Made by a program: the position numbers and the translations under genes | The notes under the pieces: model-generated | What the model was told of the DNA's origin: nothing | What the model saw: only the letters and a program-made list of their open reading frames with translations | Databases searched by the model: none | IMG/VR virus record: IMGVR_UViG_3300011400_000001 | Location: 1-47,096 of that record | Length of the DNA stretch: 47,096 nt | DNA from: a virus | Reading direction: 5' to 3' (one strand) | Part shown: in pieces, positions 1 to 47,096 of the stretch | Numbering within the stretch: position 1 is the stretch's first letter | How the letters are laid out: every line of letters starts with the position of its first letter

Positions 1-123
1 TGATGAAGCTATGACCACTATATGGAGAACGCAGTTTATTAACGATTTACCAAAGGGAGCCAACGTCGAAGAATGGACAAGTAAATTAGACGAATACGTT
101 AACCTAGCGTTGGGAGAAAGGCA
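1..123. repeat. Left copy of an exact 123-bp terminal duplication (= 46974..47096); circular-closure/assembly overlap
   Basis: Read base by base: 1-123 (tgatgaagctatgacc...ttgggagaaaggca) equals 46974-47096, offset 46,973 bp. It lies inside a continuous reading frame. Confidence 0.95.
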
Positions 124-2992
124 AGAAACGATGCCCAAAAGAAAGTTAGTGGAAGAAAGTGTTCTCCCTGCTATAAAAACGAGGAGAACAGTACCAGGAA
201 CTGTAAGTCTTTCTTGGCCAGGTAACATTTGGGTATCTCCTGAAGGTAAATTATTAGACGCAGAACCTTCTCATTATGAGTCAGGTGCTAAAGCTCTGGG
301 ACTGCCGGAAGCCTCTTATAGGTCGCACGCTAGCGTTGACATTAAAGTAGAATCAATGGGAAAAGTCGAGAATGCTATGACCTCTGCTGGGTACCTAGTA
401 GTTCGGGGGCATTCACAAGGACTAGACATTCTTAGAGGGAATCTTACACTACCACAAAAAGTTGCGTTGGAAGAATACGCAAAAGAAAATAGAAAGGTTC
501 TGTTAGACCTTAGGAATGAAAGGGAGGTAACTCTTTACAAACCACCTTCGGGACTTAACATCCAGCTTGGTGGGCGTGGTGAAGTTGGTGCGATAACGAT
601 TCAACCGCTTGAGGATGCTTGGAAGAAGATGTCTGCGATGGCGAAGAGTGTTCCGGTGAAGGAACGCGCAGCGCAGCTGTTGGATGCAGCGGAAAACGCC
701 GCAAGAATCTTTGGTCGCCAGCATGGTAACGAGCTTCGTGTCATGTTACCGAAACCTATTCAGCAGGATGCTTTGACGTTCGTTCTCGGTACAAAAGACA
801 ATCGAGGGAAGCTAGCGGACTTTCTTACCGTCATTGGCAATAAAAGTCCGAAAGCAACGCGGGCAATCCGCTACGCGCAGGCACATTGGGACGAGCTGCA
901 ACTAGCAGCCGCGCGGGCGATTCAGATGGTTGCGGTACAGCGTTTTCGAGAGCAAAACTCAGGAGTGCAGACCATCAATCATTATGAGTTGATGTATGAC
1001 CCTCGTGGAACAGGAGTCTCGTCGCCTGACTTCAAGACAACGAAGTACTATCCCAATATGGCAGACGTCATCGCGAACGAAAAGGTACCGCCGAACTTTA
1101 ACGCTGCCGACCTTATTGAGAGGCGTATCGCTATCGGGACTAAGAGGATGAACCGCATCAAGTGGGTCGAATCTTTTGGTGCTATGAAGGATCCTGCTAC
1201 GGGTGATCCATTGGTTAAGCCAATGATAAACGACCCCCTTAATAATAAAGTCGCTCCGGCAGGCTACGAGGCAAGAGAAGTGTATGGCGGCATTCGAATC
1301 GCGGTGAAGAAAGGGTACACCGACATCCTTGATACACTCATCCGTCCGAGTGCTATACGCTCCTCTGCTCCGGGACGGCTTGCTTTGAACTCAGAGGCAA
1401 CCATCAAACATGGAATGTTGCTTTTTGACTCTTTCCACCTTTCCCGCGTGCTTCAAAAGCAAGCCTTCCTAACGGGGTTTAAGAAAATGGGTGATCCGCT
1501 TTCGTTGCTTGAATACAATCGGAAGACAGTTGAGATGCTAGTGGCCAACGGCGATATGCCTGCGTCGGCTCTCACGTCCTATGATAGCCTCAGACCTCGA
1601 ATGCAGCTTTTGGTTAGGAACGGCCTTAACGTAGGCCGCATTGCAGAGAGCTTGTATGCGGACATTATTCGCCGTCCTTGGGATGTTAAAGGAGTAGACG
1701 TCAACATTCCTGGCCACTTTAATAAGTATGTTTTTGAAAAGGTCTCACGGTCTGCTATGCTCAACTCCGCAATGATTGAGTTCGACCGAACGAAGGCTAA
1801 CAACCCGAGTTGGTCGGATGAGCAGGTGGCTTCGCATGTGGCAAAGCAGATCAACGTCTATTATGGAAACCTCATGCGACAGGGGTTGCTTAAAAGCGCA
1901 ACGTTGAGGGACATTGGTCAGTTAACTCTGTTGGCTCCACAGTGGTTTGAAAGCATGGCTCAGGTGGAGCTGAGGGCTTACTATCAGACAGCGAAGGTGC
2001 CGTACGATGCTGCGTTCGAGCGTGCCTTAAAGGTTGGCACGATGGCAAAGGGTGTCGGTCGCGGCCTTTTCGCTTACCTTATCGGAACGCAGCTTATTAA
2101 CTTCTTCACTCGTGGCCACCCTACTACCGAGAACCCGGAACCGGAGCATAAGTTGGATGCGTGGATACCTGATCCAACAGGGAAGACTGGCGGATTCTGG
2201 TTGAATCCTTTCAGCGTTCCGGCTGAGATCACGCATGATTGGATGAGGTACTCGCACGTTAAGCAGAACCAGATGCAGGTGGCGGCACAAATATTAAAGA
2301 ATAAGAGTTCGCCGTTGGAAAGAAGTATTCAAACTTTGCTATCGCAAAGAGACTTTACAGGAGCAAAGATTCTTGAAACAAAGGACGTCTTGAAGGAAAG
2401 TGCGAGAGCGATACTGCCTACTCCTCTACCGCTTAGCGGAGTGACGAGTGAAGTACCAGGTCAAGGGATAAGGCAACTCTTTAGCACGGCGGGTTTTAAG
2501 GTTGAGCCTTCCAGTCGGCAGGTCTTCCTCCTCGACAAGAAGTCGCAGGAGCTTTACAAAGCTAACTTTAGCCAGCTACCAATCTCTGAAAGGTTGGATG
2601 TTGCGCAACAAGTAGAAAAGGAACCCCTACCGCTTCAGCAGAGGTACTCTATTGCTCAAAGAGCAACGGATAAAGAATTCCGTCGGCAAGCGGAGATTCG
2701 TCATGCGTTGCCAAAAGACATCCAAGCTTTTGTGGGGAAGCATAGCTTAACGGTACCTGCTCCGGAGCCAAACTTCATTCGAGGTGGTATCGCCATACCG
2801 TTTAATGAAGCTGAGCAGGAAATGTTGCGAGAAAGGGCCGTTCATTGGTATACGGAAGCCTTCCACAATCTCATGCGGGATAAGGAGTTCGAAACGCTCC
2901 CACAAGTAAGGAAGCAGAAGATTGTGGACCGCTATCTGGTGGGAGCCAAGGAACGTGCGAGGCGGGAGGTTCTTTCCGGTGCAAGACGTTAA
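1..2992 (+). CDS. Giant virion-associated protein, C-terminal part (continuation of 43561..47096); the track's ATG at 11 is an internal Met
   Basis: The frame of 11..2992 is open back to position 2 and matches the frame of the ORF running off the window end (46984 mod 3 = 43561 mod 3). Stop is TAA at 2990-2992. Confidence 0.8.
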   Translation, partial: DEAMTTIWRTQFINDLPKGANVEEWTSKLDEYVNLALGERQETMPKRKLVEESVLPAIKTRRTVPGTVSLSWPGNIWVSPEGKLLDAEPSHYESGAKALGLPEASYRSHASVDIKVESMGKVENAMTSAGYLVVRGHSQGLDILRGNLTLPQKVALEEYAKENRKVLLDLRNEREVTLYKPPSGLNIQLGGRGEVGAITIQPLEDAWKKMSAMAKSVPVKERAAQLLDAAENAARIFGRQHGNELRVMLPKPIQQDALTFVLGTKDNRGKLADFLTVIGNKSPKATRAIRYAQAHWDELQLAAARAIQMVAVQRFREQNSGVQTINHYELMYDPRGTGVSSPDFKTTKYYPNMADVIANEKVPPNFNAADLIERRIAIGTKRMNRIKWVESFGAMKDPATGDPLVKPMINDPLNNKVAPAGYEAREVYGGIRIAVKKGYTDILDTLIRPSAIRSSAPGRLALNSEATIKHGMLLFDSFHLSRVLQKQAFLTGFKKMGDPLSLLEYNRKTVEMLVANGDMPASALTSYDSLRPRMQLLVRNGLNVGRIAESLYADIIRRPWDVKGVDVNIPGHFNKYVFEKVSRSAMLNSAMIEFDRTKANNPSWSDEQVASHVAKQINVYYGNLMRQGLLKSATLRDIGQLTLLAPQWFESMAQVELRAYYQTAKVPYDAAFERALKVGTMAKGVGRGLFAYLIGTQLINFFTRGHPTTENPEPEHKLDAWIPDPTGKTGGFWLNPFSVPAEITHDWMRYSHVKQNQMQVAAQILKNKSSPLERSIQTLLSQRDFTGAKILETKDVLKESARAILPTPLPLSGVTSEVPGQGIRQLFSTAGFKVEPSSRQVFLLDKKSQELYKANFSQLPISERLDVAQQVEKEPLPLQQRYSIAQRATDKEFRRQAEIRHALPKDIQAFVGKHSLTVPAPEPNFIRGGIAIPFNEAEQEMLRERAVHWYTEAFHNLMRDKEFETLPQVRKQKIVDRYLVGAKERARREVLSGARR

Positions 2993-3147
2993 GGCTTTCT
3001 TGGTTCTTGAACGTCTCTAGATCGTAGTTTATACTTCTCTCGAATGAGTTTTTCTTCCTCATAAGTTATCTGGCGGCGTGACATTAAACCACGCTCAATG
3101 GCCCACTTGACTAGTTCGCGGTATTCTTCTTCAAATTTAGGGTTCAT
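2989..3147 (-). CDS. Small hypothetical protein, 52 aa (MNPKFEEEYRELVKWAIERGLMSRRQITYEEEKLIREKYKLRSRDVQEPRKP); below the ORF-track size cut-off
   Basis: Hand translation: ATG at 3147-3145, TAA at 2991-2989. The composition is protein-like (charged, helical). The ATG lies 11 nt downstream of element copy 1. Its stop overlaps the giant gene's stop (TTAA). Confidence 0.4.
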   Translation of the reverse strand: MNPKFEEEYRELVKWAIERGLMSRRQITYEEEKLIREKYKLRSRDVQEPRKP

Positions 3148-3157
3148 ATTTCTTTTC

Positions 3158-3184
3158 AGTGCTGTTCATAAAATGAACAGGACG
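3158..3184 (-). promoter_or_regulatory. 27-nt intercistronic palindromic element, copy 1 (sense: CGTCCTGTTCATTTTATGAACAGCACT)
   Basis: Flush (0 nt) with the stop of 3185..4402 and 11 nt upstream of ATG 3147. Stem is 8+3+8 (CTGTTCAT/ATGAACAG) plus outer arms. Confidence 0.8.
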
Positions 3185-4402
3185 CTATGTAACTTCACCG
3201 TTCTTCTTCATTTCCTCATACTTCTTTTTGGCGATGAACATAGAGGTGAAGCCTTCGCCATTTTTAACGTTGGCCTTCACGAGGTCTCCGCAATCGGTCA
3301 TTGATTTGATTACCGAGTATTGCTCTCTTGGCTCGAAGTCTTTGGAGAGCAATTGACGAAAGACCGGCTCCGTTGTCAGCCCGCCCATCCTTTCTAGGAC
3401 GTCCAACGCCCTCATCATAGGAAGGGCGAGTTCGTTGCGGCCGGACGCTATGCTTAACTTCGGCATATTCGTCTCAAGGCTGTCTAAAAGCGAGGCACCG
3501 ACCTTGAGGTTCCCTGGTGTGATGATGCGGTGAGGTTCTTCTTCTCCGAGCGCCAACAGCATAGCTAGCTTTAAGAGTTGAATATGCTTTGACTCGTAGT
3601 AACCTTCCATTATATCGTCTTCTGGCGTCTTTAGCGTTGTATACCAAACATCAAAGAAACGCCGCGCTTCGGGGTCCCAGGAGAACGGGCCGACGATCTT
3701 TTCCACCTTGCGGAGGTGCTCTTGCATTAACTTCCAAAGCTGTGGGCCATTCGGCGGCAACGTTGGAAAGCTAATCTTCGGACCGCGGACCGTTTCATAG
3801 ACAAAGACAACCCTTCGTGAGAAGCCTCCTGAGATGATTTGCAACTTCAGCTTGTCGATGATCCAGTCGGGGGTTTCACACGCTAGCATGTTGACACAGG
3901 GATTGACGATATTCTCCAGCCCGCGCTTCAACGTCGAGGAATTAAAAACCTTCCCGCCTCGGTCATAAATGTCCGTGAGGAACTCAATCATCGCACCTGG
4001 ATTAAAGGAGAGGAAGTTCTTTAACTCGTTGATGAGGAGGGTGAAAGGTCGGAGTTCCTGTTGGGCGTTGTTTTCATCAGTATAAGAGAAAAGGCACTCG
4101 TCGCTGGCCATGAATTTGACGATGTCCTCGCGGGTCTGGATGGAAGCGGAGACCGGGTGTTCGGGAAAGGTAGACGTTAGGAGATCGCGTGATATATCTT
4201 TTGCAGTAGATTTACGCGATCCTTGCTTTCCTACAAGGCAGACGTAAAGATTCGGGTAGATGTTAAAATAGCCGTGGAACAAATGACAGCGGTTTGAAAT
4301 CGTTGACGCTAGTGCGACTAAGCCACACCAAATATGGAAGTTTCTTGGACACTCATTCCCGCTATTATAGGTAAGGTACCTATGAAGAAAAGAGTTTTCC
4401 AT
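3185..4402 (-). CDS. P-loop NTPase, DUF3987/VirE-like (SF3-type) putative replicative helicase/primase-associated protein
   Basis: 405-aa ORF with a deviant Walker A (LVGKQGSRKST), a Walker-B-like FTLLINELK and GGFSRRVVFVY. The overall pattern matches phage DUF3987-type replication NTPases and it lies in the replication arm. Confidence 0.5.
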   Translation of the reverse strand: MENSFLHRYLTYNSGNECPRNFHIWCGLVALASTISNRCHLFHGYFNIYPNLYVCLVGKQGSRKSTAKDISRDLLTSTFPEHPVSASIQTREDIVKFMASDECLFSYTDENNAQQELRPFTLLINELKNFLSFNPGAMIEFLTDIYDRGGKVFNSSTLKRGLENIVNPCVNMLACETPDWIIDKLKLQIISGGFSRRVVFVYETVRGPKISFPTLPPNGPQLWKLMQEHLRKVEKIVGPFSWDPEARRFFDVWYTTLKTPEDDIMEGYYESKHIQLLKLAMLLALGEEEPHRIITPGNLKVGASLLDSLETNMPKLSIASGRNELALPMMRALDVLERMGGLTTEPVFRQLLSKDFEPREQYSVIKSMTDCGDLVKANVKNGEGFTSMFIAKKKYEEMKKNGEVT

Positions 4403-4405
4403 AGT

Positions 4406-4846
4406 TTATTCATAAAACTCCACTAACAATTTTTCTACTTTATCTGCTGGTTCTAAAGAGAACTCTTTGAGAACCTGGACTAAAGCGGACTGTTTAGTTT
4501 GATACTGGTGGGCCACTCCTGGGTTTTCTTTGTCGGGAAAGTTTAGGAGTGCGAACGCTCCAAAGTATTTCTTGGCTGCTCTATTGTAAGCACGCGCGGC
4601 ATCTTCTTCAGTGTTAAAACTTCCTAGAAGGATAGGTTTGTAATCTCTGTGGTCCCATTCCTTTCCTTGTGGAGGTGGTCCCATAACAAAGTGGGAAAGA
4701 GGAATACTCTGTGTCTTCCCACCTGGCACACAAAAACTATGGTAGACTGACCCTCGAATACATGCCCAGTGAAGTTTTACTGCTTCATCGTACTTATCAG
4801 ACGGAACTATTATGTCTTGCCCGCACTTGCATTTGAATGTTTTCAT
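4406..4846 (-). CDS. AP2-domain DNA-binding protein with N-terminal Zn-ribbon-like motif (degenerate HNH-AP2 homing-endonuclease relative)
   Basis: ATG 4846 forms an ATGA overlap with the polymerase stop. AP2 signature ILLGSFNTEEDAARAYNRAAKKYFGAFALLNFP is present. N-terminus is MKTFKCKCGQ. Only a vestigial WDHRD remains where an HNH motif would be. Confidence 0.7.
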   Translation of the reverse strand: MKTFKCKCGQDIIVPSDKYDEAVKLHWACIRGSVYHSFCVPGGKTQSIPLSHFVMGPPPQGKEWDHRDYKPILLGSFNTEEDAARAYNRAAKKYFGAFALLNFPDKENPGVAHQYQTKQSALVQVLKEFSLEPADKVEKLLVEFYE

Positions 4847-7533
4847 ATGACACCTTTCGTTAGATTTCCCCAAGACTCTCCATACGCACCATCTTGAGGT
4901 ATGGTTATTTGTTGTTCTGCTATCATGAAAGAGTTGTCGAACCACTGTGGTATTTTTCTAGTTGCCCACTCGGTATCTTCAATTCTAAATTGACCTATTA
5001 AGGCATCATGCACTTGGTGAAGAGGCTCAATTTTTAACGAGCCATCGAGATTTCGGTTTTCGGGGTCCATCCAAAGCCTTAGCATCGCAGTATTTGTTGC
5101 TCTTGTTGTTATATACTGGGGTTCATGTGACAACACGTCACCCAATATCTCATTAGCACGACCAAAGAATCGACGAGTGTGGCCGCCGTCACAGACTAAC
5201 TCTGGTTTTTTTGCAATCTTGCGGGCGGTGGCTTCGTGCCACAGACGGAGTCTATAGGCTGAATGCACTGCATTATGGAAGTCCTTAACATCATTGCGGC
5301 TCAGTGCTACTTTGCCAGCAGACTCTTGAAGAATTTCATTGGCTAGTAAATCGGGACCCATAGTGTAGGCGCATCCCCAGATACCTACCTTTGAAACGAA
5401 GTACTGCCATGAATCCTTTTTGACGGACTTTAGCAGTTCCTTAACCTCTTCGCGGCTCTTTCCTTGAAGGGAACCGTTGCCGTTCATTAGCATGTAAGCA
5501 ACTCTGGCAGCAGGCTTGATACCGAAGCGAAGGTCGTCCAGCATGGCGGGATCGCCAAGAGCGTTGAGGTGGGCACCAATAGTCCAACCATCGCTCCCCT
5601 TCAAATCACATTGGAACATGTAATAACCTTCGTCTGCTAGAAACAAGTCTCGCATACCACGGTGTAGTGGATGGTTTTCCGGTCTTAGGTTATCATTATC
5701 AGGGATCGTTTGTAAGTTGTAACCGGACCCTGTAGGAGAGGAGTAGCAAGTTAGCCTACCAGTTTTAGTTCCGACACAATTATACCCACATCTTATCCTT
5801 CCGTCTTTATCAGCGTAGATAGCCAACATTTGAGACCTTGTCCGTAACTCACCAATATCAATAATAAATCGTAACGCGGGATGGTCCGATTTCTTACTGA
5901 GTTTCAGCAATGCTTCGTAATCGGTTGTTGGTTGCTTAGTGGTCCTATGGTATTGCACTGGCAACTTAAGGGTATCATAAAGGTAGGTTTTGAGAGCCCC
6001 ACCCTTTGTGTTAAGGCCAAGGTCACAGGTCGTTTCGATATAACCTACCTCTTCCTTTGAAAGCGGTCCCTCGCCGAGAAGAATACGGATAACTTTATCA
6101 TAGTCTTGCTCGAACTCTTTCCTCGGACGAGAAGGGTCTTTTTTGTATTCCATGATGGATCGCACCTGTGCGAGAAGGCCCGACCGAGGCTGTTTGGTGT
6201 CGAGAAAGCGACCAGCGAGACGGTTGAGGTCGTACTGCAAGTTGTAAATGACGTTGTTGACCTCCTTCAACCGCTTTTTGGAGAGGTCAGTAGCATAACG
6301 AATACCCCTCAACTCCATGTAAAGTAAGGGATTCAACATTGTCATGTTGAAACGGTAGTGGTCGTGCTGTGGCGGTTTGAGGAAGCCATCCAGCTTTTGA
6401 CTGATTTCCATTGTCACCGCGCTATCGCGGCAGCAATATCGGTAGAAGGTATCCTGATCGTTCGATTCGCTGTCTGACTTATAGAAGGGTTCAGCTGTGT
6501 AAAGACTGCACTGAAACCCAAGGCTCTTTTCCAACTCGCAATAAAGCTCGTGGTGCTTGAGCATTGTATCGTCACGGACGTTCGACACAAGACATCCGTA
6601 GCTATATTGTAAGACGAAACGATCATAAAGGCTGTTTTGTAGCGTCTTAGACACAGTCGGATCAGCGAGAAGATTTGCAAGTGCTCTCCAAATGGCTACC
6701 TCTTCGTCCTGTGTCCAGTAAGAGGAGCCGTCCAGCCTAGCAAAAGGCACAATAAAAGAATAGTCTTTGCTTGGCGCTACGCTGATGCAGGACATTGAAT
6801 CAATGTAACCTTCGATGTCGATGGAAACGCTTGCGTGTTCCGCTCGAAGCCGTTCCAGCTCTTCAACGATAGCGATGGCAGACTTCGTTATGCAAAGAGT
6901 TCGTGAAGGAACGTTAAGGGAAGGGGAGAGACCTTCGGTCGCGGCCTTTTTGAGATCGAACGTGAGCAAAGGCATCCACTCGTATTGACGCAAGCAAGCC
7001 GCCGGATGGTGTGCAGCAACACATTTCCAACCTTTGGGGCTAAGAAACAAAGAGCCGCGCCAATCCGATATGCTGTTGGGGAAGATGAACCGTCCATTGC
7101 GGAGAGGCGGTTCTTCGTTGCCGACCTTTAAGACATGAAGGGCGGTAGCACCGAGACAGACAACTAGGTTTGGTTTGTATTCGTAGAGGTCTTTGTAGAG
7201 TCTCTCGATACCGCTTTGGATTTCGGGACTGCTCCAAGAAAAGCGTGCGATCTCGTTGGCAAGGGGTCGATACTGACAAACATTGCCAATGAAGCACGCC
7301 TCACGGACGATGTTTGCCTTACCGAGAAGGGCGGAGAGTAGCCTTCCTGACATGCCAACAAAGGGTTCAAGTACGTATTCTTCGTCTTTTCCCGGAGCTT
7401 CACCAACAATTGCAATGCGGTAGGGAAAGCCGGTAAGGGAGGGAAACTTATTGGGAACGAGGGTCTTTGGACCGGCTTGGGTGGGTTCTTCTTCAGAAAA
7501 CTCAGCAAGGTGAGACGTTTTAGACTTTGGCAT
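4843..7533 (-). CDS. Family-4 UDG-like domain fused to family A DNA polymerase (3'-5' exo + pol)
   Basis: 896 aa. UDG-like motifs: IVGEAPGKDEE, PFVGMSGRLL, HHPAACLR. Exo motif: SIDIEGY. PolA motifs: DLKGSDGWT (A), RLTCYSSPTGSGYNLQTIP, HQVHDALIGQF (C). Confidence 0.9.
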   Translation of the reverse strand: MPKSKTSHLAEFSEEEPTQAGPKTLVPNKFPSLTGFPYRIAIVGEAPGKDEEYVLEPFVGMSGRLLSALLGKANIVREACFIGNVCQYRPLANEIARFSWSSPEIQSGIERLYKDLYEYKPNLVVCLGATALHVLKVGNEEPPLRNGRFIFPNSISDWRGSLFLSPKGWKCVAAHHPAACLRQYEWMPLLTFDLKKAATEGLSPSLNVPSRTLCITKSAIAIVEELERLRAEHASVSIDIEGYIDSMSCISVAPSKDYSFIVPFARLDGSSYWTQDEEVAIWRALANLLADPTVSKTLQNSLYDRFVLQYSYGCLVSNVRDDTMLKHHELYCELEKSLGFQCSLYTAEPFYKSDSESNDQDTFYRYCCRDSAVTMEISQKLDGFLKPPQHDHYRFNMTMLNPLLYMELRGIRYATDLSKKRLKEVNNVIYNLQYDLNRLAGRFLDTKQPRSGLLAQVRSIMEYKKDPSRPRKEFEQDYDKVIRILLGEGPLSKEEVGYIETTCDLGLNTKGGALKTYLYDTLKLPVQYHRTTKQPTTDYEALLKLSKKSDHPALRFIIDIGELRTRSQMLAIYADKDGRIRCGYNCVGTKTGRLTCYSSPTGSGYNLQTIPDNDNLRPENHPLHRGMRDLFLADEGYYMFQCDLKGSDGWTIGAHLNALGDPAMLDDLRFGIKPAARVAYMLMNGNGSLQGKSREEVKELLKSVKKDSWQYFVSKVGIWGCAYTMGPDLLANEILQESAGKVALSRNDVKDFHNAVHSAYRLRLWHEATARKIAKKPELVCDGGHTRRFFGRANEILGDVLSHEPQYITTRATNTAMLRLWMDPENRNLDGSLKIEPLHQVHDALIGQFRIEDTEWATRKIPQWFDNSFMIAEQQITIPQDGAYGESWGNLTKGVI

Positions 7534-7666
7534 AGGGTTGTGCGTTTGGTGGGCTTGGGTCGTTCGGCTCCTTCACGACCACCTGTGGCTTCCTATTTGA
7601 TTGGCGTTCTGTCTACGCTAGGAGTCCGGTCGCGTTGGGTTGCTTTACCTATCCAGACGCCCAACA

Positions 7667-7864
7667 TCATATTTCATAATCAACAGTACTAATAGCTTGT
7701 ATTAACTGATCCTTAACTCCTTCAGGAAGTTCTTCAAATTGTACTGGCCTTATCATACCACTATCGGTAAAACACTTATGGATGTGGAGAATGGTCGTGC
7801 CTGCAACAAGAGCTTCGTAGGTGTCGTCCCAGTGACTGAGGTAGAGGTAGCGACGTGTGGCCAT
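7667..7864 (-). CDS. Hypothetical protein (65 aa)
   Basis: The ORF starts directly adjacent to the stop of the upstream MTase gene (7865) and is co-oriented in the operon. No motif recognised. Confidence 0.5.
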   Translation of the reverse strand: MATRRYLYLSHWDDTYEALVAGTTILHIHKCFTDSGMIRPVQFEELPEGVKDQLIQAISTVDYEI

Positions 7865-9328
7865 TTACTTAAAGACCGAATTGGGGTTGAGAGACTTGTA
7901 ATGTTGGCGAAGGTTTTCGAGAAGGGCGTTGTAATGTTCGGTGTTGCTTTCGCAGCCGATGACGTTCCTTTCCATCTTGAGTAGGGAGATGACACCGCTA
8001 CCATGTCCGGCGAAAGGTTCAAGGACGAGGTCTCCGATCCGTGAGGTATGCCGTATCATAAACTGCCAGAACTTGAACGGCTTCACGAAAGGATGCCGCA
8101 TTTGGTCTTTCATTTCGTCATGTGAGGCGACAAGATGTGAAACAGAGCTTTTCTCCGCAAGCTGGGCGTTTCCTTTCCGGCAGACCATAGCGATTTCGGT
8201 ACTCTTTGTATAATTGTAGTTTGCGGCATTATTCATGCAAACGTGTGTCTTAACCCAGGTGAGAGGCCAACGTTGCACAGCAAAGCCAGCCTTGACTGCT
8301 TCGTTGTAAAGAAACTGCCATAACATTTGATCCGCACAAAGGACAAGGAAGCCAGGGTCGGAGAGGCAGCGGTACGCAGAGGGGAAGAACTTCGTTAGGA
8401 GAGCTACATTATCATCGACCCCGTGTTCGTCTGCCACCGTGTCGATATTAACCATGCCAACGTTGTCTTGCTTTAGCATGTCCATATCAATGGCGTAGGG
8501 TGGATCAGTGATGACGGCAGCGAAGCGTTGATCAGTTTCGTTCATGAAGGTGAGGCAGTCAACGTTATGGAATTTCGAGGAAAGGTAGATCGTGCTTTTG
8601 AGTTCGCTCAGGCGGCGGACCTTTTCGGATAAGTATGCTTCGTACGAGCCGGGCGGGTTATGGGGATTTGCGTAGTACTTCTGCTTTTGTTCGTCCAAGG
8701 CGGAAGGTTCCGCTGAAACCTCCGCTTCGAGCTTCTGTGTTTCCGCTGCGTCTTTGGCTTGCTGGTCGGCCAACGCTTTTTGCTTTCGCGCAAGTTCGGC
8801 TTCGACCAATGCAAGGTTGCGGTTGTTAATGATTAACAAGGCTGCCGCTAGGCTATCCGCTTCCCACATGGGACTCTTAGAGTCGTTGCGCAATTCGGAA
8901 GCTACGGCAAGACATTGAGAAACCGCTCCAAGGGACATGTTCAGCAATGCGCCAGTTTCCCGTTGGCCCCACTGCGCTCCTTGGAGGAAGGCTCCTTTAT
9001 ACTTCAAGAAGTGAATCTTAGCGATAGCAATGCAACGTTCCTGCCATGATCTATCTTTGCGACGGACATCCTCTTCCAGTTCCATCTCTTGCAGTTCGTC
9101 TTCGGACAATGTCTCTCGGTAGGCGACGTCGATTTCAGTCCAACCGAGCTGTTGGGCTGCGGTTAGGCGACGTTTCCCTGCGATGAGGCGGTTTTCTTGG
9201 TTAAGAATAATGGGCTGAATTAACCCATAGCGTTTTAGGCTTTCTGCCAACTCTTCGATGTTACCGAGGTCGATACGCTGGCGGTCGATGACCTTAATGC
9301 TTGTAATAGGAAGTCTTATGCGGTTCAT
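7865..9328 (-). CDS. ParB-like nuclease domain fused to beta-class DNA amino-methyltransferase (N6-A or N4-C)
   Basis: ParB/Srx motif LIQPIILNQENRLIAGKRRLTAAQQLGW. MTase motif IV (ITDPPYAI) precedes motif I (LVLEPFAGHGSG). ATG 9328 is preferred over the track's GTG at 9370. Confidence 0.85.
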   Translation of the reverse strand: MNRIRLPITSIKVIDRQRIDLGNIEELAESLKRYGLIQPIILNQENRLIAGKRRLTAAQQLGWTEIDVAYRETLSEDELQEMELEEDVRRKDRSWQERCIAIAKIHFLKYKGAFLQGAQWGQRETGALLNMSLGAVSQCLAVASELRNDSKSPMWEADSLAAALLIINNRNLALVEAELARKQKALADQQAKDAAETQKLEAEVSAEPSALDEQKQKYYANPHNPPGSYEAYLSEKVRRLSELKSTIYLSSKFHNVDCLTFMNETDQRFAAVITDPPYAIDMDMLKQDNVGMVNIDTVADEHGVDDNVALLTKFFPSAYRCLSDPGFLVLCADQMLWQFLYNEAVKAGFAVQRWPLTWVKTHVCMNNAANYNYTKSTEIAMVCRKGNAQLAEKSSVSHLVASHDEMKDQMRHPFVKPFKFWQFMIRHTSRIGDLVLEPFAGHGSGVISLLKMERNVIGCESNTEHYNALLENLRQHYKSLNPNSVFK

Positions 9329-9441
9329 GTTTGTAGGCTTAGTTGAATGGAACGAGAGAAACTCTACCACCGTACCAGAGCACTAAAGCACGGGCAGGGT
9401 AGCCGAATACCTTAGCCAAAGGCAGCGGTGGTAGAAAGGAA

Positions 9442-9532
9442 CCAACACCCCCACATAGCCAGGCGTTTGACATAACGTTCCTCTAGCGACGGCGTCGTCG
9501 AACGTCGGAACGCGATGCTGTGGGGGTGTTGG
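9442..9532. repeat. Perfect 14-bp inverted repeat CCAACACCCCCACA / TGTGGGGGTGTTGG enclosing 63 nt with an inner CGACG-G-CGTCG palindrome
   Basis: Arms at 9442-9455 and 9519-9532, within the 184-nt intergenic gap 9371-9554. Confidence 0.7.
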
Positions 9533-9554
9533 GGAAATATGTTTTTACACCGTT

Positions 9555-9866
9555 TTATCGCAGTTTCTCCAACAGAGCGTCGGTGTGAATTACGCACGTG
9601 AGGTAGACGAGGTCTTCCTTCGACCAAGAGTTGAACTCCTCAAGGAACGCCTTGCCAATCATCAGCCCGTGGAGCTTTTTGTTAGGAAACCCATGAGCGG
9701 CAATCACGGGCGTGAAACGGTCGCGGATAGTCCGCGTTGCAAGCATAGCCCGTCCCATGATACGCTGGTCCTCCGTTTCGGGTGCGGCCTTTTGAGGAAA
9801 GGCTTTGCCAACGATGTCATTAACAATACGTTGACGCTCTTCTGGCGTGGGATTAGTGGTGCTCAT
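9555..9866 (-). CDS. Hypothetical protein (103 aa)
   Basis: Internal ATG 9866 forms an ATGA overlap with the stop of the upstream gene (9863). No motif recognised. Confidence 0.55.
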   Translation of the reverse strand: MSTTNPTPEERQRIVNDIVGKAFPQKAAPETEDQRIMGRAMLATRTIRDRFTPVIAAHGFPNKKLHGLMIGKAFLEEFNSWSKEDLVYLTCVIHTDALLEKLR

Positions 9867-11161
9867 TGTATATCTTTGAGTATGAAGAAAAGGTTGTCGA
9901 GGCTGCATTGGAAACCACACGCTCCTTTATGTCCTCCGCCGCCTTCTGCCTTTGCAAGAACGGAAAGGTCGATCTCTTCATGTTCGGGGGCATGATACAA
10001 CGATACCGTTGCTTTCTTCTGCTGACCGTCGTAGCGCCACGCCATAAGTGCTTTGTGGTGGGGTTTGATACCGGCGGCGAAGGCTTGTGAACCCGAAAGG
10101 CCGTTGCAGCAAAGGAAGGTGATGCCGTGCCAGTAAACGTCGTGACCGATCTTTGTAATCGTAGAGGCGTTGGCTCTGTCCCGTGACTGCTTTGCCCGAA
10201 CTCCTAACTTAATACAATCGTCGAGGATTTGGTTTGCGAGTTGTTCGTTGTTTAACTGTGCTCGAACAAGGCTAGCAAACTCTTCTGGTTCGAGTTCCCT
10301 AAGACCCGATTGCAGGATGAGAGCACGTTCGTCACGGTGGTCCCAGATGTCGTGCTCACCAGCAAGGCGAATGAGAAGAGGTTCGTCAACCGTTCGGTCG
10401 ATGTAATGTTCTTTTGTAGTTGGCAGCTTGTTCTTATCGCCAAGGAACCATTGCCACACTAGCCGACATGCCGCGACGCCGTCGATGCGATAGCCAGGTA
10501 TGGTAGAGTCGAACTGGTCGATGGCCGTTTTGTGATGGTCAATCCAGATAAGGTTCGGCAGTTTCTGTTGATCCATTAGTTCGGGAATGCTAATGTCGAC
10601 GAGGAAGATACTGTCCCAGTTGAAAGCGTCCACCTCTGGGACAGGCTTGCCGTAGTCCCAACCAATGGATTGGACAACGTTGTCGCCGTGCGAAAGGAAG
10701 TGGCGGCAGACTTCGTTGCTGAGAAGGCCGTCATAATCGGCGTCGTGATGTATAACTAGGTATTTTTTCATGTTAGAAGGGTTCGTTAGGGTCTCTCGGA
10801 CGCGAATCATCTCCTCAGAAGGTTTATCATATTCCGGCCACCGACCGTGCTCTAGCATGGTGGCGATGATGCAGTAGTTTGAGATGTCACGAAAGGAGTC
10901 TTCGATGGACTCGTTGATGGCCTTAAAGCGGCGGTTGTTGAAGATATGTTTTAATCTCTCGAATTTGTCGTTGGCGCGAACAATCACGCCAAAAGGTCCG
11001 AAGGCACACATGTTGCGTGGGCCGTAGTCTAGTTGCTTCTGGTCAAACAGAAGGGCGTTCTGTAACGCGATCTCGATAAAGTCGACAGCCGCGTCGGTTT
11101 TACAACCGAGCCGAGTAGCGACGTCCTTTGCAAGACTGTCAGGGATGGTTAGTTTGTTCAT
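9863..11161 (-). CDS. Fusion of all-alpha NTP-pyrophosphohydrolase/DUF1599-like domain with DHH-DHHA1 phosphoesterase (NrnA/Pde2-sized, RecJ-superfamily)
   Basis: N-terminal half: QLDYGPRN..NDKFERLKHI..ESIEDSFRDISNY. DHH motifs: VIHHDADYDG, LVDISI, IWIDHHKT. DHHA1 motif: GGGGHKGACGF. ATG 11161 is preferred because the track start at 11197 is TTG. Confidence 0.75.
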   Translation of the reverse strand: MNKLTIPDSLAKDVATRLGCKTDAAVDFIEIALQNALLFDQKQLDYGPRNMCAFGPFGVIVRANDKFERLKHIFNNRRFKAINESIEDSFRDISNYCIIATMLEHGRWPEYDKPSEEMIRVRETLTNPSNMKKYLVIHHDADYDGLLSNEVCRHFLSHGDNVVQSIGWDYGKPVPEVDAFNWDSIFLVDISIPELMDQQKLPNLIWIDHHKTAIDQFDSTIPGYRIDGVAACRLVWQWFLGDKNKLPTTKEHYIDRTVDEPLLIRLAGEHDIWDHRDERALILQSGLRELEPEEFASLVRAQLNNEQLANQILDDCIKLGVRAKQSRDRANASTITKIGHDVYWHGITFLCCNGLSGSQAFAAGIKPHHKALMAWRYDGQQKKATVSLYHAPEHEEIDLSVLAKAEGGGGHKGACGFQCSLDNLFFILKDIQ

Positions 11162-11262
11162 TTCAAGAAGTGGATGGTGATGATTGTTAATGTCCAAGCT
11201 AGGGCTACACTTATCAATGCCGTAACAAGGAGTACCGCATTCTTAGTTTGGTTGCCATTCAT
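11158..11262 (-). CDS. Possible 34-aa single-pass membrane peptide (MNGNQTKNAVLLVTALISVALAWTLTIITIHFLK)
   Basis: Hand translation: ATG 11262, TGA 11160-11158, forming an ATGA overlap with ATG 11161 of the next gene. It contains one clear hydrophobic helix. It competes with the alternative TTG-extended start of the DHH gene. Confidence 0.35.
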   Translation of the reverse strand: MNGNQTKNAVLLVTALISVALAWTLTIITIHFLK

Positions 11263-11320
11263 AGTGTGGAAGGCAGACTGTTCCCGGTCTGCCAGCAGGT
11301 GGGGTTGGTTGTCAAAAGCA

Positions 11321-11347
11321 GGTGCTGTTCATTTTATGAACAGGACG
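11321..11347 (-). promoter_or_regulatory. 27-nt element, copy 2 (sense: CGTCCTGTTCATAAAATGAACAGCACC)
   Basis: Flush (0 nt) with the stop of the SSB-like gene (TAA 11350-11348). Confidence 0.8.
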
Positions 11348-11794
11348 TTACTTCTTAGCCACGAAGGAATGCACTTCGCTACGTGGCTCATAGATACTAC
11401 CTGTCTCCGGATCAGTGCGCTCTTGGGAGACGCTTGTCTTGACGTTCACAACCCGGCCCACAAGCTGTTGCGGGTTGTTGATGATGTCACGAGCCGTAAC
11501 GCCGCGAATCTCTGCCGCTTGTGCGATTTTGGCAATATTCTTACCGATGTCGACAAGTTGCATCTTCTCAGTTGGTGTGATTACCAGGTTGTGGGTCAAC
11601 GTAAAACTTTGGACCATGTCTCCCTTAATGGATTGTTTTGGGGAAGTGGCCTGTAGCGAAACCACGATCATTTCGCCACCTTTTTTAGTTGGCTTCTTTT
11701 CAGTCTTGGTAATCTTAAACTCGTGAATCCCGGCGGGGATGATGGGGTAACTTATATCTATATCACTAACATTTGTGTCTAGAGGATCGGTCAT
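11348..11794 (-). CDS. DUF669-like phage single-stranded DNA-binding protein (putative)
   Basis: 148 aa. The N-terminal pattern IPAGIHEFKITKTEKKPTKKGGEMIVVSL is typical of DUF669 proteins that pair with Sak4-like ATPases. It is preceded by a long CA-rich leader and followed at 0 nt by element copy 2. Confidence 0.5.
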   Translation of the reverse strand: MTDPLDTNVSDIDISYPIIPAGIHEFKITKTEKKPTKKGGEMIVVSLQATSPKQSIKGDMVQSFTLTHNLVITPTEKMQLVDIGKNIAKIAQAAEIRGVTARDIINNPQQLVGRVVNVKTSVSQERTDPETGSIYEPRSEVHSFVAKK

Positions 11795-11850
11795 ATGTTT
11801 TTTGTTTGTTTTTGGTTTATGTTTGTGTTTTGTTTCTTTCTCTCCACTCT
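11795..11850 (-). promoter_or_regulatory. CA-rich, G-poor unstructured 5' leader of the SSB-like gene
   Basis: The minus-strand sequence before ATG 11794 reads aaacaaaacacaaacataaaccaaaaacaaacaaaaaacat, almost entirely A and C. Confidence 0.4.
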
Positions 11851-11963
11851 TGGAGATCGTTTAGTTCTAGACAAGGCTTTCTTCCTCTTGGATTGCCTCG
11901 TCCTTTGTGGAACATATCTTGCTCAGTTTTATGGCTCCGAGCGTAGCACATTTGCGGCTTGCG

Positions 11964-12281
11964 TCACACTCCTGTGTGGTTATTTTTCTTCCAATCGCGC
12001 TGGCGAACTTTTTCCCATGTTTGGTTTAACTCGTATTCTAGGTTGATCCCTTCGGCAGTACAGAAGTCTAGAAGGTATATAACGATATCTGCCACGGAAT
12101 CCTTGATGCCTGCATTATGGTCCTCGTTAAGGCGAATCTTCTGTTCCCGTTTGAGGTAATGATGAGCGAGTTCACCGACTTCTTCTTGTAGTCCTAAAAG
12201 AGGATGCCACGATTTGCGGTTGGCGAAGTTGTGTTGAACCCAAGCAACTTGCTCGGATTGTATTTCGGATAGTGTTTTCAT
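11964..12281 (-). CDS. mazG: MazG-like nucleotide pyrophosphohydrolase
   Basis: 105 aa with LLGLQEEVGELAHHY ... DSVADIVIYLLD (EExxE...D motif pattern). Its ATG overlaps the upstream gene's stop (ATGA). Confidence 0.8.
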   Translation of the reverse strand: MKTLSEIQSEQVAWVQHNFANRKSWHPLLGLQEEVGELAHHYLKREQKIRLNEDHNAGIKDSVADIVIYLLDFCTAEGINLEYELNQTWEKVRQRDWKKNNHTGV

Positions 12282-13084
12282 AGATTGCCGTAGATTTCCT
12301 TAAAGGTTGGACCAACCACATCCGGTAAATTCAACGGCCACCGAACGCCAATGCCTTTCACGAGGCCAAAATCCGTCGTGCGAATCTTCGGCTTCCCATT
12401 CTCTTTGAACTGGTAGAACCATTGTGAGAAGAGTCCGCCGATTCGACCACGAACTTGGCTGTGGACGATTGGTGCGACCTGGAAAGTCTGCGCTTTTTCG
12501 TTATCCTGATATGACTCATGGAAAATGCAGACGAAGTGACTGGGAAGGCTTGAAAGGACGCCAATCATCTGCGCAACTTTGTTTCCTGCCATCGGTGCCC
12601 ATTTACGAGGGTCCTTGAGGACGTCCTGGTTCACCGATGCGACATGCGATAGCACAATCTCATTAAGCCCTGTTACAGAATCGACTACTACTGTTTTCCA
12701 CGGACACCCTACCGTAACGAGCTTATTAACTCCTCGAACGAAGTCATTCATCGGCGTGCTGTTGGCGATTGGAACGTAGAACTCGGACATCAGCCGAACC
12801 TTGGTCATGTCGACCACGTCAAGGACAGTGATCGGAGATAACTTCTCTACTGGCGTCTTGCAATACTTGTCCAGGTCGTCCGGCTTGATGACGGTGATGT
12901 CTTCGGCAAAGACCTCGAAGGGGAGGAAGTTCGCGGGAATCTTCTCATCCCGCCGTGGAAAGATGTCGTAGCCGCCTTCGTCGCAATTTAACAAGAGCAG
13001 CGGTCGCGGATAAGAGCCAACAACACTACCTGTCTTGAAGGTCTTGGGAGGTCCGAACCTTCCTTCCCTTATCAGTTTATTCAC
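12278..13084 (-). CDS. Sak4-like/RecA-fold phage ATPase (degenerate P-loop)
   Basis: 268 aa with a GTG start. GPPKTFKTGS sits at the Walker A position and VVVDSVTGL resembles Walker B. It neighbours the DUF669-like gene and a nuclease. Confidence 0.55.
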   Translation of the reverse strand: MNKLIREGRFGPPKTFKTGSVVGSYPRPLLLLNCDEGGYDIFPRRDEKIPANFLPFEVFAEDITVIKPDDLDKYCKTPVEKLSPITVLDVVDMTKVRLMSEFYVPIANSTPMNDFVRGVNKLVTVGCPWKTVVVDSVTGLNEIVLSHVASVNQDVLKDPRKWAPMAGNKVAQMIGVLSSLPSHFVCIFHESYQDNEKAQTFQVAPIVHSQVRGRIGGLFSQWFYQFKENGKPKIRTTDFGLVKGIGVRWPLNLPDVVGPTFKEIYGNL

Positions 13085-13265
13085 GTTCCACCTCCCTCAC
13101 CATATATTTTTCTTCAAGTTCATCAAAGAACTCTTCCTCGATCATGCCACGGCAGTGGCGCATCGCCAGGGTGTAGCCGATGGACATGTCATCAGTCTTG
13201 TCTTGTTCCTTCGCAACGCGGAGGTCGATCTTTTCAAGGATCGTGCGGACTCTTTTTGGGTTCAT
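13077..13265 (-). CDS. Hypothetical protein (62 aa)
   Basis: Internal ATG 13265 forms an ATGA overlap with the upstream stop at 13262. The protein is charged and helical. Confidence 0.45.
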   Translation of the reverse strand: MNPKRVRTILEKIDLRVAKEQDKTDDMSIGYTLAMRHCRGMIEEEFFDELEEKYMVREVERE

Positions 13266-13468
13266 GTTTCCTTTTGGTTTTGCGGACAAGGAATTTCGTC
13301 CGAAATAGACGCTTTCTGTGAAAAGCATGTGCATTGAAACGTTACTTCATTGTTGTTTCGTAGGAGTCCATCAAATTCCCAACAGAAGTGCCATCCTTCG
13401 TCAACTTCGTCCTGGCGAAGGTTCTCGTTATCGTTAGACATTAGATGCTGCCAGCGTTCGGTTGTCAT
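13262..13468 (-). CDS. Hypothetical protein (68 aa)
   Basis: Its start overlaps the stop of the nuclease gene (13465-13468). Co-oriented in the operon. Confidence 0.45.
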   Translation of the reverse strand: MTTERWQHLMSNDNENLRQDEVDEGWHFCWEFDGLLRNNNEVTFQCTCFSQKASISDEIPCPQNQKET

Positions 13469-14490
13469 TGTAGTGGTTGGCTTGGTTCATGGAGGGGACT
13501 CCAATTGTTATCAGTGAAAAGAGTAGATTCCAGCATCAAACCCCTCTCGCTGGCTGGTAAGTCGCAAACATCATAGTACGGACAGAGTCCATACTTTCCC
13601 GAACACCACTTTCTCTTCATTGGAAAGTATCCCCTCTCATAGTGCCAAAAAAATTCCTCCACCAACGCGATGGTGTTCCTTTTCCACTCTTCAAGCTGAT
13701 GAGGGAAAATGAACTCCGTATGGCGTTGGAAGTTCTCCGTCCACCAGCGATCAAACCCGCCAACCGGCTTCTGCGGCATTGGACGGGAACGGATCGCGTT
13801 AACGCAGAAGGCTTGCGCTTTACGGCCCGTGAGTTGCTCGAACGCCCAGCAGTAGCCGAAAAGCTGAGGCGAAACTCTTTGGTCCTTGAAGTAGTAATCG
13901 CCAAGCATCGAGGTCGTCTTGTGGTCGATAATGACAAGGTTGCCATTCCACATGACCGGAAGGTCGATTCGACCGGAGTAGAAGATTGGGATAACCGGAC
14001 CGCCTTTAACCTGGTAGCGGAAAAGCTCCAACGCGAACGGCATTTCGACCATAGGTTCACCTTTGTCATCGACCAAAATGTTAAAGGGCTCGACTTGGTA
14101 GGTTTGGTTGTAATGCTTGATGACCTCGATGGCCCAGTTGAGGTTGCGGAAGTCCTCGTCTGGGCAAGGATTCTCTCGAAAGAACCTAGCCATAACACTA
14201 GCTTGTTCGGACTCCTCTAAAGCATCAGGCGGTTGATTTTTACAGTTACGATAACGCCACTCAAGGGCTAAATGGATGGCTGAACCAAAATTCAAAGCTG
14301 GTTTTGCACCGGATGAAACCCGACGGAATAGACGGTTATACTCCAACGCTCTAGGGCAAGTTGTTAACAATTCGAGACTTGAGTTATCAATGAAAAGTGC
14401 GCCGTCTATTAGGGGAAGCGGGTTCATAGAATCCTTTGAAATAGCAAGTTTGCTTGTGGAGAATCTCGAAGTCTGTGAAGACTTCTGCAT
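13465..14490 (-). CDS. PD-(D/E)XK exonuclease with Cas4/RecB-like Fe-S cysteine cluster
   Basis: Motifs FGSAIHLALEW, GRIDLPV..VIIDHKTT and QLFGYCWAF. A C-terminal CSGKYGLCPYYDVC plus an N-terminal TTCP cysteine give the four-Cys pattern. Confidence 0.8.
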   Translation of the reverse strand: MQKSSQTSRFSTSKLAISKDSMNPLPLIDGALFIDNSSLELLTTCPRALEYNRLFRRVSSGAKPALNFGSAIHLALEWRYRNCKNQPPDALEESEQASVMARFFRENPCPDEDFRNLNWAIEVIKHYNQTYQVEPFNILVDDKGEPMVEMPFALELFRYQVKGGPVIPIFYSGRIDLPVMWNGNLVIIDHKTTSMLGDYYFKDQRVSPQLFGYCWAFEQLTGRKAQAFCVNAIRSRPMPQKPVGGFDRWWTENFQRHTEFIFPHQLEEWKRNTIALVEEFFWHYERGYFPMKRKWCSGKYGLCPYYDVCDLPASERGLMLESTLFTDNNWSPLHEPSQPLQ

Positions 14491-14550
14491 TTCGTCTATC
14501 GGTTGGAATGAATACGATTGCGTTCATATTAAAAAAACTCCTCCAAACTC

Positions 14551-15078
14551 TTACTTACCTTTGCTGCGCTTCGCTCCGCGTTTACTTCCTTTTGCGCCTC
14601 TTTGGTCAACGTTGAGCGAAACGTCTGACTGCTGCGGTTCGCCCGAAGCAGCGTTACGAATTGGTTCAACTGCTCCAGCGTCATCGAGGCTGTGAGTTGC
14701 GGCGTTAGGGTCCGTAGTGGGGCTTCCAGGAAGCTCACTTCGTTCGCTTGTGGCTGGTCTGCCTCCGAGGTCTTCGGGGAGGATGAGGACGGAACGTTGG
14801 ACTGCATCTTCGAACTCTCGGACGTCTGCATAGGACAGTATTCCTTTCTGGTCGAGGAGGTTAATGAGTTTGATCCAAAGAAGGTTCATGGTGGTTTGGA
14901 TCGTTCCACCCTCAAGGCGGCATTGCTTGATGCGAACAAAGGCGTCTTTCGGCATGAGACAATTTACCGTGGCTGCCGTGGGATCGCCTTTCAAACCCTG
15001 GAAAGGGTTCGCAAAGCGAGGTGGTAGGAGGGAGACTGGAACTTCCGGGACGTTGGAGAGGTCTTTTGTTTCGTTCAT
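14551..15078 (-). CDS. Hypothetical protein (175 aa) with basic C-terminal tail
   Basis: Longest ORF in this interval and co-oriented. An alternative-frame ORF 14529..14831 overlaps it and is judged less likely. Confidence 0.5.
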   Translation of the reverse strand: MNETKDLSNVPEVPVSLLPPRFANPFQGLKGDPTAATVNCLMPKDAFVRIKQCRLEGGTIQTTMNLLWIKLINLLDQKGILSYADVREFEDAVQRSVLILPEDLGGRPATSERSELPGSPTTDPNAATHSLDDAGAVEPIRNAASGEPQQSDVSLNVDQRGAKGSKRGAKRSKGK

Positions 15079-15084
15079 AACGTT

Positions 15085-15285
15085 TTAACCGAATGATTTG
15101 AGGAGTTCTGCAAGAGTGTTCCGCTTCTTGCGGCGCTGCGGTCTGGGCTGTGTTGGCGTTCCGTAACGGCCTTGCCGTTGGTAGAACGCGATACGGCGAT
15201 TCGACAAAGGCTTGCCGACGATGTTGCCAGCGTATAGCTTGGACTGTGTAACGTAATTAGCTGATTGGGACATTGAAATAGGCAT
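15085..15285 (-). CDS. Hypothetical small basic protein (66 aa)
   Basis: Tightly packed between neighbours. Arg/Lys-rich (PRPQRRKKRN). Confidence 0.45.
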   Translation of the reverse strand: MPISMSQSANYVTQSKLYAGNIVGKPLSNRRIAFYQRQGRYGTPTQPRPQRRKKRNTLAELLKSFG

Positions 15286-15290
15286 AATCG

Positions 15291-15740
15291 TTATAGAGTG
15301 CGAATATTAGCTGTATGATGCACACGGTCTGTGTTGGGCTTTTTCGTTAAGCGGGGACCGGAACGTTCCGGTTGGGGCTTTACGCCAAGCCGACTCCCTG
15401 GTGCAACGCGGGACAACTTATAGTCGTTTCCCGGTGCAAAGTCCTGATGCCGGTCAAATGAGGTGATTTCTCGTGCAACGCTACTCGAAGTTTTATACCT
15501 AGTTGCCACATCTTTCTTGATGAGGTAAGAGTAGCCAACACCAATAATTGCTGCGTCGGCTATGAGTTCACGAACGCAGGCGCGAGCAAGCGCACAGCTA
15601 CCTGGGTCTTTCTTTTGTCCCTTCTTGGTGTCAATAGGCTTGACACGGACAGAGATGGTCCTTCGTGAGTCGCGGACTCTTTTTACGTTAGGAAAGTATT
15701 TCCTAACCCGACTGAGTGCATTTTTATGGATTTTCTTCAT
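15291..15740 (-). CDS. Hypothetical protein (149 aa)
   Basis: ATG 15740. Overlaps the helicase stop by 17 nt. No motif recognised. Confidence 0.5.
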   Translation of the reverse strand: MKKIHKNALSRVRKYFPNVKRVRDSRRTISVRVKPIDTKKGQKKDPGSCALARACVRELIADAAIIGVGYSYLIKKDVATRYKTSSSVAREITSFDRHQDFAPGNDYKLSRVAPGSRLGVKPQPERSGPRLTKKPNTDRVHHTANIRTL

Positions 15741-17229
15741 ATACTTCTTCGCGTTGTTTTGTGAGATCGTCAGATTCCTTGTCGGGGAGCTTTGCTACAT
15801 ATTGCATAAGGCTCCTTAACTCTCCGTTGAGTTTAAGCTGTCGTTGGGCACGGGTGGCTGCCACATACAGAAGGTTGACCTCATCCTTCGGTAGCATCTC
15901 TTCATCAACCTTGAAAGGCTGGCGTTGTTCGTCGAACAACTCAGCGAAGTCATCAGTAAGGCTGACATTGTGCCATTCCAGGCCTTTACTCTTGTGTCCG
16001 GTAACAAGTAAAACGTCGCAGGACTTTTCACCAACGCACTTTGTGCGAATCCGTCTTATGGCTTCAGGAACCCGATCTTTGAAGTCATTCACGATATTAA
16101 CCCTACTACCCAATTCGGCGTCGAGCCGATCTTGCGCGAACTTAACCAGGTCGCCGTAGCTCTTAAAGAACGCCACCTGACGCTCGCGGATTGCGCTGCG
16201 GTTGCCGGAATATAAATGGAAGACGTCCATCAGCTTGTCCATGTAGGTCTCGAAGCCGACCCCACCTACCACTGCAATGTTGTGAGAGAGGCCAGCGTGA
16301 AAGTCCGCCGAGCAGAATAACTGCTGGTTGGTGCGGCAGATAGTTGTAAAACGGGAGGCTTCGCCATGCGCTTCTACGACCTTGTCTTCAATATCGAAGC
16401 CGCGTAGCGGTATCTTGTTATCGAAGAATGTGGAGAGGAGCTTGTTAGCGACGGACGCTACGCTTGGTCCGAAGCGGAAGCTCTGCGATAGGTATAATGT
16501 TTTGCATTCCACCATTTCCATTGCATCACACGCCCCACGCCAAGAGTATATGGCTTGGTAGGGGTCTCCTACCATGATGAGTCGACAGCCATCCTCACGT
16601 TGTCTATTGATGATAGACATGGTGACGGGATTCGAGTCTTGTGCTTCATCGAGGAGTATGGTATCGAAGTTAAGCACTGGCTTCGATAACTGATACAGCT
16701 TTAGGTAGCCAGAGTGGGTCATAGGAACCTTTTCAGTTCCCTGCTGCATTTCATTCCACAAGCGTTCGGCGGCATCGACGATACGGGTCTCGAAACCCTT
16801 CTCGAAGCGACCGAGCGTGTCGGGCGGGCAGTGCCTCTCTTCGATTTTGTCCGCGTCGGAGTTATGCCAGTTCTCTAACGTGCGAAGGATGAGGGTAGCT
16901 CGATAAACGTCTACACCAAACATCTTTGTTACGAGAAAGAAAGGCACGTTTCCGAGGTTAGAAAACTTCCGACCGATGGCTTGATAGGCGAGACTGTGGA
17001 TTGTTCTGGACATAACGTTAGCCGGAAACTTGCCTTCAGCCTCAGTTTGCACAGACTTATTAAACGCTACATAAAGAAACTGCTCAAGTGGACGCAATCT
17101 ACTATATTCAACAAGTGTTGATGTTTTCCCTGCACCAGCAAAGGCAACCACTTTTAATGCGTCACTGGCTTTCAGGTCTGTGCCAATGACTACTTCCTGT
17201 TCAGGAGTTGGTTTGCAAGACGGTTCCAT
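15724..17229 (-). CDS. UvrD/Rep-like SF1 DNA helicase
   Basis: Walker A VVAFAGAGKTS, Walker B ILLDEAQD, motif III GDPYQAIYSWRGA, motif V TGHKSKGLEW, motif VI LYVAATRAQ. ATG 17229 avoids overlap with the Zn-ribbon ORF; the track's 17340 start adds a low-complexity extension. Confidence 0.85.
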   Translation of the reverse strand: MEPSCKPTPEQEVVIGTDLKASDALKVVAFAGAGKTSTLVEYSRLRPLEQFLYVAFNKSVQTEAEGKFPANVMSRTIHSLAYQAIGRKFSNLGNVPFFLVTKMFGVDVYRATLILRTLENWHNSDADKIEERHCPPDTLGRFEKGFETRIVDAAERLWNEMQQGTEKVPMTHSGYLKLYQLSKPVLNFDTILLDEAQDSNPVTMSIINRQREDGCRLIMVGDPYQAIYSWRGACDAMEMVECKTLYLSQSFRFGPSVASVANKLLSTFFDNKIPLRGFDIEDKVVEAHGEASRFTTICRTNQQLFCSADFHAGLSHNIAVVGGVGFETYMDKLMDVFHLYSGNRSAIRERQVAFFKSYGDLVKFAQDRLDAELGSRVNIVNDFKDRVPEAIRRIRTKCVGEKSCDVLLVTGHKSKGLEWHNVSLTDDFAELFDEQRQPFKVDEEMLPKDEVNLLYVAATRAQRQLKLNGELRSLMQYVAKLPDKESDDLTKQREEVYEENP

Positions 17230-17230
17230 A

Positions 17231-17401
17231 TTAGTCCTTGCAACAGTCTTTCGCTTCTTCTTTGTCTTCGTAAACCTCATTACATTCGCTGCATTGGTAG
17301 AGGGTGACGATTGCGGACTCGAACTCGACGCCAAGGTCATCTTGGGTGATGAAGCTGGCGCAATGCGGGCATTCGAGTCCTTTGACTTCTTTTACTTTCA
17401 T
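17231..17401 (-). CDS. Small zinc-ribbon protein (56 aa)
   Basis: MKVKEVKGLECPHC...CSEC pattern. ATG 17401 lies 18 nt downstream of element copy 3. The track's upstream ATG (17431) lies inside the element. Confidence 0.6.
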   Translation of the reverse strand: MKVKEVKGLECPHCASFITQDDLGVEFESAIVTLYQCSECNEVYEDKEEAKDCCKD

Positions 17402-17419
17402 TTTTCCTTTATGGGTTTT

Positions 17420-17446
17420 CGTGCTGTTCATTTATTGAACAGAACG
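17420..17446 (-). promoter_or_regulatory. 27-nt element, copy 3 (sense: CGTTCTGTTCAATAAATGAACAGCACG)
   Basis: 18 nt upstream of ATG 17401 (Zn-ribbon gene) and downstream of compound hairpins. Confidence 0.75.
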
Positions 17447-17473
17447 CTTTTCGCTTTCGAGGCGAAAGGTAAC

Positions 17474-17583
17474 GGAGCGGCCAAGAGAAAGATGGCCGCT
17501 CCAAGATAGTTAGTTTTCATACTAACGTCAGCGAGCGAAGGGAACACCGCTTTACCGCTTTACCGCTTTCGCTCCGCTCGCTG
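17474..17583 (-). terminator. Compound hairpin region downstream of 17619..18311 (putative terminators)
   Basis: CAGCGAGCG (17529-17537) / CGCTCGCTG (17575-17583) enclose three ACCGCTTT units. A second hairpin is GGAGCGGCC (17474-17482) / GGCCGCTCC (17494-17502). No clear U-tract. Confidence 0.35.
17546..17569. repeat. Tandem 8-mer ACCGCTTT x3
   Basis: caccgctttaccgctttaccgctttcgc read directly. It lies in the loop of the 17529-17583 hairpin. Confidence 0.85.
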
Positions 17584-17618
17584 CGTGTTAACATGAATAA
17601 CGCTTCGTTGCGGTGATG

Positions 17619-18311
17619 CTATTCCGTCCCCGGCATAGCGGCAAGCTGGGCGCGTTCCCTAACCTCGCATAACTCTTTCGCTGCCCAACCCAACACTTTT
17701 ATGTCCTTCTCCGCGTCGCCGGTGAGTGCCGGAGCGGGCTTACCCACTTCCTTCGAGTAGGCGGCAAGGAACTTCTCGACGTTCTTGATCTTCTTGGCCG
17801 CGTCGACGTACTTCGCAGCCAGAACCTTCGGCTTCGAGATGCGGACCTTCTGGGTGATGTCCACCGCAAGCGGGAAGGTGACCGGATTACCGGATTCGTC
17901 CCGCTTGGGGTTCCCGTCTTCGTCCGTTTCTACCATGTTGCGGCAGCGTTCGTCGAGCTTGCCTTGGAGGAACTTCAGGTCTTGCCACCCTTTGGCAACG
18001 CAGACCTGATTTGCGTATTCGCCTTCTGCGATATAAACAAGAACCGGCTTCCCGTCCTTGTCCTTGCGACCCGAGTCTTTCTTGGGCCACTCGATTCCGG
18101 TTTCCTCTTCGAGGAGGTGGCAGACGACTTCGCGCGCATCGGCCAGTGGGCCACGATACGTGAGGTTGTTGTTGCATTCCTCAAGGACTGCGTCGATAGG
18201 ATTGCCGTTCCCGTCTTTGCGGTTCGCCTGCGCGTTCGCCTCGGCGGTGGTTTCATAGACGAGGATTGGTGCTTCGAGACCTTTTAGTGTTCCGAATCTT
18301 ACTTCTTTCAT
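17619..18311 (-). CDS. Hypothetical acidic/lysine-rich protein (230 aa), GC3-rich codon usage
   Basis: ATG 18311 (the track start at 18353 is GTG). Codons are strongly C/G-ending (aag, gac, ttc, ctc), unlike neighbouring genes. Many spurious overlapping ORFs in other frames reflect the higher GC. Compound hairpins follow the gene. Confidence 0.65.
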   Translation of the reverse strand: MKEVRFGTLKGLEAPILVYETTAEANAQANRKDGNGNPIDAVLEECNNNLTYRGPLADAREVVCHLLEEETGIEWPKKDSGRKDKDGKPVLVYIAEGEYANQVCVAKGWQDLKFLQGKLDERCRNMVETDEDGNPKRDESGNPVTFPLAVDITQKVRISKPKVLAAKYVDAAKKIKNVEKFLAAYSKEVGKPAPALTGDAEKDIKVLGWAAKELCEVRERAQLAAMPGTE

Positions 18312-18353
18312 AGGATTTACTTTGTTAACGGAGGTGTTACTTCGCCGAACCAC

Positions 18354-18689
18354 TTATGCTGGATGGTTCGGATGTCCAGTGACAGCAAGGCCGCTGCTGT
18401 CGTGCGGACGATCCTTTCGGATCGAAATTGGGGATAGTTCTTCTTTGTGTCTCCAAAGAACTTGAGGGTTGCAGTAGACTCGATTACCCCGTTTCTCTGC
18501 AATTTCACGATCTTTTGATTCGTTGAAGAACCAAACTTTGTTTCCTTTCGGATAGTGCTTGTTAAGAATTGCTTCGATGTCTTGCAAGTCGAATATAATG
18601 ATTAGACCGTCAGGTAGAACGGCATATTCGACTCCGTTGTGCTGCTCTAATCGGAAGCCATGCTTTTTCTCTGTAAAGTCTAGTTTCAT
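18354..18689 (-). CDS. Hypothetical protein (111 aa)
   Basis: ATG 18689 lies one base after the upstream stop (18691-18693). The ORF continues to 18354. Confidence 0.5.
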   Translation of the reverse strand: MKLDFTEKKHGFRLEQHNGVEYAVLPDGLIIIFDLQDIEAILNKHYPKGNKVWFFNESKDREIAEKRGNRVYCNPQVLWRHKEELSPISIRKDRPHDSSGLAVTGHPNHPA

Positions 18690-18690
18690 A

Positions 18691-19353
18691 TTAAAACTCA
18701 TTACCAAGGTTATGCAATGATTGATTTCGAATCCACTTCGACAACTTCCTGATATCGCAGGGAAAGTCGAAACAGATCGTCTCTTCTTTTCTGAACCCAC
18801 GTGAGACGACCTGGAATAGCACTTCTGGGTAGCGTCTCTGCAACGCGACAGCGTCTGTTTCTCGCACGTAACATTGCTTTACCGTCATCTTGCTGCTCCG
18901 CCAACCGACGTCGCCGAGGATAATGTCTCCCCAACCTTTGACGAGAGCTTTGCATTTGGTTTCGTGATGATCAACGTCCGCTTCGAGCCAGTTCTGCAAG
19001 TCGGGAACCCACGCTGCGTGGAAGCCGTGGTGCCCTCGCACCGCGTTGCTATTGCTGAACGAGGGCACCACTTGGCTTGCGCTTTCCCATACCCATTTCG
19101 ACGTAGGCGACACAAGAAAGCCCGGCGGCAGAACGTCAAAGAAGCGCGTGCCCCAAACCGAACCATCAGGCTCGGTGCATTCCGCACGGATTTCTTCAGG
19201 CGACCGTCCGCAAGGCGGGTTCAACGTTAGGCCCAACGCTGTCAAGCGCGACCAAGGATGGCTGAAGTGGATCGCTAACGCTTTCGCAAGACTCTCCGGG
19301 CTGCTCTGGCAGGTCTGCAACGTGAGGTTCTGCCATTTGACTTGTGTCCTCAT
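18691..19353 (-). CDS. Hypothetical protein (220 aa)
   Basis: ATG 19353, preceded by an AT-rich 150-nt gap. No confident motif (RGHHGFHAAW / DVDHHE noted only). Confidence 0.55.
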   Translation of the reverse strand: MRTQVKWQNLTLQTCQSSPESLAKALAIHFSHPWSRLTALGLTLNPPCGRSPEEIRAECTEPDGSVWGTRFFDVLPPGFLVSPTSKWVWESASQVVPSFSNSNAVRGHHGFHAAWVPDLQNWLEADVDHHETKCKALVKGWGDIILGDVGWRSSKMTVKQCYVRETDAVALQRRYPEVLFQVVSRGFRKEETICFDFPCDIRKLSKWIRNQSLHNLGNEF

Positions 19354-19506
19354 TGGAGGTTTGTATCGCTACTATTTTTCCGATTTGCATACTTCATTTG
19401 TTTGTTATCCACCATGTTAAGGTCCAGGGCTTGTTTGGAGTATACATAACCACAAGATGGTGGATTACTAGGGTTATGACTCCTCCAAATTTGTATAAAT
19501 TTATTC

Positions 19507-19938
19507 TCACGATGCAAATTCCAAAGCAAGGCGTTCCAGCTTTGTCAAGCGCCGGTTGCCTTTCGCTTCGTTCGCGGGTTTCTGTTCTTCAAAACTGTCG
19601 AGGTGGCCGATAGCAACCTGACCGTCTGCAAGGCGGATAGCCACAAGGATGCCGTCGGTGGCAAAGGCGTGGCCTGCGAACCGGGGAAGGCCGTGAATCT
19701 CTCCGTAGCGGTCGAGTTTGCGCCAATTCAAGGTGCGCTTCGTTAGCCCGAGGTCGGAGTCGACGATCTCGACGTTCCGTCCCGGTGGTCGCGAAGGCGT
19801 GATGCCGCCGATACCGAAGCACGTGGGGCAGCGGCGCATATCTTGACGCGTGAAAAGGCGACCATATCGTGAGTCGCGGATGAGAACATTTTGCAATGTC
19901 TGACCTGTGCCTTTGCATGTTGGGCAGGTGGTTTTCAT
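19507..19938 (-). CDS. Hypothetical Zn-finger protein (143 aa; CPTCKGTG ... CPTC)
   Basis: Two CxxC pairs near the N-terminus. ATG 19938. Confidence 0.55.
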   Translation of the reverse strand: MKTTCPTCKGTGQTLQNVLIRDSRYGRLFTRQDMRRCPTCFGIGGITPSRPPGRNVEIVDSDLGLTKRTLNWRKLDRYGEIHGLPRFAGHAFATDGILVAIRLADGQVAIGHLDSFEEQKPANEAKGNRRLTKLERLALEFAS

Positions 19939-20072
19939 ATTTTGCCTATCTTTACTTCTACTAATCTTTTAACATAGGCTTCGATGGTCTTATGGCCCCA
20001 AGAACGCGCGACCTGACGAAGTTGTTTAAAGCGGTTATCACTAACACGCCAAGTGGGTTTAATTGCTTTCAT
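19935..20072 (-). CDS. Possible ribbon-helix-helix (Arc/CopG-like) DNA-binding protein, 45 aa (MKAIKPTWRVSDNRFKQLRQVARSWGHKTIEAYVKRLVEVKIGKI)
   Basis: Hand translation: ATG 20072, and a TGA that forms an ATGA overlap with ATG 19938 of the next gene. The layout is a short beta segment (TWRVSD) followed by two helices. Below the track's size cut-off. Confidence 0.45.
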   Translation of the reverse strand: MKAIKPTWRVSDNRFKQLRQVARSWGHKTIEAYVKRLVEVKIGKI

Positions 20073-20078
20073 GACGCA

Positions 20079-20384
20079 TTATACGTTTCCTTTCAACTCC
20101 TTCAACTTTGCTTCGAGTTCTTCAATCTCACGTTGCTTATCACTTTCAGGACTGGGATATTTGGCAATAGCCTTGTGCATAAACTCAACAAGCTCATCAA
20201 GGTGGAAGGCTGACGCCATCGGAGAGGGTGTTGGACCATCGTGTCGCCAAGCTCGTGCTGAAAAGCTCGGCTTGGATGTGCCATTGCAGTTGACATTGAT
20301 GGCGGTGGTAACTTCAACATACGTAATTTTGCCGATGCCAGCTTTACCAATGCTATAAATGGCTTCTTCGATTGTTGGAGTCAT
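20079..20384 (-). CDS. Hypothetical early protein (101 aa)
   Basis: ATGA overlap with the upstream gene at 20381-20384. Confidence 0.5.
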   Translation of the reverse strand: MTPTIEEAIYSIGKAGIGKITYVEVTTAINVNCNGTSKPSFSARAWRHDGPTPSPMASAFHLDELVEFMHKAIAKYPSPESDKQREIEELEAKLKELKGNV

Positions 20385-20677
20385 ACAGCAGCTCCGCTTT
20401 GAGGGTTCAAACTTTCGCTGACGCTCGCGGTGGCTTTGTCGAACTCAGTCGTGGTGAGCTTAAGGGTCTTTGGCGTCTCCCTTTCGCTGACGCTCGCTGC
20501 ACTTCCCATTTCCTTCAAAGCCATTTGAACCAGCGTAATGATACGATCCCTCCGGCTTACGTGGTCACCACTCCAATGTGGGGCTTGGCAATTCTGCATA
20601 ATGCGGTTGAGGCATTCTTTGACGAACTCTTGCCCTTGACACTGGCCAAGCGGCTTGATGATAGGTGGGTTGTTCAT
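20381..20677 (-). CDS. Hypothetical early protein (98 aa) with an internal ASVSE repeat
   Basis: ATGA overlap at 20674-20677. The DNA repeat ctttcgctgacgctcgc occurs twice (about 20412 and 20479). Confidence 0.5.
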   Translation of the reverse strand: MNNPPIIKPLGQCQGQEFVKECLNRIMQNCQAPHWSGDHVSRRDRIITLVQMALKEMGSAASVSERETPKTLKLTTTEFDKATASVSESLNPQSGAAV

Positions 20678-20988
20678 ACGCTTGCTTCGGTTGAAGGGTT
20701 GCCGAACTCAGCCGAGAGGCTTCTCAGCGTTGGAGCCACGACTTTCTGCTCCTGCGGCGCTGCGGCGAGAACCTTCTGGTAGAAGGCGGTCTGCCTTACT
20801 GGGTCGCCGATGCTGTGGGATTGGCTGGCGCAAGAACCTACGCGCAATGCGCCAGCGTTACCGACATATAGTATCGGTGTTCCTGCTTTGCCATCCGTGA
20901 AGGCGGTATATTTACCTGATGCGGTGTTAACTTCTCTCCAGCCCAATGCTAGGAGACCTGCTGTCAGGCGTTCTTTGTATGTTTTCAT
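20674..20988 (-). CDS. Hypothetical early protein (104 aa), first gene of the leftward arm
   Basis: ATG 20988. It sits downstream of the divergent non-coding region. Confidence 0.5.
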   Translation of the reverse strand: MKTYKERLTAGLLALGWREVNTASGKYTAFTDGKAGTPILYVGNAGALRVGSCASQSHSIGDPVRQTAFYQKVLAAAPQEQKVVAPTLRSLSAEFGNPSTEASV

Positions 20989-21088
20989 GGTGCTAATGTT
21001 TTCGTGAACGATTTTGCTTTCCTTCGAGCCGCAGGGACGGCTTCGTTGCCGCCGCTGCCTCTAGGTTGTAGCTCTCGCTCACGCGCGC

Positions 21089-21118
21089 ATTTTAGCAGGT
21101 AGGGGGTAGGCATTGCAA
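21089..21118 (-). promoter_or_regulatory. Sigma70-like promoter candidate for the leftward early arm
   Basis: On the minus strand: TTGCAA (21118-21113), an 18-nt spacer, then TAAAAT (21094-21089), about 100 nt upstream of ATG 20988. Host promoter rules are unknown. Confidence 0.3.
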
Positions 21119-21469
21119 GAAGAAAATCTTTATTTATTTGCGAGCAGAGCGAGCGATTGGCATAGGAAATGCTTTAAGGATTCTTTCTGCTACGCGAGCG
21201 TCTTGCTTCCTTAACGCTAGCGTTGGCTTTGCAATGCTTGACGCTCTGCCTGAGCGCAGCGAAGGGAGCGTAGCGAGCATGGAAGAAAGAAGATCATTCC
21301 GCTTGATCGGCAGGCGCGTGGCTTGGTAGGATAGAGAGCAACCTGCGGCATGGAATCCCTTCTCTCGAAGGGGCGTGCTGAAGGGAAACATAAACGTAGG
21401 AACAAAACGAAAGGTTATATGGAAAACGATAAGACAGAAAACCCCAACGCCAAGGCGGAAGAATCCGCC

Positions 21470-21496
21470 AGTCCTGTTCAAGAAATGAACAGCACG
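21470..21496 (+). promoter_or_regulatory. 27-nt element, copy 4 (AGTCCTGTTCAAGAAATGAACAGCACG)
   Basis: In the divergent control region, 15 nt upstream of ATG 21512. Confidence 0.75.
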
Positions 21497-21511
21497 CCAA
21501 AGATAGATTGG

Positions 21512-22207
21512 ATGGCTGACCTTGAAAAGCGTGCGGAAGAAGGTCGAAAGGTGATGGCGGCACGAACATCGACTGGTCTCGTTCCCTACACTCAGCTTGT
21601 TATCTCAACCAAGGACGGCGGCAAGGGACCTGCAGTCTTTACCACTGTTCCTCCAACTGAAGGTCAAACGCAAGAAGCCTTTGAGCGGTGGGCAGAGACC
21701 TACGGCAACCTTATTAAGGAACTGAAGCGTTCTGGCCAAGCAAGCATCGACGCGGCATCTACTGGCATCACCGCTAAGACGCTTTCTGAAGCGTTGCGGG
21801 CTATTCGTCGCGCTATCAAGCTATATCACTATAAGTCACCATTCATCGACCCTTTGTTTGACATGGAGAAGTTTACCTTTGCGGCGGTTGGTAGCAAGGT
21901 TCTTGTGCTGCCTCGCGGCGGTCGTGCTCGTTCCGAGATCACACCCGCTAAGACTTCCGACCTTGGCGGTGCGTTCTTCGTACAGAACATTGAAGAACTT
22001 ATGGCCTTGCGGCTCGTCTTTGGACTACCTTGCCCAGACGCTAAAGGAGAAAAGGCCGACGAGGAGTATCCACTTCAATCTATCCGTATTTGGTTAGCCG
22101 ACCCATGTCTTGCGGAGCTTCGTCCCATCTTACAAGATATATTCTCTGTCTTTAAGGTCGACTCTTTCTGTAATGAGTTCGAGGTTGTGCGTGTGCGGCG
22201 AACCTAA
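21512..22207 (+). CDS. Hypothetical protein (231 aa from ATG 21512; alternative starts 21485 or 21419 in the same frame)
   Basis: The long ORF 21350..22207 contains element copy 4 (21470-21496) in frame. ATG 21512, 15 nt after the element, is favoured by analogy with the other copies. The start is ambiguous. Confidence 0.55.
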   Translation: MADLEKRAEEGRKVMAARTSTGLVPYTQLVISTKDGGKGPAVFTTVPPTEGQTQEAFERWAETYGNLIKELKRSGQASIDAASTGITAKTLSEALRAIRRAIKLYHYKSPFIDPLFDMEKFTFAAVGSKVLVLPRGGRARSEITPAKTSDLGGAFFVQNIEELMALRLVFGLPCPDAKGEKADEEYPLQSIRIWLADPCLAELRPILQDIFSVFKVDSFCNEFEVVRVRRT

Positions 22208-22219
22208 GCCAAAGCGGTG

Positions 22220-22249
22220 ATGCGCTCCGCAGAAAGAAAGCGGGCGCAT
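22220..22249 (+). terminator. Hairpin 13 nt after the stop of 21512..22207 (terminator-like, no U-tract)
   Basis: ATGCGCTCCGC / GCGGGCGCAT form a 10-bp stem with one bulge and loop AGAAAGAAA. Confidence 0.3.
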
Positions 22250-22325
22250 GGTAGGGGCATGGATGGATCGACCCTTTATGCCAATCGCCCCATGCCCCTA
22301 CACACGATTTATGTAGCTCTCACAA

Positions 22326-22338
22326 TTTTTTTTTTTTT
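22326..22338. repeat. T13 homopolymer in non-coding DNA
   Basis: cacaa + 13 T + actac. Count anchored on the frame of track ORF 22217..22435. Confidence 0.9.
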
Positions 22339-22477
22339 ACTACAAGATAACGTAGTCGTGGGAGGTGGACGAATAGGCATTGGCATTGGCGGCTTATCCA
22401 TCCATGCTACTTGCGTGCGCTTGGATTCTTTCTAGCCTTCGCTTCCGTTCTGCTTTGCTGCGCTCAGCATTGCCTTC

Positions 22478-22504
22478 CGTCCTGTTCATTTCTTGAACCG
22501 CACG
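22478..22504 (+). promoter_or_regulatory. 27-nt element, copy 5 (CGTCCTGTTCATTTCTTGAACCGCACG)
   Basis: In the non-coding gap 22208-22754, between convergent genes. Confidence 0.75.
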
Positions 22505-22711
22505 ACCGCTGCGCAGAAATAATCCTTTTGCTTTATAACTCACAGGCTTCGCCACGGGACGCACGCTCGCGTTGCAGCCTTGATCCTTAAGGGAACGTGG
22601 CCGTCCTGGCGAAGCCTCCCGGATTGACAGAGCGCCGTTTTGGGGTCCTTTTTTTGAAGAGCCGCCGACCGCCGCTGGCCAGCGGAATTGGAATGTATGA
22701 GTGGTTTTCAT

Positions 22712-22746
22712 AGGTTTTGAAAGGGGCGGGCATTGCTACCCGCCCC
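22712..22746 (-). terminator. Rho-independent-type terminator of the reverse moron-like gene
   Basis: GGGGCGGG (22723-22730) / CCCGCCCC (22739-22746) form an 8-bp GC stem with an 8-nt loop. It starts 8 nt after the stop (22755-22757) and is followed on the minus strand by TTTCAAAACC. Confidence 0.6.
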
Positions 22747-22754
22747 GTTGAGGA

Positions 22755-23126
22755 TTAGGCTCCGAACTCGCTCGCCAAGTCCTTGAGCGAGCCGACCCGC
22801 TTCGCCTCGACCTTGGTTAATCGCCCGTCACCCTTGCCTTCTAGCTGCTGCCGGAAGGCTGAGGGATTGATGACCACGCCGATGAAGGCTAGCGCCTCTT
22901 CGGAGAGGGTGAATTGCTTCACATCCCCGTCGGACAGCGCAGCGTCCTCGGCCACTATGGATTCAATCACTGCCATCGAATCCTTATTGCCCCAGCCATG
23001 CGATTTGTCGCCTGCGATTTGCCCGTCGACTGCGCCGTTGAAAACGGCGAATAGCGCCTTGCCCCGCGCTTTAGGGTCGCCTTGCGGCTTCTGTTCGCCT
23101 TGCGGCTTCTGTTCTGGTTTTGCCAT
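22755..23126 (-). CDS. Hypothetical protein (123 aa), reverse-oriented GC3-rich moron-like gene with N-terminal KPQGE tandem repeat
   Basis: It is the only minus-strand gene in the late arm. It has its own GC-rich terminator hairpin immediately after the stop, and an 18-bp perfect tandem duplication at 23077-23112. Confidence 0.6.
   Translation of the reverse strand: MAKPEQKPQGEQKPQGDPKARGKALFAVFNGAVDGQIAGDKSHGWGNKDSMAVIESIVAEDAALSDGDVKQFTLSEEALAFIGVVINPSAFRQQLEGKGDGRLTKVEAKRVGSLKDLASEFGA
23077..23112. repeat. Perfect 18-bp tandem duplication (TCGCCTTGCGGCTTCTGT x2) inside the 5' end of 22755..23126
   Basis: Read directly. It encodes the repeated QKPQG(E/D) peptide. Confidence 0.9.
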
Positions 23127-23716
23127 ACGCTTCTATTCGCTTAGCCTTCTCGGCCTCCGAGGTTCTCTAAGCTGGGGATAGCATATCACGTGGCCAGCAT
23201 TCCGCAAGGGATTATTTCATTTATTCTTCGTTCGTTCGCGCGCAGACGGCGCAAGGGCGGTTGCTTCGGGCGGCTGCTGCACAGCAATCCGCGTGCCATC
23301 GCTGATGCCTGATGGTTCAGGCATTTCTGTCACGACAGAAACCCCGCCCACCCCTCGCATCCCCTACGCTCGCGGAGGGTGGGGGGACCCACCTCACTCT
23401 CGGACCACCTGGGAAACTTTGGAATCGTATAAAAGATCAAAGAAATAAATCTTCGCAGAGGCTTCGCTACGCCCAGCCTCGGAAAATAAGGATAATGTAT
23501 TTGTCGACAAAAAGCCAGGCTGGGCTTAGGCTGATTGCATGGTAGCAGCAGAAGAAGTCTATCCGGCAGAGATTCTTCCAAACACCCGCCTTACAGGAGA
23601 GGTTGGGGAAGAACTTGGGCCGCGCTTGAAGGCTTTATTGCTGGCGCAGCCGCTGAACCCGCTTCAGCGCCTCGTCTTCCGCGAACTGCCCTCTCGCAAT
23701 GCTGAGGTCAAAGAAA

Positions 23717-24013
23717 ATGGCTAAGATCGTTACAGGACCAAACCAAAAACCGCCAGAGCATCCGTTCTATGGTCCGTATAACCATAGAGGAAAAGACCCG
23801 TGGCACGAGGACGCGTTTCCAGAGGAGTTTAAAGCCTCATTGCCAAACAAAGGTAGAAGAAATAGTGGTTGGTTCCTTGAAGACGCTTGGGGAAATGAGA
23901 TTATGTTTGTACCAGATGGAACAGAGTTCCCTGGAGATTTTACAATAATTGACGAGTCTCAAATATCTGCTGTGGCGATCTTAACTACAAGAAACCTTGA
24001 GTTAAAGAGTTAG
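23717..24013 (+). CDS. Hypothetical protein (98 aa)
   Basis: ATG 23717 follows an A-rich leader (an alternative ATG is at 23699). The 3' half is noticeably AT-rich. Confidence 0.5.
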   Translation: MAKIVTGPNQKPPEHPFYGPYNHRGKDPWHEDAFPEEFKASLPNKGRRNSGWFLEDAWGNEIMFVPDGTEFPGDFTIIDESQISAVAILTTRNLELKS

Positions 24014-24060
24014 AAGCCGCAGCGAGGGCGTAAGCCCGAATCGGTGTTCCCAAAAACCAC

Positions 24061-24288
24061 ATGACCGTCGATCAGCTAAAAGGTCAGCTTAGGCCGTTTC
24101 GGCCATTCTCACTGCATTTGGACGACGGCACAATACTTGATCTACCTCACCCGGACTTTATTACTTTCCTGAGCGAGAAAGCGGGGAACAACTTTGTTTT
24201 GGTCGACCGGTCCGGCGGCATCCATTTGGTCGACGCGGGACACGTGAATAGGATTGAATTCGTAAAAAATGGGAGCGTAGTAAAATGA
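24061..24288 (+). CDS. Hypothetical protein (75 aa)
   Basis: ATGA overlap with the terS-like gene at 24285-24288. Confidence 0.5.
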   Translation: MTVDQLKGQLRPFRPFSLHLDDGTILDLPHPDFITFLSEKAGNNFVLVDRSGGIHLVDAGHVNRIEFVKNGSVVK

Positions 24289-24848
24289 ATGGCGATCCAA
24301 ACATTCTTCTTTCTGACTACGTCGAGGCAGCATCTCCGCCCTCCAGTGCGGTTCATAATCTGAACAGCACGAGCGAAGCCGGGCAGCCACGCCCGTTGCA
24401 ATCCGATCCTCGACCCCTCTTCAACGCCCGCGACCCACAGTACGTCTTGCAGTCTGAGAGGCCGGTTCACCGCGCTATCATCTTCCTCGCCGCCCAAGGG
24501 CTTTCCTATATCGAAGTGGCGCAGCAGCTCGGCATCACACCGAGCTGTGTGCAATATGTGGTGAAGCAAGACTGGGCGCAGGAGGAAATCCTTAAACAGA
24601 TTCATGAAAACGGCGGCAATGCCGTCGCGCAGGTTCTGTCGCAGCAAGCTCTCCCAAGCGTGATGAAGTTGATTGAACTTCGGGACAATGAGAAGGTGGC
24701 GGCGGAGGTTCAACGGAAGAGTGCAAATGATCTCCTTGACCGCATCTTCGGCAAGCCTAACCAGCCCGTGACTCACAGCCAGGCCGATCTGAATGAGTTG
24801 TCCGACGAAGAGCTTGCGAAGATTGCAGCACCGGCTCAGCGGAACTAA
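24285..24848 (+). CDS. terS: Terminase small subunit-like HTH protein
   Basis: HTH LSYIEVAQQLGITPSCVQYV, plus the C-terminal pattern AAEVQRKSANDLLDRIFGKPNQ typical of small terminases. It lies upstream of terL. Element copy 6 lies within codons 21-29. Confidence 0.55.
   Translation: MNGDPNILLSDYVEAASPPSSAVHNLNSTSEAGQPRPLQSDPRPLFNARDPQYVLQSERPVHRAIIFLAAQGLSYIEVAQQLGITPSCVQYVVKQDWAQEEILKQIHENGGNAVAQVLSQQALPSVMKLIELRDNEKVAAEVQRKSANDLLDRIFGKPNQPVTHSQADLNELSDEELAKIAAPAQRN
24345..24371. promoter_or_regulatory. 27-nt element, copy 6 (AGTGCGGTTCATAATCTGAACAGCACG; both arms GTGC-type, no orientation)
   Basis: Lies inside codons 21-29 of the terS-like ORF (SAVHNLNST). Confidence 0.65.
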
Positions 24849-24920
24849 TCCGCCCGCTAGGGCCACCGGCCCGGCAAACAGGACCATCCTTGCGGAGAAC
24901 GCAGAGAGCGAAAGAACTGA

Positions 24921-25175
24921 ATGGCTAAGAGTGATACTGAATACGTTCGAGTCGTTGCGATTGCTCCATTCTGGCGGTATGCAGTTGGACCAACCGCAAA
25001 CCATTCTCCTGCGATTCCTTACTATTGGCTAGGCCCGGCAGTTGTGTTCTTCGAGAAAACCAAAAACGAAATGCCGTGGGCAGGAGTGGTATTGTACAAG
25101 CGGAAATGGTTGAAGGGAATTGAAGCAATTCGTGAATACAATCCCGCTAGCACCGCAGGGGCGGCAAACCAGTAG
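24921..25175 (+). CDS. Hypothetical protein (84 aa)
   Basis: ORF in the packaging operon. No motif recognised. Confidence 0.45.
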   Translation: MAKSDTEYVRVVAIAPFWRYAVGPTANHSPAIPYYWLGPAVVFFEKTKNEMPWAGVVLYKRKWLKGIEAIREYNPASTAGAANQ

Positions 25176-25178
25176 CAT

Positions 25179-25781
25179 ATGGTAATGAACATCTTGCTAT
25201 TCGATACGGAAACCACCGGTATCGTTAACTTCAAGAAGCCCGTCAGCGACCCGTGTCAACCCCGCCTTGTGCAGATAGCAGCTTTGCTGGTCCACTCCAA
25301 AGAAGGAGAGTGCGCCGCAATAAACCTCATCATCAAGCCGGACGGCTTTGAGGTGCCGAAAGCCGCGTCGGATGTACATGGCATCACAACCGACCATGCG
25401 GCGAAGGTTGGGATTCCAGTTAAGACCGCTTTAGAGGTCTTTCTAGCCCTTACCGCCCAGGCGGCGCTGGTCGTCGGCCATAACGTTCCCTTCGACATAG
25501 CTGTAGTTGGAGCTGAACTCCATCGCCTTAAGGTTAGCAATCCGTTGGAGATAATGGCTTCATACTGCACAATGCGAGAGTCGACCGACATTGTGAAGAT
25601 TCCGTCTGCCTGGGGGTACAAATGGCCCAAGTTGGTGGAAGCATACCGATTCGCGTTCAAGGAAAGCCTCGAAGGTGCCCATGATGCAATGGTCGACTTG
25701 AGAGCAACGTATCGGTTATACAGTTGGCTAAAGGGTCGGGAGGCTAAAGTTGCCTCAACGTTGGCTGCCGAGTTTGCATGA
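25179..25781 (+). CDS. DnaQ-like DEDDh 3'-5' exonuclease
   Basis: Exo I LLFDTETTG, Exo II VGHNVPFD, Exo III AHDAMVD. Its stop overlaps the terL ATG (ATGA at 25778-25781). Confidence 0.8.
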   Translation: MVMNILLFDTETTGIVNFKKPVSDPCQPRLVQIAALLVHSKEGECAAINLIIKPDGFEVPKAASDVHGITTDHAAKVGIPVKTALEVFLALTAQAALVVGHNVPFDIAVVGAELHRLKVSNPLEIMASYCTMRESTDIVKIPSAWGYKWPKLVEAYRFAFKESLEGAHDAMVDLRATYRLYSWLKGREAKVASTLAAEFA

Positions 25782-27283
25782 ACGCAAAAGTTCAATCAGC
25801 CCAAGCAGCGCAACTGTTGCTGGATCGCCGCAACGCGCGGCGGAACATGGCCGCCTGGTCGCGGGTTTGCGGCTTTGAACCCGCAAAGCACCACCTTTTT
25901 CTCATAAAAGAGTTAGAGGCGGTCGTACGTGGAGACATTAAGCGGCTTGCAATCTTCCTACCGCCAGGGTCAGCAAAGTCAACCTATGCTAGCGTACTTT
26001 TCCCACCATGGTTTTTGGCTCAAAAACCTTCGTCCGCAATCCTTGTCTGTTCCCATTCCGCCGATTTGGCAGAATCGTTTGGCCGACGTTCGAGGAATCT
26101 CATCCTTGATAAAGAGAAGATACTTGGTTATTCCCTTACCGACGATAGTCAAGCAGCAGGTAAGTGGGCCACGACCAACGGCGGTGAGTTTTTCTGTGCT
26201 GGTGTGGGCGGACGAATTGCAGGCCGCCGGGCGGACTTGGCACTCATTGACGACCCTGTGGGGAGCAAGGAAGACGCCTATAGTGAGGTTTCGCGGGAAC
26301 ATAACTGGAACTGGTTGAATTTCGACTTCCGTACGCGGCTTAAGCCAAACGCTTCAATTGTGCTTGTGCAAACACGTTGGCACGAGGACGACCTTGCAGG
26401 CCGCATTCTCGCAAAAGAAGGCTCAGAGTGGACAGTGGTTAACATACCTCTAATCGCTATCGAAAATGATCCTATCGGTCGCCTACCAGGAGAAGTGCTT
26501 TGGCCAGAGTATTTCAACGATAAACTCGTTGCAGATGCACGGAAGGACACCGACGTGTTCCAATGCCTCTACCAACAAGACCCCATACCGGAATCTGGTG
26601 ATTTCTTTAAGCGAGAGTGGTTGGATGGTTATGGATACAATAGTTATGCCGAGTTGCCAAAGAACCTACGTTACTATTGCGCCTCTGATCATGCGGTTCG
26701 AGCGGAAGAGATTAACGACCCGTCCCTGCTCTTGGCCGTGGGAGTAAGTCATAACGACGATATTTGGGTGCTTCCCGACGTGCTTTGGGATAAGGTCGAT
26801 ACCGGAGTGCAGGTCGACTGGATGTTGGCAACGATGAAGCAGTTTCGACCGCAGGCTTGGTATGCGGGGAAGGACCACATTAGCGGCAGTATCGGGCCGT
26901 TCCTATTTAAAAGAATGCGAGAGTCACGAATTTATACCTATGTGCAAGAACTCCCAAACCATAATCGCCGCAAGCGAGAGTTGGCAATGGCTATACAGGG
27001 CCGCATGAAGATGGGCAAGGTTCGGTGGCCACATTTTGCGAAGTGGTGGCCAAGGGCACGGAAGGAGATGCTTGCGTTCGATGCAGGGAAGCATGATGAG
27101 TGGCCGGACACGATGGGGAATATTGGCCGTGGGTTGAATGAAATGATCGGTTCAGAGCCACCGCTGCCGCCGGAACCAGAGCATCGTCCTCCTGACCTAT
27201 CTGCGTTGAACGTGAGGTGGTTGCGCAACAGCGACAAGTGGTCGAGGGAACGAAGAGAGCGTCTTGCACTGATGGACAATTGA
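25778..27283 (+). CDS. terL: Terminase large subunit
   Basis: 501 aa. Walker-A-like LPPGSAKST and Walker B LALIDDP. VQTRWHEDD is present. The C-terminal nuclease region contains CASDHAV. Portal, scaffold and capsid genes follow. Confidence 0.9.
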   Translation: MNAKVQSAQAAQLLLDRRNARRNMAAWSRVCGFEPAKHHLFLIKELEAVVRGDIKRLAIFLPPGSAKSTYASVLFPPWFLAQKPSSAILVCSHSADLAESFGRRSRNLILDKEKILGYSLTDDSQAAGKWATTNGGEFFCAGVGGRIAGRRADLALIDDPVGSKEDAYSEVSREHNWNWLNFDFRTRLKPNASIVLVQTRWHEDDLAGRILAKEGSEWTVVNIPLIAIENDPIGRLPGEVLWPEYFNDKLVADARKDTDVFQCLYQQDPIPESGDFFKREWLDGYGYNSYAELPKNLRYYCASDHAVRAEEINDPSLLLAVGVSHNDDIWVLPDVLWDKVDTGVQVDWMLATMKQFRPQAWYAGKDHISGSIGPFLFKRMRESRIYTYVQELPNHNRRKRELAMAIQGRMKMGKVRWPHFAKWWPRARKEMLAFDAGKHDEWPDTMGNIGRGLNEMIGSEPPLPPEPEHRPPDLSALNVRWLRNSDKWSRERRERLALMDN

Positions 27284-27293
27284 GCAGCGAAGC

Positions 27294-27320
27294 CGTCCTG
27301 TTCATTAAATGAACTGCACT
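27294..27320 (+). promoter_or_regulatory. 27-nt element, copy 7 (CGTCCTGTTCATTAAATGAACTGCACT)
   Basis: 10 nt after the terL stop. Its right arm supplies ATG 27309. Confidence 0.75.
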
Positions 27321-27530
27321 ACCATAACAGCCTACATTCTAGAACTTCTTTACATAAGGGCTTATTACTCAGGCTTTTCCACAAATTTCTCCCATCGGTT
27401 AACCGAGCACATTTTAGGTGATGGCCCTTATATCACTCGCCGATTTGGAGTATCTCTCATAGTTTTCAACCAAGATTTTGACTCAGTTGTCGACGCAAAG
27501 AAAGCCTTGCTAGACGAGGAAGCCGTATGA
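27309..27530 (+). CDS. Small GIY-YIG/UPF0213-like protein (73 aa), possibly degenerate
   Basis: AYILELLYIRAYYSGFSTNFSHRLTEH matches the GIY..YIG..R..EH layout loosely. Its only ATG lies in the right arm of element copy 7. Confidence 0.45.
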   Translation: MNCTTITAYILELLYIRAYYSGFSTNFSHRLTEHILGDGPYITRRFGVSLIVFNQDFDSVVDAKKALLDEEAV

Positions 27531-27625
27531 AGGCCGATGGAGCAGTCTTTATTACCAAGGAAACCAACCTGGACGCGGCTGAGGCTCTCTTACTCCGCTC
27601 GCACTTCATGTTCTCGAAGCCGTTT

Positions 27626-27669
27626 GGGGGGGACCAGCCGCCGACAGGCGGCTGGGGGGCGACAGCCCC
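27626..27669 (+). other. G7 run plus two adjacent GC hairpins that share a GACA tetraloop, upstream of the portal gene
   Basis: CCAGCCGCC-GACA-GGCGGCTGG (27634-27655) is immediately followed by GGGGC-GACA-GCCCC (27656-27669). Confidence 0.4.
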
Positions 27670-27704
27670 AGCATCATGCTCACTAGTGAAATCTTAAACT
27701 GTCG

Positions 27705-29753
27705 ATGCCAGAGTACGAACAAGCCAGTATGACCGCCGCCGGCGGAGCCGGGGATGAAGAGAAGTCTTCCGCCTCCGAACTCGCGGCGGTAAAGTTGTGG
27801 ACCCAACGTATCCTTGACGCGGAGCGTCATTGGGATAACGACTTTAAGCGTATGCGTCGCGACATGGACTTCATGGCCGGTTTCCAATGGGCTGGTCAGA
27901 AAGAGATGGACGAGGATCGCTACGTGGCCAACATGACCTTGAGGACGGTCAACCAGAAGGTCTCAGCTTTGTATGCTCGTGACCCGAAAGCGATTTCAAG
28001 GCGACGGAAGCGTCTTGACTACCAGATTTGGGACGGCAAGATTGAAAGTTTGCAACAGGCAATCATTGGTGCACAGCAAGGCGACATCGCTTCAATGGCC
28101 TTGGTAATGGACTACACTGAGGGGCGTCGCCAAAAGGATTTGGTAGATAAAGTCGGCCGGACCCTTGAGATATTGTATCAGTACATGTGCGACATCTGCG
28201 AACCAGGATTTAAGCGTCAAATGAAGAGTTTGGTCCGCCGCGTCGCCTGTGTCGGTGTCGGCTACGTGCGACTTAACTTTGAAAGGAACAATGAAAATGC
28301 CATCGGTGCCACGGATACCTCGACCAGTATCGTGGATTTGGTCCGCCGTGCTAAGACTATCATGTTGGATTTGGCGGAGGCGGAAATCACGATTGAGTCA
28401 CCCCAGGTGCAAGAGTTGAAGCAATTGCTGTTGGCAATCCAGGCTTGTGAGCAATCAGGCGACACACAAGACATTACCGAAAAGCTGGTCTTCGATTTCC
28501 CTTGCCCGACCTCGATCATCGTTGATCCCCGCTGCCGCAGTTTGGATGGCTTCATCGGTGCAAACTGGATCGCAGAGAAAAGGTTGCTGCCTCTGAATGA
28601 AGTTAATGAGTTCTTCGAGACGAACATTCAGACAGGTGGCACCCTTGTCATGTATCGGGATGATGGGGAACAGCGTTCGGCGGAGCTTGCGGCTCCGACC
28701 GACCTTCCTGAGAAACAATTGGCGTGTCTCTGGGAGGTTTTCGACCATCGGACCAAGAGCACGTTCTTCCTTGTGAATGGCTATAAGGAATATGTGCAGA
28801 AGCCTCAATCGGTTTATCCATACATCAAAGGGTTCTGGCTGCATAAAGCTTTAACGTTCAACGACGTGGAGACGGAGTCTTCTGCCAAGTCGACGATCTT
28901 TCCCCCAAGCGATGTGCAATTGGTGCGTTCTGCACAAAAGGAGTGGAACAGAACACGGAATGCTCTCCGTAACCATAGATCGCAGAACGCACCGAAATAT
29001 GTTACCGGCGCAGGATGGCTGACCGAAGCGGACAAGGAAAAGCTAGCGAACGCTAAGCCGGGCGAAGTGATCGAACTTCAAGGCGTCCCACCAGGGTCAG
29101 ACGTTGGGAAGCTCTTAGCTCCCTTCATACATGCTCCGATTGATCCGACGATGTACGATTCAACGCCGCTTCAACAGGACATGCTCTTTGTTATAGGGAA
29201 CCAAGAAGCCACGCAGCCTGCAAGCAATAAAGCGACAGCTACTGCTGCGTCGATCAATGAGCAGAGCAGGCAGCAAACAGTGAGTTCAAACGTCGACGAT
29301 TTGGATGACTTTCTCTCGTCTCTGGCTGAATCAAGCGGACAAATCTTACTAAGGGAGGCGTCGGAAACCACTGTCCGCCGCGTGGTAGGCCCTGGTGCAT
29401 TGTGGCCACCGCCTGGCCAGAACGAGGACTTTGCGAACGAGTTGTATCTTGATGTTGTGGCAGCGTCGTCGGGCCGTCCGAACCGTGCGGTGGAAATTGC
29501 TAACTTTACCCAGATCGCACCTATTATGCTGCAAGCTGGTACCAATCCACAATTTATTATCCGTGAAAGTCTCAAAAGATTGGATGATCGTCTTGATCCA
29601 GAAGAAGCATTTGCTAGTGGACCAGCCCCCAACGCACCGATGGGACCGCCAACTAGCAACGGAAGTGGTAAACCTTCAAGAGGTACAACCGCCCCAACAT
29701 CGCAGGGACAACATCCTGCACAAACAACGCCTCGGCCTGCGTTAGCGGCCTAA
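27705..29753 (+). CDS. Portal protein
   Basis: 682 aa, in the position after terL and before the acidic scaffold-like gene. It has a Pro/Gly/Thr-rich C-terminal tail. Confidence 0.75.
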   Translation: MPEYEQASMTAAGGAGDEEKSSASELAAVKLWTQRILDAERHWDNDFKRMRRDMDFMAGFQWAGQKEMDEDRYVANMTLRTVNQKVSALYARDPKAISRRRKRLDYQIWDGKIESLQQAIIGAQQGDIASMALVMDYTEGRRQKDLVDKVGRTLEILYQYMCDICEPGFKRQMKSLVRRVACVGVGYVRLNFERNNENAIGATDTSTSIVDLVRRAKTIMLDLAEAEITIESPQVQELKQLLLAIQACEQSGDTQDITEKLVFDFPCPTSIIVDPRCRSLDGFIGANWIAEKRLLPLNEVNEFFETNIQTGGTLVMYRDDGEQRSAELAAPTDLPEKQLACLWEVFDHRTKSTFFLVNGYKEYVQKPQSVYPYIKGFWLHKALTFNDVETESSAKSTIFPPSDVQLVRSAQKEWNRTRNALRNHRSQNAPKYVTGAGWLTEADKEKLANAKPGEVIELQGVPPGSDVGKLLAPFIHAPIDPTMYDSTPLQQDMLFVIGNQEATQPASNKATATAASINEQSRQQTVSSNVDDLDDFLSSLAESSGQILLREASETTVRRVVGPGALWPPPGQNEDFANELYLDVVAASSGRPNRAVEIANFTQIAPIMLQAGTNPQFIIRESLKRLDDRLDPEEAFASGPAPNAPMGPPTSNGSGKPSRGTTAPTSQGQHPAQTTPRPALAA

Positions 29754-29757
29754 CATT

Positions 29758-30819
29758 ATGCCAGAAGACACAGATACTCTCGACGCAGAAACGGACGTAG
29801 AAACTACGACCGATGTGGATTCGTCAACCACGAATGACGTTAAAGACAAGGACAAAGCCGCCCCGTCAGCGGACAAAGATGACAAAAAGACCTTGGCCGA
29901 TGTTGTCAAAGATGTCGTCGCCAAGCACAAGTCGGACTCATCAGCCGACAAGGGAGAGAAAGTGGACGAAGAAAGCGACGCTCAGACAGAGCCTGACGCT
30001 GACAAGTCCGCTGAGAAGGACGAAGAAAAGGACACCACAGCAGATAAGAAAGATGAGGTTGCGTTGGATGAGAAGGACAAAACCCTTCCCTTCCATAGCC
30101 ACCCTCGGTTCCGCGAGGTCATCAAAGAGCGAGCTACCTTTAAGCAGGAGGTTGAAAGCTTGAAGCCCGTTGCACAACGAGCGCAGGCTATCGACCAATA
30201 CTGTCAGAAACATGGTATCTCCGACGAGGAGTTCAATTCGGCCATTCAGCTAACGGCCCTATTGCACACCGATCCGACGAAGGCACTCGATGCGCTTCGT
30301 GCCTACGTTGACACCCTTGAAGTATCGCTGGGCAATAAGCTGCCAGCAGACCTTCAGAAGGAGGTCGACGACGGCACTCTGTCCTTAGAGCGGGCGAAGG
30401 AACTTACCGATGCTCGCATTAGGAACCAAGGGTTGGAGCACACCTCGAAGAAGTCCGAAGCCCAGGTTGCGCAGGAAAGGTCCAACGCGATCACGACAGC
30501 GGTCAACTCCTGGGACAGCCAGAAGCGCGCTTCCGATACGGCGTACGACAAAAAGTACCCCCTTATCGAGAAAGCCTTTATTGCGCTGTGCTCGATGAAC
30601 CCGCCTCGGAACCCTCAAGAAGCCGTTACCCTCGCGGAAAAGGCTTACGCAGAGGTTAATACTGCGATGTCCGCATTCGTCCCGAAGCCCCCTACCCGAA
30701 AGGTTTTGAAAACTAACGGCTCTGTCACAAAAGGTGTTATCGACATCAAGCCCGGTATGAACTTGAAAGAGGCACTCCCATTGATTGCTCGGAAGGTTCT
30801 GGCGGAGCATACTCGGTAG
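29758..30819 (+). CDS. Scaffolding protein
   Basis: 353 aa. The N-terminal half is highly acidic and lysine-rich low complexity, and the C-terminal half looks helical. It lies between portal and capsid. Confidence 0.6.
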   Translation: MPEDTDTLDAETDVETTTDVDSSTTNDVKDKDKAAPSADKDDKKTLADVVKDVVAKHKSDSSADKGEKVDEESDAQTEPDADKSAEKDEEKDTTADKKDEVALDEKDKTLPFHSHPRFREVIKERATFKQEVESLKPVAQRAQAIDQYCQKHGISDEEFNSAIQLTALLHTDPTKALDALRAYVDTLEVSLGNKLPADLQKEVDDGTLSLERAKELTDARIRNQGLEHTSKKSEAQVAQERSNAITTAVNSWDSQKRASDTAYDKKYPLIEKAFIALCSMNPPRNPQEAVTLAEKAYAEVNTAMSAFVPKPPTRKVLKTNGSVTKGVIDIKPGMNLKEALPLIARKVLAEHTR

Positions 30820-30841
30820 CACAAAGAAAGCAAAACATTGT

Positions 30842-31891
30842 ATGGCACTCGGATTAGCAGTAGCTTCAGACATTGCAAATGCGGCCTTGACGTTCTACGT
30901 TCGAGGCGGCACGTTATTGCAAACAATGCAGGAGCGTCCCTTGCTCCGCATATTGGAAGCCGCGAAGGAGACATTTCCTGGTGGCAAAGACAACATTAAC
31001 CTTCCCGTCCAGGGAGCGGTGATGTCCGACACGGCGGGATTCTTTGCAGGGTATACGGAAGATGACGCCTTCACGTTCACACAGGCTCAGAACATGCTTC
31101 GCGCCGCGTATCCGTGGAAAGAGCTGCACGCCGGTCTTATCATCTCTTGGACGGAGTTGAAGAAGGACGGGGTGACGGTCACAGATAGCATGAAGACGTC
31201 GGACCATTCCGAAGTGGAGCTGACGCGGCTCACGTCTATCCTTCAGAACAGGTTGCAGGATTATGGCGAATCGTGGGCACGTTCCATGAACAGCATGTTG
31301 TGGAATGATGGTAGCCAGGACGCGAAAGCGATTCCGGGAATGAAGTCGATCCTCACAGCCTCATCTGCCGTGGGCACAACCGGAGGATTGAACCGCGCAA
31401 CGTACGCATGGTGGCGGCATCGGACCCTTGTGGGTGCCTCCGCTATTGCGCCGAGCGAAGCTAATCAGACGTTGTCGAAAAGGCTTCGCTCCGAACTTCG
31501 TCAGCTTCGGCGGTACCAAGGCAAGCCCAATCAGGCATTGGCTGGTAACGACTTCATCGAAGCTCTTGAAATGGAAGTGCAGTCCAAGGGTATCTACACC
31601 CAGGAAGGCTTTACCAACGAGGGTAAGACTGATCTCGGTATGGCGAAGATTCGTATGCGGGGGCTTGGCACCTTTGAGTACGACCCGTCGCTCGATGATG
31701 CAGGCCAGGCAAAGTATTGCTACATCTTCGACGACCGGCGGGTTAAGCTCCGTCCAATGGAACAGGAGGACAATAAAATTCTGACACCTGAAAGGCCGTA
31801 TAACTATGCAGTGTTCCTGCGTAGCATGACCTATACAGGAGGACTTGTTTGTGACCAACTCAACGCCAACGGCGTGTACCAGGTTACCTAA
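30842..31891 (+). CDS. Major capsid protein
   Basis: 349 aa from ATG 30842 (MALGLAVASD...). Its position follows the scaffold gene. Element copy 8 lies 3 nt after the stop. Confidence 0.75.
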   Translation: MALGLAVASDIANAALTFYVRGGTLLQTMQERPLLRILEAAKETFPGGKDNINLPVQGAVMSDTAGFFAGYTEDDAFTFTQAQNMLRAAYPWKELHAGLIISWTELKKDGVTVTDSMKTSDHSEVELTRLTSILQNRLQDYGESWARSMNSMLWNDGSQDAKAIPGMKSILTASSAVGTTGGLNRATYAWWRHRTLVGASAIAPSEANQTLSKRLRSELRQLRRYQGKPNQALAGNDFIEALEMEVQSKGIYTQEGFTNEGKTDLGMAKIRMRGLGTFEYDPSLDDAGQAKYCYIFDDRRVKLRPMEQEDNKILTPERPYNYAVFLRSMTYTGGLVCDQLNANGVYQVT

Positions 31892-31894
31892 CCG

Positions 31895-31921
31895 CGTCCT
31901 GTTCATTTTCTGAACCCTACG
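31895..31921 (+). promoter_or_regulatory. 27-nt element, copy 8 (CGTCCTGTTCATTTTCTGAACCCTACG)
   Basis: 3 nt after the major capsid stop and 8 nt before ATG 31930. Confidence 0.75.
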
Positions 31922-31929
31922 AAAAGCAT

Positions 31930-32496
31930 ATGAAAAAGACAATTCTTGGATTGATCCTCTTCGGTGCGATATGGGCAGCATTCTCGTTGCTGTCCGGTCC
32001 CTACAACACGCAATCATTCATCAATGGCACAGCCGTTGTTATTGAACAACCCGCCTCCGCTACAGCCTTGTCGGTGTCGGGAACGTCAACGTCGATTAAG
32101 TATACGAACGACCTCAGCCAACTGATCACGGCAGGCACCAACGCAGCTGGTATCACCTACGGAGCGTGGGCTAGGCCGGTGGTAATCCGCTCGGATGCTA
32201 TCGGGGCAGCGGCGGTTTACAGTATCAGCACCACCCTGGCGGCAGGAACCACGAATACGGTTACCTTCACGTTCCAGCGTTCTATCGACGGTTCGAACTT
32301 CGACGCGGGCTTCCCGTGGTCATTTACGACACCATCGGATCTTGGGCTTACCGGACAGACAATGATCACGAACATCCCGACGTGGCTGGTTGTCGGTGCG
32401 AGTCACCTCCGCTGTAGCAGCATCAGCTACGCTACCAATACTCACGGTTACACCAATGCCCTGACATCACTCAGGTTTAACGGTTTCGCACCCTAG
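31930..32496 (+). CDS. Hypothetical beta-rich protein with N-terminal signal/anchor sequence (MKKTILGLILFGAIWAAFSLLSG)
   Basis: ATG 31930 lies 8 nt after element copy 8. The N-terminus is hydrophobic. A strong terminator follows the gene. Confidence 0.6.
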   Translation: MKKTILGLILFGAIWAAFSLLSGPYNTQSFINGTAVVIEQPASATALSVSGTSTSIKYTNDLSQLITAGTNAAGITYGAWARPVVIRSDAIGAAAVYSISTTLAAGTTNTVTFTFQRSIDGSNFDAGFPWSFTTPSDLGLTGQTMITNIPTWLVVGASHLRCSSISYATNTHGYTNALTSLRFNGFAP

Positions 32497-32502
32497 GTGC
32501 GT

Positions 32503-32551
32503 ACGGATCGGACCGATCTTGGTTTAACGTTGGTCCGATCCGTTAAATTTT
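32503..32551 (+). terminator. Strong stem-loop terminator after 31930..32496
   Basis: ACGGATCGGACC (32503-32514) / GGTCCGATCCGT (32532-32543) form a perfect 12-bp stem, followed by TAAATTTT. Confidence 0.65.
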
Positions 32552-32651
32552 CCCTTCACCTACCATAAATGTAAGAAATCGACGCAATGGCAATAAAAAG
32601 AACATGGTTTGCCCGACCTTGTGGCCGGGGTTCTGAGGGGAAAATTTAACG
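32541..32651. repeat. Perfect 14-bp inverted repeat CGTTAAATTTTCCC / GGGAAAATTTAACG spanning 111 nt of intergenic sequence
   Basis: Arms at 32541-32554 and 32638-32651. The left arm overlaps the terminator's 3' arm and T-tract, and the right arm ends 16 nt before ATG 32668. Confidence 0.7.
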
Positions 32652-32667
32652 AAGAAAGGACAACGAA

Positions 32668-33057
32668 ATGCAAATTGCTAACGTATGGCTTAAAATTGAC
32701 AACACCGGCTCGAACATTCAACTGGAGACAATTACTCCAGCAGAAGCCGTCATCCTGAACGAGAACCATCAGACGAACGCTCGTGGTATCGCAGTGCATG
32801 ATGTGGTAGTTGTGGGGGATGAGGAGCGCACTGGCGAAGCTGAAATCAATAGGCTTCGGGCTAAGTATCCGAACGCTAAGGACGCTAAGGGGACAATGCT
32901 AGCGGAAAAGCTGTATCCGGGAAAGAACCCCATACTGCCGCAGAAGTTTAGCGAGGTGGGGCTTGAGGTTACGCTTGCGCCGAAGCCATCGGTAGCGGCG
33001 GCAGTGAAGCCTGCGAATGTCGAACCCTTGAAGGCTGCTCCTGTGATGCCGAAATAA
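32668..33057 (+). CDS. Hypothetical protein (129 aa)
   Basis: ORF following a structured 171-nt intergenic region. No motif recognised. Confidence 0.5.
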   Translation: MQIANVWLKIDNTGSNIQLETITPAEAVILNENHQTNARGIAVHDVVVVGDEERTGEAEINRLRAKYPNAKDAKGTMLAEKLYPGKNPILPQKFSEVGLEVTLAPKPSVAAAVKPANVEPLKAAPVMPK

Positions 33058-33060
33058 CCT

Positions 33061-33774
33061 ATGCCACGCGGAACTACATTAGCTACTGCCCTTCTACTGT
33101 TAAAGGCAGAGATTGGTTACAGCCTGACGGCAGGTGTCTCTGCTGCGGACGATCAGCAGCTTTATCGGTTGATCGACAACGAACAGAAGCGGCTTGCTGC
33201 CGATTACGACTGGCCATTTCTCGACAAATATGCAGACGTTGTCGCTACTGTTGGAAGCCGGAACCTCAACTTTCCGGGAACTAACGTTGTCCTCGAACGT
33301 CCCCTTCGAGTCGAACGCAAATTCAATACGTTGTGGCAAGAAATCAAACATGGGATCGAAGACTCCGACTACAATGTCTCTAACAGCGATGTGGGAGTCC
33401 AGCAAGACCCAATACAAAAGTGGCGCCTTAACAGCGATGGCTCAACGTTCGAAGTCTGGCCAATTCCTGCAACGGTACAGACTGTCCGCTTTCATGGCCA
33501 ACGGCCCATTACGACGCTCTTGAATGCTGGCTCCTATGACTCAACGAAGGTTCTCGATCTTGACGATGTCCTCGTAGTCCTGTTCGTTGCTGCCAACCGT
33601 CTCATGCGAATGAAACAACAAGACGCACCTCTTATGTTGCAAAGAGCACAACAGAGGTTGCAGATGCTTCGTGTTAGTGGACCAGCTATATCAGAGCAAC
33701 GGACCATTCTTGGTGGAGACGGTGATCGGAGAGATCGTCGCAATGTTGGTATGACAGTGATAGTTGCACCTTAA
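33061..33774 (+). CDS. Hypothetical virion protein (possible head-tail adaptor)
   Basis: 237 aa. The assignment rests on position and a weak resemblance to adaptor/head-completion proteins only. Confidence 0.5.
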   Translation: MPRGTTLATALLLLKAEIGYSLTAGVSAADDQQLYRLIDNEQKRLAADYDWPFLDKYADVVATVGSRNLNFPGTNVVLERPLRVERKFNTLWQEIKHGIEDSDYNVSNSDVGVQQDPIQKWRLNSDGSTFEVWPIPATVQTVRFHGQRPITTLLNAGSYDSTKVLDLDDVLVVLFVAANRLMRMKQQDAPLMLQRAQQRLQMLRVSGPAISEQRTILGGDGDRRDRRNVGMTVIVAP

Positions 33775-33787
33775 TCATTCAAAAACT

Positions 33788-34495
33788 ATGACACACTCCT
33801 TCACAACTCTTAACAGCTACTTCGTGCTAATACCAGGCTTCGCGGGACGAATCGGTAGCATGACTCTCCGTGCTCTCCGATGCAACAATGCGGGTGTCAC
33901 GGACCGCTGGTTACAATGCCATTCGGGAGTGGCAATACCTGCTGACACGGCGGTACCAGTGCGGACACCATTGTACCTTCCTGCGAACTACATCTCAGAA
34001 GATACTCTCCTGGATGGGGGTGTCATAGCTGCCCCTGGGTTGGTGTTAGTTGTTAGCTCCACACGGGCTACCTTAACAAAGGACGTGGCTGCCACAGTAG
34101 ACATCACTGCCGACGTCGACGAATACGAGCAAGCACCAACAGAGGCGACTGCCGTAGGGGATACTACTACAGGTGTCATTAGTCGTCAAATATGGGCCAG
34201 TTCCGCTGGCCCTAAGAGGTTGGTGCGGGTGGACTATAGCAATACTACCGGTGCTTCAATTTATGCCCAGGTGTTTGCTCGTGATTCCCTCATTGCGTCA
34301 ATGCCATCGTTATCGGAGACCTTAGTTGCGGCTAACAGCTCTGTGAGTGTCTCCTTCGGTGGGGGACTGGTTCCGTATGAACAAACGTCCGCGTTTGTTG
34401 TTCACAAAGGATGTACGATTTGCTTTAGTACGACGGCTGGGGTCCTAACAGCGGTTGGAGGTGCTAGTGGTACCATTCGGGCATACTACCAATAA
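33788..34495 (+). CDS. Hypothetical structural protein (235 aa)
   Basis: ATG 33788 (the track start 33764 is TTG). Thr/Ser/Val-rich and beta-rich. Confidence 0.5.
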   Translation: MTHSFTTLNSYFVLIPGFAGRIGSMTLRALRCNNAGVTDRWLQCHSGVAIPADTAVPVRTPLYLPANYISEDTLLDGGVIAAPGLVLVVSSTRATLTKDVAATVDITADVDEYEQAPTEATAVGDTTTGVISRQIWASSAGPKRLVRVDYSNTTGASIYAQVFARDSLIASMPSLSETLVAANSSVSVSFGGGLVPYEQTSAFVVHKGCTICFSTTAGVLTAVGGASGTIRAYYQ

Positions 34496-34499
34496 GGGT

Positions 34500-35258
34500 A
34501 TGAAAAAGACTATTTTCGTATTGATGATTGTGTTTGTGTGTCGAGGGTGGGGAGCTGTTCCAGCACCATCGACGACGGTATACACGAGAGGGTTACTCAT
34601 CACCACGAACTCGACAGAAGCCCGAACGTATCTTGGTGTTGGAGCTACCCAAACGAATACAACTATTATCGTAACGAATCTTACTGTCATAAACACGAAC
34701 ACCTTCAATGTGGGTAAGGGTGGACACTTGACGGTGTCGAACTCCTTCACTATTCTGACCAATGTTACGTTCAGCGTACAGAACCTTCCGCTTCCTGCGG
34801 TGTTGGTTGTGGGTACCAATGGTATTTTAACCAACGCAACGTTGAGTAACATAACACTAAGTAACGATGGTGTTCTTGCTGCTAGCGGGGATACGACGGG
34901 AACTAATATCGTTACGTTGACGATGGCTGGCACGAACGTCTCGTCAATGGACTTCAGTCTCGTCCAACGCGGTGGGATATTTAAGCTAGTGCTGACAGGA
35001 AATGCCTATGTTGGCGCTCCGGCAAATGTGGCTACGTCGCCATTCAGCAAGGCATGGATGCTAGTGCAACAACCCTCGACCGGAACGTGCTTGTTGCAAT
35101 TCACCAACGGTCATTTTGCATGGCCTGAAGGGGTGTCGCCGGTGATGTCAACTAACGGTGGGGATGTAGCTTTGTTCGAGTTCGTTAGCGATGTTTTTAC
35201 CAACTCCATTTTACACGGAGTCATGGTTCCGTTGTCAAAGCTTGCAACGAACATGTGA
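34500..35258 (+). CDS. Beta-helix-like repeat protein with N-terminal signal peptide (MKKTIFVLMIVFVCRGWGA)
   Basis: ATG 34500. Contains repetitive T/N/V segments (TNLTVINTNTFNVGKGGHLTVSNSFTILTNVTFSV). Its first 26 nt are about 85% identical to the start of 31930..32496. Confidence 0.55.
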   Translation: MKKTIFVLMIVFVCRGWGAVPAPSTTVYTRGLLITTNSTEARTYLGVGATQTNTTIIVTNLTVINTNTFNVGKGGHLTVSNSFTILTNVTFSVQNLPLPAVLVVGTNGILTNATLSNITLSNDGVLAASGDTTGTNIVTLTMAGTNVSSMDFSLVQRGGIFKLVLTGNAYVGAPANVATSPFSKAWMLVQQPSTGTCLLQFTNGHFAWPEGVSPVMSTNGGDVALFEFVSDVFTNSILHGVMVPLSKLATNM

Positions 35259-35259
35259 T

Positions 35260-36111
35260 ATGAGAGCACTATTCTTCATTGGACTGCTGTTCACACAGGT
35301 TAGCCACGCAGCGTTCTTCAACTCTTATGACTGGGAGAGCCGGAATTGGCACCAAATCACTCCGATGTCTGGTAATACCTACGTCGCCGGAACGAGGTGG
35401 ATGCTTCAGACAAGGGCAGCAGGTTTGCGGAAGTCAATCATGCGAGCTAACCTGATGGCGGGTACAACGTTGGCGGCTGCGTTGAAGCCGATAGTGAACA
35501 CTTATGGTGACGCAGTAGACGGAGAGACTGGCTCTGCTGGAACCTATTCGGAAGCCAATGGCGTTACCTATACACCAGCTGGATCAAGTATGATTTACAC
35601 TGGCCTGAACCCGACGAGCATCCCACTCAACTCAGCTAGCATGGCCATTTACACGGGTGGCACGCCTGGGCAGAACGGCAACGTCGATATTGGCGCACAA
35701 ACCTTTGCGTCGCTCAAATTCTTTAGCATGGTTACAGCATTCACTGGCAGTGGGCAGACGGCGAACGTTTGGACTAACTCTGGATCGCCGCTCAGCACGG
35801 ATACTAATGGTACTGGCTGGTATATGGGCAGCCGGATTTCGACGGCGACTAACGGTGTTTCGATTTATCGTAATGGGGTTATGGTGGGGCGCTCAACGTT
35901 GATTGGAAGCTCGCAACCGAGCACGGCCGGGAGTGCTAGTCCGGGGTTGTATGTCCTCGGTCTCAACAATTCAGGGTCACCAATCCTGGCATCTAGCAGA
36001 GCCGGGCGCGGCTATCAGATTGGACAAGGTTTCAATGATGTGCAAGCCGGAGCGTCAGCTCGAATCTGGCACCGGTTTCAGGTAACGCTTGGGCGAGCGG
36101 TAGCGCCGTGA
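35260..36111 (+). CDS. LamG/concanavalin-like domain protein with N-terminal signal peptide (MRALFFIGLLFTQVSHAAF)
   Basis: ATG 35260 lies 1 nt after the upstream stop. The C-terminal pattern GWYMGSRISTATNGVSIYRNGVMVG..LYVLGLNNSG is LamG-like. Confidence 0.5.
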   Translation: MRALFFIGLLFTQVSHAAFFNSYDWESRNWHQITPMSGNTYVAGTRWMLQTRAAGLRKSIMRANLMAGTTLAAALKPIVNTYGDAVDGETGSAGTYSEANGVTYTPAGSSMIYTGLNPTSIPLNSASMAIYTGGTPGQNGNVDIGAQTFASLKFFSMVTAFTGSGQTANVWTNSGSPLSTDTNGTGWYMGSRISTATNGVSIYRNGVMVGRSTLIGSSQPSTAGSASPGLYVLGLNNSGSPILASSRAGRGYQIGQGFNDVQAGASARIWHRFQVTLGRAVAP

Positions 36112-36117
36112 TACGTT

Positions 36118-36456
36118 ATGGGCCTGACAGAACTACGTACCAAACACCTACCTCACATTACTCCGGTAGTGTTGCTTTGCATAGCGTTCATGCTTGCCAA
36201 CTCTTCCGGCCCGTTGTTAGTCTGGCTCGAACGTATGCAAGAGAAGGCCAAAACTAGTGGCCTTGATTGGTTTGACGCTTCGATGACAATAGTGTTTATG
36301 GGAGGGCTGTTCGGGAGCACGTTCCTTGCATTTCGGAGTCGTGTTTATACAGATTGGAGAAACGAACGTGACTTGCAGAAAAAGAAAGACTACGAGACAG
36401 ACTTAATAAAGCAACAAAAGTTGGATGAGGAAGGCCGACTGAAGACTTTGGGATGA
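36118..36456 (+). CDS. Two-TM membrane protein with charged C-terminus (holin-like)
   Basis: Predicted TM segments ITPVVLLCIAFMLANSSGPLLVWL and MTIVFMGGLFGSTFLAF, then a Lys/Asp/Glu-rich tail. ATGA overlap with REC1. Confidence 0.55.
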   Translation: MGLTELRTKHLPHITPVVLLCIAFMLANSSGPLLVWLERMQEKAKTSGLDWFDASMTIVFMGGLFGSTFLAFRSRVYTDWRNERDLQKKKDYETDLIKQQKLDEEGRLKTLG

Positions 36457-36878
36457 AAGATGTGCTAAAGAGATTCTGGCGCTCACGGGAAGGAGTAGTA
36501 GCCCATCCAGTGAGGGTGGAGGCATTAATCGTTGAGGACAAAAAAGACGAGGCGGACATTCTTAAGACATTGTTGGTACAGCAAGGTGCAGTGGTGACAC
36601 TAGCTTACAGCATTGCCGAGGCTTTGGAGTGTTTGAAGACGATAAACATGTTCCAGTTGGTGTTTGTCGACCTTGGCCTTCCAGATGGGTCGGGGATTGA
36701 GGTAGTTAGGCTTGTGAAGGAACGACGTCGCATGAGTCATGTGATCGTGGTTTCTGGTGCGATTGAGAAGATACCGCTTGTGGTTAGCTACGGTTACATT
36801 GGAATCTTAGGGAAACCTTATACGGTTAACAGCGTTGGAGAAATTCTATGGAAACATCGGTTGCCTTGTGCTTACTAA
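36453..36878 (+). CDS. Stand-alone CheY-like receiver (REC) domain protein 1
   Basis: LIVEDKKDE (acidic pocket), LVFVDLGLPDGSG (phospho-acceptor Asp), VIVVSG (Ser/Thr), LGKPY (Lys). No output domain. Confidence 0.85.
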   Translation: MKDVLKRFWRSREGVVAHPVRVEALIVEDKKDEADILKTLLVQQGAVVTLAYSIAEALECLKTINMFQLVFVDLGLPDGSGIEVVRLVKERRRMSHVIVVSGAIEKIPLVVSYGYIGILGKPYTVNSVGEILWKHRLPCAY

Positions 36879-36879
36879 T

Positions 36880-37209
36880 ATGAAAACAAACCTATTGTGC
36901 CTATTCGTAATGATGATGTTAGCTTCCTGTTCAGGGTGTTCTACTGCTCGGACGAACGCTTATAAAACACTGGCTATTACTGCTAACACTGTCGACGTTG
37001 CCCTTAAAGCCTATGCTGATGCACGGGTGGCTGGGAAGGTCTCTGATGATACTCATGCTAAGGTTTCTGAGATCAAGACTCGCTACGAGAAAGCTTTTCT
37101 CGCGGCGGCGACGGCGGCTCAGGCTAACCTTGAATCCCCGTCTCCAGCCGATTTGATTGCTGTCACCACTGAACTCTTAGAGATCGTCAACGTTGCGACC
37201 AAGAAATAA
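36880..37209 (+). CDS. Lipoprotein (lipobox MMMLASC), helical
   Basis: ATG 36880 lies 1 nt after the REC1 stop. MKTNLLCLFVMMMLASCSGC is a signal peptide with a lipobox Cys. Confidence 0.6.
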   Translation: MKTNLLCLFVMMMLASCSGCSTARTNAYKTLAITANTVDVALKAYADARVAGKVSDDTHAKVSEIKTRYEKAFLAAATAAQANLESPSPADLIAVTTELLEIVNVATKK

Positions 37210-37210
37210 T

Positions 37211-37399
37211 ATGACCTGGGAACTTGCTATACCACTCATCGTCAAATACGGTGCCGAAGCTACTTGGCGTATCATCGAAGTGATTAAATCCTACCCCGAT
37301 GGACCGACCAAAGAAGCCTTCGACGAGATCATCGCCATTTCACAGAAACCGTTGGCTGACTACATTCGTGAAGCTGAGGAAAGAGAGAAGCTGCGATAA
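37211..37399 (+). CDS. Hypothetical small protein (62 aa)
   Basis: ATG 37211 lies 1 nt after the upstream stop. Confidence 0.45.
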   Translation: MTWELAIPLIVKYGAEATWRIIEVIKSYPDGPTKEAFDEIIAISQKPLADYIREAEEREKLR

Positions 37400-37402
37400 G
37401 GT

Positions 37403-37867
37403 ATGCTGCGAAGCCAACAGAGATTTGTTCTTATTGTAGACGACGATCATTACGTCGTCTCGGTATTCCGGCGCACCTTCGAAAGGCAGGAGGATTTCCT
37501 GTTGGATGTAGCAATGACGGTCGAACATGCCTTGCAGAAGATACGGGTGGTGCAGTACGATCTCATATTCCTAGATATGAAAATCGGTACCAACTACGCG
37601 GGAATGGAAGTCCTTCGGGAGTTGAATCGACAAGCGATTAAGTTGGAAGCGGATAGACTACAGACGCCGAACAGCTTAGTAATCATTATGACTTCTTCAA
37701 TCCAGTTGCGAGAAGTGATGCCAGAGGCACATGAACTTGGGGTTGTGTGCTTTATGGACAAACCGGTACCTCTAGATGAGAAGTTCATTCGCAAAATCGT
37801 ACACAGGGTAGGGCTTCCACTGCTGCCAAGAAGGAGTGGTGGGGGGAGCAGTCCACCGATACATTAA
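37403..37867 (+). CDS. Stand-alone CheY-like receiver (REC) domain protein 2
   Basis: VLIVDDDH, LIFLDMKI (acceptor Asp), VIIMTSS (Thr), FMDKPV (Lys). It has a short Pro/Gly/Ser tail and no output domain. Confidence 0.85.
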   Translation: MLRSQQRFVLIVDDDHYVVSVFRRTFERQEDFLLDVAMTVEHALQKIRVVQYDLIFLDMKIGTNYAGMEVLRELNRQAIKLEADRLQTPNSLVIIMTSSIQLREVMPEAHELGVVCFMDKPVPLDEKFIRKIVHRVGLPLLPRRSGGGSSPPIH

Positions 37868-39490
37868 ATGGCATACATCGTCATAGAGAACTTCAAGTTT
37901 GGCCTCGATGCGCGGAGGTCGGAGCTGACGTCTAAGCCAGGGACGTTGGTTAATCTTGAGAATGCCCACATTAACCAAGGTGGTGAGGTTGAGAAGAGGA
38001 AGGCTTTCATAAAGACTGACATTGTTAGTAGCATCAATCCATCACTAATCCCGAAAGGTTTCCAAGAAGGAGTTGATGGTATCTACGTTTTTGGTACCTT
38101 TGTCGATCCAGGAGGGTGGCCGTCGCCAATAAAGTATCAAGCACTCCTACGTAGCCCTCTTTCTATTGACAACACTTCTAGCATTGGAGCAGCCGCTGGG
38201 TTCACTAGAGTAGTGTTTTCGACTGTCTTTGCTGGCAAGATATTCGTCATTGCGGAGTTTGCTGATGGTTACTTTGGTTTCTATGATGGAGTGCAGATTA
38301 CGGACTTCTCAAGTGGGTTGAAGCTAAATGCCATCACGCAGAATACTGGCCTCCTAAAGGACCTCCTAACCGCCATACAAGCGTCTGGTGTTTATACTGG
38401 CGATCAGCCGGTGTTGCAGCCACAGACTCTCAACGTCTACGGTCCTGATGGGTCGACATATACAGTATCTATAGTAGAGACTGCCGCTGCTGGTACCTTA
38501 ACGTCAGCACTAGTTAATACTGGCATCCCTGGTAAGCAGGCTACTCAGGCGATCGGATCGTTCCAAATCATTGCTGGCACAGAGGCTGCGGGACATCAAA
38601 TAACTCAGGTTACTGTCGGAGTGACAGACCTTCTCCCTGCCCTCGCCCCAGTGCCTTTTAATGATGGAGTCGAACAAACAGCCTCTGATGTTGTAGTGGC
38701 AATTAACGCTAATACTGGAACATCTGGCTATTCTGCTGTGGCAAACCAGGGAACAGTGATTATTTCTTCGGTAGCAACTGGAACTGGAAATAACGGTAAG
38801 GCTATAACAGTCACATCTGCAGTGGATGTCTGTATTGGTCAGTGTATATTTGCACTGGTCGGTACAGGTTTTAGCCTTGACTTTATTAACGCTAACGGTA
38901 CGAACGTGCTTTCTGCTGTGATGAACTACCCCTTGATTCCTGGGCAGTCTATGTCGACGTTTGTTGCTTCAGTTAGAGATAACATTAACGCTGGAACAGG
39001 AACGCACGGGTTTCTCTCGGCGGCAGTGGGTAACTCCTTATACCTCTCTAAGGCTGTTACGGTTAGTACCGATGCTATAATCGCGGTCTCAGTAGGTGTT
39101 ACTCCCACAACAGGTGGGACCGCTGTTATAGGAAACTTAGTGCCATTATTGGTTGGTGTTTCAACGAATCTCTTACCTGCATACTTTCTAAGTCAAGCTG
39201 GCCGCTTCGGGATAATCCATAGAATAGATATAACACCGGCGGTAACTGCCCTGGTGTCTAATGGAGTTCCTCCATACACGTATCAATGGTCCGCTCTTGA
39301 GCAGGGTATTAACCCTTTTAACCCTTCTGTGGTTCCAGATACTCCTAACAACGCTACCACGATATTTAGAATTTTTCGAAACTCTGGTAATGCTGGGGAG
39401 TTCTGGCATGGAACGTTGCACGCAGTCTGTACCGTGGTAGACTCTGTAGGAGCTACCTTTATTGGCCCTCAAGTGTCTATCGTAATATGA
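37868..39490 (+). CDS. Tail tubular/nozzle-like protein (T7 gp12-class N-terminus) with Ig-like/Thr-Gly-rich C-terminal region
   Basis: The N-terminus NFKFGLDARRSELTSKPGTLVNLENAHINQGGEVEKRKAF resembles the gp12-type pattern GG.SQQP....N....G..KRP. It sits before the internal-protein genes. Confidence 0.45.
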   Translation: MAYIVIENFKFGLDARRSELTSKPGTLVNLENAHINQGGEVEKRKAFIKTDIVSSINPSLIPKGFQEGVDGIYVFGTFVDPGGWPSPIKYQALLRSPLSIDNTSSIGAAAGFTRVVFSTVFAGKIFVIAEFADGYFGFYDGVQITDFSSGLKLNAITQNTGLLKDLLTAIQASGVYTGDQPVLQPQTLNVYGPDGSTYTVSIVETAAAGTLTSALVNTGIPGKQATQAIGSFQIIAGTEAAGHQITQVTVGVTDLLPALAPVPFNDGVEQTASDVVVAINANTGTSGYSAVANQGTVIISSVATGTGNNGKAITVTSAVDVCIGQCIFALVGTGFSLDFINANGTNVLSAVMNYPLIPGQSMSTFVASVRDNINAGTGTHGFLSAAVGNSLYLSKAVTVSTDAIIAVSVGVTPTTGGTAVIGNLVPLLVGVSTNLLPAYFLSQAGRFGIIHRIDITPAVTALVSNGVPPYTYQWSALEQGINPFNPSVVPDTPNNATTIFRIFRNSGNAGEFWHGTLHAVCTVVDSVGATFIGPQVSIVI

Positions 39491-40695
39491 CGACGCTGGA
39501 TTTATCGTTGAACACTTCTGCTTCCACTATGAGTGGTGGGATAGCAGCCGTCGTTGGTGTGGGACAGCGGCAACTCTTTACTATTGGTGGCACTTGGGCC
39601 GTAGGTGATAAAGCTACGATAGTGTTCACACAAAACGTTTCTGGCACTCAAACACAAGTAGGTGCAGGGTACATTACAGGGATTGTTCCGGCTTATTGTT
39701 TTACGTTCAACGATAAGCTGTATTTGTTAGCTGGCTCTACGGTGTACTTTTCATCTATAGCACAGCCAACGGTGTTTAATGACCTTGATGCTGTGAATAA
39801 TGGGTTTGTTTTGTTAACGAATCACTATGCTACACCAGAGAACCTTACTGCCATAGCTTCGTTCCAAGGAAGGCTGGTATTCTTCTCGCGGCAGGGGGTG
39901 CAGATATGGACCACACCGGCTGAACCATCGGCGTGGCAGTTGAACCAGGTGTTTGAGTACATCGGAACGAGGAGTCCCTTGTCTGTGAAGACAGTGGGTG
40001 ATTTTGAGGTATTCTTCTTAGATGAAACGGGCATCCGCTCATTAAGGGTTCGTGATAACACCCTCAACGCCTTCTCCGAAGACCTTGGCTCCCCTATTGA
40101 CGAGTTAGTCCAGGCCAAGCTGGTGGCATCATCCGACGCGCAGAAGAATGCGGCCTGTGCGGTTGTTGAACCATCCTCGAAGAGGTATTGGATCTTTATC
40201 AAGGACACTATCTATGTGTTCAGTAACTTCCTCTCGTCGAAGATCACGGCGTGGAGCAAGTATCTTCCTACCTATAGTAATGGAGGTGTACAGACGGCCT
40301 TTGTTCCAGAGAAGTTCGTGGTCTTCCAGGGACAAGTTTACTGCCGGGCAGATAACTCGATGTTTCGGTATGGTGGAAGCGATAATAACACCTACGACAA
40401 CGCTGTGGCTACGGCGGAACTTCCCTATCTTGACGCCAAGACACCCTCGACAAGAAAGCTGGCGAAGGGCTTGGACGTCGCGATGACGGGAGCGTGGACG
40501 TTGACGGCCGGTATGGACCCTACTAGTGGACTTCTCGATACGATCTTTTCGGATTCTCTACCATCGTTCGACAAGGGGCATGTTCCTTATTCGAGTCAAG
40601 GTACCCACTTCAAACTAAAGGCCATCACAACAGGCGCAACAGCCGCCAAGATAAGTTCGCTGATCCTTAAGTATGACCTTGGCGAAGAAGAATAA
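39487..40695 (+). CDS. Tail beta-propeller-like structural protein (nozzle/tubular family, putative)
   Basis: 402 aa with repeated blade-like segments (LYLLAGSTVYF, GRLVFFSRQGVQIW, FEVFFLDETGIRSL, YWIFIKDTIYVF). It overlaps the upstream stop. Confidence 0.45.
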   Translation: MTTLDLSLNTSASTMSGGIAAVVGVGQRQLFTIGGTWAVGDKATIVFTQNVSGTQTQVGAGYITGIVPAYCFTFNDKLYLLAGSTVYFSSIAQPTVFNDLDAVNNGFVLLTNHYATPENLTAIASFQGRLVFFSRQGVQIWTTPAEPSAWQLNQVFEYIGTRSPLSVKTVGDFEVFFLDETGIRSLRVRDNTLNAFSEDLGSPIDELVQAKLVASSDAQKNAACAVVEPSSKRYWIFIKDTIYVFSNFLSSKITAWSKYLPTYSNGGVQTAFVPEKFVVFQGQVYCRADNSMFRYGGSDNNTYDNAVATAELPYLDAKTPSTRKLAKGLDVAMTGAWTLTAGMDPTSGLLDTIFSDSLPSFDKGHVPYSSQGTHFKLKAITTGATAAKISSLILKYDLGEEE

Positions 40696-41063
40696 TGGAC
40701 CGCATAGACAAAATAATGACCCGCATTCGGCAGGTGAAGCCTGCGGACATTCCTATCTTGGAGAAGTTAGCTGCTGCGGATAAACACGCACTGATTCTTC
40801 CAACACATGTAGTAGAGCGTAACTATCAGATGATCGGCTACCTGTCGATAGGAGTAGTTCCAACGGTGATAATTTGGCTCGACTCTGATAGAGCGAGTAT
40901 CCGGGATAGTATGGCAGTGATGAATTTTTACGAGAACGCTATCACCGACCGAGGTGGTAGCCATGTGATCGTTCCGTGTAACGAGAAGAGTCCTTTTCGA
41001 CCGTACATCGAAAATGTGGGTTACCTGGACCTTCAGGTAGGAATGTTTATCAAACAACTGTGA
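40695..41063 (+). CDS. Small GNAT-fold-like protein (122 aa), acetyl-CoA motif not evident
   Basis: IRQVKPADIPILEKL ... HVIVPCNEKSPFRPYIENVGY loosely follows the GNAT layout. Weak call. Confidence 0.3.
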   Translation: MDRIDKIMTRIRQVKPADIPILEKLAAADKHALILPTHVVERNYQMIGYLSIGVVPTVIIWLDSDRASIRDSMAVMNFYENAITDRGGSHVIVPCNEKSPFRPYIENVGYLDLQVGMFIKQL

Positions 41064-41088
41064 CCAAAGAAGTTGTGAAAGGACTAAC

Positions 41089-41697
41089 ATGTGTGGTGGG
41101 AGTGATGCATCGGACGAGATTGCCAAGCAGCAGGCAAGTAGGCAAGCTCTTATACAACAGGGACTTGGTAGTATAAACCGAGCCTTCGCGGGGTTTGATC
41201 CCGCGTTCTACGACCGTCAGAGACAGGCTGTGCTTGCCGCACAGCTTCCTCTGGTGGGGGATCAGTTCCGTCAACAGAGGAACCAGTTGGTGTCCGGCCT
41301 TGCGGGACAGGGACTATTGAGGTCTTCTGCTGGAGCTGGTCTTGCGGGAGCGTTACAACGGGAGCTTGCGCAGCAACAGACGAATGTGTCGAATCAAGCG
41401 ACACAAGCTGCTCAGAACCTTCAGCAACAAATCGGCAATCAGAAAGGGCAGTTGATCTCCCAGTTACAGCAGAGCGCGGACCCTACGTTAGCCGCTCAAA
41501 GGTCTGTGGAGGCGGCGACACAGTTCTCAGCACCAAGCCTCGTCCAGCCGCTTGGGAACCTATTCCAAAACTGGGCGAACATTTATTTGGCCGGTCGCGT
41601 TGGGCAGGTTTATAATCAAGGAAACCAACAGCAGCAGTCACCTCGAACGTTTTCATCATTTGGTAACAGTACAGCAGTATCTTATACCGTAAAATAA
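41089..41697 (+). CDS. Gln-rich internal virion protein (gp14-like, putative); N-terminus MCGG
   Basis: 202 aa, Q/A/G-rich and coiled-coil-like. Its position matches the internal-protein genes of T7-like podoviruses. Confidence 0.5.
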   Translation: MCGGSDASDEIAKQQASRQALIQQGLGSINRAFAGFDPAFYDRQRQAVLAAQLPLVGDQFRQQRNQLVSGLAGQGLLRSSAGAGLAGALQRELAQQQTNVSNQATQAAQNLQQQIGNQKGQLISQLQQSADPTLAAQRSVEAATQFSAPSLVQPLGNLFQNWANIYLAGRVGQVYNQGNQQQQSPRTFSSFGNSTAVSYTVK

Positions 41698-41706
41698 GGA
41701 CTTCCT

Positions 41707-42336
41707 ATGGGAATTGGAACCATTGCTGGATTAGCTTTGTCGGCGGCTGGAACCGCTGTCAGCATTGCCAATGCTAAAGCGACGCAGCGACGGATGAACG
41801 ACATTGTGGGAGATCAAATCGGTGCGGCGGAGGGATTCCAGGCACAGGCCACTCCTGAGTTTCAACGGTCCTTAGGTGCTACTGGTGCGGAAGCTACCAA
41901 GCGAGCGTTAGCTATTGGAGAACAACAGGCTCTTAGAGAGTATGGGGAAGTGGCAGGACTACCGGCGACGGCTGCAAGTCCGATATTGTCGGATACATTA
42001 GTTAATGCTAGGACGCAGGCACGGATTGGACAGTCTCAGCAGGCACAGGCAGCCTTGCAAGGGTATAATAATGCTACCTTGCAGCAGATACTAGCTAACC
42101 AGAGAGCGCAACAAAACCTTGGCGTGATTTCTGGCATGGCTAGTAGCAGGTCGGCTATTACACCATTCCTCTTACAAGGTGCCCAACAGCAAGGCCAGAA
42201 CCTTGCGGCGGTTGGGAGCCTGCTAGGCACTGCTGGATCATTGGCCGGTATTTACGGGCAGTTGTATCCTTACCTTAATCCTCCGCCAGCGACAGGGCAA
42301 CCACCAGCCGGACGTCCGGGAGCAGGAAGCGAGTAA
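41707..42336 (+). CDS. Internal virion protein with N-terminal TM-like segment (putative)
   Basis: 209 aa. GIGTIAGLALSAAGTAVSIA is hydrophobic. The body is Q/A-rich and the tail is Pro-rich. Confidence 0.5.
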   Translation: MGIGTIAGLALSAAGTAVSIANAKATQRRMNDIVGDQIGAAEGFQAQATPEFQRSLGATGAEATKRALAIGEQQALREYGEVAGLPATAASPILSDTLVNARTQARIGQSQQAQAALQGYNNATLQQILANQRAQQNLGVISGMASSRSAITPFLLQGAQQQGQNLAAVGSLLGTAGSLAGIYGQLYPYLNPPPATGQPPAGRPGAGSE

Positions 42337-42340
42337 TGTT

Positions 42341-42574
42341 ATGAAACTAATCCCATTGAGGAACACATGGATGGCTACTATTTATTTACACGGTAAAGTA
42401 GTGCATTGTAAAACCTTTGAGAACTTCGAAGACGCCGTAGCCGCTAGAAAATGTTGGGAGAAGGAACTATTTGGAGAGTTCGCTTGTCAAAACCCAGAAC
42501 GCCTTCCTACAAGACCAAGAGGCGTTGACTCTCTTACAGAGCCATCAGTGTCTCATCTTGAAGAGTTTTGCTAG
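42341..42574 (+). CDS. Stand-alone AP2-domain protein (77 aa)
   Basis: WMATIYLHGKVVHCKTFENFEDAVAARKCWEKELFGEFACQNP follows the AP2 pattern W.A.I...GK...G.F...E.A..A......GEFA..N. It is inserted among internal-protein genes. Confidence 0.6.
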   Translation: MKLIPLRNTWMATIYLHGKVVHCKTFENFEDAVAARKCWEKELFGEFACQNPERLPTRPRGVDSLTEPSVSHLEEFC

Positions 42575-42586
42575 AAGGAATTTTTT

Positions 42587-43528
42587 ATGGCACTAATAAA
42601 CTATAGCCCGTGGGCTGATGCGGCAAATGTGGGAAGTGGTTTAGGGGCTTCGTTGACGAACCTTCTAATCGAACTGCCGAAGATTCGTCAGCAGCAAGCA
42701 CTTCTTCAGGCACATCAGCAACTTTACGGTGCGCAGGCAGGATTGTATCAAGCCGAAGCCGAACGCAATAGGGCGCAAATCCCGACGTATCAGGCACAAG
42801 TCGCTGCGGATACGGCGAGAGCAGGTACCTATAATGCAGAGAGGGACTTGTATTCTGCAAGAGCTAAAGAGATTGGTTCGGTAGAAATGGCAAAGGAACG
42901 GCTTGGTAACGCTCTCCGACAGATTCCGTCGACCTTAGCAGCGGGTGGTTCGATTGATCCGTTAATAGCTGACGTGGTGGACAATATGGCGAGGCTGCCT
43001 CACGCAGATAGGGCAAGCCTTGGCGAATCGTTGGCGCAGATGCTTGAAATGTCTAAGCCGAAGTTCCGCACTAACCTTGGACTTGGAAACAAGGGCGATC
43101 CGTTTAACGTTCCCGCTGGTGCGACAGCGATTGATCCCTCAGTGCAGCCAGGGCAGCCAGGACAGATAGTCTATCAGTCGCCAAGAACAACGGGATATGG
43201 ACAAGACCTTGTAGACCCGGCAACTAAAGAAGTCATCGCGTCAGGGCGAGATAGACCTTTAGGTGATGCTATCCATAGCGGGGTATTTGGGGCTGCCGCA
43301 AGAGGTTACTTTGATCCTTTCGCAACGGACGCGAAGAAGAACGCTATCTTAGAAAGTATTCCTCAGTTCCTTCAAGCGTTACCGGGACAAGGAATGCCAA
43401 CGAAGGCACCTCCGATGGTACCGGGACGGAAGCCAGCGCAGGGAGGCGCGGTGAACCCAAGATACAATCCTGCAACCGGTCAGGTGGAGAAGTACGACCC
43501 CGCGACGGGGAGATGGATTCCGCAATAG
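42587..43528 (+). CDS. Internal virion protein (putative), 313 aa
   Basis: Q/A-rich coiled-coil N-terminal half. The stop TAG overlaps the first bases of element copy 9. Confidence 0.5.
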   Translation: MALINYSPWADAANVGSGLGASLTNLLIELPKIRQQQALLQAHQQLYGAQAGLYQAEAERNRAQIPTYQAQVAADTARAGTYNAERDLYSARAKEIGSVEMAKERLGNALRQIPSTLAAGGSIDPLIADVVDNMARLPHADRASLGESLAQMLEMSKPKFRTNLGLGNKGDPFNVPAGATAIDPSVQPGQPGQIVYQSPRTTGYGQDLVDPATKEVIASGRDRPLGDAIHSGVFGAAARGYFDPFATDAKKNAILESIPQFLQALPGQGMPTKAPPMVPGRKPAQGGAVNPRYNPATGQVEKYDPATGRWIPQ

Positions 43529-43553
43529 TGCGGTTCAGAAAATGAACAGGACG
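43527..43553 (-). promoter_or_regulatory. 27-nt element, copy 9, inverted relative to local transcription (plus strand AGTGCGGTTCAGAAAATGAACAGGACG; reverse complement CGTCCTGTTCATTTTCTGAACCGCACT)
   Basis: Overlaps the TAG stop of 42587..43528 and lies 7 nt before ATG 43561 of the giant gene. Confidence 0.75.
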
Positions 43554-43560
43554 ATAAGAT

Positions 43561-46500
43561 ATGCCGCAGACGATTGATATTCCCGACGTCGGGGCGATAG
43601 ACTTCCCAGACGAGATGTCTCCCGAAGAGGTCGCTGCGACAGCAGGACGCCTCTTTAGCGAGGCAAAGAGCAACGCTGTTAGGCTTCAACGACCACATCC
43701 TTACACCAGCACAACAGTTGGTGGTCCACGCACTTCGTTGGTTCCCGCTTCCGTCGCCTTGGGTTCCCTTCTTCAAGAACAGCAAATGGCGGTACGTCCC
43801 GGCGACGAACCGCTTCCACTTCCTGAGCCGAGCCAAGCATTCATTGACCGCAATCCTGTTCTTGGATCGTTTCTTCAAAGGTCTTCTCAGATTGCTGGTG
43901 GCTTAGGTTCGAGGAACTCTTTATTGTCATTGCCTTTGTTTGCTGTTCCTTACGTTGGCCCTGGTTTAGCGTTAGGTCTCGGTGCGAAGGGTCTTGGAGC
44001 TGGGTTAGGGGAGGTCTTTTCCGGTCCTTCATTATCACAACCACTTGGCACGGGAGAAAGCGTTGGTGGAGGTTCTGCTGAAACCTTCGCAAACGCTTTA
44101 ATGCTCGCAGTAGGGGGCCACCAAGCAAGGCGTCCGATTGCAGAAGCTACTCCGCAAGGTCAGGCAAGGTATGCTTTGATGGACGAGTTGGTAAAGGAGC
44201 CTACATTTGCTAGAACGGCTGATCCCCCGCCGCAACGACAGCTTGGTATGTCGTTGGCTAACATTTTGCAAGACCCGGATATAAGAGGGTTAGTAGAGAG
44301 GGTCTTACAGGAAACTACCCCTGCCGGACGAATCGTTAAGCCGGGTCAGCCACGTGCGTTAGGAGAGTTGCAAGAACTTGCGTATCCGGAAGAGCATGTG
44401 GCACCGTCGGAGGTTGGTCTTGTTGCAGGCGGTCCTGCAACGGCAAGGATAGAACGTCCTGGTGGCGGTGCGGCTCTTAGCGGCAAGATCAGTTTCGCCG
44501 CAGAAGCGCCGACAATGACTAGTGTTGTGCCGCAGCCGGAGCGGACGTTAAGCGAACAAGAACGACTAATGCAGCAATCCTTTGTTCCAGCGAAAGGAAC
44601 CGCTGCGTTGGCAGAACAGAAAGGAGGACCGATTGGCAAGACAGCTAAACCTACCATTCAGCCTGGCGGAGCGCAAGGCGTGGGAAAACCGTCGGGCCTT
44701 GGAGTTAAGGCGGCGCAAGAACGTGCAGCAAGCGAGCGTGGGCAAACTGGTGCTATCCGACCGGAAGGATCAGAGAGGCGGCAAGCGGAGCTTTGGAACA
44801 ACCTCTTAGAGAAAGTGAAAGGCCTGAAAGGAATGACAGGGCTGCCGGATGTAGTTCTGCCGCTTGACCCGGAAAGGATGACGGATCGCCCGGAAGGACT
44901 GGAAGGTGTGCGACGTTGGCCAGTCGGGGTAGAGGGGGTAGAGTCTTTACCAGGGTGGCCAATAGTGGTTCGGCATTTGAACGATGAGCAGCTTGCGGAC
45001 ATAGCCGGCAATGTTGAGGTCGCTTTGATTGATGCCGAGCGGTCAGGAAGTCCAGACGCAGTGGATTACCAACATATCTTCGGAAGGGTTACGAATGAGC
45101 TGAACCGACGCGGATTGCCGAATCCGAGTCGACCGGGCGGTTTTGGACCGAGCGAAGCCGAAGAACCGAAGCAACCAGGTATCACGATTCCGCAACCCGA
45201 AGAAGGGTGGGTTTCAGCCTTTGATCGACGGAAGAAAAGCCAAGAGGGTAGCTTTGTGCTTCCTGGACCAGAGCTGATGCGAACGGCGAGCGGGTTTAAG
45301 AAGACAGCAACTATCGCGGGACAGCAGCTTTTGAATAGGGTTAGGAATTTGTTGCACCCAGATGAGTTTAAGGCGTATGAGAATAGCGGACTGAGGACCT
45401 TTCTGGCCCGTCCTCGGTCGCCCGACGAGGTTGCGAAGTGGATGGAAGCGAATGGGCCGAAGGTTGACGTTCATGCGTATGGGATGGAAGGAGTGGTGAG
45501 TGAGGCGAAAAGAGAGTACGATAAGATGTCGCATGAGTGGTTGGATACTTTGGATGGAGGAAGTCGGGATACAGTAAAAAGAGCAGAGGGACTCTTTGCT
45601 AGAAATGAAGATGCAAAAGCGTACGCAGAACTGGCAAACATCGGAACACAAAACTATACTAAAGCTCACCGCTTCTTAGAGATAGGTCGGCAGATAAAAA
45701 ACGAGCCTCGTGATACCTCCCCTCGCGCAACCTCCGCCTACGAGCATGTTTCTGCCTTCGACACACATCAGCCGATGCCTGAGTGGACGAAGAGCAAGAG
45801 TAGAAGGAATGTGCAGAGGGTGGATGTGGTGATACCGAGAACTACAGAAAAGCTAGGCGTAGATAAAGATGCTAGTAGCCAGATGTGGACGGATGAAGAA
45901 CGTAAGCTAGCTAATGATTTGTGGACTCCGGATAAGGTTCACGAAAACCTTCCCAACACCCTCGGTTGGGCGATGATACAATATAAGACTGGTCCGAAAG
46001 GGGAAAAGATGGCGGTGATGGGAGAGGTGCAGAGTAGGTGGGGGCAGGAACGCAGGGAAGCTGTTAAAAGCATAGAAAACAAAGAGGGTGATAACCGAGG
46101 AACAAGAGCGTATCGTATTAACGAGGCAGCTAAAATACCAGACCACCCTCTCCTTCGCGACTACAACCGTCTCATTCTCAAAGCTGCGATTGACCAAGCG
46201 ACTAAGGAAGGTGCAACGCATATCGTCCTACCCGATGAGAAGACGGCAATGATGAACGAGGGGCATGATCTTGACCCTCCTTCCTTTGTTAAGCCCTCTG
46301 CTGCGAATGTCCGTCTTGCAAAACAGCTTCTCGAAGGGAACGATCTCCATGGTCTCTATAAGACTGACTTAGAAAAGCTTGCGGAGGGTGAGGAGATTGA
46401 GGCTGCTTTTCCTGGTAAATGGCAAGGTCCTGGATTCGAGTTGGATAGAAAGGTTTCAGAGGAAGCCGGAATGCGTCTGAACTACGGCATTACCCTACCA

Positions 46501-47096
46501 AAGATAGCGGAGGAACTTACTGGTAGCAAAGGTGAGGAGGTCGACCTTGGTCAGCATAAGAACGCCTTTGACTACGAGGATGTAGGTACTGGAAGGCGGC
46601 GATTGTATCCAACAGAGGAAGAAGGCCGTTGGGTTTCAAAAATACGCAAAGACCTAATCTTCAAGAATCCGGACGAATCTTTCAAGACCTCCGTTACGGG
46701 ACGCTCCTACGATCTTGCAAAGGTTAAGCAACGCACCGAGCCTTTCAAGCTGTTCGGCTCAGACAAGATGGAGAAACAAACCCCGGCGGGTCTGAGAATC
46801 AAGGAAGCTCAAGAACGTGGAGCACGGCAACGTGGTGAAACAGGGGCCATCTTTCCTGAAGGGTCTGAACGTAGATTTAGGAACCTTTACGAAGGCAAAG
46901 TTTGGTTTAATAACCTTCCAGAAGTTCTAAGAAGAAGCGTAAGACGTTTTCTAAACGAGTCTTATAGTAGTCCTGATGAAGCTATGACCACTATATGGAG
47001 AACGCAGTTTATTAACGATTTACCAAAGGGAGCCAACGTCGAAGAATGGACAAGTAAATTAGACGAATACGTTAACCTAGCGTTGGGAGAAAGGCA
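43561..47096 (+). CDS. Giant virion-associated (internal/ejection-type, polyvalent-like) protein, N-terminal part; continues in frame at 1..2992 across the circular junction (non-redundant 43561..46973 + 1..2992 = 6405 nt, ~2134 aa)
   Basis: ATG 43561 directly follows an in-frame TAA (43555-43557). My manual frame-1 translation found no stop up to 47096. The ORF track lists nothing here because the ORF has no stop in the window. The ATG at 46984 (= window position 11) is in the same frame. The gene sits after internal-virion-protein-like genes, as T7 gp15/gp16 do. Confidence 0.8.
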   Translation, partial: MPQTIDIPDVGAIDFPDEMSPEEVAATAGRLFSEAKSNAVRLQRPHPYTSTTVGGPRTSLVPASVALGSLLQEQQMAVRPGDEPLPLPEPSQAFIDRNPVLGSFLQRSSQIAGGLGSRNSLLSLPLFAVPYVGPGLALGLGAKGLGAGLGEVFSGPSLSQPLGTGESVGGGSAETFANALMLAVGGHQARRPIAEATPQGQARYALMDELVKEPTFARTADPPPQRQLGMSLANILQDPDIRGLVERVLQETTPAGRIVKPGQPRALGELQELAYPEEHVAPSEVGLVAGGPATARIERPGGGAALSGKISFAAEAPTMTSVVPQPERTLSEQERLMQQSFVPAKGTAALAEQKGGPIGKTAKPTIQPGGAQGVGKPSGLGVKAAQERAASERGQTGAIRPEGSERRQAELWNNLLEKVKGLKGMTGLPDVVLPLDPERMTDRPEGLEGVRRWPVGVEGVESLPGWPIVVRHLNDEQLADIAGNVEVALIDAERSGSPDAVDYQHIFGRVTNELNRRGLPNPSRPGGFGPSEAEEPKQPGITIPQPEEGWVSAFDRRKKSQEGSFVLPGPELMRTASGFKKTATIAGQQLLNRVRNLLHPDEFKAYENSGLRTFLARPRSPDEVAKWMEANGPKVDVHAYGMEGVVSEAKREYDKMSHEWLDTLDGGSRDTVKRAEGLFARNEDAKAYAELANIGTQNYTKAHRFLEIGRQIKNEPRDTSPRATSAYEHVSAFDTHQPMPEWTKSKSRRNVQRVDVVIPRTTEKLGVDKDASSQMWTDEERKLANDLWTPDKVHENLPNTLGWAMIQYKTGPKGEKMAVMGEVQSRWGQERREAVKSIENKEGDNRGTRAYRINEAAKIPDHPLLRDYNRLILKAAIDQATKEGATHIVLPDEKTAMMNEGHDLDPPSFVKPSAANVRLAKQLLEGNDLHGLYKTDLEKLAEGEEIEAAFPGKWQGPGFELDRKVSEEAGMRLNYGITLPKIAEELTGSKGEEVDLGQHKNAFDYEDVGTGRRRLYPTEEEGRWVSKIRKDLIFKNPDESFKTSVTGRSYDLAKVKQRTEPFKLFGSDKMEKQTPAGLRIKEAQERGARQRGETGAIFPEGSERRFRNLYEGKVWFNNLPEVLRRSVRRFLNESYSSPDEAMTTIWRTQFINDLPKGANVEEWTSKLDEYVNLALGER
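46974..47096. repeat. Right copy of the exact 123-bp terminal duplication (= 1..123)
   Basis: Same as the left copy. The window ends exactly where identity would continue into position 124. Confidence 0.95.

Follow-up and report, generated by a model that had tools for sequence, protein, structure and literature searches.

What recognises a short palindromic element that recurs nine times in one phage genome, and is it read as DNA or as RNA? The stretch analysed here (the window, 47,096 nt) is a circular contig whose two ends overlap by 123 bp, and is a complete circular phage genome of 46,973 bp with a non-coding share of 6.2%. The sequence-only reading had described nine 27-nt hairpin-forming copies at gene boundaries and proposed three functions for them, namely an operator for a dimeric DNA-binding protein, an RNA stem-loop or a hairpin promoter of the phage N4 kind.

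Architecture of the repeated element

Exactly nine sites (S1 to S9) match CTGTTCAT-N3-ATGAACAG with at most three mismatches, against 0.24 expected from shuffles; their reported locations and sequences are confirmed. A symmetrised weight matrix gave the nine sites 32.5-42.1 bits, the next position in the genome-wide ranking -0.2 and shuffled sequence 13.8 at most; the sites are a discrete class, with strong copies and no weak ones. The half-site GT-N3-GTTCA occurs 22 times, 18 of them within the nine sites as inverted pairs, and isolated half-sites number four (5.4 expected by chance).

The repeat is less regular than the 8+3+8 palindrome first described, which is perfect at S1 and S2 and imperfect in the other seven copies, and the 3-nt centre, thought to vary freely, is A or T at 25 of its 27 bases in the window. 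Positions G2, T3, G7-A11, T17-C21, A25 and C26 are invariant in the window, while positions 1, 4-6, 12, 16, 22-24 and 27 vary; across 40 sites in six genomes the invariant set is G2, T3, T8, T9, C10, G18, A19, A20, A25 and C26. The conservation pattern is two-fold symmetric, with unconstrained bases between conserved positions. Symmetry is near-perfect, the orientation of the central triplet is random and the motif favours one orientation with respect to transcription only weakly (flip test P = 0.03).

In the 40 sites, non-complementary bases were found 27 times at pair 1/27, 28 times at 4/24, 18 times at 5/23 and 20 times at 6/22. Variable positions were complementary in 87 of 200 cells, when 99.6 +/- 4.8 were expected from re-dealing arms among sites of the same genome, and G.U pairs filled 8 of the 200 cells (none in the window). 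The variable arm positions are thus without base-pairing constraint. Hairpin energies were predicted at -1.9 to -14.2 kcal/mol, with several sites close to unfolded and only a 5-6 bp A/U-rich core reliably paired; no U-tract follows the sites and Rfam gave no match. The RNA stem-loop is therefore weakened, because arm mismatches are uncompensated and G.U pairs rare. The 45 nt downstream of the sites are far less structured than control windows (-4.8 vs -8.2 kcal/mol).

Placement in the window and in related genomes

The centres of eight of the nine sites lie in non-coding DNA (binomial P = 1.8e-9); the proposed location at gene boundaries holds for all but S6, which is in frame within a gene. 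The early block (17.6-21.1 kb) has no site.

Three sites lie on the minus strand. S1 (3158-3184, 42.1 bits) closes the leftward replication block: it begins right behind the primase stop codon (gene 3185-4402, minus) and is convergent with the 3' end (2992) of a giant plus-strand ORF of 2134 aa that spans the window ends. A doubtful 52-aa ORF begins 10 nt downstream, and the replication block of the related L053 likewise has a site at its convergent end. S2 (11321-11347, 40.3 bits) directly follows the stop codon of an SSB-like gene (11348-11794, minus); a hydrophobic 34-aa ORF begins 59 nt downstream and is itself succeeded by the DUF1599-DHH gene; syntenic counterparts stand before the DUF1599 gene in L052 (15186), L054 (16198) and L056 (18032). 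Ahead of S3 (17420-17446, 38.4 bits) come the last of the early genes (17619-18311) and a terminator-like, GC-rich hairpin; 18 nt beyond the site begins a 56-aa zinc-ribbon ORF (17231-17401), and next comes the helicase gene, whose true start is 17228. S3 has counterparts before the helicase block in L052 (9949), L054 (9529), L056 (11174) and L021 (729).

The remaining sites are assigned to the plus strand. S4 (21470-21496) forms the right edge of a divergent non-coding region (21114-21484), and the ATG in its right arm (21485) is probably the start of the first rightward gene (to 22207), whose homologue in L020 begins 6 nt after its own site (2185). A 547-nt non-coding stretch (22208-22754) separates the end of that gene from that of a solitary leftward gene (22755-23126) and has S5 (22478-22504, 36.6 bits) in its middle; neither a conserved RNA nor a conserved structure was detected near the site. 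S6 (24345-24371) occupies codons 21-29, a variable linker, of the terS-like gene (24285-24848). L021 (4844) and L056 (4585) have a site in the same stretch, about 60-86 nt inside the gene in all three genomes, whereas in L054 and L020 the site instead precedes the terS start by 28 and 14 nt, respectively.

S7 (27294-27320) starts 10 nt past the stop codon of TerL (25778-27283), and its right-arm ATG is probably the real start of a 73-aa ORF (27309-27530), a GIY-YIG-like remnant inserted before the portal gene; L053 has the same arrangement at 4931, and in L019 a site separates TerL from the portal gene, whose start lies 10 nt further on. The recurring MNRT, LNRT and MNST peptides had been taken for artefacts of the copies; with a probably real ATG at S4 and S7, 'MNST' and 'MNCT' are not pure artefacts there. 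S8 (31895-31921) fills the gap behind the major capsid gene (30842-31891), 3 nt past its stop codon and 8 nt before the next start (31930), a junction also occupied in L019 (11057), L020 (11056) and L048 (11050) and empty in L049. S9 (43527-43553, 38.6 bits) shares bases with the stop codon of the preceding gene (42587-43528), and 7 nt separate it from the ATG (43561) of the giant ORF; the strand of the site is ambiguous, the consensus match being slightly better on minus.

The element is present in five related genomes, often at matching junctions (after the capsid gene, after TerL, at the terS 5' end, before the helicase block and before the DUF1599 gene), and absent, judged at equivalent junctions within the DNA examined, from three other relatives. 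For about 27 of the 40 sites a start codon follows at a distance of 0-28 nt, and at four sites (S4, S7, L053 4931, L056 18032) the AUG lies within the right arm. According to the gene tables of the window and its relatives, 17 sites occupy non-coding gaps no shorter than about 86 nt, and most of these sites (9-11) end within ~25 nt of the next start. Others lie at convergent junctions (S1, L052 5436, L053 20166, L056 6668). Terminator-like hairpins immediately precede S3, L021 3709 and L052 5436; the hairpin ahead of L054 9529 is GC-rich.

Sequence variation is concerted and genome-specific. There are four variants, one per genome, each changed symmetrically in both arms (at pairs 7/21, 11/17 and 12/16) at all sites of its genome: GTTCAT-N3-ATGAAC in the window, L054, L020 and L056; ATTCAA-TWA-TTGAAT in L019/L052; GTTCGA-TWA-TCGAAC in L021; and GTTCAA-TWA-TTGAAC in L048/L053. 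Junctions are conserved between genomes even where variants differ. The window and L019 have different variants with capsid proteins 87-88% identical, whereas pairs that are less closely related have a variant in common. Scanning 185,579 species representatives with the extended motif returned two isolated hits only, in unrelated genomes.

Possible ligands and competing explanations

The reading we prefer, to which we give an even chance, is that the 27-bp elements are double-stranded DNA binding sites for a symmetric dimer of a sequence-specific protein. It fits best because half-sites recur only as inverted pairs and conservation is two-fold symmetric, and because complementarity of the arms is unselected and the variant is uniform within each genome while differing between genomes. 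Each half-site reads n-G-T-n-n-n-G-T-T-C-A-(T), and two copies face each other across the A/T-rich 3-bp centre, so that the TTC/GAA blocks are one helical turn apart, with the outer GT/AC dinucleotides ~6.5 bp further out. The putative dimer would most probably be phage-encoded and co-evolve with its sites. We infer the protein-dimer ligand on DNA, its encoding by the phage, the direction of its action (repression or activation) and the mode of control. Sites for a co-evolving dimer fit the data better than an RNA stem-loop, a terminator or a hairpin promoter, and the variable position of the element, upstream of or inside terS and at convergent junctions, is easier to reconcile with a DNA operator or roadblock than with a promoter or translational operator.

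Against the dimer stands the fact that Pfam and PHROG scans of nearly all window proteins yielded no DNA-binding regulator. The scans returned only the terS-like HTH protein, a ParB_N-methylase, zinc-ribbon and zinc-finger proteins and homing-endonuclease remnants, none of which has a presence and absence matching that of the motif; among the early genes of the relatives no Pfam hit is on record, bar one HNH endonuclease in the motif-less L055. While the dimer operator was the best of the original proposals, the binders named with it found no support. The 45-aa RHH-like ORF (19935-20072) gave nothing in Pfam or PHROG and has no homologue in the relatives, including those with an identical motif. 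The recognition helix of the terS-like protein differs among motif-sharing genomes and resembles that of L049, which is motif-less across the 21 kb examined; this protein and the ParB-methylase are unlikely binders.

A 230-aa early protein (17619-18311, minus), encoded by the last gene before S3, is a candidate only. Its divergence loosely tracks motif class, with 79-87% identity in same-variant genomes and 39-48% in the ATTCAA-variant genome, where the helicase is 64% and TerL 77% identical; a motif-less genome also has a homologue, 28% identical. Neither Pfam nor PHROG gave a hit for it, and its AlphaFold model (pLDDT 77) found no match in the PDB.

Start proximity (0-28 nt) and the unstructured downstream 45 nt would also suit a function at the RNA level or at transcription starts, the weak but nominally significant orientation bias is unexpected for a purely symmetric operator, and symmetric changes in both arms are equally expected for an RNA hairpin. 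These same observations argue for an RNA-level operator, which we nevertheless regard as unlikely. Here a phage-specific RNA-binding protein or endoribonuclease would control translation, processing or stability of the upstream or downstream cistron through a hairpin with a GUUCA/UGAAC core stem, an internal loop and a GU/AC closing pair, adjoining the translation start region. The low reliability of pairing beyond the core, the rarity of G.U pairs, the nearly unfolded sites and the empty Rfam search described above count against it, as does complementarity below chance at arm positions 4-6. Moreover, the conserved GU/AC beyond a 3x3 internal loop would be thermodynamically meaningless, and the terS-internal and convergent-junction sites have no start region to control.

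A phage-specific promoter is more doubtful still. A phage-encoded RNA polymerase or sigma-like factor would read the element, possibly as an extruded hairpin, and transcription would start in or just after the right arm with very short leaders, marking every middle and late unit. Sites are missing from the early block, precede most later blocks and in some cases follow terminator-like hairpins, variants are genome-specific as in T7-group promoters, sigma-70-type promoters are not enriched in the window (8 found vs 11.6 expected), and the phage encodes a 2134-aa protein of no assigned function. However, no RNA polymerase signature was found, the DxDxD motif being absent from the giant ORF and 12 other large ORFs checked; the giant ORF matches nothing in Pfam, PHROG or PDB sequences, and the 896-aa ORF is a family A DNA polymerase. 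A near-perfect dyad with a randomly oriented central triplet is unlike known promoters, convergent-junction and terS-internal sites have nothing sensible to transcribe, and leaders of 0-30 nt would in some cases be essentially absent. The virion RNA polymerase promoters of phage N4 are hairpins with a short stem and a 3-nt loop, which the best window copies resemble. The N4-like promoter that had been suggested is unlikely all the same: no virion RNA polymerase is detectable, the early block is free of sites, which lie instead beyond the early genes at late-gene junctions, within terS and at convergent operon ends, and hairpin extrusion from these two-fold symmetric sites would be very weak at many of them.

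It is improbable that the sites belong to a host transcription factor (a LexA-like or other global regulator) exploited by the phage, with variants reflecting hosts. Several LexA lineages use GTTC/GAAC half-sites, which the GTTC-N7-GAAC frame recalls, and no phage-encoded regulator was found. Nevertheless, variants differ between the window and L019 despite their similar capsids and are shared by more distant pairs, the extended motif occurs only twice, and singly, among the species representatives, and three other relatives lack it at equivalent junctions.

We give very little credence to a selfish or recombinational palindrome (a miniature mobile element or module-exchange hotspot, homogenised by gene conversion and without a regulatory ligand): occupied junctions do resemble precise insertions of ~27 nt plus a few bases into compact gene arrays, one junction is filled or empty depending on the relative, a homing-endonuclease remnant directly follows S7 and the phage encodes a Sak4-type annealing protein and an exonuclease, but internal variation is strictly patterned, with invariant and free positions placed symmetrically, locations are conserved between genomes with differing variants, and target-site duplications, flanking conservation and a transposase are absent.

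Comparison with dispersed elements of other phages

This kind of element has already been seen in other phages. Operators of phiC31 and of P1 (C1) are highly conserved intergenic copies spread genome-wide, as here, and those of phiC31 are inverted repeats too; both phages are temperate with identified repressors, and the P1 operators are asymmetric. The repressor acting at stoperators binds as a monomer. The present element, in contrast, is a dyad of 27 bp whose orientation bias is weak, and the phage shows neither an integrase nor a repressor, leaving a stoperator-type lysogenic role without support.

The closest analogues are stoperators, T1-type repeats and Cluster O repeats. Cluster A stoperators (L5, Bxb1) likewise occur as many copies in short intergenic gaps on both genome arms and are proposed to block RNA polymerase passage, but are 13 bp long, asymmetric, mainly in one orientation relative to transcription, and served by a known HTH immunity repressor of temperate phages (PMC6550527, PMC4351075). 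As here, the motif differs between related phages; there it co-varies with a phage-encoded protein, repressor and stoperator varying in an analogous concerted manner (PMC6550527). The 22-bp repeats of the T1-like lytic phages (T1, Stevie) are likewise predominantly intergenic, with 16-20 copies, and of a function not known, as for ours, whereas the T1 repeats are asymmetric and co-oriented with transcription, with another sequence and no dyad (PMC4319613).

The 17-bp dyad repeats of Cluster O mycobacteriophages (Corndog and relatives), TGTTCGG-N3-CCGAACA, share the register GTTC-N7-GAAC, that is TGTTC and GAACA separated by 2 nt, a 3-nt A/T-rich centre and 2 nt; they too are dispersed through the genome without sign of lysogeny, mostly intergenic or near gene 5' ends, without meaningful orientation and with a dimeric binder that is predicted only (PMC4351075). 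They differ in copy number (>30 per 72 kb vs 9-10 per 47 kb here) and in placement, about a third being intragenic when here 89% are non-coding and mostly start-proximal, and their authors saw no link to translation starts (PMC4351075). The conserved unit here is also longer (27 bp, with extra invariant GT/AC dinucleotides) and the host lineage is unrelated; the resemblance in sequence may be coincidence.

For the phage itself, the dimer reading would place operators in tight gaps just where nearly all of the non-early gene blocks begin, and some at operon ends. The blocks so fronted would be those of the helicase, DUF1599-DHH/polymerase, the first rightward gene, terS, the portal, the post-capsid genes and the giant gene. 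An occupied site may gate the entry of RNA polymerase into the block downstream, as a roadblock or promoter-proximal operator, and in this way middle and late blocks could be placed under coordinate control, a mode that would resemble the dispersed operators of other phages.

The nine sites and the genome that carries them

The 27-bp element, in which two half-sites face each other across a 3-bp centre, is real and statistically unambiguous. All nine sites claimed by the sequence-only reading were present as described, at 3158, 11321 and 17420 on the (-) strand (S1 to S3) and at 21470, 22478, 24345, 27294, 31895 and 43527 on the (+) strand (S4 to S9, the strand of S9 being ambiguous). They scored 32–42 bits against a weight matrix, no other position in the genome scoring above -0.2, and therefore form a discrete class. 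The half-site GT-N3-GTTCA occurs 22 times, 18 of these being arms of the nine sites and the other four comparing with 5.4 expected by chance, and beyond chance level half-sites were found only as inverted pairs. The corrections needed include two to the repeat itself: the 8+3+8 inverted repeat is perfect in S1 and S2 only, not in the other sites, and the 3-nt centre, thought to vary freely, is instead A/T-rich (25 of 27 bases).

The sequence is a circular contig of a 46,973-bp genome, bases 1–123 being identical to 46974–47096 (a 123-bp terminal overlap), with the layout of a tailed phage. The leftward block (3.1–21.1 kb, (-) strand) holds small orphan early genes, then replication genes for a UvrD-type helicase, an exonuclease, a Sak4-like annealing protein, an SSB-like protein, a DUF1599-DHH protein, a ParB_N-DNA methylase, a family A DNA polymerase and a primase. 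The rightward block (from 21.5 kb, (+) strand) encodes a terS-like HTH protein, an RNase T-like exonuclease, TerL, portal, major capsid and tail proteins, and a 2134-aa orphan ORF (43561–47096 continuing 1–2992, (+)) spans the contig junction. This giant ORF had no match in Pfam, PHROG or PDB sequences; the N-terminal third of its product is Gly/Pro-rich, C-terminal segments are hydrophobic, and two copies of an internal repeat core, TGAI.PEGSERR, lie inside a looser repeat of ~25 aa. We recognised no RNA polymerase, the DxDxD motif being absent from the giant ORF and from 12 other large ORFs checked, and the 896-aa ORF encodes a DNA polymerase, not an RNA polymerase. Pfam and PHROG scans of nearly all ORFs found no repressor-type HTH, integrase or partition system, sigma-70-type promoters were not enriched, tRNA and Rfam scans of the window found nothing, and the public phage collection held no near relatives of this phage.

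Two stand-alone REC-domain (response-regulator receiver) proteins (36453–36878 and 37403–37867, (+); Pfam E ~5e-14), with homologues in two related stretches (L019 and L020), sit within the tail/structural module, although the structural operons of phages do not usually carry such genes. Homing-endonuclease remnants lie at 27309–27697 (+) and 4406–4945 (-), the second being an AP2/HNH-like ORF between the primase and polymerase genes, and the HNH_3/AP2 genes of relatives are at other junctions. Modification or repair genes (7865–9370, 9863–11161 and 4843–7533, all (-)) form a toolkit that includes a ParB_N-N6/N4 methylase fusion and DUF1599 ('nucleotide modification associated') fused to a DHH phosphoesterase; homologues of the family A polymerase carry a UDG domain, and methylase, DUF1599-DHH and polymerase together hint at modified DNA. 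An unannotated 34-aa hydrophobic ORF with a single transmembrane segment (11158–11262, (-)) separates S2 from the DUF1599-DHH gene, whose start it overlaps (ATGA). The gene-poor 1.3-kb region 22208–23538 contains a run of ~13 T (around 22327–22340), a long imperfect hairpin (around 22545–22617) and a lone leftward 123-aa gene (22755–23126) with a GC-rich terminator-like hairpin (22723–22748) just beyond its stop. After this gene come 412 nt without coding sequence; the region has no Rfam match, and a search for a non-coding RNA downstream of S5 gave a fold z-score of only -1.6 and no Rfam match.

Variants and shared junctions in related genomes

The capsid protein has >600 metagenome homologues and the helicase has thousands, and ~21-kb stretches from nine related genomes were sampled. 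The element was present in L019+L052 (joined labels denoting stretches of one genome), L020, L021, L048+L053, L054 and L056, and was not found in L046+L055, L047 and L049. Four variants occur across six sampled element-bearing genomes, window included, and each genome has a single variant at all its sites: GTTCAT-N3-ATGAAC in the window, L054, L020 and L056, ATTCAA-TWA-TTGAAT in L019/L052 (9 sites), GTTCGA-TWA-TCGAAC in L021 (6 sites) and GTTCAA-TWA-TTGAAC in L048/L053 (8 sites). Neither the element nor a comparable dispersed palindrome was detected in L046/L055 (90% of a 47.4-kb genome), L047 or L049 (21 kb each). Motif-less L055 holds four perfect copies of a 12-bp palindrome, GCTCCATGGAGC, at 1003, 3248, 3314 and 3498, clustered in its early non-coding DNA, which may be an alternative operator system. 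Relatives in IMG/VR identified by TerL were only ~45% identical and lacked the motif, and a motif scan of IMG/VR gave three matches, each single and unrelated. A metagenome scan by TerL returned mostly the same distant group and added two short close fragments, and the extended motif, sought as the possible mark of a host regulon such as an SOS box, had two isolated, unrelated matches in 185,579 species genomes.

Site positions recur across genomes even when the variants differ, and this conserved placement points to function. A site lies directly after the capsid gene in the window, L019, L020 and L048, and after TerL in the window and L019. At the 5' end of terS it falls within codons ~20–29 in the window, L021 and L056, and 14–28 nt upstream in L020 and L054. 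Sites also stand before the helicase block (window, L052, L054, L056 and L021), before the DUF1599 gene (window, L052, L054 and L056) and at the convergent end of the replication block (window and L053).

In the window, the centres of eight of the nine sites fall in the non-coding 6.2% of the genome (P = 1.8e-9), and the ninth, S6, is coding: it sits in the reading frame of the terS-like gene, where a variable linker is encoded. Both the leftward and rightward modules are occupied, S9 lies 7 nt upstream of the giant ORF, and the early block (17.6–21.1 kb) has no site. Among the 40 sites of the window and its relatives, ~27 end 0–28 nt before a start codon, and in four the right-arm ATG is itself the start codon. 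MNST-type peptides had been set aside as artefacts of the repeat, but at S4 and S7 the right-arm ATG is probably the true start codon instead; that of S7 opens a 73-aa GIY-YIG-like ORF (27309–27530), inserted between TerL and portal relative to L019. Non-coding gaps of ~86 nt or more hold 17 of the 40 sites, and a tally made by hand from the gene tables of the window and relatives places 9–11 of these close to the downstream start, 3–4 close to the upstream stop and 2 in mid-gap. Convergent junctions hold four sites (S1, L052 5436, L053 20166 and L056 6668).

The 45 nt downstream of sites are unusually unstructured (-4.8 vs -8.2 kcal/mol in controls), as expected of regions where translation starts, and the 45 nt upstream are as structured as control windows. 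Terminator-like hairpins precede S3, L021 3709 and L052 5436, and a GC-rich hairpin precedes L054 9529; these four or five cases amount to no overall enrichment of hairpins upstream of sites. Zinc-ribbon or Cys-rich basic ORFs of 49–67 aa begin 10–18 nt after sites in three genomes (window 17231–17401 (-), L054 9572–9775 and L053 2802–2951), two of the three being uncalled in the source annotations, and the ORF of the window shows that the helicase really begins at ATG 17228 (500 aa), not at 17340. The sites are also of practical use in a genome that cannot otherwise be annotated, since they show where operons begin and end and allow several gene starts to be corrected.

Base pattern and proposed function

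Across the 40 sites, with positions numbered 1–27, the columns G2, T3, T8, T9, C10, G18, A19, A20, A25 and C26 are invariant. In the mirror pairs 7/21, 11/17 and 12/16 both sides change, between genomes, and non-complementary bases are found at pair 1/27 in 27 sites, 4/24 in 28, 5/23 in 18 and 6/22 in 20, four of the 12 arm pairs being unpaired in 45–70% of sites. Each half has two conserved patches with unconstrained bases between them, and the element is therefore a two-fold symmetric sequence pattern. To judge from the bases, this is the signature of a putative dimer reading double-stranded DNA and not of a stem maintained by pairing.

We propose, with about even credence, that the elements are bound as double-stranded DNA by a symmetric dimer which co-evolves with them and gates the entry of RNA polymerase into the non-early gene blocks. 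Occupancy of a site by the dimer would act as an operator or roadblock, and whether control would be repression or activation we can only infer. The operator or roadblock reading fits every position class: sites wedged tightly between a stop and a start, sites at the downstream end of a long gap with room for a promoter, sites in the terS interior and sites at convergent ends. Neither a promoter nor a translational operator would account for all of these classes.

That the sites act in the transcript, as an RNA-level operator, is unlikely. Their proximity to start codons would suit such a role, as would a weak orientation bias (flip-permutation test of orientation against transcription in 40 sites, P = 0.03 overall, with no single variant class significant), but stem pairing is not maintained among the copies: variable arm positions were complementary in 87 of 200 cases within genomes, against 99.6 ± 4.8 when right arms were re-dealt among sites of the same genome, so that selection does not maintain pairing and, if anything, disfavours it. 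G.U pairs fill 8 of the 200 cells and none in the window. The changes on both sides of a pair are confined to between-genome comparisons, and a DNA dyad predicts them too. With no compensatory stem maintenance, and with predicted RNA hairpin energies that range from -14.2 to as weak as -1.9 kcal/mol, the RNA stem-loop listed as one option by the sequence-only reading was weakened; an RNase III site, a nut/boxB-like site and a coat-protein operator hairpin were rejected for the same lack of compensatory changes.

It is improbable that the sites are promoters of an unrecognised transcription system. The site-free early block and the terminator-site-gene arrangements speak for this possibility; against it, no RNA polymerase was recognised and sites lie within terS and at convergent ends. 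The N4-like hairpin promoter suggested earlier was likewise disfavoured by the failure to recognise an RNA polymerase and by the site-free early block. Unlike N4 promoters, which serve early genes only, are co-oriented and form a stable hairpin, the sites stand after the capsid and TerL genes, in terS and at convergent ends, with predicted hairpin energies as weak as -1.9 kcal/mol. Decidedly improbable is the specific version in which the dyads are promoters or obligatory initiation sites of a phage-encoded transcription system that reads symmetric or extruded-hairpin DNA. If true, the activity would be hidden in, for example, the 2134-aa orphan or an orphan early protein, initiation would occur a few bases before the start codon, the elements would define every middle and late unit of the lineage, and the four variants would be polymerase/promoter specificity classes, as in T7, T3 and SP6. 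A sigma-70 -10 or extended -10 in the A/T-rich centre was rejected by inspection (on either strand no more than three of the nine sites have the key -11 A, and the centre lacks an orientation). Sigma-54, ECF, MerR-type and class II activator geometries were rejected on spacing, as site and start codon leave no promoter room between them.

A host factor as the ligand, which the failure to find a phage regulator might suggest, is very unlikely given that close relatives differ in variant. We give next to no credence to a selfish or recombination repeat: the junctions look insertion-like, but the variation is strictly patterned.

Candidate binders and known phage repeats

As the ligand of the proposed DNA dyad, the sequence-only reading had named the terS-like HTH protein and a 45-aa 'RHH-like' ORF, and neither suggestion was borne out. 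The recognition helix of TerS varies among genomes with the same motif and does not follow the variant, that of the window resembling the helix of L049 (no motif in the 21 kb fetched), and the 45-aa ORF had no family match and no homologue in any relative. The ParB_N-methylase, a DnaJ-type zinc-finger protein and the lone leftward 123-aa gene were rejected because each has homologues in relatives in which no motif was seen or is missing from a motif-bearing genome. A weak candidate is a 230-aa early protein (17619–18311, (-)) encoded just upstream of S3, whose divergence loosely follows the variant: it is 79–87% identical among genomes of the same variant and 39–48% identical in the ATTCAA genome, compared with 64% for the helicase and 77% for TerL. 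Its homologue in motif-less L055 is 28% identical, its invariant motifs are NNNL.YRG, KDG and AVDIT, and its AlphaFold model (pLDDT 77) had no fold match in the PDB (best E = 0.6).

Several known types of site were rejected. An intrinsic terminator does not fit, as A-rich sequence and not a U-tract follows the sites, and a terminator scan of 15–33 kb, which covers S3–S8, listed none of these sites. The parS site is a 16-bp palindrome, TGTTNCACGTGAAACA, bound by an HTH-carrying ParB; the sequence and spacing of the element are unlike it, and the sole ParB_N protein is methylase-fused and also found in motif-less L055. A pac or small-terminase site is contradicted by sites that are genome-wide and not clustered at terS, by a TerS helix independent of the variant and by L049, which has terS and showed no motif in the 21 kb fetched. 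The start-associated sequences of Cluster K are asymmetric 13-bp motifs at a fixed short distance before starts (discussed in PMC4351075), whereas the distances here are variable (0–28 nt), the element is symmetric, and some copies lie at operon ends or in a gene.

The element is best filed as a dispersed, genome-specific operator-like repeat of phage genomes, a general kind already known, and the phenomenon would not greatly surprise a phage specialist. Its closest analogue is the repeat of Cluster O mycobacteriophages, TGTTCGG-N3-CCGAACA, with 7-bp arms and a 3-bp spacer that is mostly TTT/AAA, present in >30 copies per genome, about one third of them coding, with an unexplained function and predicted dimer binding (PMC4351075). 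Both share the GTTC-N7-GAAC frame (TGTTC..-N3-..GAACA) and an A/T-rich centre; they differ in that arm positions 6–7 are AT, AA or GA here and GG in Cluster O, in the outer conserved GT/AC dinucleotides, found in this element only, and in copy number (nine here, one coding). Stoperators are dispersed intergenic sites which co-vary with a phage protein (PMC6550527), and those of Cluster A resemble the element in having many copies in short intergenic gaps on both genome arms. However, stoperators are 13 bp and asymmetric, whereas the element is a 27-bp near-perfect dyad; they are oriented, where the element shows a weak overall bias; and they belong to temperate phages with a known HTH immunity repressor, whereas no repressor-type HTH or integrase was found here. 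The T1-type 22-bp repeats show that lytic phages also have unexplained dispersed intergenic repeats (PMC4319613).

Dispersed genome-specific repeats are known in several phage groups, and only the stoperators of temperate actinophages are understood; those of lytic phages, of the Cluster O and T1 types, are still unexplained. This lineage is a clean natural experiment, with four variants, conserved junctions and sister genomes found without the element, and the unusually clear comparative pattern means that the ligand should be findable. If the resemblance to Cluster O is more than coincidence, the answer would transfer to those phages. The lineage could also reveal how a lytic phage without a recognisable RNA polymerase splits its genome into separately controlled blocks.

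Follow-up and report, generated by a model that had tools for sequence, protein, structure and literature searches.

A palindromic gene-boundary element in a clade of soil phages, a candidate site for a phage-encoded dimeric DNA-binding protein

A 27-bp imperfect palindrome, xGT[GC]C[TG]GTTCA-N5-TGAAC[AC]G[CG]ACx, occurs exactly nine times (S1 to S9) in the window, the whole stretch of 47,096 nucleotides analysed here, which is the complete, circularly assembled genome (46,973 bp) of an uncultivated 47-kb soil phage. Our results support a genuine, selected, gene-boundary signal that is specific to this phage clade. Judged from sequence, the element looks more like a docking site for a protein on DNA than like an RNA hairpin. 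The best explanation, to which we would give about an even chance, is a double-stranded DNA recognition site for a phage-encoded symmetric (dimeric) DNA-binding protein. We infer that a protein binds, which protein it might be and what binding would do. A preliminary description had read the element as a dedicated punctuation code; the selected gene-boundary signal and its strand bias stand, but RNA structure as its basis is not supported.

Nine copies in a compact genome

The genome is 92% coding and 8% non-coding. Searching for CTGTTCA-N5-TGAACAG with up to three mismatches gave 10 matches against 2.16 expected, a number reached in none of 100 shuffles, and the family-invariant skeleton GT-N4-TTC-N7-GAA-N4-AC, with no mismatches, returns the same nine sites and no others. 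The nine copies described earlier are thus confirmed by both pattern and skeleton. Eight of them are non-coding (permutation, P < 1e-5), and the element is the sole over-represented intergenic motif; neither canonical promoter consensus sequences nor terminators are enriched in the window.

Three copies are on the minus strand. S1 (3158..3184) lies 0 nt past the primase stop (3185-3187), at the convergent end of the replication arm, where the giant gene ends 166 nt away (2992); equivalents follow the primase gene in related genomes (L numbers; L079 7504, L080 14288, L082 10565, L085 16599). S2 (11321..11347) lies 0 nt past the stop (11348-11350) of an SSB-like (DUF669) gene, with equivalents at L080 6548, L081 7183, L082 85, L083 8989 and L085 9005. 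S3 (17420..17446) is upstream of a UvrD-type helicase gene, with the ATG of a small ORF (17401) 18 nt on; its equivalents are L026 2871 and L076 3216, both with reversed asymmetry, L077 3061 and L024 1071. The remaining copies are on the plus strand. S4 (21470..21496; equivalents L076 6817 and L077 6870) marks the edge of the divergent control region, 15 nt 5' of the ATG of the first plus-arm gene, whose 231-aa product has no assigned function. S5 (22478..22504) falls between the convergent genes 21512-22207 (+) and 22755-23126 (-). A minus-strand ORF over S5 was rejected as spurious, its similarity to an L026 ORF being only the element-encoded peptide; this leaves S5 in non-coding DNA between converging genes, with no unambiguous local direction. 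S6 (24345..24371) occupies codons 21-29 of a terS-like HTH gene, in a poorly conserved linker, and equivalents are found at the same intragenic position (L026 9460, L029 1268, L078 9507) or just 5' of the terS-like ATG (L076 9266, L077 9257). S7 (27294..27320; equivalent L024 11536) starts 10 nt after the large-terminase stop. The best-conserved position across relatives is that of S8 (31895..31921), a degenerate copy in the gap between the capsid-position gene (30785-31891), whose stop is 3 nt away, and the next ATG, 8 nt further on, with equivalents at L029 7837, L026 16533, L076 15689, L077 15560 and L024 16286. S9 (43527..43553), which is beyond the span 3158-31921 given in the preliminary description, overlaps the stop of a tail-region gene and lies 7 nt before the ATG of the 2134-aa giant gene, and its equivalents L079 13697 and L080 21533 share its reversed polarity. 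The 3' arm of S9, CAGGAC, gives AGGA 10-13 nt 5' of the giant-gene ATG.

All stop-to-element distances claimed earlier (S1, S2, S7, S8 and S9) were re-derived. The start distances also stand for S9, S8, S4, S3 and, at 10-11 nt, S1, but the ATG said to overlap S7 belongs to a doubtful 73-aa ORF. Of the non-coding copies, most take up the space from a stop codon to the following start; S6 is intragenic. The placement of copies between modules is a fair description, albeit a subjective one. The 27-bp palindromes would occupy the only room available in a 92%-coding genome, namely cistron gaps and the disordered linker of one protein, and this limited room largely explains the seemingly precise spacing.

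Conservation and strand bias across relatives

We aligned 48 copies from nine genomes. Ten positions (G2 T3 T8 T9 C10 / G18 A19 A20 A25 C26) are invariant in 48 of 48. The spacer, 85% A/T, is 5 nt in 47 of 47 copies, and other spacings from 0 to 12 gave at most one match each. Every copy is complementary over its inner 5 bp and outer 2 bp, with changes between genomes falling on both sides, whereas columns 4/24, 5/23 and 6/22 lack pairing in 31, 17 and 24 of the 48 copies (65%, 35% and 50%), with no compensatory changes within any genome group. The inner arm reads GTTCA in the window, L026, L029, L076, L077/79 and L085, ATTCA in L024/80 and L082, GTTCG in L078/81 and GTTCT in L083. Both arms switch together and genome-wide, a concerted change that argues for a trans-acting reader evolving along with the site. 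Two hybrid copies in the ATTCA phage, L024 6783 and L080 14288, have a GTTCA-type right arm. Perfect or near-perfect palindromes occur at L026 7377, L077 3061 and 6870, L078 8372 and L024 5584.

Relatives with as little as about 45% protein identity keep copies behind the SSB-like, primase and capsid genes and at the terS-like 5' end, and the element itself is kept where flanking genes have diverged to 65-78% DNA identity and about 45% protein identity. Copies have been gained and lost among relatives, and the genomes are mosaic relative to the window (L024/80: TerL 77%, PolA 60% identity; L077/79: TerL 62%, PolA 74%). Across 185,579 bacterial and archaeal species genomes the motif is enriched in none; the 22 scattered single matches are about what chance predicts. 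The reader is therefore probably phage-encoded.

Read in gene direction, S1-S5, S7 and S8 have the form CGT(C/T)C...GCAC, S6 is symmetric at the polarity position and S9 is reversed, giving a bias of seven of eight asymmetric copies in the window. The polarity claimed for seven of nine copies holds, but for S5 only as far as its ambiguous direction allows. On the coding strand of the 48 copies, unpaired positions are pyrimidine/pyrimidine in 41 cases and purine/purine in 16, so transcription direction matters. The correlation of the strand bias with transcription is real but imperfect: across relatives the bias persists without being strict, since reversal is seen in three genomes for the copy preceding the giant gene and in two for the S3 equivalent. 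The C/C mismatch that had been called conserved is restricted to the window and its closest relative, the position being mostly a G-C pair in L026, L076 and L077.

Candidate readers and competing explanations

Two conserved HTH proteins of the clade could be putative readers. One (7865..9370, minus strand) is a fusion of a ParB N-terminal domain (ParB_N) with a beta-class N6/N4 DNA methyltransferase; it also contains a predicted helix-turn-helix-like segment, WGQRETGALLNMSLGAVSQCLAVASEL, and a long helix. It adjoins the polymerase gene and was found in all relatives whose corresponding region was obtained. By sequence comparison, its recognition-helix residues appear to follow the motif variant in part: SQ, NQ and NF occur with GTTCA and NN with ATTCA (two genomes), the latter a prediction borne out in the independently chosen L082, but NY occurs with both GTTCG (L081) and GTTCT (L083), and NF with GTTCA in L085. 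A profile search of the HTH region gave no significant match to ParB DNA-binding domains. The other candidate (24285..24848, plus strand) is the TerS-like HTH protein (HTH_23, phrog_2538). In six of seven genomes a copy of the element lies in the first 90 nt of its gene or no more than 28 nt upstream, and the terS copy resembles an insertion of 9-20 codons; L024 has none. The TerS-like helix does not track the variant. No integrase, repressor, transposase or RAYT-like gene was recognised among the approximately 30 ORFs scanned (early, 22.7-24 kb and most tail-region genes had no match or lay outside the scan), and neither Pfam/PHROG matches nor a DxDxD motif revealed a phage RNA polymerase.

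Conserved sequence without conserved pairing, the rigid N5 spacing and the retention of a copy in the terS-like ORF where the protein sequence is unconserved all favour a double-stranded DNA site. The half-site would be bipartite, GT followed by three loosely specified bases and [G/A]TTC[A/G/T]; the centres of the two inner half-sites are separated by exactly 10 bp, with the A/T-rich spacer between them. Binding would most likely control traffic over gene boundaries. The bound protein would stand in the path of host RNA polymerase as a roadblock, or insulate against it, much as at L5 stoperators; the places concerned would be the 3' sides of the SSB-like, primase, terminase and capsid-position genes, the convergent junctions and the head of the packaging operon. 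The strand bias could then reflect either a directional requirement of the roadblock or selection against palindrome folding in mRNA or a stray AGGA. However, a purely symmetric operator would not require the mismatch bias that the coding strand shows, 27 bp is long for a simple HTH dimer, and neither candidate's recognition helix tracks the motif cleanly. The two-sided arm changes fit a hairpin equally well. RNA punctuation or terminators would also show placement after stops, behind genes of probable high expression and between converging genes.

Indeed, a transcribed hairpin with an internal mismatch, recognised by a phage or host factor and serving mRNA processing, attenuation, 3' or 5' end protection or the setting of next-cistron translation, would suit copies lying in transcribed gaps 0-10 nt past stops and 7-18 nt before starts. 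Attenuators or stabilisers typically sit in places like those behind the SSB-like and capsid-position genes or between converging genes, and the absence of enriched canonical terminators or promoters means that the phage needs another signal. The mismatch bias by coding strand and the constant complementarity of inner and outer pairs also agree with it. We nevertheless consider this reading unlikely, as it is the stem sequence and not its pairing that is kept, with three of ten stem positions showing neither retained pairing nor compensation. Predicted coding-strand hairpins range unevenly from -1.9 to -17.4 kcal/mol (post-capsid copy: -5.4 in the window, -3.7 in L024) and are weaker in sense than in antisense in 32 of 41 non-tied copies (32:9). 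Protein-bound RNA hairpins usually present the opposite of a variable loop on an invariant helix; the element, with its unconserved loop and invariant helical parts, reverses that pattern. RNase III substrates require about two helical turns, for which this stem is too short and interrupted. As had been stated, no downstream T-tract is present apart from a weak TTTT 6 nt after S2, which supports the conclusion that the element is not an intrinsic terminator. One copy sits within an essential-looking ORF, and hairpins 0-3 nt past a stop would presumably be melted by the ribosome terminating there, whose footprint covers them. Polarity is opposite in the S9 class and in two S3 equivalents, and Rfam has no match.

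A quite unlikely variant of protein binding is that the ParB-HTH-methyltransferase dimer loads at the palindromes, perhaps as an NTP-dependent clamp, and spreads or slides, so that phage DNA is selectively methylated or distant genes are silenced and the site has no direct role in the local transcript. The conservation and domain layout of the fusion, the confirmed NN prediction and the absence of sites from cellular genomes speak for it, as do precedents: short palindromes are recognised by ParB-family proteins, and KorB loads at OB sites scattered over plasmid RK2 (PMC11790492), Cluster O phages pair the same TGTTC-N7-GAACA architecture with a ParB_N protein (PMC4351075), and ParB-methyltransferase fusions are frequent in phages, where they have no known function (PMC12704722). 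But helix tracking is incomplete, the HTH region lacks a ParB profile match, the ParB sites known so far are palindromes of 13-16 bp that have no unspecified 5-bp spacer, Corndog gp90 has only the ParB_N domain in common, and the model alone explains neither strand bias nor conserved positions. Mosaicism, the two hybrid copies, copy gain and loss, the insertion-like terS copy and reported recombination between Cluster O repeats (PMC4351075) would agree with linkers for module exchange among co-infecting relatives, or with a small mobile palindrome spread by insertion, neither having a regulatory role. This is very unlikely, as a 27-bp sequence that varies at some positions offers little length for homologous recombination, copies keep their places down to about 45% protein identity, the scanned ORFs include no recognised transposase or RAYT-like gene, no host-genome reservoir was seen, and genome-wide concerted switching with invariant positions implies selection by a reader. 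The terS copy might start packaging, other copies being auxiliary or alternative pac-like sites bound by TerS. TerS proteins commonly bind in or near their own genes, and the TerS-like protein has an HTH, a small-terminase PHROG match and a nearby copy in six of seven genomes. Yet pac phages with nine dispersed initiation sites are not known, the copy is missing in L024, the helix does not track the motif, and the sites after the SSB-like, primase and capsid-position genes have no packaging logic; we regard this as highly improbable. Least probable of all are phage-specific promoters, T7-like in role. The element is the only over-represented intergenic motif where no promoter consensus is enriched, but several copies are (near-)perfect palindromes and carry no direction, the S9 class is reversed, copies lie 7-18 nt from start codons and no phage RNA polymerase was detected by Pfam/PHROG matches or a DxDxD motif.

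Comparison with known systems

T7 promoters are asymmetric 23-bp sites read by the phage RNA polymerase, and the sites for RNase III form extended, irregular hairpins (about 20 bp or longer) that conserve structure rather than sequence. Like both, the element is a phage-specific conserved sequence at cistron boundaries that splits the genome into expression units. Unlike T7, no phage RNA polymerase was detected here, and with the RNA-structure reading unsupported, the earlier comparison with these sites holds for placement only and not for mechanism. REP/BIME and T4-type PeSL elements are likewise imperfect palindromes repeated between cistrons in a strand-aware manner; REPs, implicated in mRNA stability, are host-genome repeats mobilised by RAYT transposases, and PeSLs, implicated in modular recombination, include an early promoter. 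Here there is no host reservoir, no RAYT among the scanned ORFs and no recognisable early promoter.

Cluster A stoperators (L5 gp71 and relatives; PMC9283540) are also many copies of a short sequence in short intergenic spaces genome-wide, specific to an immunity group and oriented with transcription, and the protein bound to them halts elongating RNA polymerase. Such stoperator-like arrest is the mechanism we consider most likely for the element. Stoperators, however, are asymmetric 13-bp sites whose binder is a monomer carrying two DNA-binding domains, whereas ours is a 27-bp dyad; their orientation is strict and needed for function, whereas here it is a tendency with a conserved exception; and L5 is temperate with its repressor as binder, whereas no integrase or repressor was recognised among the ORFs scanned here. 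RK2 (IncP) KorB OB, ParB parS and Noc NBS sites (PMC11790492) are dispersed short palindromes on mobile genomes with a ParB-family HTH reader, some distant from promoters, and this clade encodes a conserved ParB_N-HTH fusion. They differ in being contiguous 13-16 bp sites with neither a 5-bp free spacer nor outer GT/AC, and the candidate binder here is fused to a methyltransferase.

Among known systems, the nearest to the element is the 17-bp dyad-symmetric repeat 5'-TGTTCGGNNNCCGAACA of Cluster O mycobacteriophages (Corndog and relatives); the authors of the paper on it infer that a dimeric protein binds this DNA and question whether it takes part in transcription initiation (PMC4351075). Those phages are unrelated actinophage siphoviruses of 70 kb and high GC, with 34 copies against nine here, invariant 7-mer arms, no outer GT...AC element, no degenerate zone, no reported lineage-specific variants or transcription-linked mismatch bias, and a Corndog gp90 that is not a methyltransferase fusion. 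What the two systems share is the TGTTC-N7-GAACA core with its A/T-rich centre, dispersed copies mostly in short intergenic gaps or at gene 5' ends and some in ORFs, absence from the host genome, positions largely kept among relatives, an orientation preference (only slight in Cluster O) and an encoded ParB_N-domain protein.

Placement of the element in the window and its relatives

The element, a 27-bp imperfect palindrome of the form xGT[GC]C[TG]GTTCA-N5-TGAAC[AC]G[CG]ACx (columns numbered 1–27), is present in the window in nine copies and no more, S1–S9 in coordinate order between 3158 and 43553. A repeat finder and two pattern searches agree on this number, and no shuffle reached the observed count. 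Eight of the nine copies fall in non-coding sequence, in a genome with a coding fraction of 92% (P < 1e-5), and the same tendency is seen in relatives. S6, in the terS-like gene, is the sole copy truly within an ORF. The protein sequence around it is conserved, with an N-terminal block MNGDPNILLSDYVEA upstream and a block PRPLFNARDPQYVLQ downstream, and there is no alternative start. A minus-strand ORF around S5 was rejected as an artefact, its similarity to a relative's ORF being limited to the peptide that the element specifies, which leaves S5, like S1, in a non-coding gap between convergent genes. All distances to stop and start codons quoted in the preliminary description were reproduced. 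Genes in this genome normally overlap or sit a few bases apart, and a gap holding a copy consists of the element plus a short ribosome-binding spacer. The precise spacing emphasized in that description is thus largely the result of a 27-bp insert in a compact genome. Taken together, the element is a real, strongly selected, clade-specific cis element, placed as had been described.

Relatives were identified by protein searches with TerL, PolA and the ParB-methyltransferase, which revealed a large uncultivated clade, and up to ~22 kb of sequence around those genes was sampled from eight further genomes. The element was found in all eight, at recurring positions. The copy after the capsid-position gene (S8 type) is present in 6/7 genomes where the region was seen, and the copy at the 5' end of the terS-like gene, either inside it or immediately upstream (S6 type), likewise in 6/7. 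Other recurring copies follow the primase gene, where the replication arm ends convergently (S1 type), and the SSB-like gene (S2 type), or precede the helicase gene (S3 type), the gene for a 231-aa protein (S4 type) and the giant gene (S9 type). Copies are gained and lost among relatives; S7, after TerL, is common to the window and contig L024 only. The flanking genes share 65–78% DNA identity with relatives, and L085, an IMG/VR relative whose ParB-methyltransferase is only ~45% identical, has nevertheless kept the S1 and S2 positions. Divergence from the relatives was too great for BLASTN alignments to place recombination breakpoints relative to the copies. More distant TerL relatives (~45% identity, IMG/VR and JGI) do not carry the element; their operators form ordinary clustered arrays.

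The clade abounds in soil metagenomes, with hundreds of homologues and no cultured member, and the related contigs are largely of soil-metagenome origin. No cultured phage is close: Megablast returned nothing, TerL identity to cultured phages is below 40%, and no close relative was found among GenBank phages by near-identical or protein-level searches. An identical polymerase is found on a 47,114-bp database contig. Other dyads were seen in more distant relatives. Contig L084 carries three dispersed catGCCCAAA(A/T)TTTGGGC dyads at 1125, 4305 and 15826, and tandem operator arrays, each in one region, occur in L003 (2366–2420) and L055 (2441–2916), with CGTTACGAAnnnCGTAACG and TAGGAC-N5-GTCCTA. 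A motif scan of IMG/VR gave mostly unrelated single matches. An unrelated viral contig of 66% GC, L022 (IMGVR_UViG_3300022562_000309), has 13 copies of GTTCAC-N3-GTGAAC in 13.6 kb (1330–13116); they lie mostly ~20 nt upstream of leftward start codons and again show a GTTC-N7-GAAC architecture.

Genome context and expression signals

Bases 1–123 are an exact duplicate of 46974–47096, and the window is therefore a circularly assembled genome with a 46,973-bp unit. The leftward arm (3185 to ~21000) encodes a primase, an HNH protein, a family-A DNA polymerase with a UDG-like domain, a ParB_N-methyltransferase fusion, a DHH/DUF1599 protein, an SSB-like protein, a Sak4-like ATPase, a PD-(D/E)XK nuclease and a UvrD-type helicase, followed by uncharacterised early genes. 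The rightward arm holds the gene for the 231-aa protein, a short leftward cluster, and the genes for the TerS-like HTH protein, an exonuclease, the large terminase, and the head and tail. The 231-aa protein, whose gene is bordered by copies, has no family match and no PDB match. A giant ORF of 2134 aa (43561–47096 and 1–2992, plus strand) spans the assembly junction; its product is without a Pfam match and without an RNAP-like DxDxD motif, and counterparts in relatives range from 1370 to 2303 aa. Within this ORF, an 86-nt repeat at 44689 and 46783 (71% identity) encodes two ...KAAQERAASERGQTGAIRPEGSERR-like segments. Two further repeat families have three copies each, TCGGTCGCGGCCTTTT at 2055, 6935 and 9778 (plus strand, two exact) and CTTTCGCTGACGCTCGC in the early and divergent region at 20412, 20481 and 21072 (plus strand).

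The polymerase (4843–7533, minus strand) has an N-terminal uracil-DNA-glycosylase-superfamily domain at residues 39–185, a fusion that is kept in hundreds of metagenomic homologues. Relatives of a tail-region protein of ~140 aa (36453–36878, plus strand) carry a response-regulator receiver domain, PF00072 (from 21405 in L024 and from 21502 in L026), and a neighbouring gene has a pilin-like N_methyl motif. The gene directly 3' of S8 (31930–32496, plus strand) starts with MKKTILGLILFGAIWAAFS in our own translation, which looks like a signal peptide and is unusual right after the capsid-position gene.

In window scans, sigma-70 promoters, intrinsic terminators and Bacteroidota -33/-7 promoters were not enriched and had no association with the copies. 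The start regions of 41 genes are A-rich upstream, and a Shine-Dalgarno-like sequence is found in only ~10 of them. The host may make little use of Shine-Dalgarno pairing; the Bacteroidota promoter motif is nonetheless not enriched. Rfam and tRNA scans of the window found nothing. Two sigma-54-type -24/-12 matches, TGGCATAGGAAATGCT and TGGCACGCGGATTGCT, lie at 21158–21173 (plus strand) and 23283–23298 (minus strand). Both are non-coding, one facing the 231-aa gene and the other the leftward gene 22755–23126, and they are the only two matches to TGGC[AC][CT]N5[TA]TGC[TA] on both strands, against a chance expectation estimated at ~0.4. These matches hint at a sigma-54-bearing host. L024 has a similar TGGCATGATTGATGCC in its own divergent region. 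Just 3' of the 231-aa gene (22250–22338), a 13-bp inverted repeat, GGTAGGGGCATGG ... CCCATGCCCCTAC, is followed ~25 nt on by a run of 13 T (22326–22338), and might serve this gene as a conventional terminator. The phage proteins scanned included no recognisable phage RNA polymerase, integrase or repressor. A search for a phage RNA polymerase able to use the element as a promoter, N4-type hairpin promoters included, gave no Pfam or PHROG match and no DxDxD in the giant protein or other long ORFs.

Anatomy of the site and its candidate readers

In an alignment of 48 copies, ten columns are invariant: G2 T3, T8 T9 C10, G18 A19 A20 and A25 C26. The inner pentamers are 5 nt apart in 47/47, any other spacing returning at most one match, and the spacer is 85% A/T and otherwise unconserved. 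Changes in columns 7/21 and 11/17 are always two-sided and occur between genomes only, in every copy together. Columns 4/24, 5/23 and 6/22 vary inside genome groups without compensation, with non-standard pairs in 31/48, 17/48 and 24/48 copies, respectively. A conserved C/C mismatch had been proposed at column 4/24. This column is unpaired in eight of the nine window copies and in both copies of L029, but most copies in L026, L076 and L077 have a G-C pair there, and in these genomes the mismatched column is 6/22 instead. As judged from the alignment, what characterises the family is a degenerate zone of three positions flanked by two invariant blocks rather than a specific mismatch.

Four versions of the inner arms exist. 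GTTCA...TGAAC is found in the window, L026–29, L076, L077/79 and L085, ATTCA...TGAAT in L024/80 and L082, GTTCG...CGAAC in L078/81, and GTTCT...AGAAC in L083. Each genome uses one variant across all its copies. The sole exceptions are two hybrids in an ATTCA phage (L024 6783–6809 and L080 14288–14314), in which a left arm GTAGGATTCA is joined to a GTTCA-type right arm, TGAACCGCAC or TGAACCACAC; they could be footprints of within-element recombination between phages of different variants. To look for a prophage or a reservoir in host genomes, we also scanned 185,579 bacterial and archaeal species, each represented by a single genome. The 22 scattered single matches are about what chance predicts for the pattern, no genome is enriched, and the scan gave no clue to the host. 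The putative reader of the element is thus likely to be phage-encoded and to co-evolve with the phage.

Seven of the nine copies were also described as sharing one polarity in the direction of their genes. Seven do read CGT(C/T)C...GCAC, out of the 8 that are asymmetric; S6 is symmetric there and S9 is reversed. Unpaired cells on the coding strand of the 48 copies are pyrimidine/pyrimidine in 41 cases, purine/purine in 16 and mixed in 15, a bias to which no exact probability is given since orthologous copies are non-independent. Each of the three genomes in which an S9-type copy was seen (window, L079 at 13697, L080 at 21533) has it reversed, the S3 equivalents of L026 (2871) and L076 (3216) are reversed as well, and several copies are perfect palindromes. 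The transcription-linked asymmetry is real, then, but not absolute. By analogy with stoperators, in which reversal of the site abolishes the block (PMC9283540), it is possible that the bias reflects a directional requirement. It is also possible that selection favours a less stable palindrome on the mRNA, since pyrimidine/pyrimidine mismatches are the most destabilising. A further possibility is avoidance of AGGA on the mRNA, with S9 excepted: its reversed arm CAGGAC puts AGGA 10–13 nt before the ATG of the giant gene in the window, and the same arm is present in L079. A replication-centred polarity, with S9, S1, S2 and S3 in one sense, S4–S8 in the other and an origin near 20 kb, is left as speculation because cumulative GC skew has no switch and two S3 equivalents disagree.

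We favour a duplex-DNA protein-binding site as the reading of the element, and put its chance at about even. If two symmetric half-sites are read in the major groove of duplex DNA, helical segments should be invariant while the loop and an internal zone are free, as is the case here; the rigid one-turn spacing and A/T-rich centre are likewise as predicted. The preliminary description had proposed a transcription or RNA punctuation code; an RNA-hairpin mechanism is one that we consider unlikely and that the comparative data do not favour. The coding strand is predicted to fold, at -1.9 to -17.4 kcal/mol, around an inner stem, GUUCA/UGAAC, that is A/U-rich. The best-conserved position, after the capsid-position gene, has some of the weakest hairpins (-5.4 kcal/mol in the window and -3.7 in L024). 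In 32 copies the coding strand folds less stably than the antisense strand, in 9 more stably, and 7 are tied. In protein-bound RNA hairpins the unpaired bases are usually the conserved ones, and the element has the opposite pattern. Two-sided arm changes do not discriminate, as a palindromic operator and a hairpin both predict them.

That the copies are not intrinsic terminators, as had been stated, was borne out: they lack a stable G+C-rich hairpin, no T-run follows eight of the nine (S2 has TTTT 6 nt downstream), and the window terminator scan gave no enrichment and listed none of them. For RNase III processing, some two helical turns (roughly 20 bp) of largely double-stranded RNA are required, with conservation of the structure. 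The stem here reaches no more than 11 pairs, and 35–65% of copies have interruptions at columns 4–6. The copy retained inside an ORF argues against terminator, processing-site and stabiliser roles, as do the copies that start 0–3 nt 3' of a stop codon, inferred to be within the footprint of the terminating ribosome. No part of the window attains the gathering score of any Rfam family.

If the element is a DNA site, two conserved HTH proteins of the clade are the obvious candidate readers, the ParB_N-HTH-methyltransferase and the TerS-like protein (24285–24848). The former (7865–9370) has a clear ParB_N domain; it matches the N-terminal domains of Noc, Spo0J and ParB and beta-class N6/N4 methyltransferases, and is predicted to have a helix-turn-helix followed by a long helix, with helices at 122–129 and 133–148. 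A single weak sequence match, 6t1f (E = 1.6e-4), reaches over a ParB DNA-binding domain, the profile search stops short of that domain, and Foldseek matches of the AlphaFold model are dominated by the methyltransferase domain. In a first set of proteins, the residues of the putative recognition helix were SQ or NQ with GTTCA sites, NN with ATTCA and NY with GTTCG. We then picked two further homologues (L082, L083) by helix type alone. The NN prediction was confirmed, with ATTCA sites at the S1 and S2 positions of L082, whose protein is 59% identical to the other NN protein. The NY prediction was half right, the sites of L083 being GTTCT rather than GTTCG. An NF protein with GTTCA sites (L085) is a counter-example. 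Judged on these sequences, tracking of motif by helix is suggestive but incomplete. The TerS-like protein has a copy at the 5' end of its own gene in 6/7 genomes, which might resemble the arrangement of an autoregulated or pac-binding protein; its recognition helix does not cleanly track the motif variant.

ParB-methyltransferase fusions are frequent in phages and have been reported without a known function (PMC12704722). It is conceivable, though improbable in our estimate, that the palindromes are dedicated loading sites by which the phage's own ParB-HTH-methyltransferase recognises the phage chromosome as 'self'. The methyltransferase would be recruited only to DNA bearing the phage-specific 27-bp sites, and clamp-like spreading from them would lead to modification or silencing of the phage genome. 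Site and reader would then co-diversify among related phages, like an immunity or incompatibility code.

Comparison with known systems

Some known classes of repeat do not fit. REP/RAYT elements are disfavoured by the single scattered matches in the 185,579 species genomes and by the lack of an HUH protein or transposase among the phage proteins scanned. As for promoters of a T7- or N4-type phage RNA polymerase, searches detected neither an RNAP domain nor a DxDxD motif, the 2134-aa protein included, and several copies are perfect palindromes. KorB OB sites (PMC11790492) offer the parallel of a mobile genome on which a ParB-family protein reads dispersed palindromes. However, parS, OB and NBS are contiguous palindromes of 13–16 bp, whereas the element is 27 bp long with bipartite half-sites around an unspecified 5-bp spacer. 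If the ParB-methyltransferase is the reader, site-directed loading would be tied to DNA modification.

Stoperators are the best mechanistic counterpart for an orientation-linked protein block at gene boundaries. Here too, many copies of one site lie in short intergenic gaps genome-wide. Stoperators are asymmetric monomer sites (PMC9283540), whereas the element is a dyad with partial asymmetry, and its orientation does not strictly follow transcription. If the reader acts as a roadblock, stoperator-like punctuation would be extended to a lytic-looking phage with a symmetric site.

The nearest description to the element is that of the 17-bp repeat TGTTCGGNNNCCGAACA of Cluster O mycobacteriophages, with 34 copies in Corndog and an A/T-rich centre (PMC4351075). 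Those copies lie mostly in short intergenic gaps or near gene 5' ends, with none in the host genome, and the authors inferred an unidentified dimeric DNA-binding protein with unclear consequences (PMC4351075). A TGTTC-N7-GAACA core, an A/T-rich centre, dispersal and lack of cellular enrichment are common to both, a shared description that does not imply homology. Cluster O phages also encode a ParB_N protein of ~500 aa, which has only that domain in common with the protein here. Dispersed phage-specific dyad repeats are thus already known, yet unexplained there, and if the 'self'-marking idea were true it would give widespread phage ParB-methyltransferase fusions a new function and explain the orphan repeats of Cluster O too. 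The comparative evidence from this clade makes a co-evolving, phage-encoded reader with genome-wide sites a testable claim, and the lineage-specific variants and the small number of candidate readers allow it to be tested directly. Beyond what is reported for Cluster O, the element has gene-boundary positions held across deep divergence, four lineage-specific versions in which both arms are switched in every copy of a genome, a fixed skeleton and spacing, and a measurable link to the direction of transcription.
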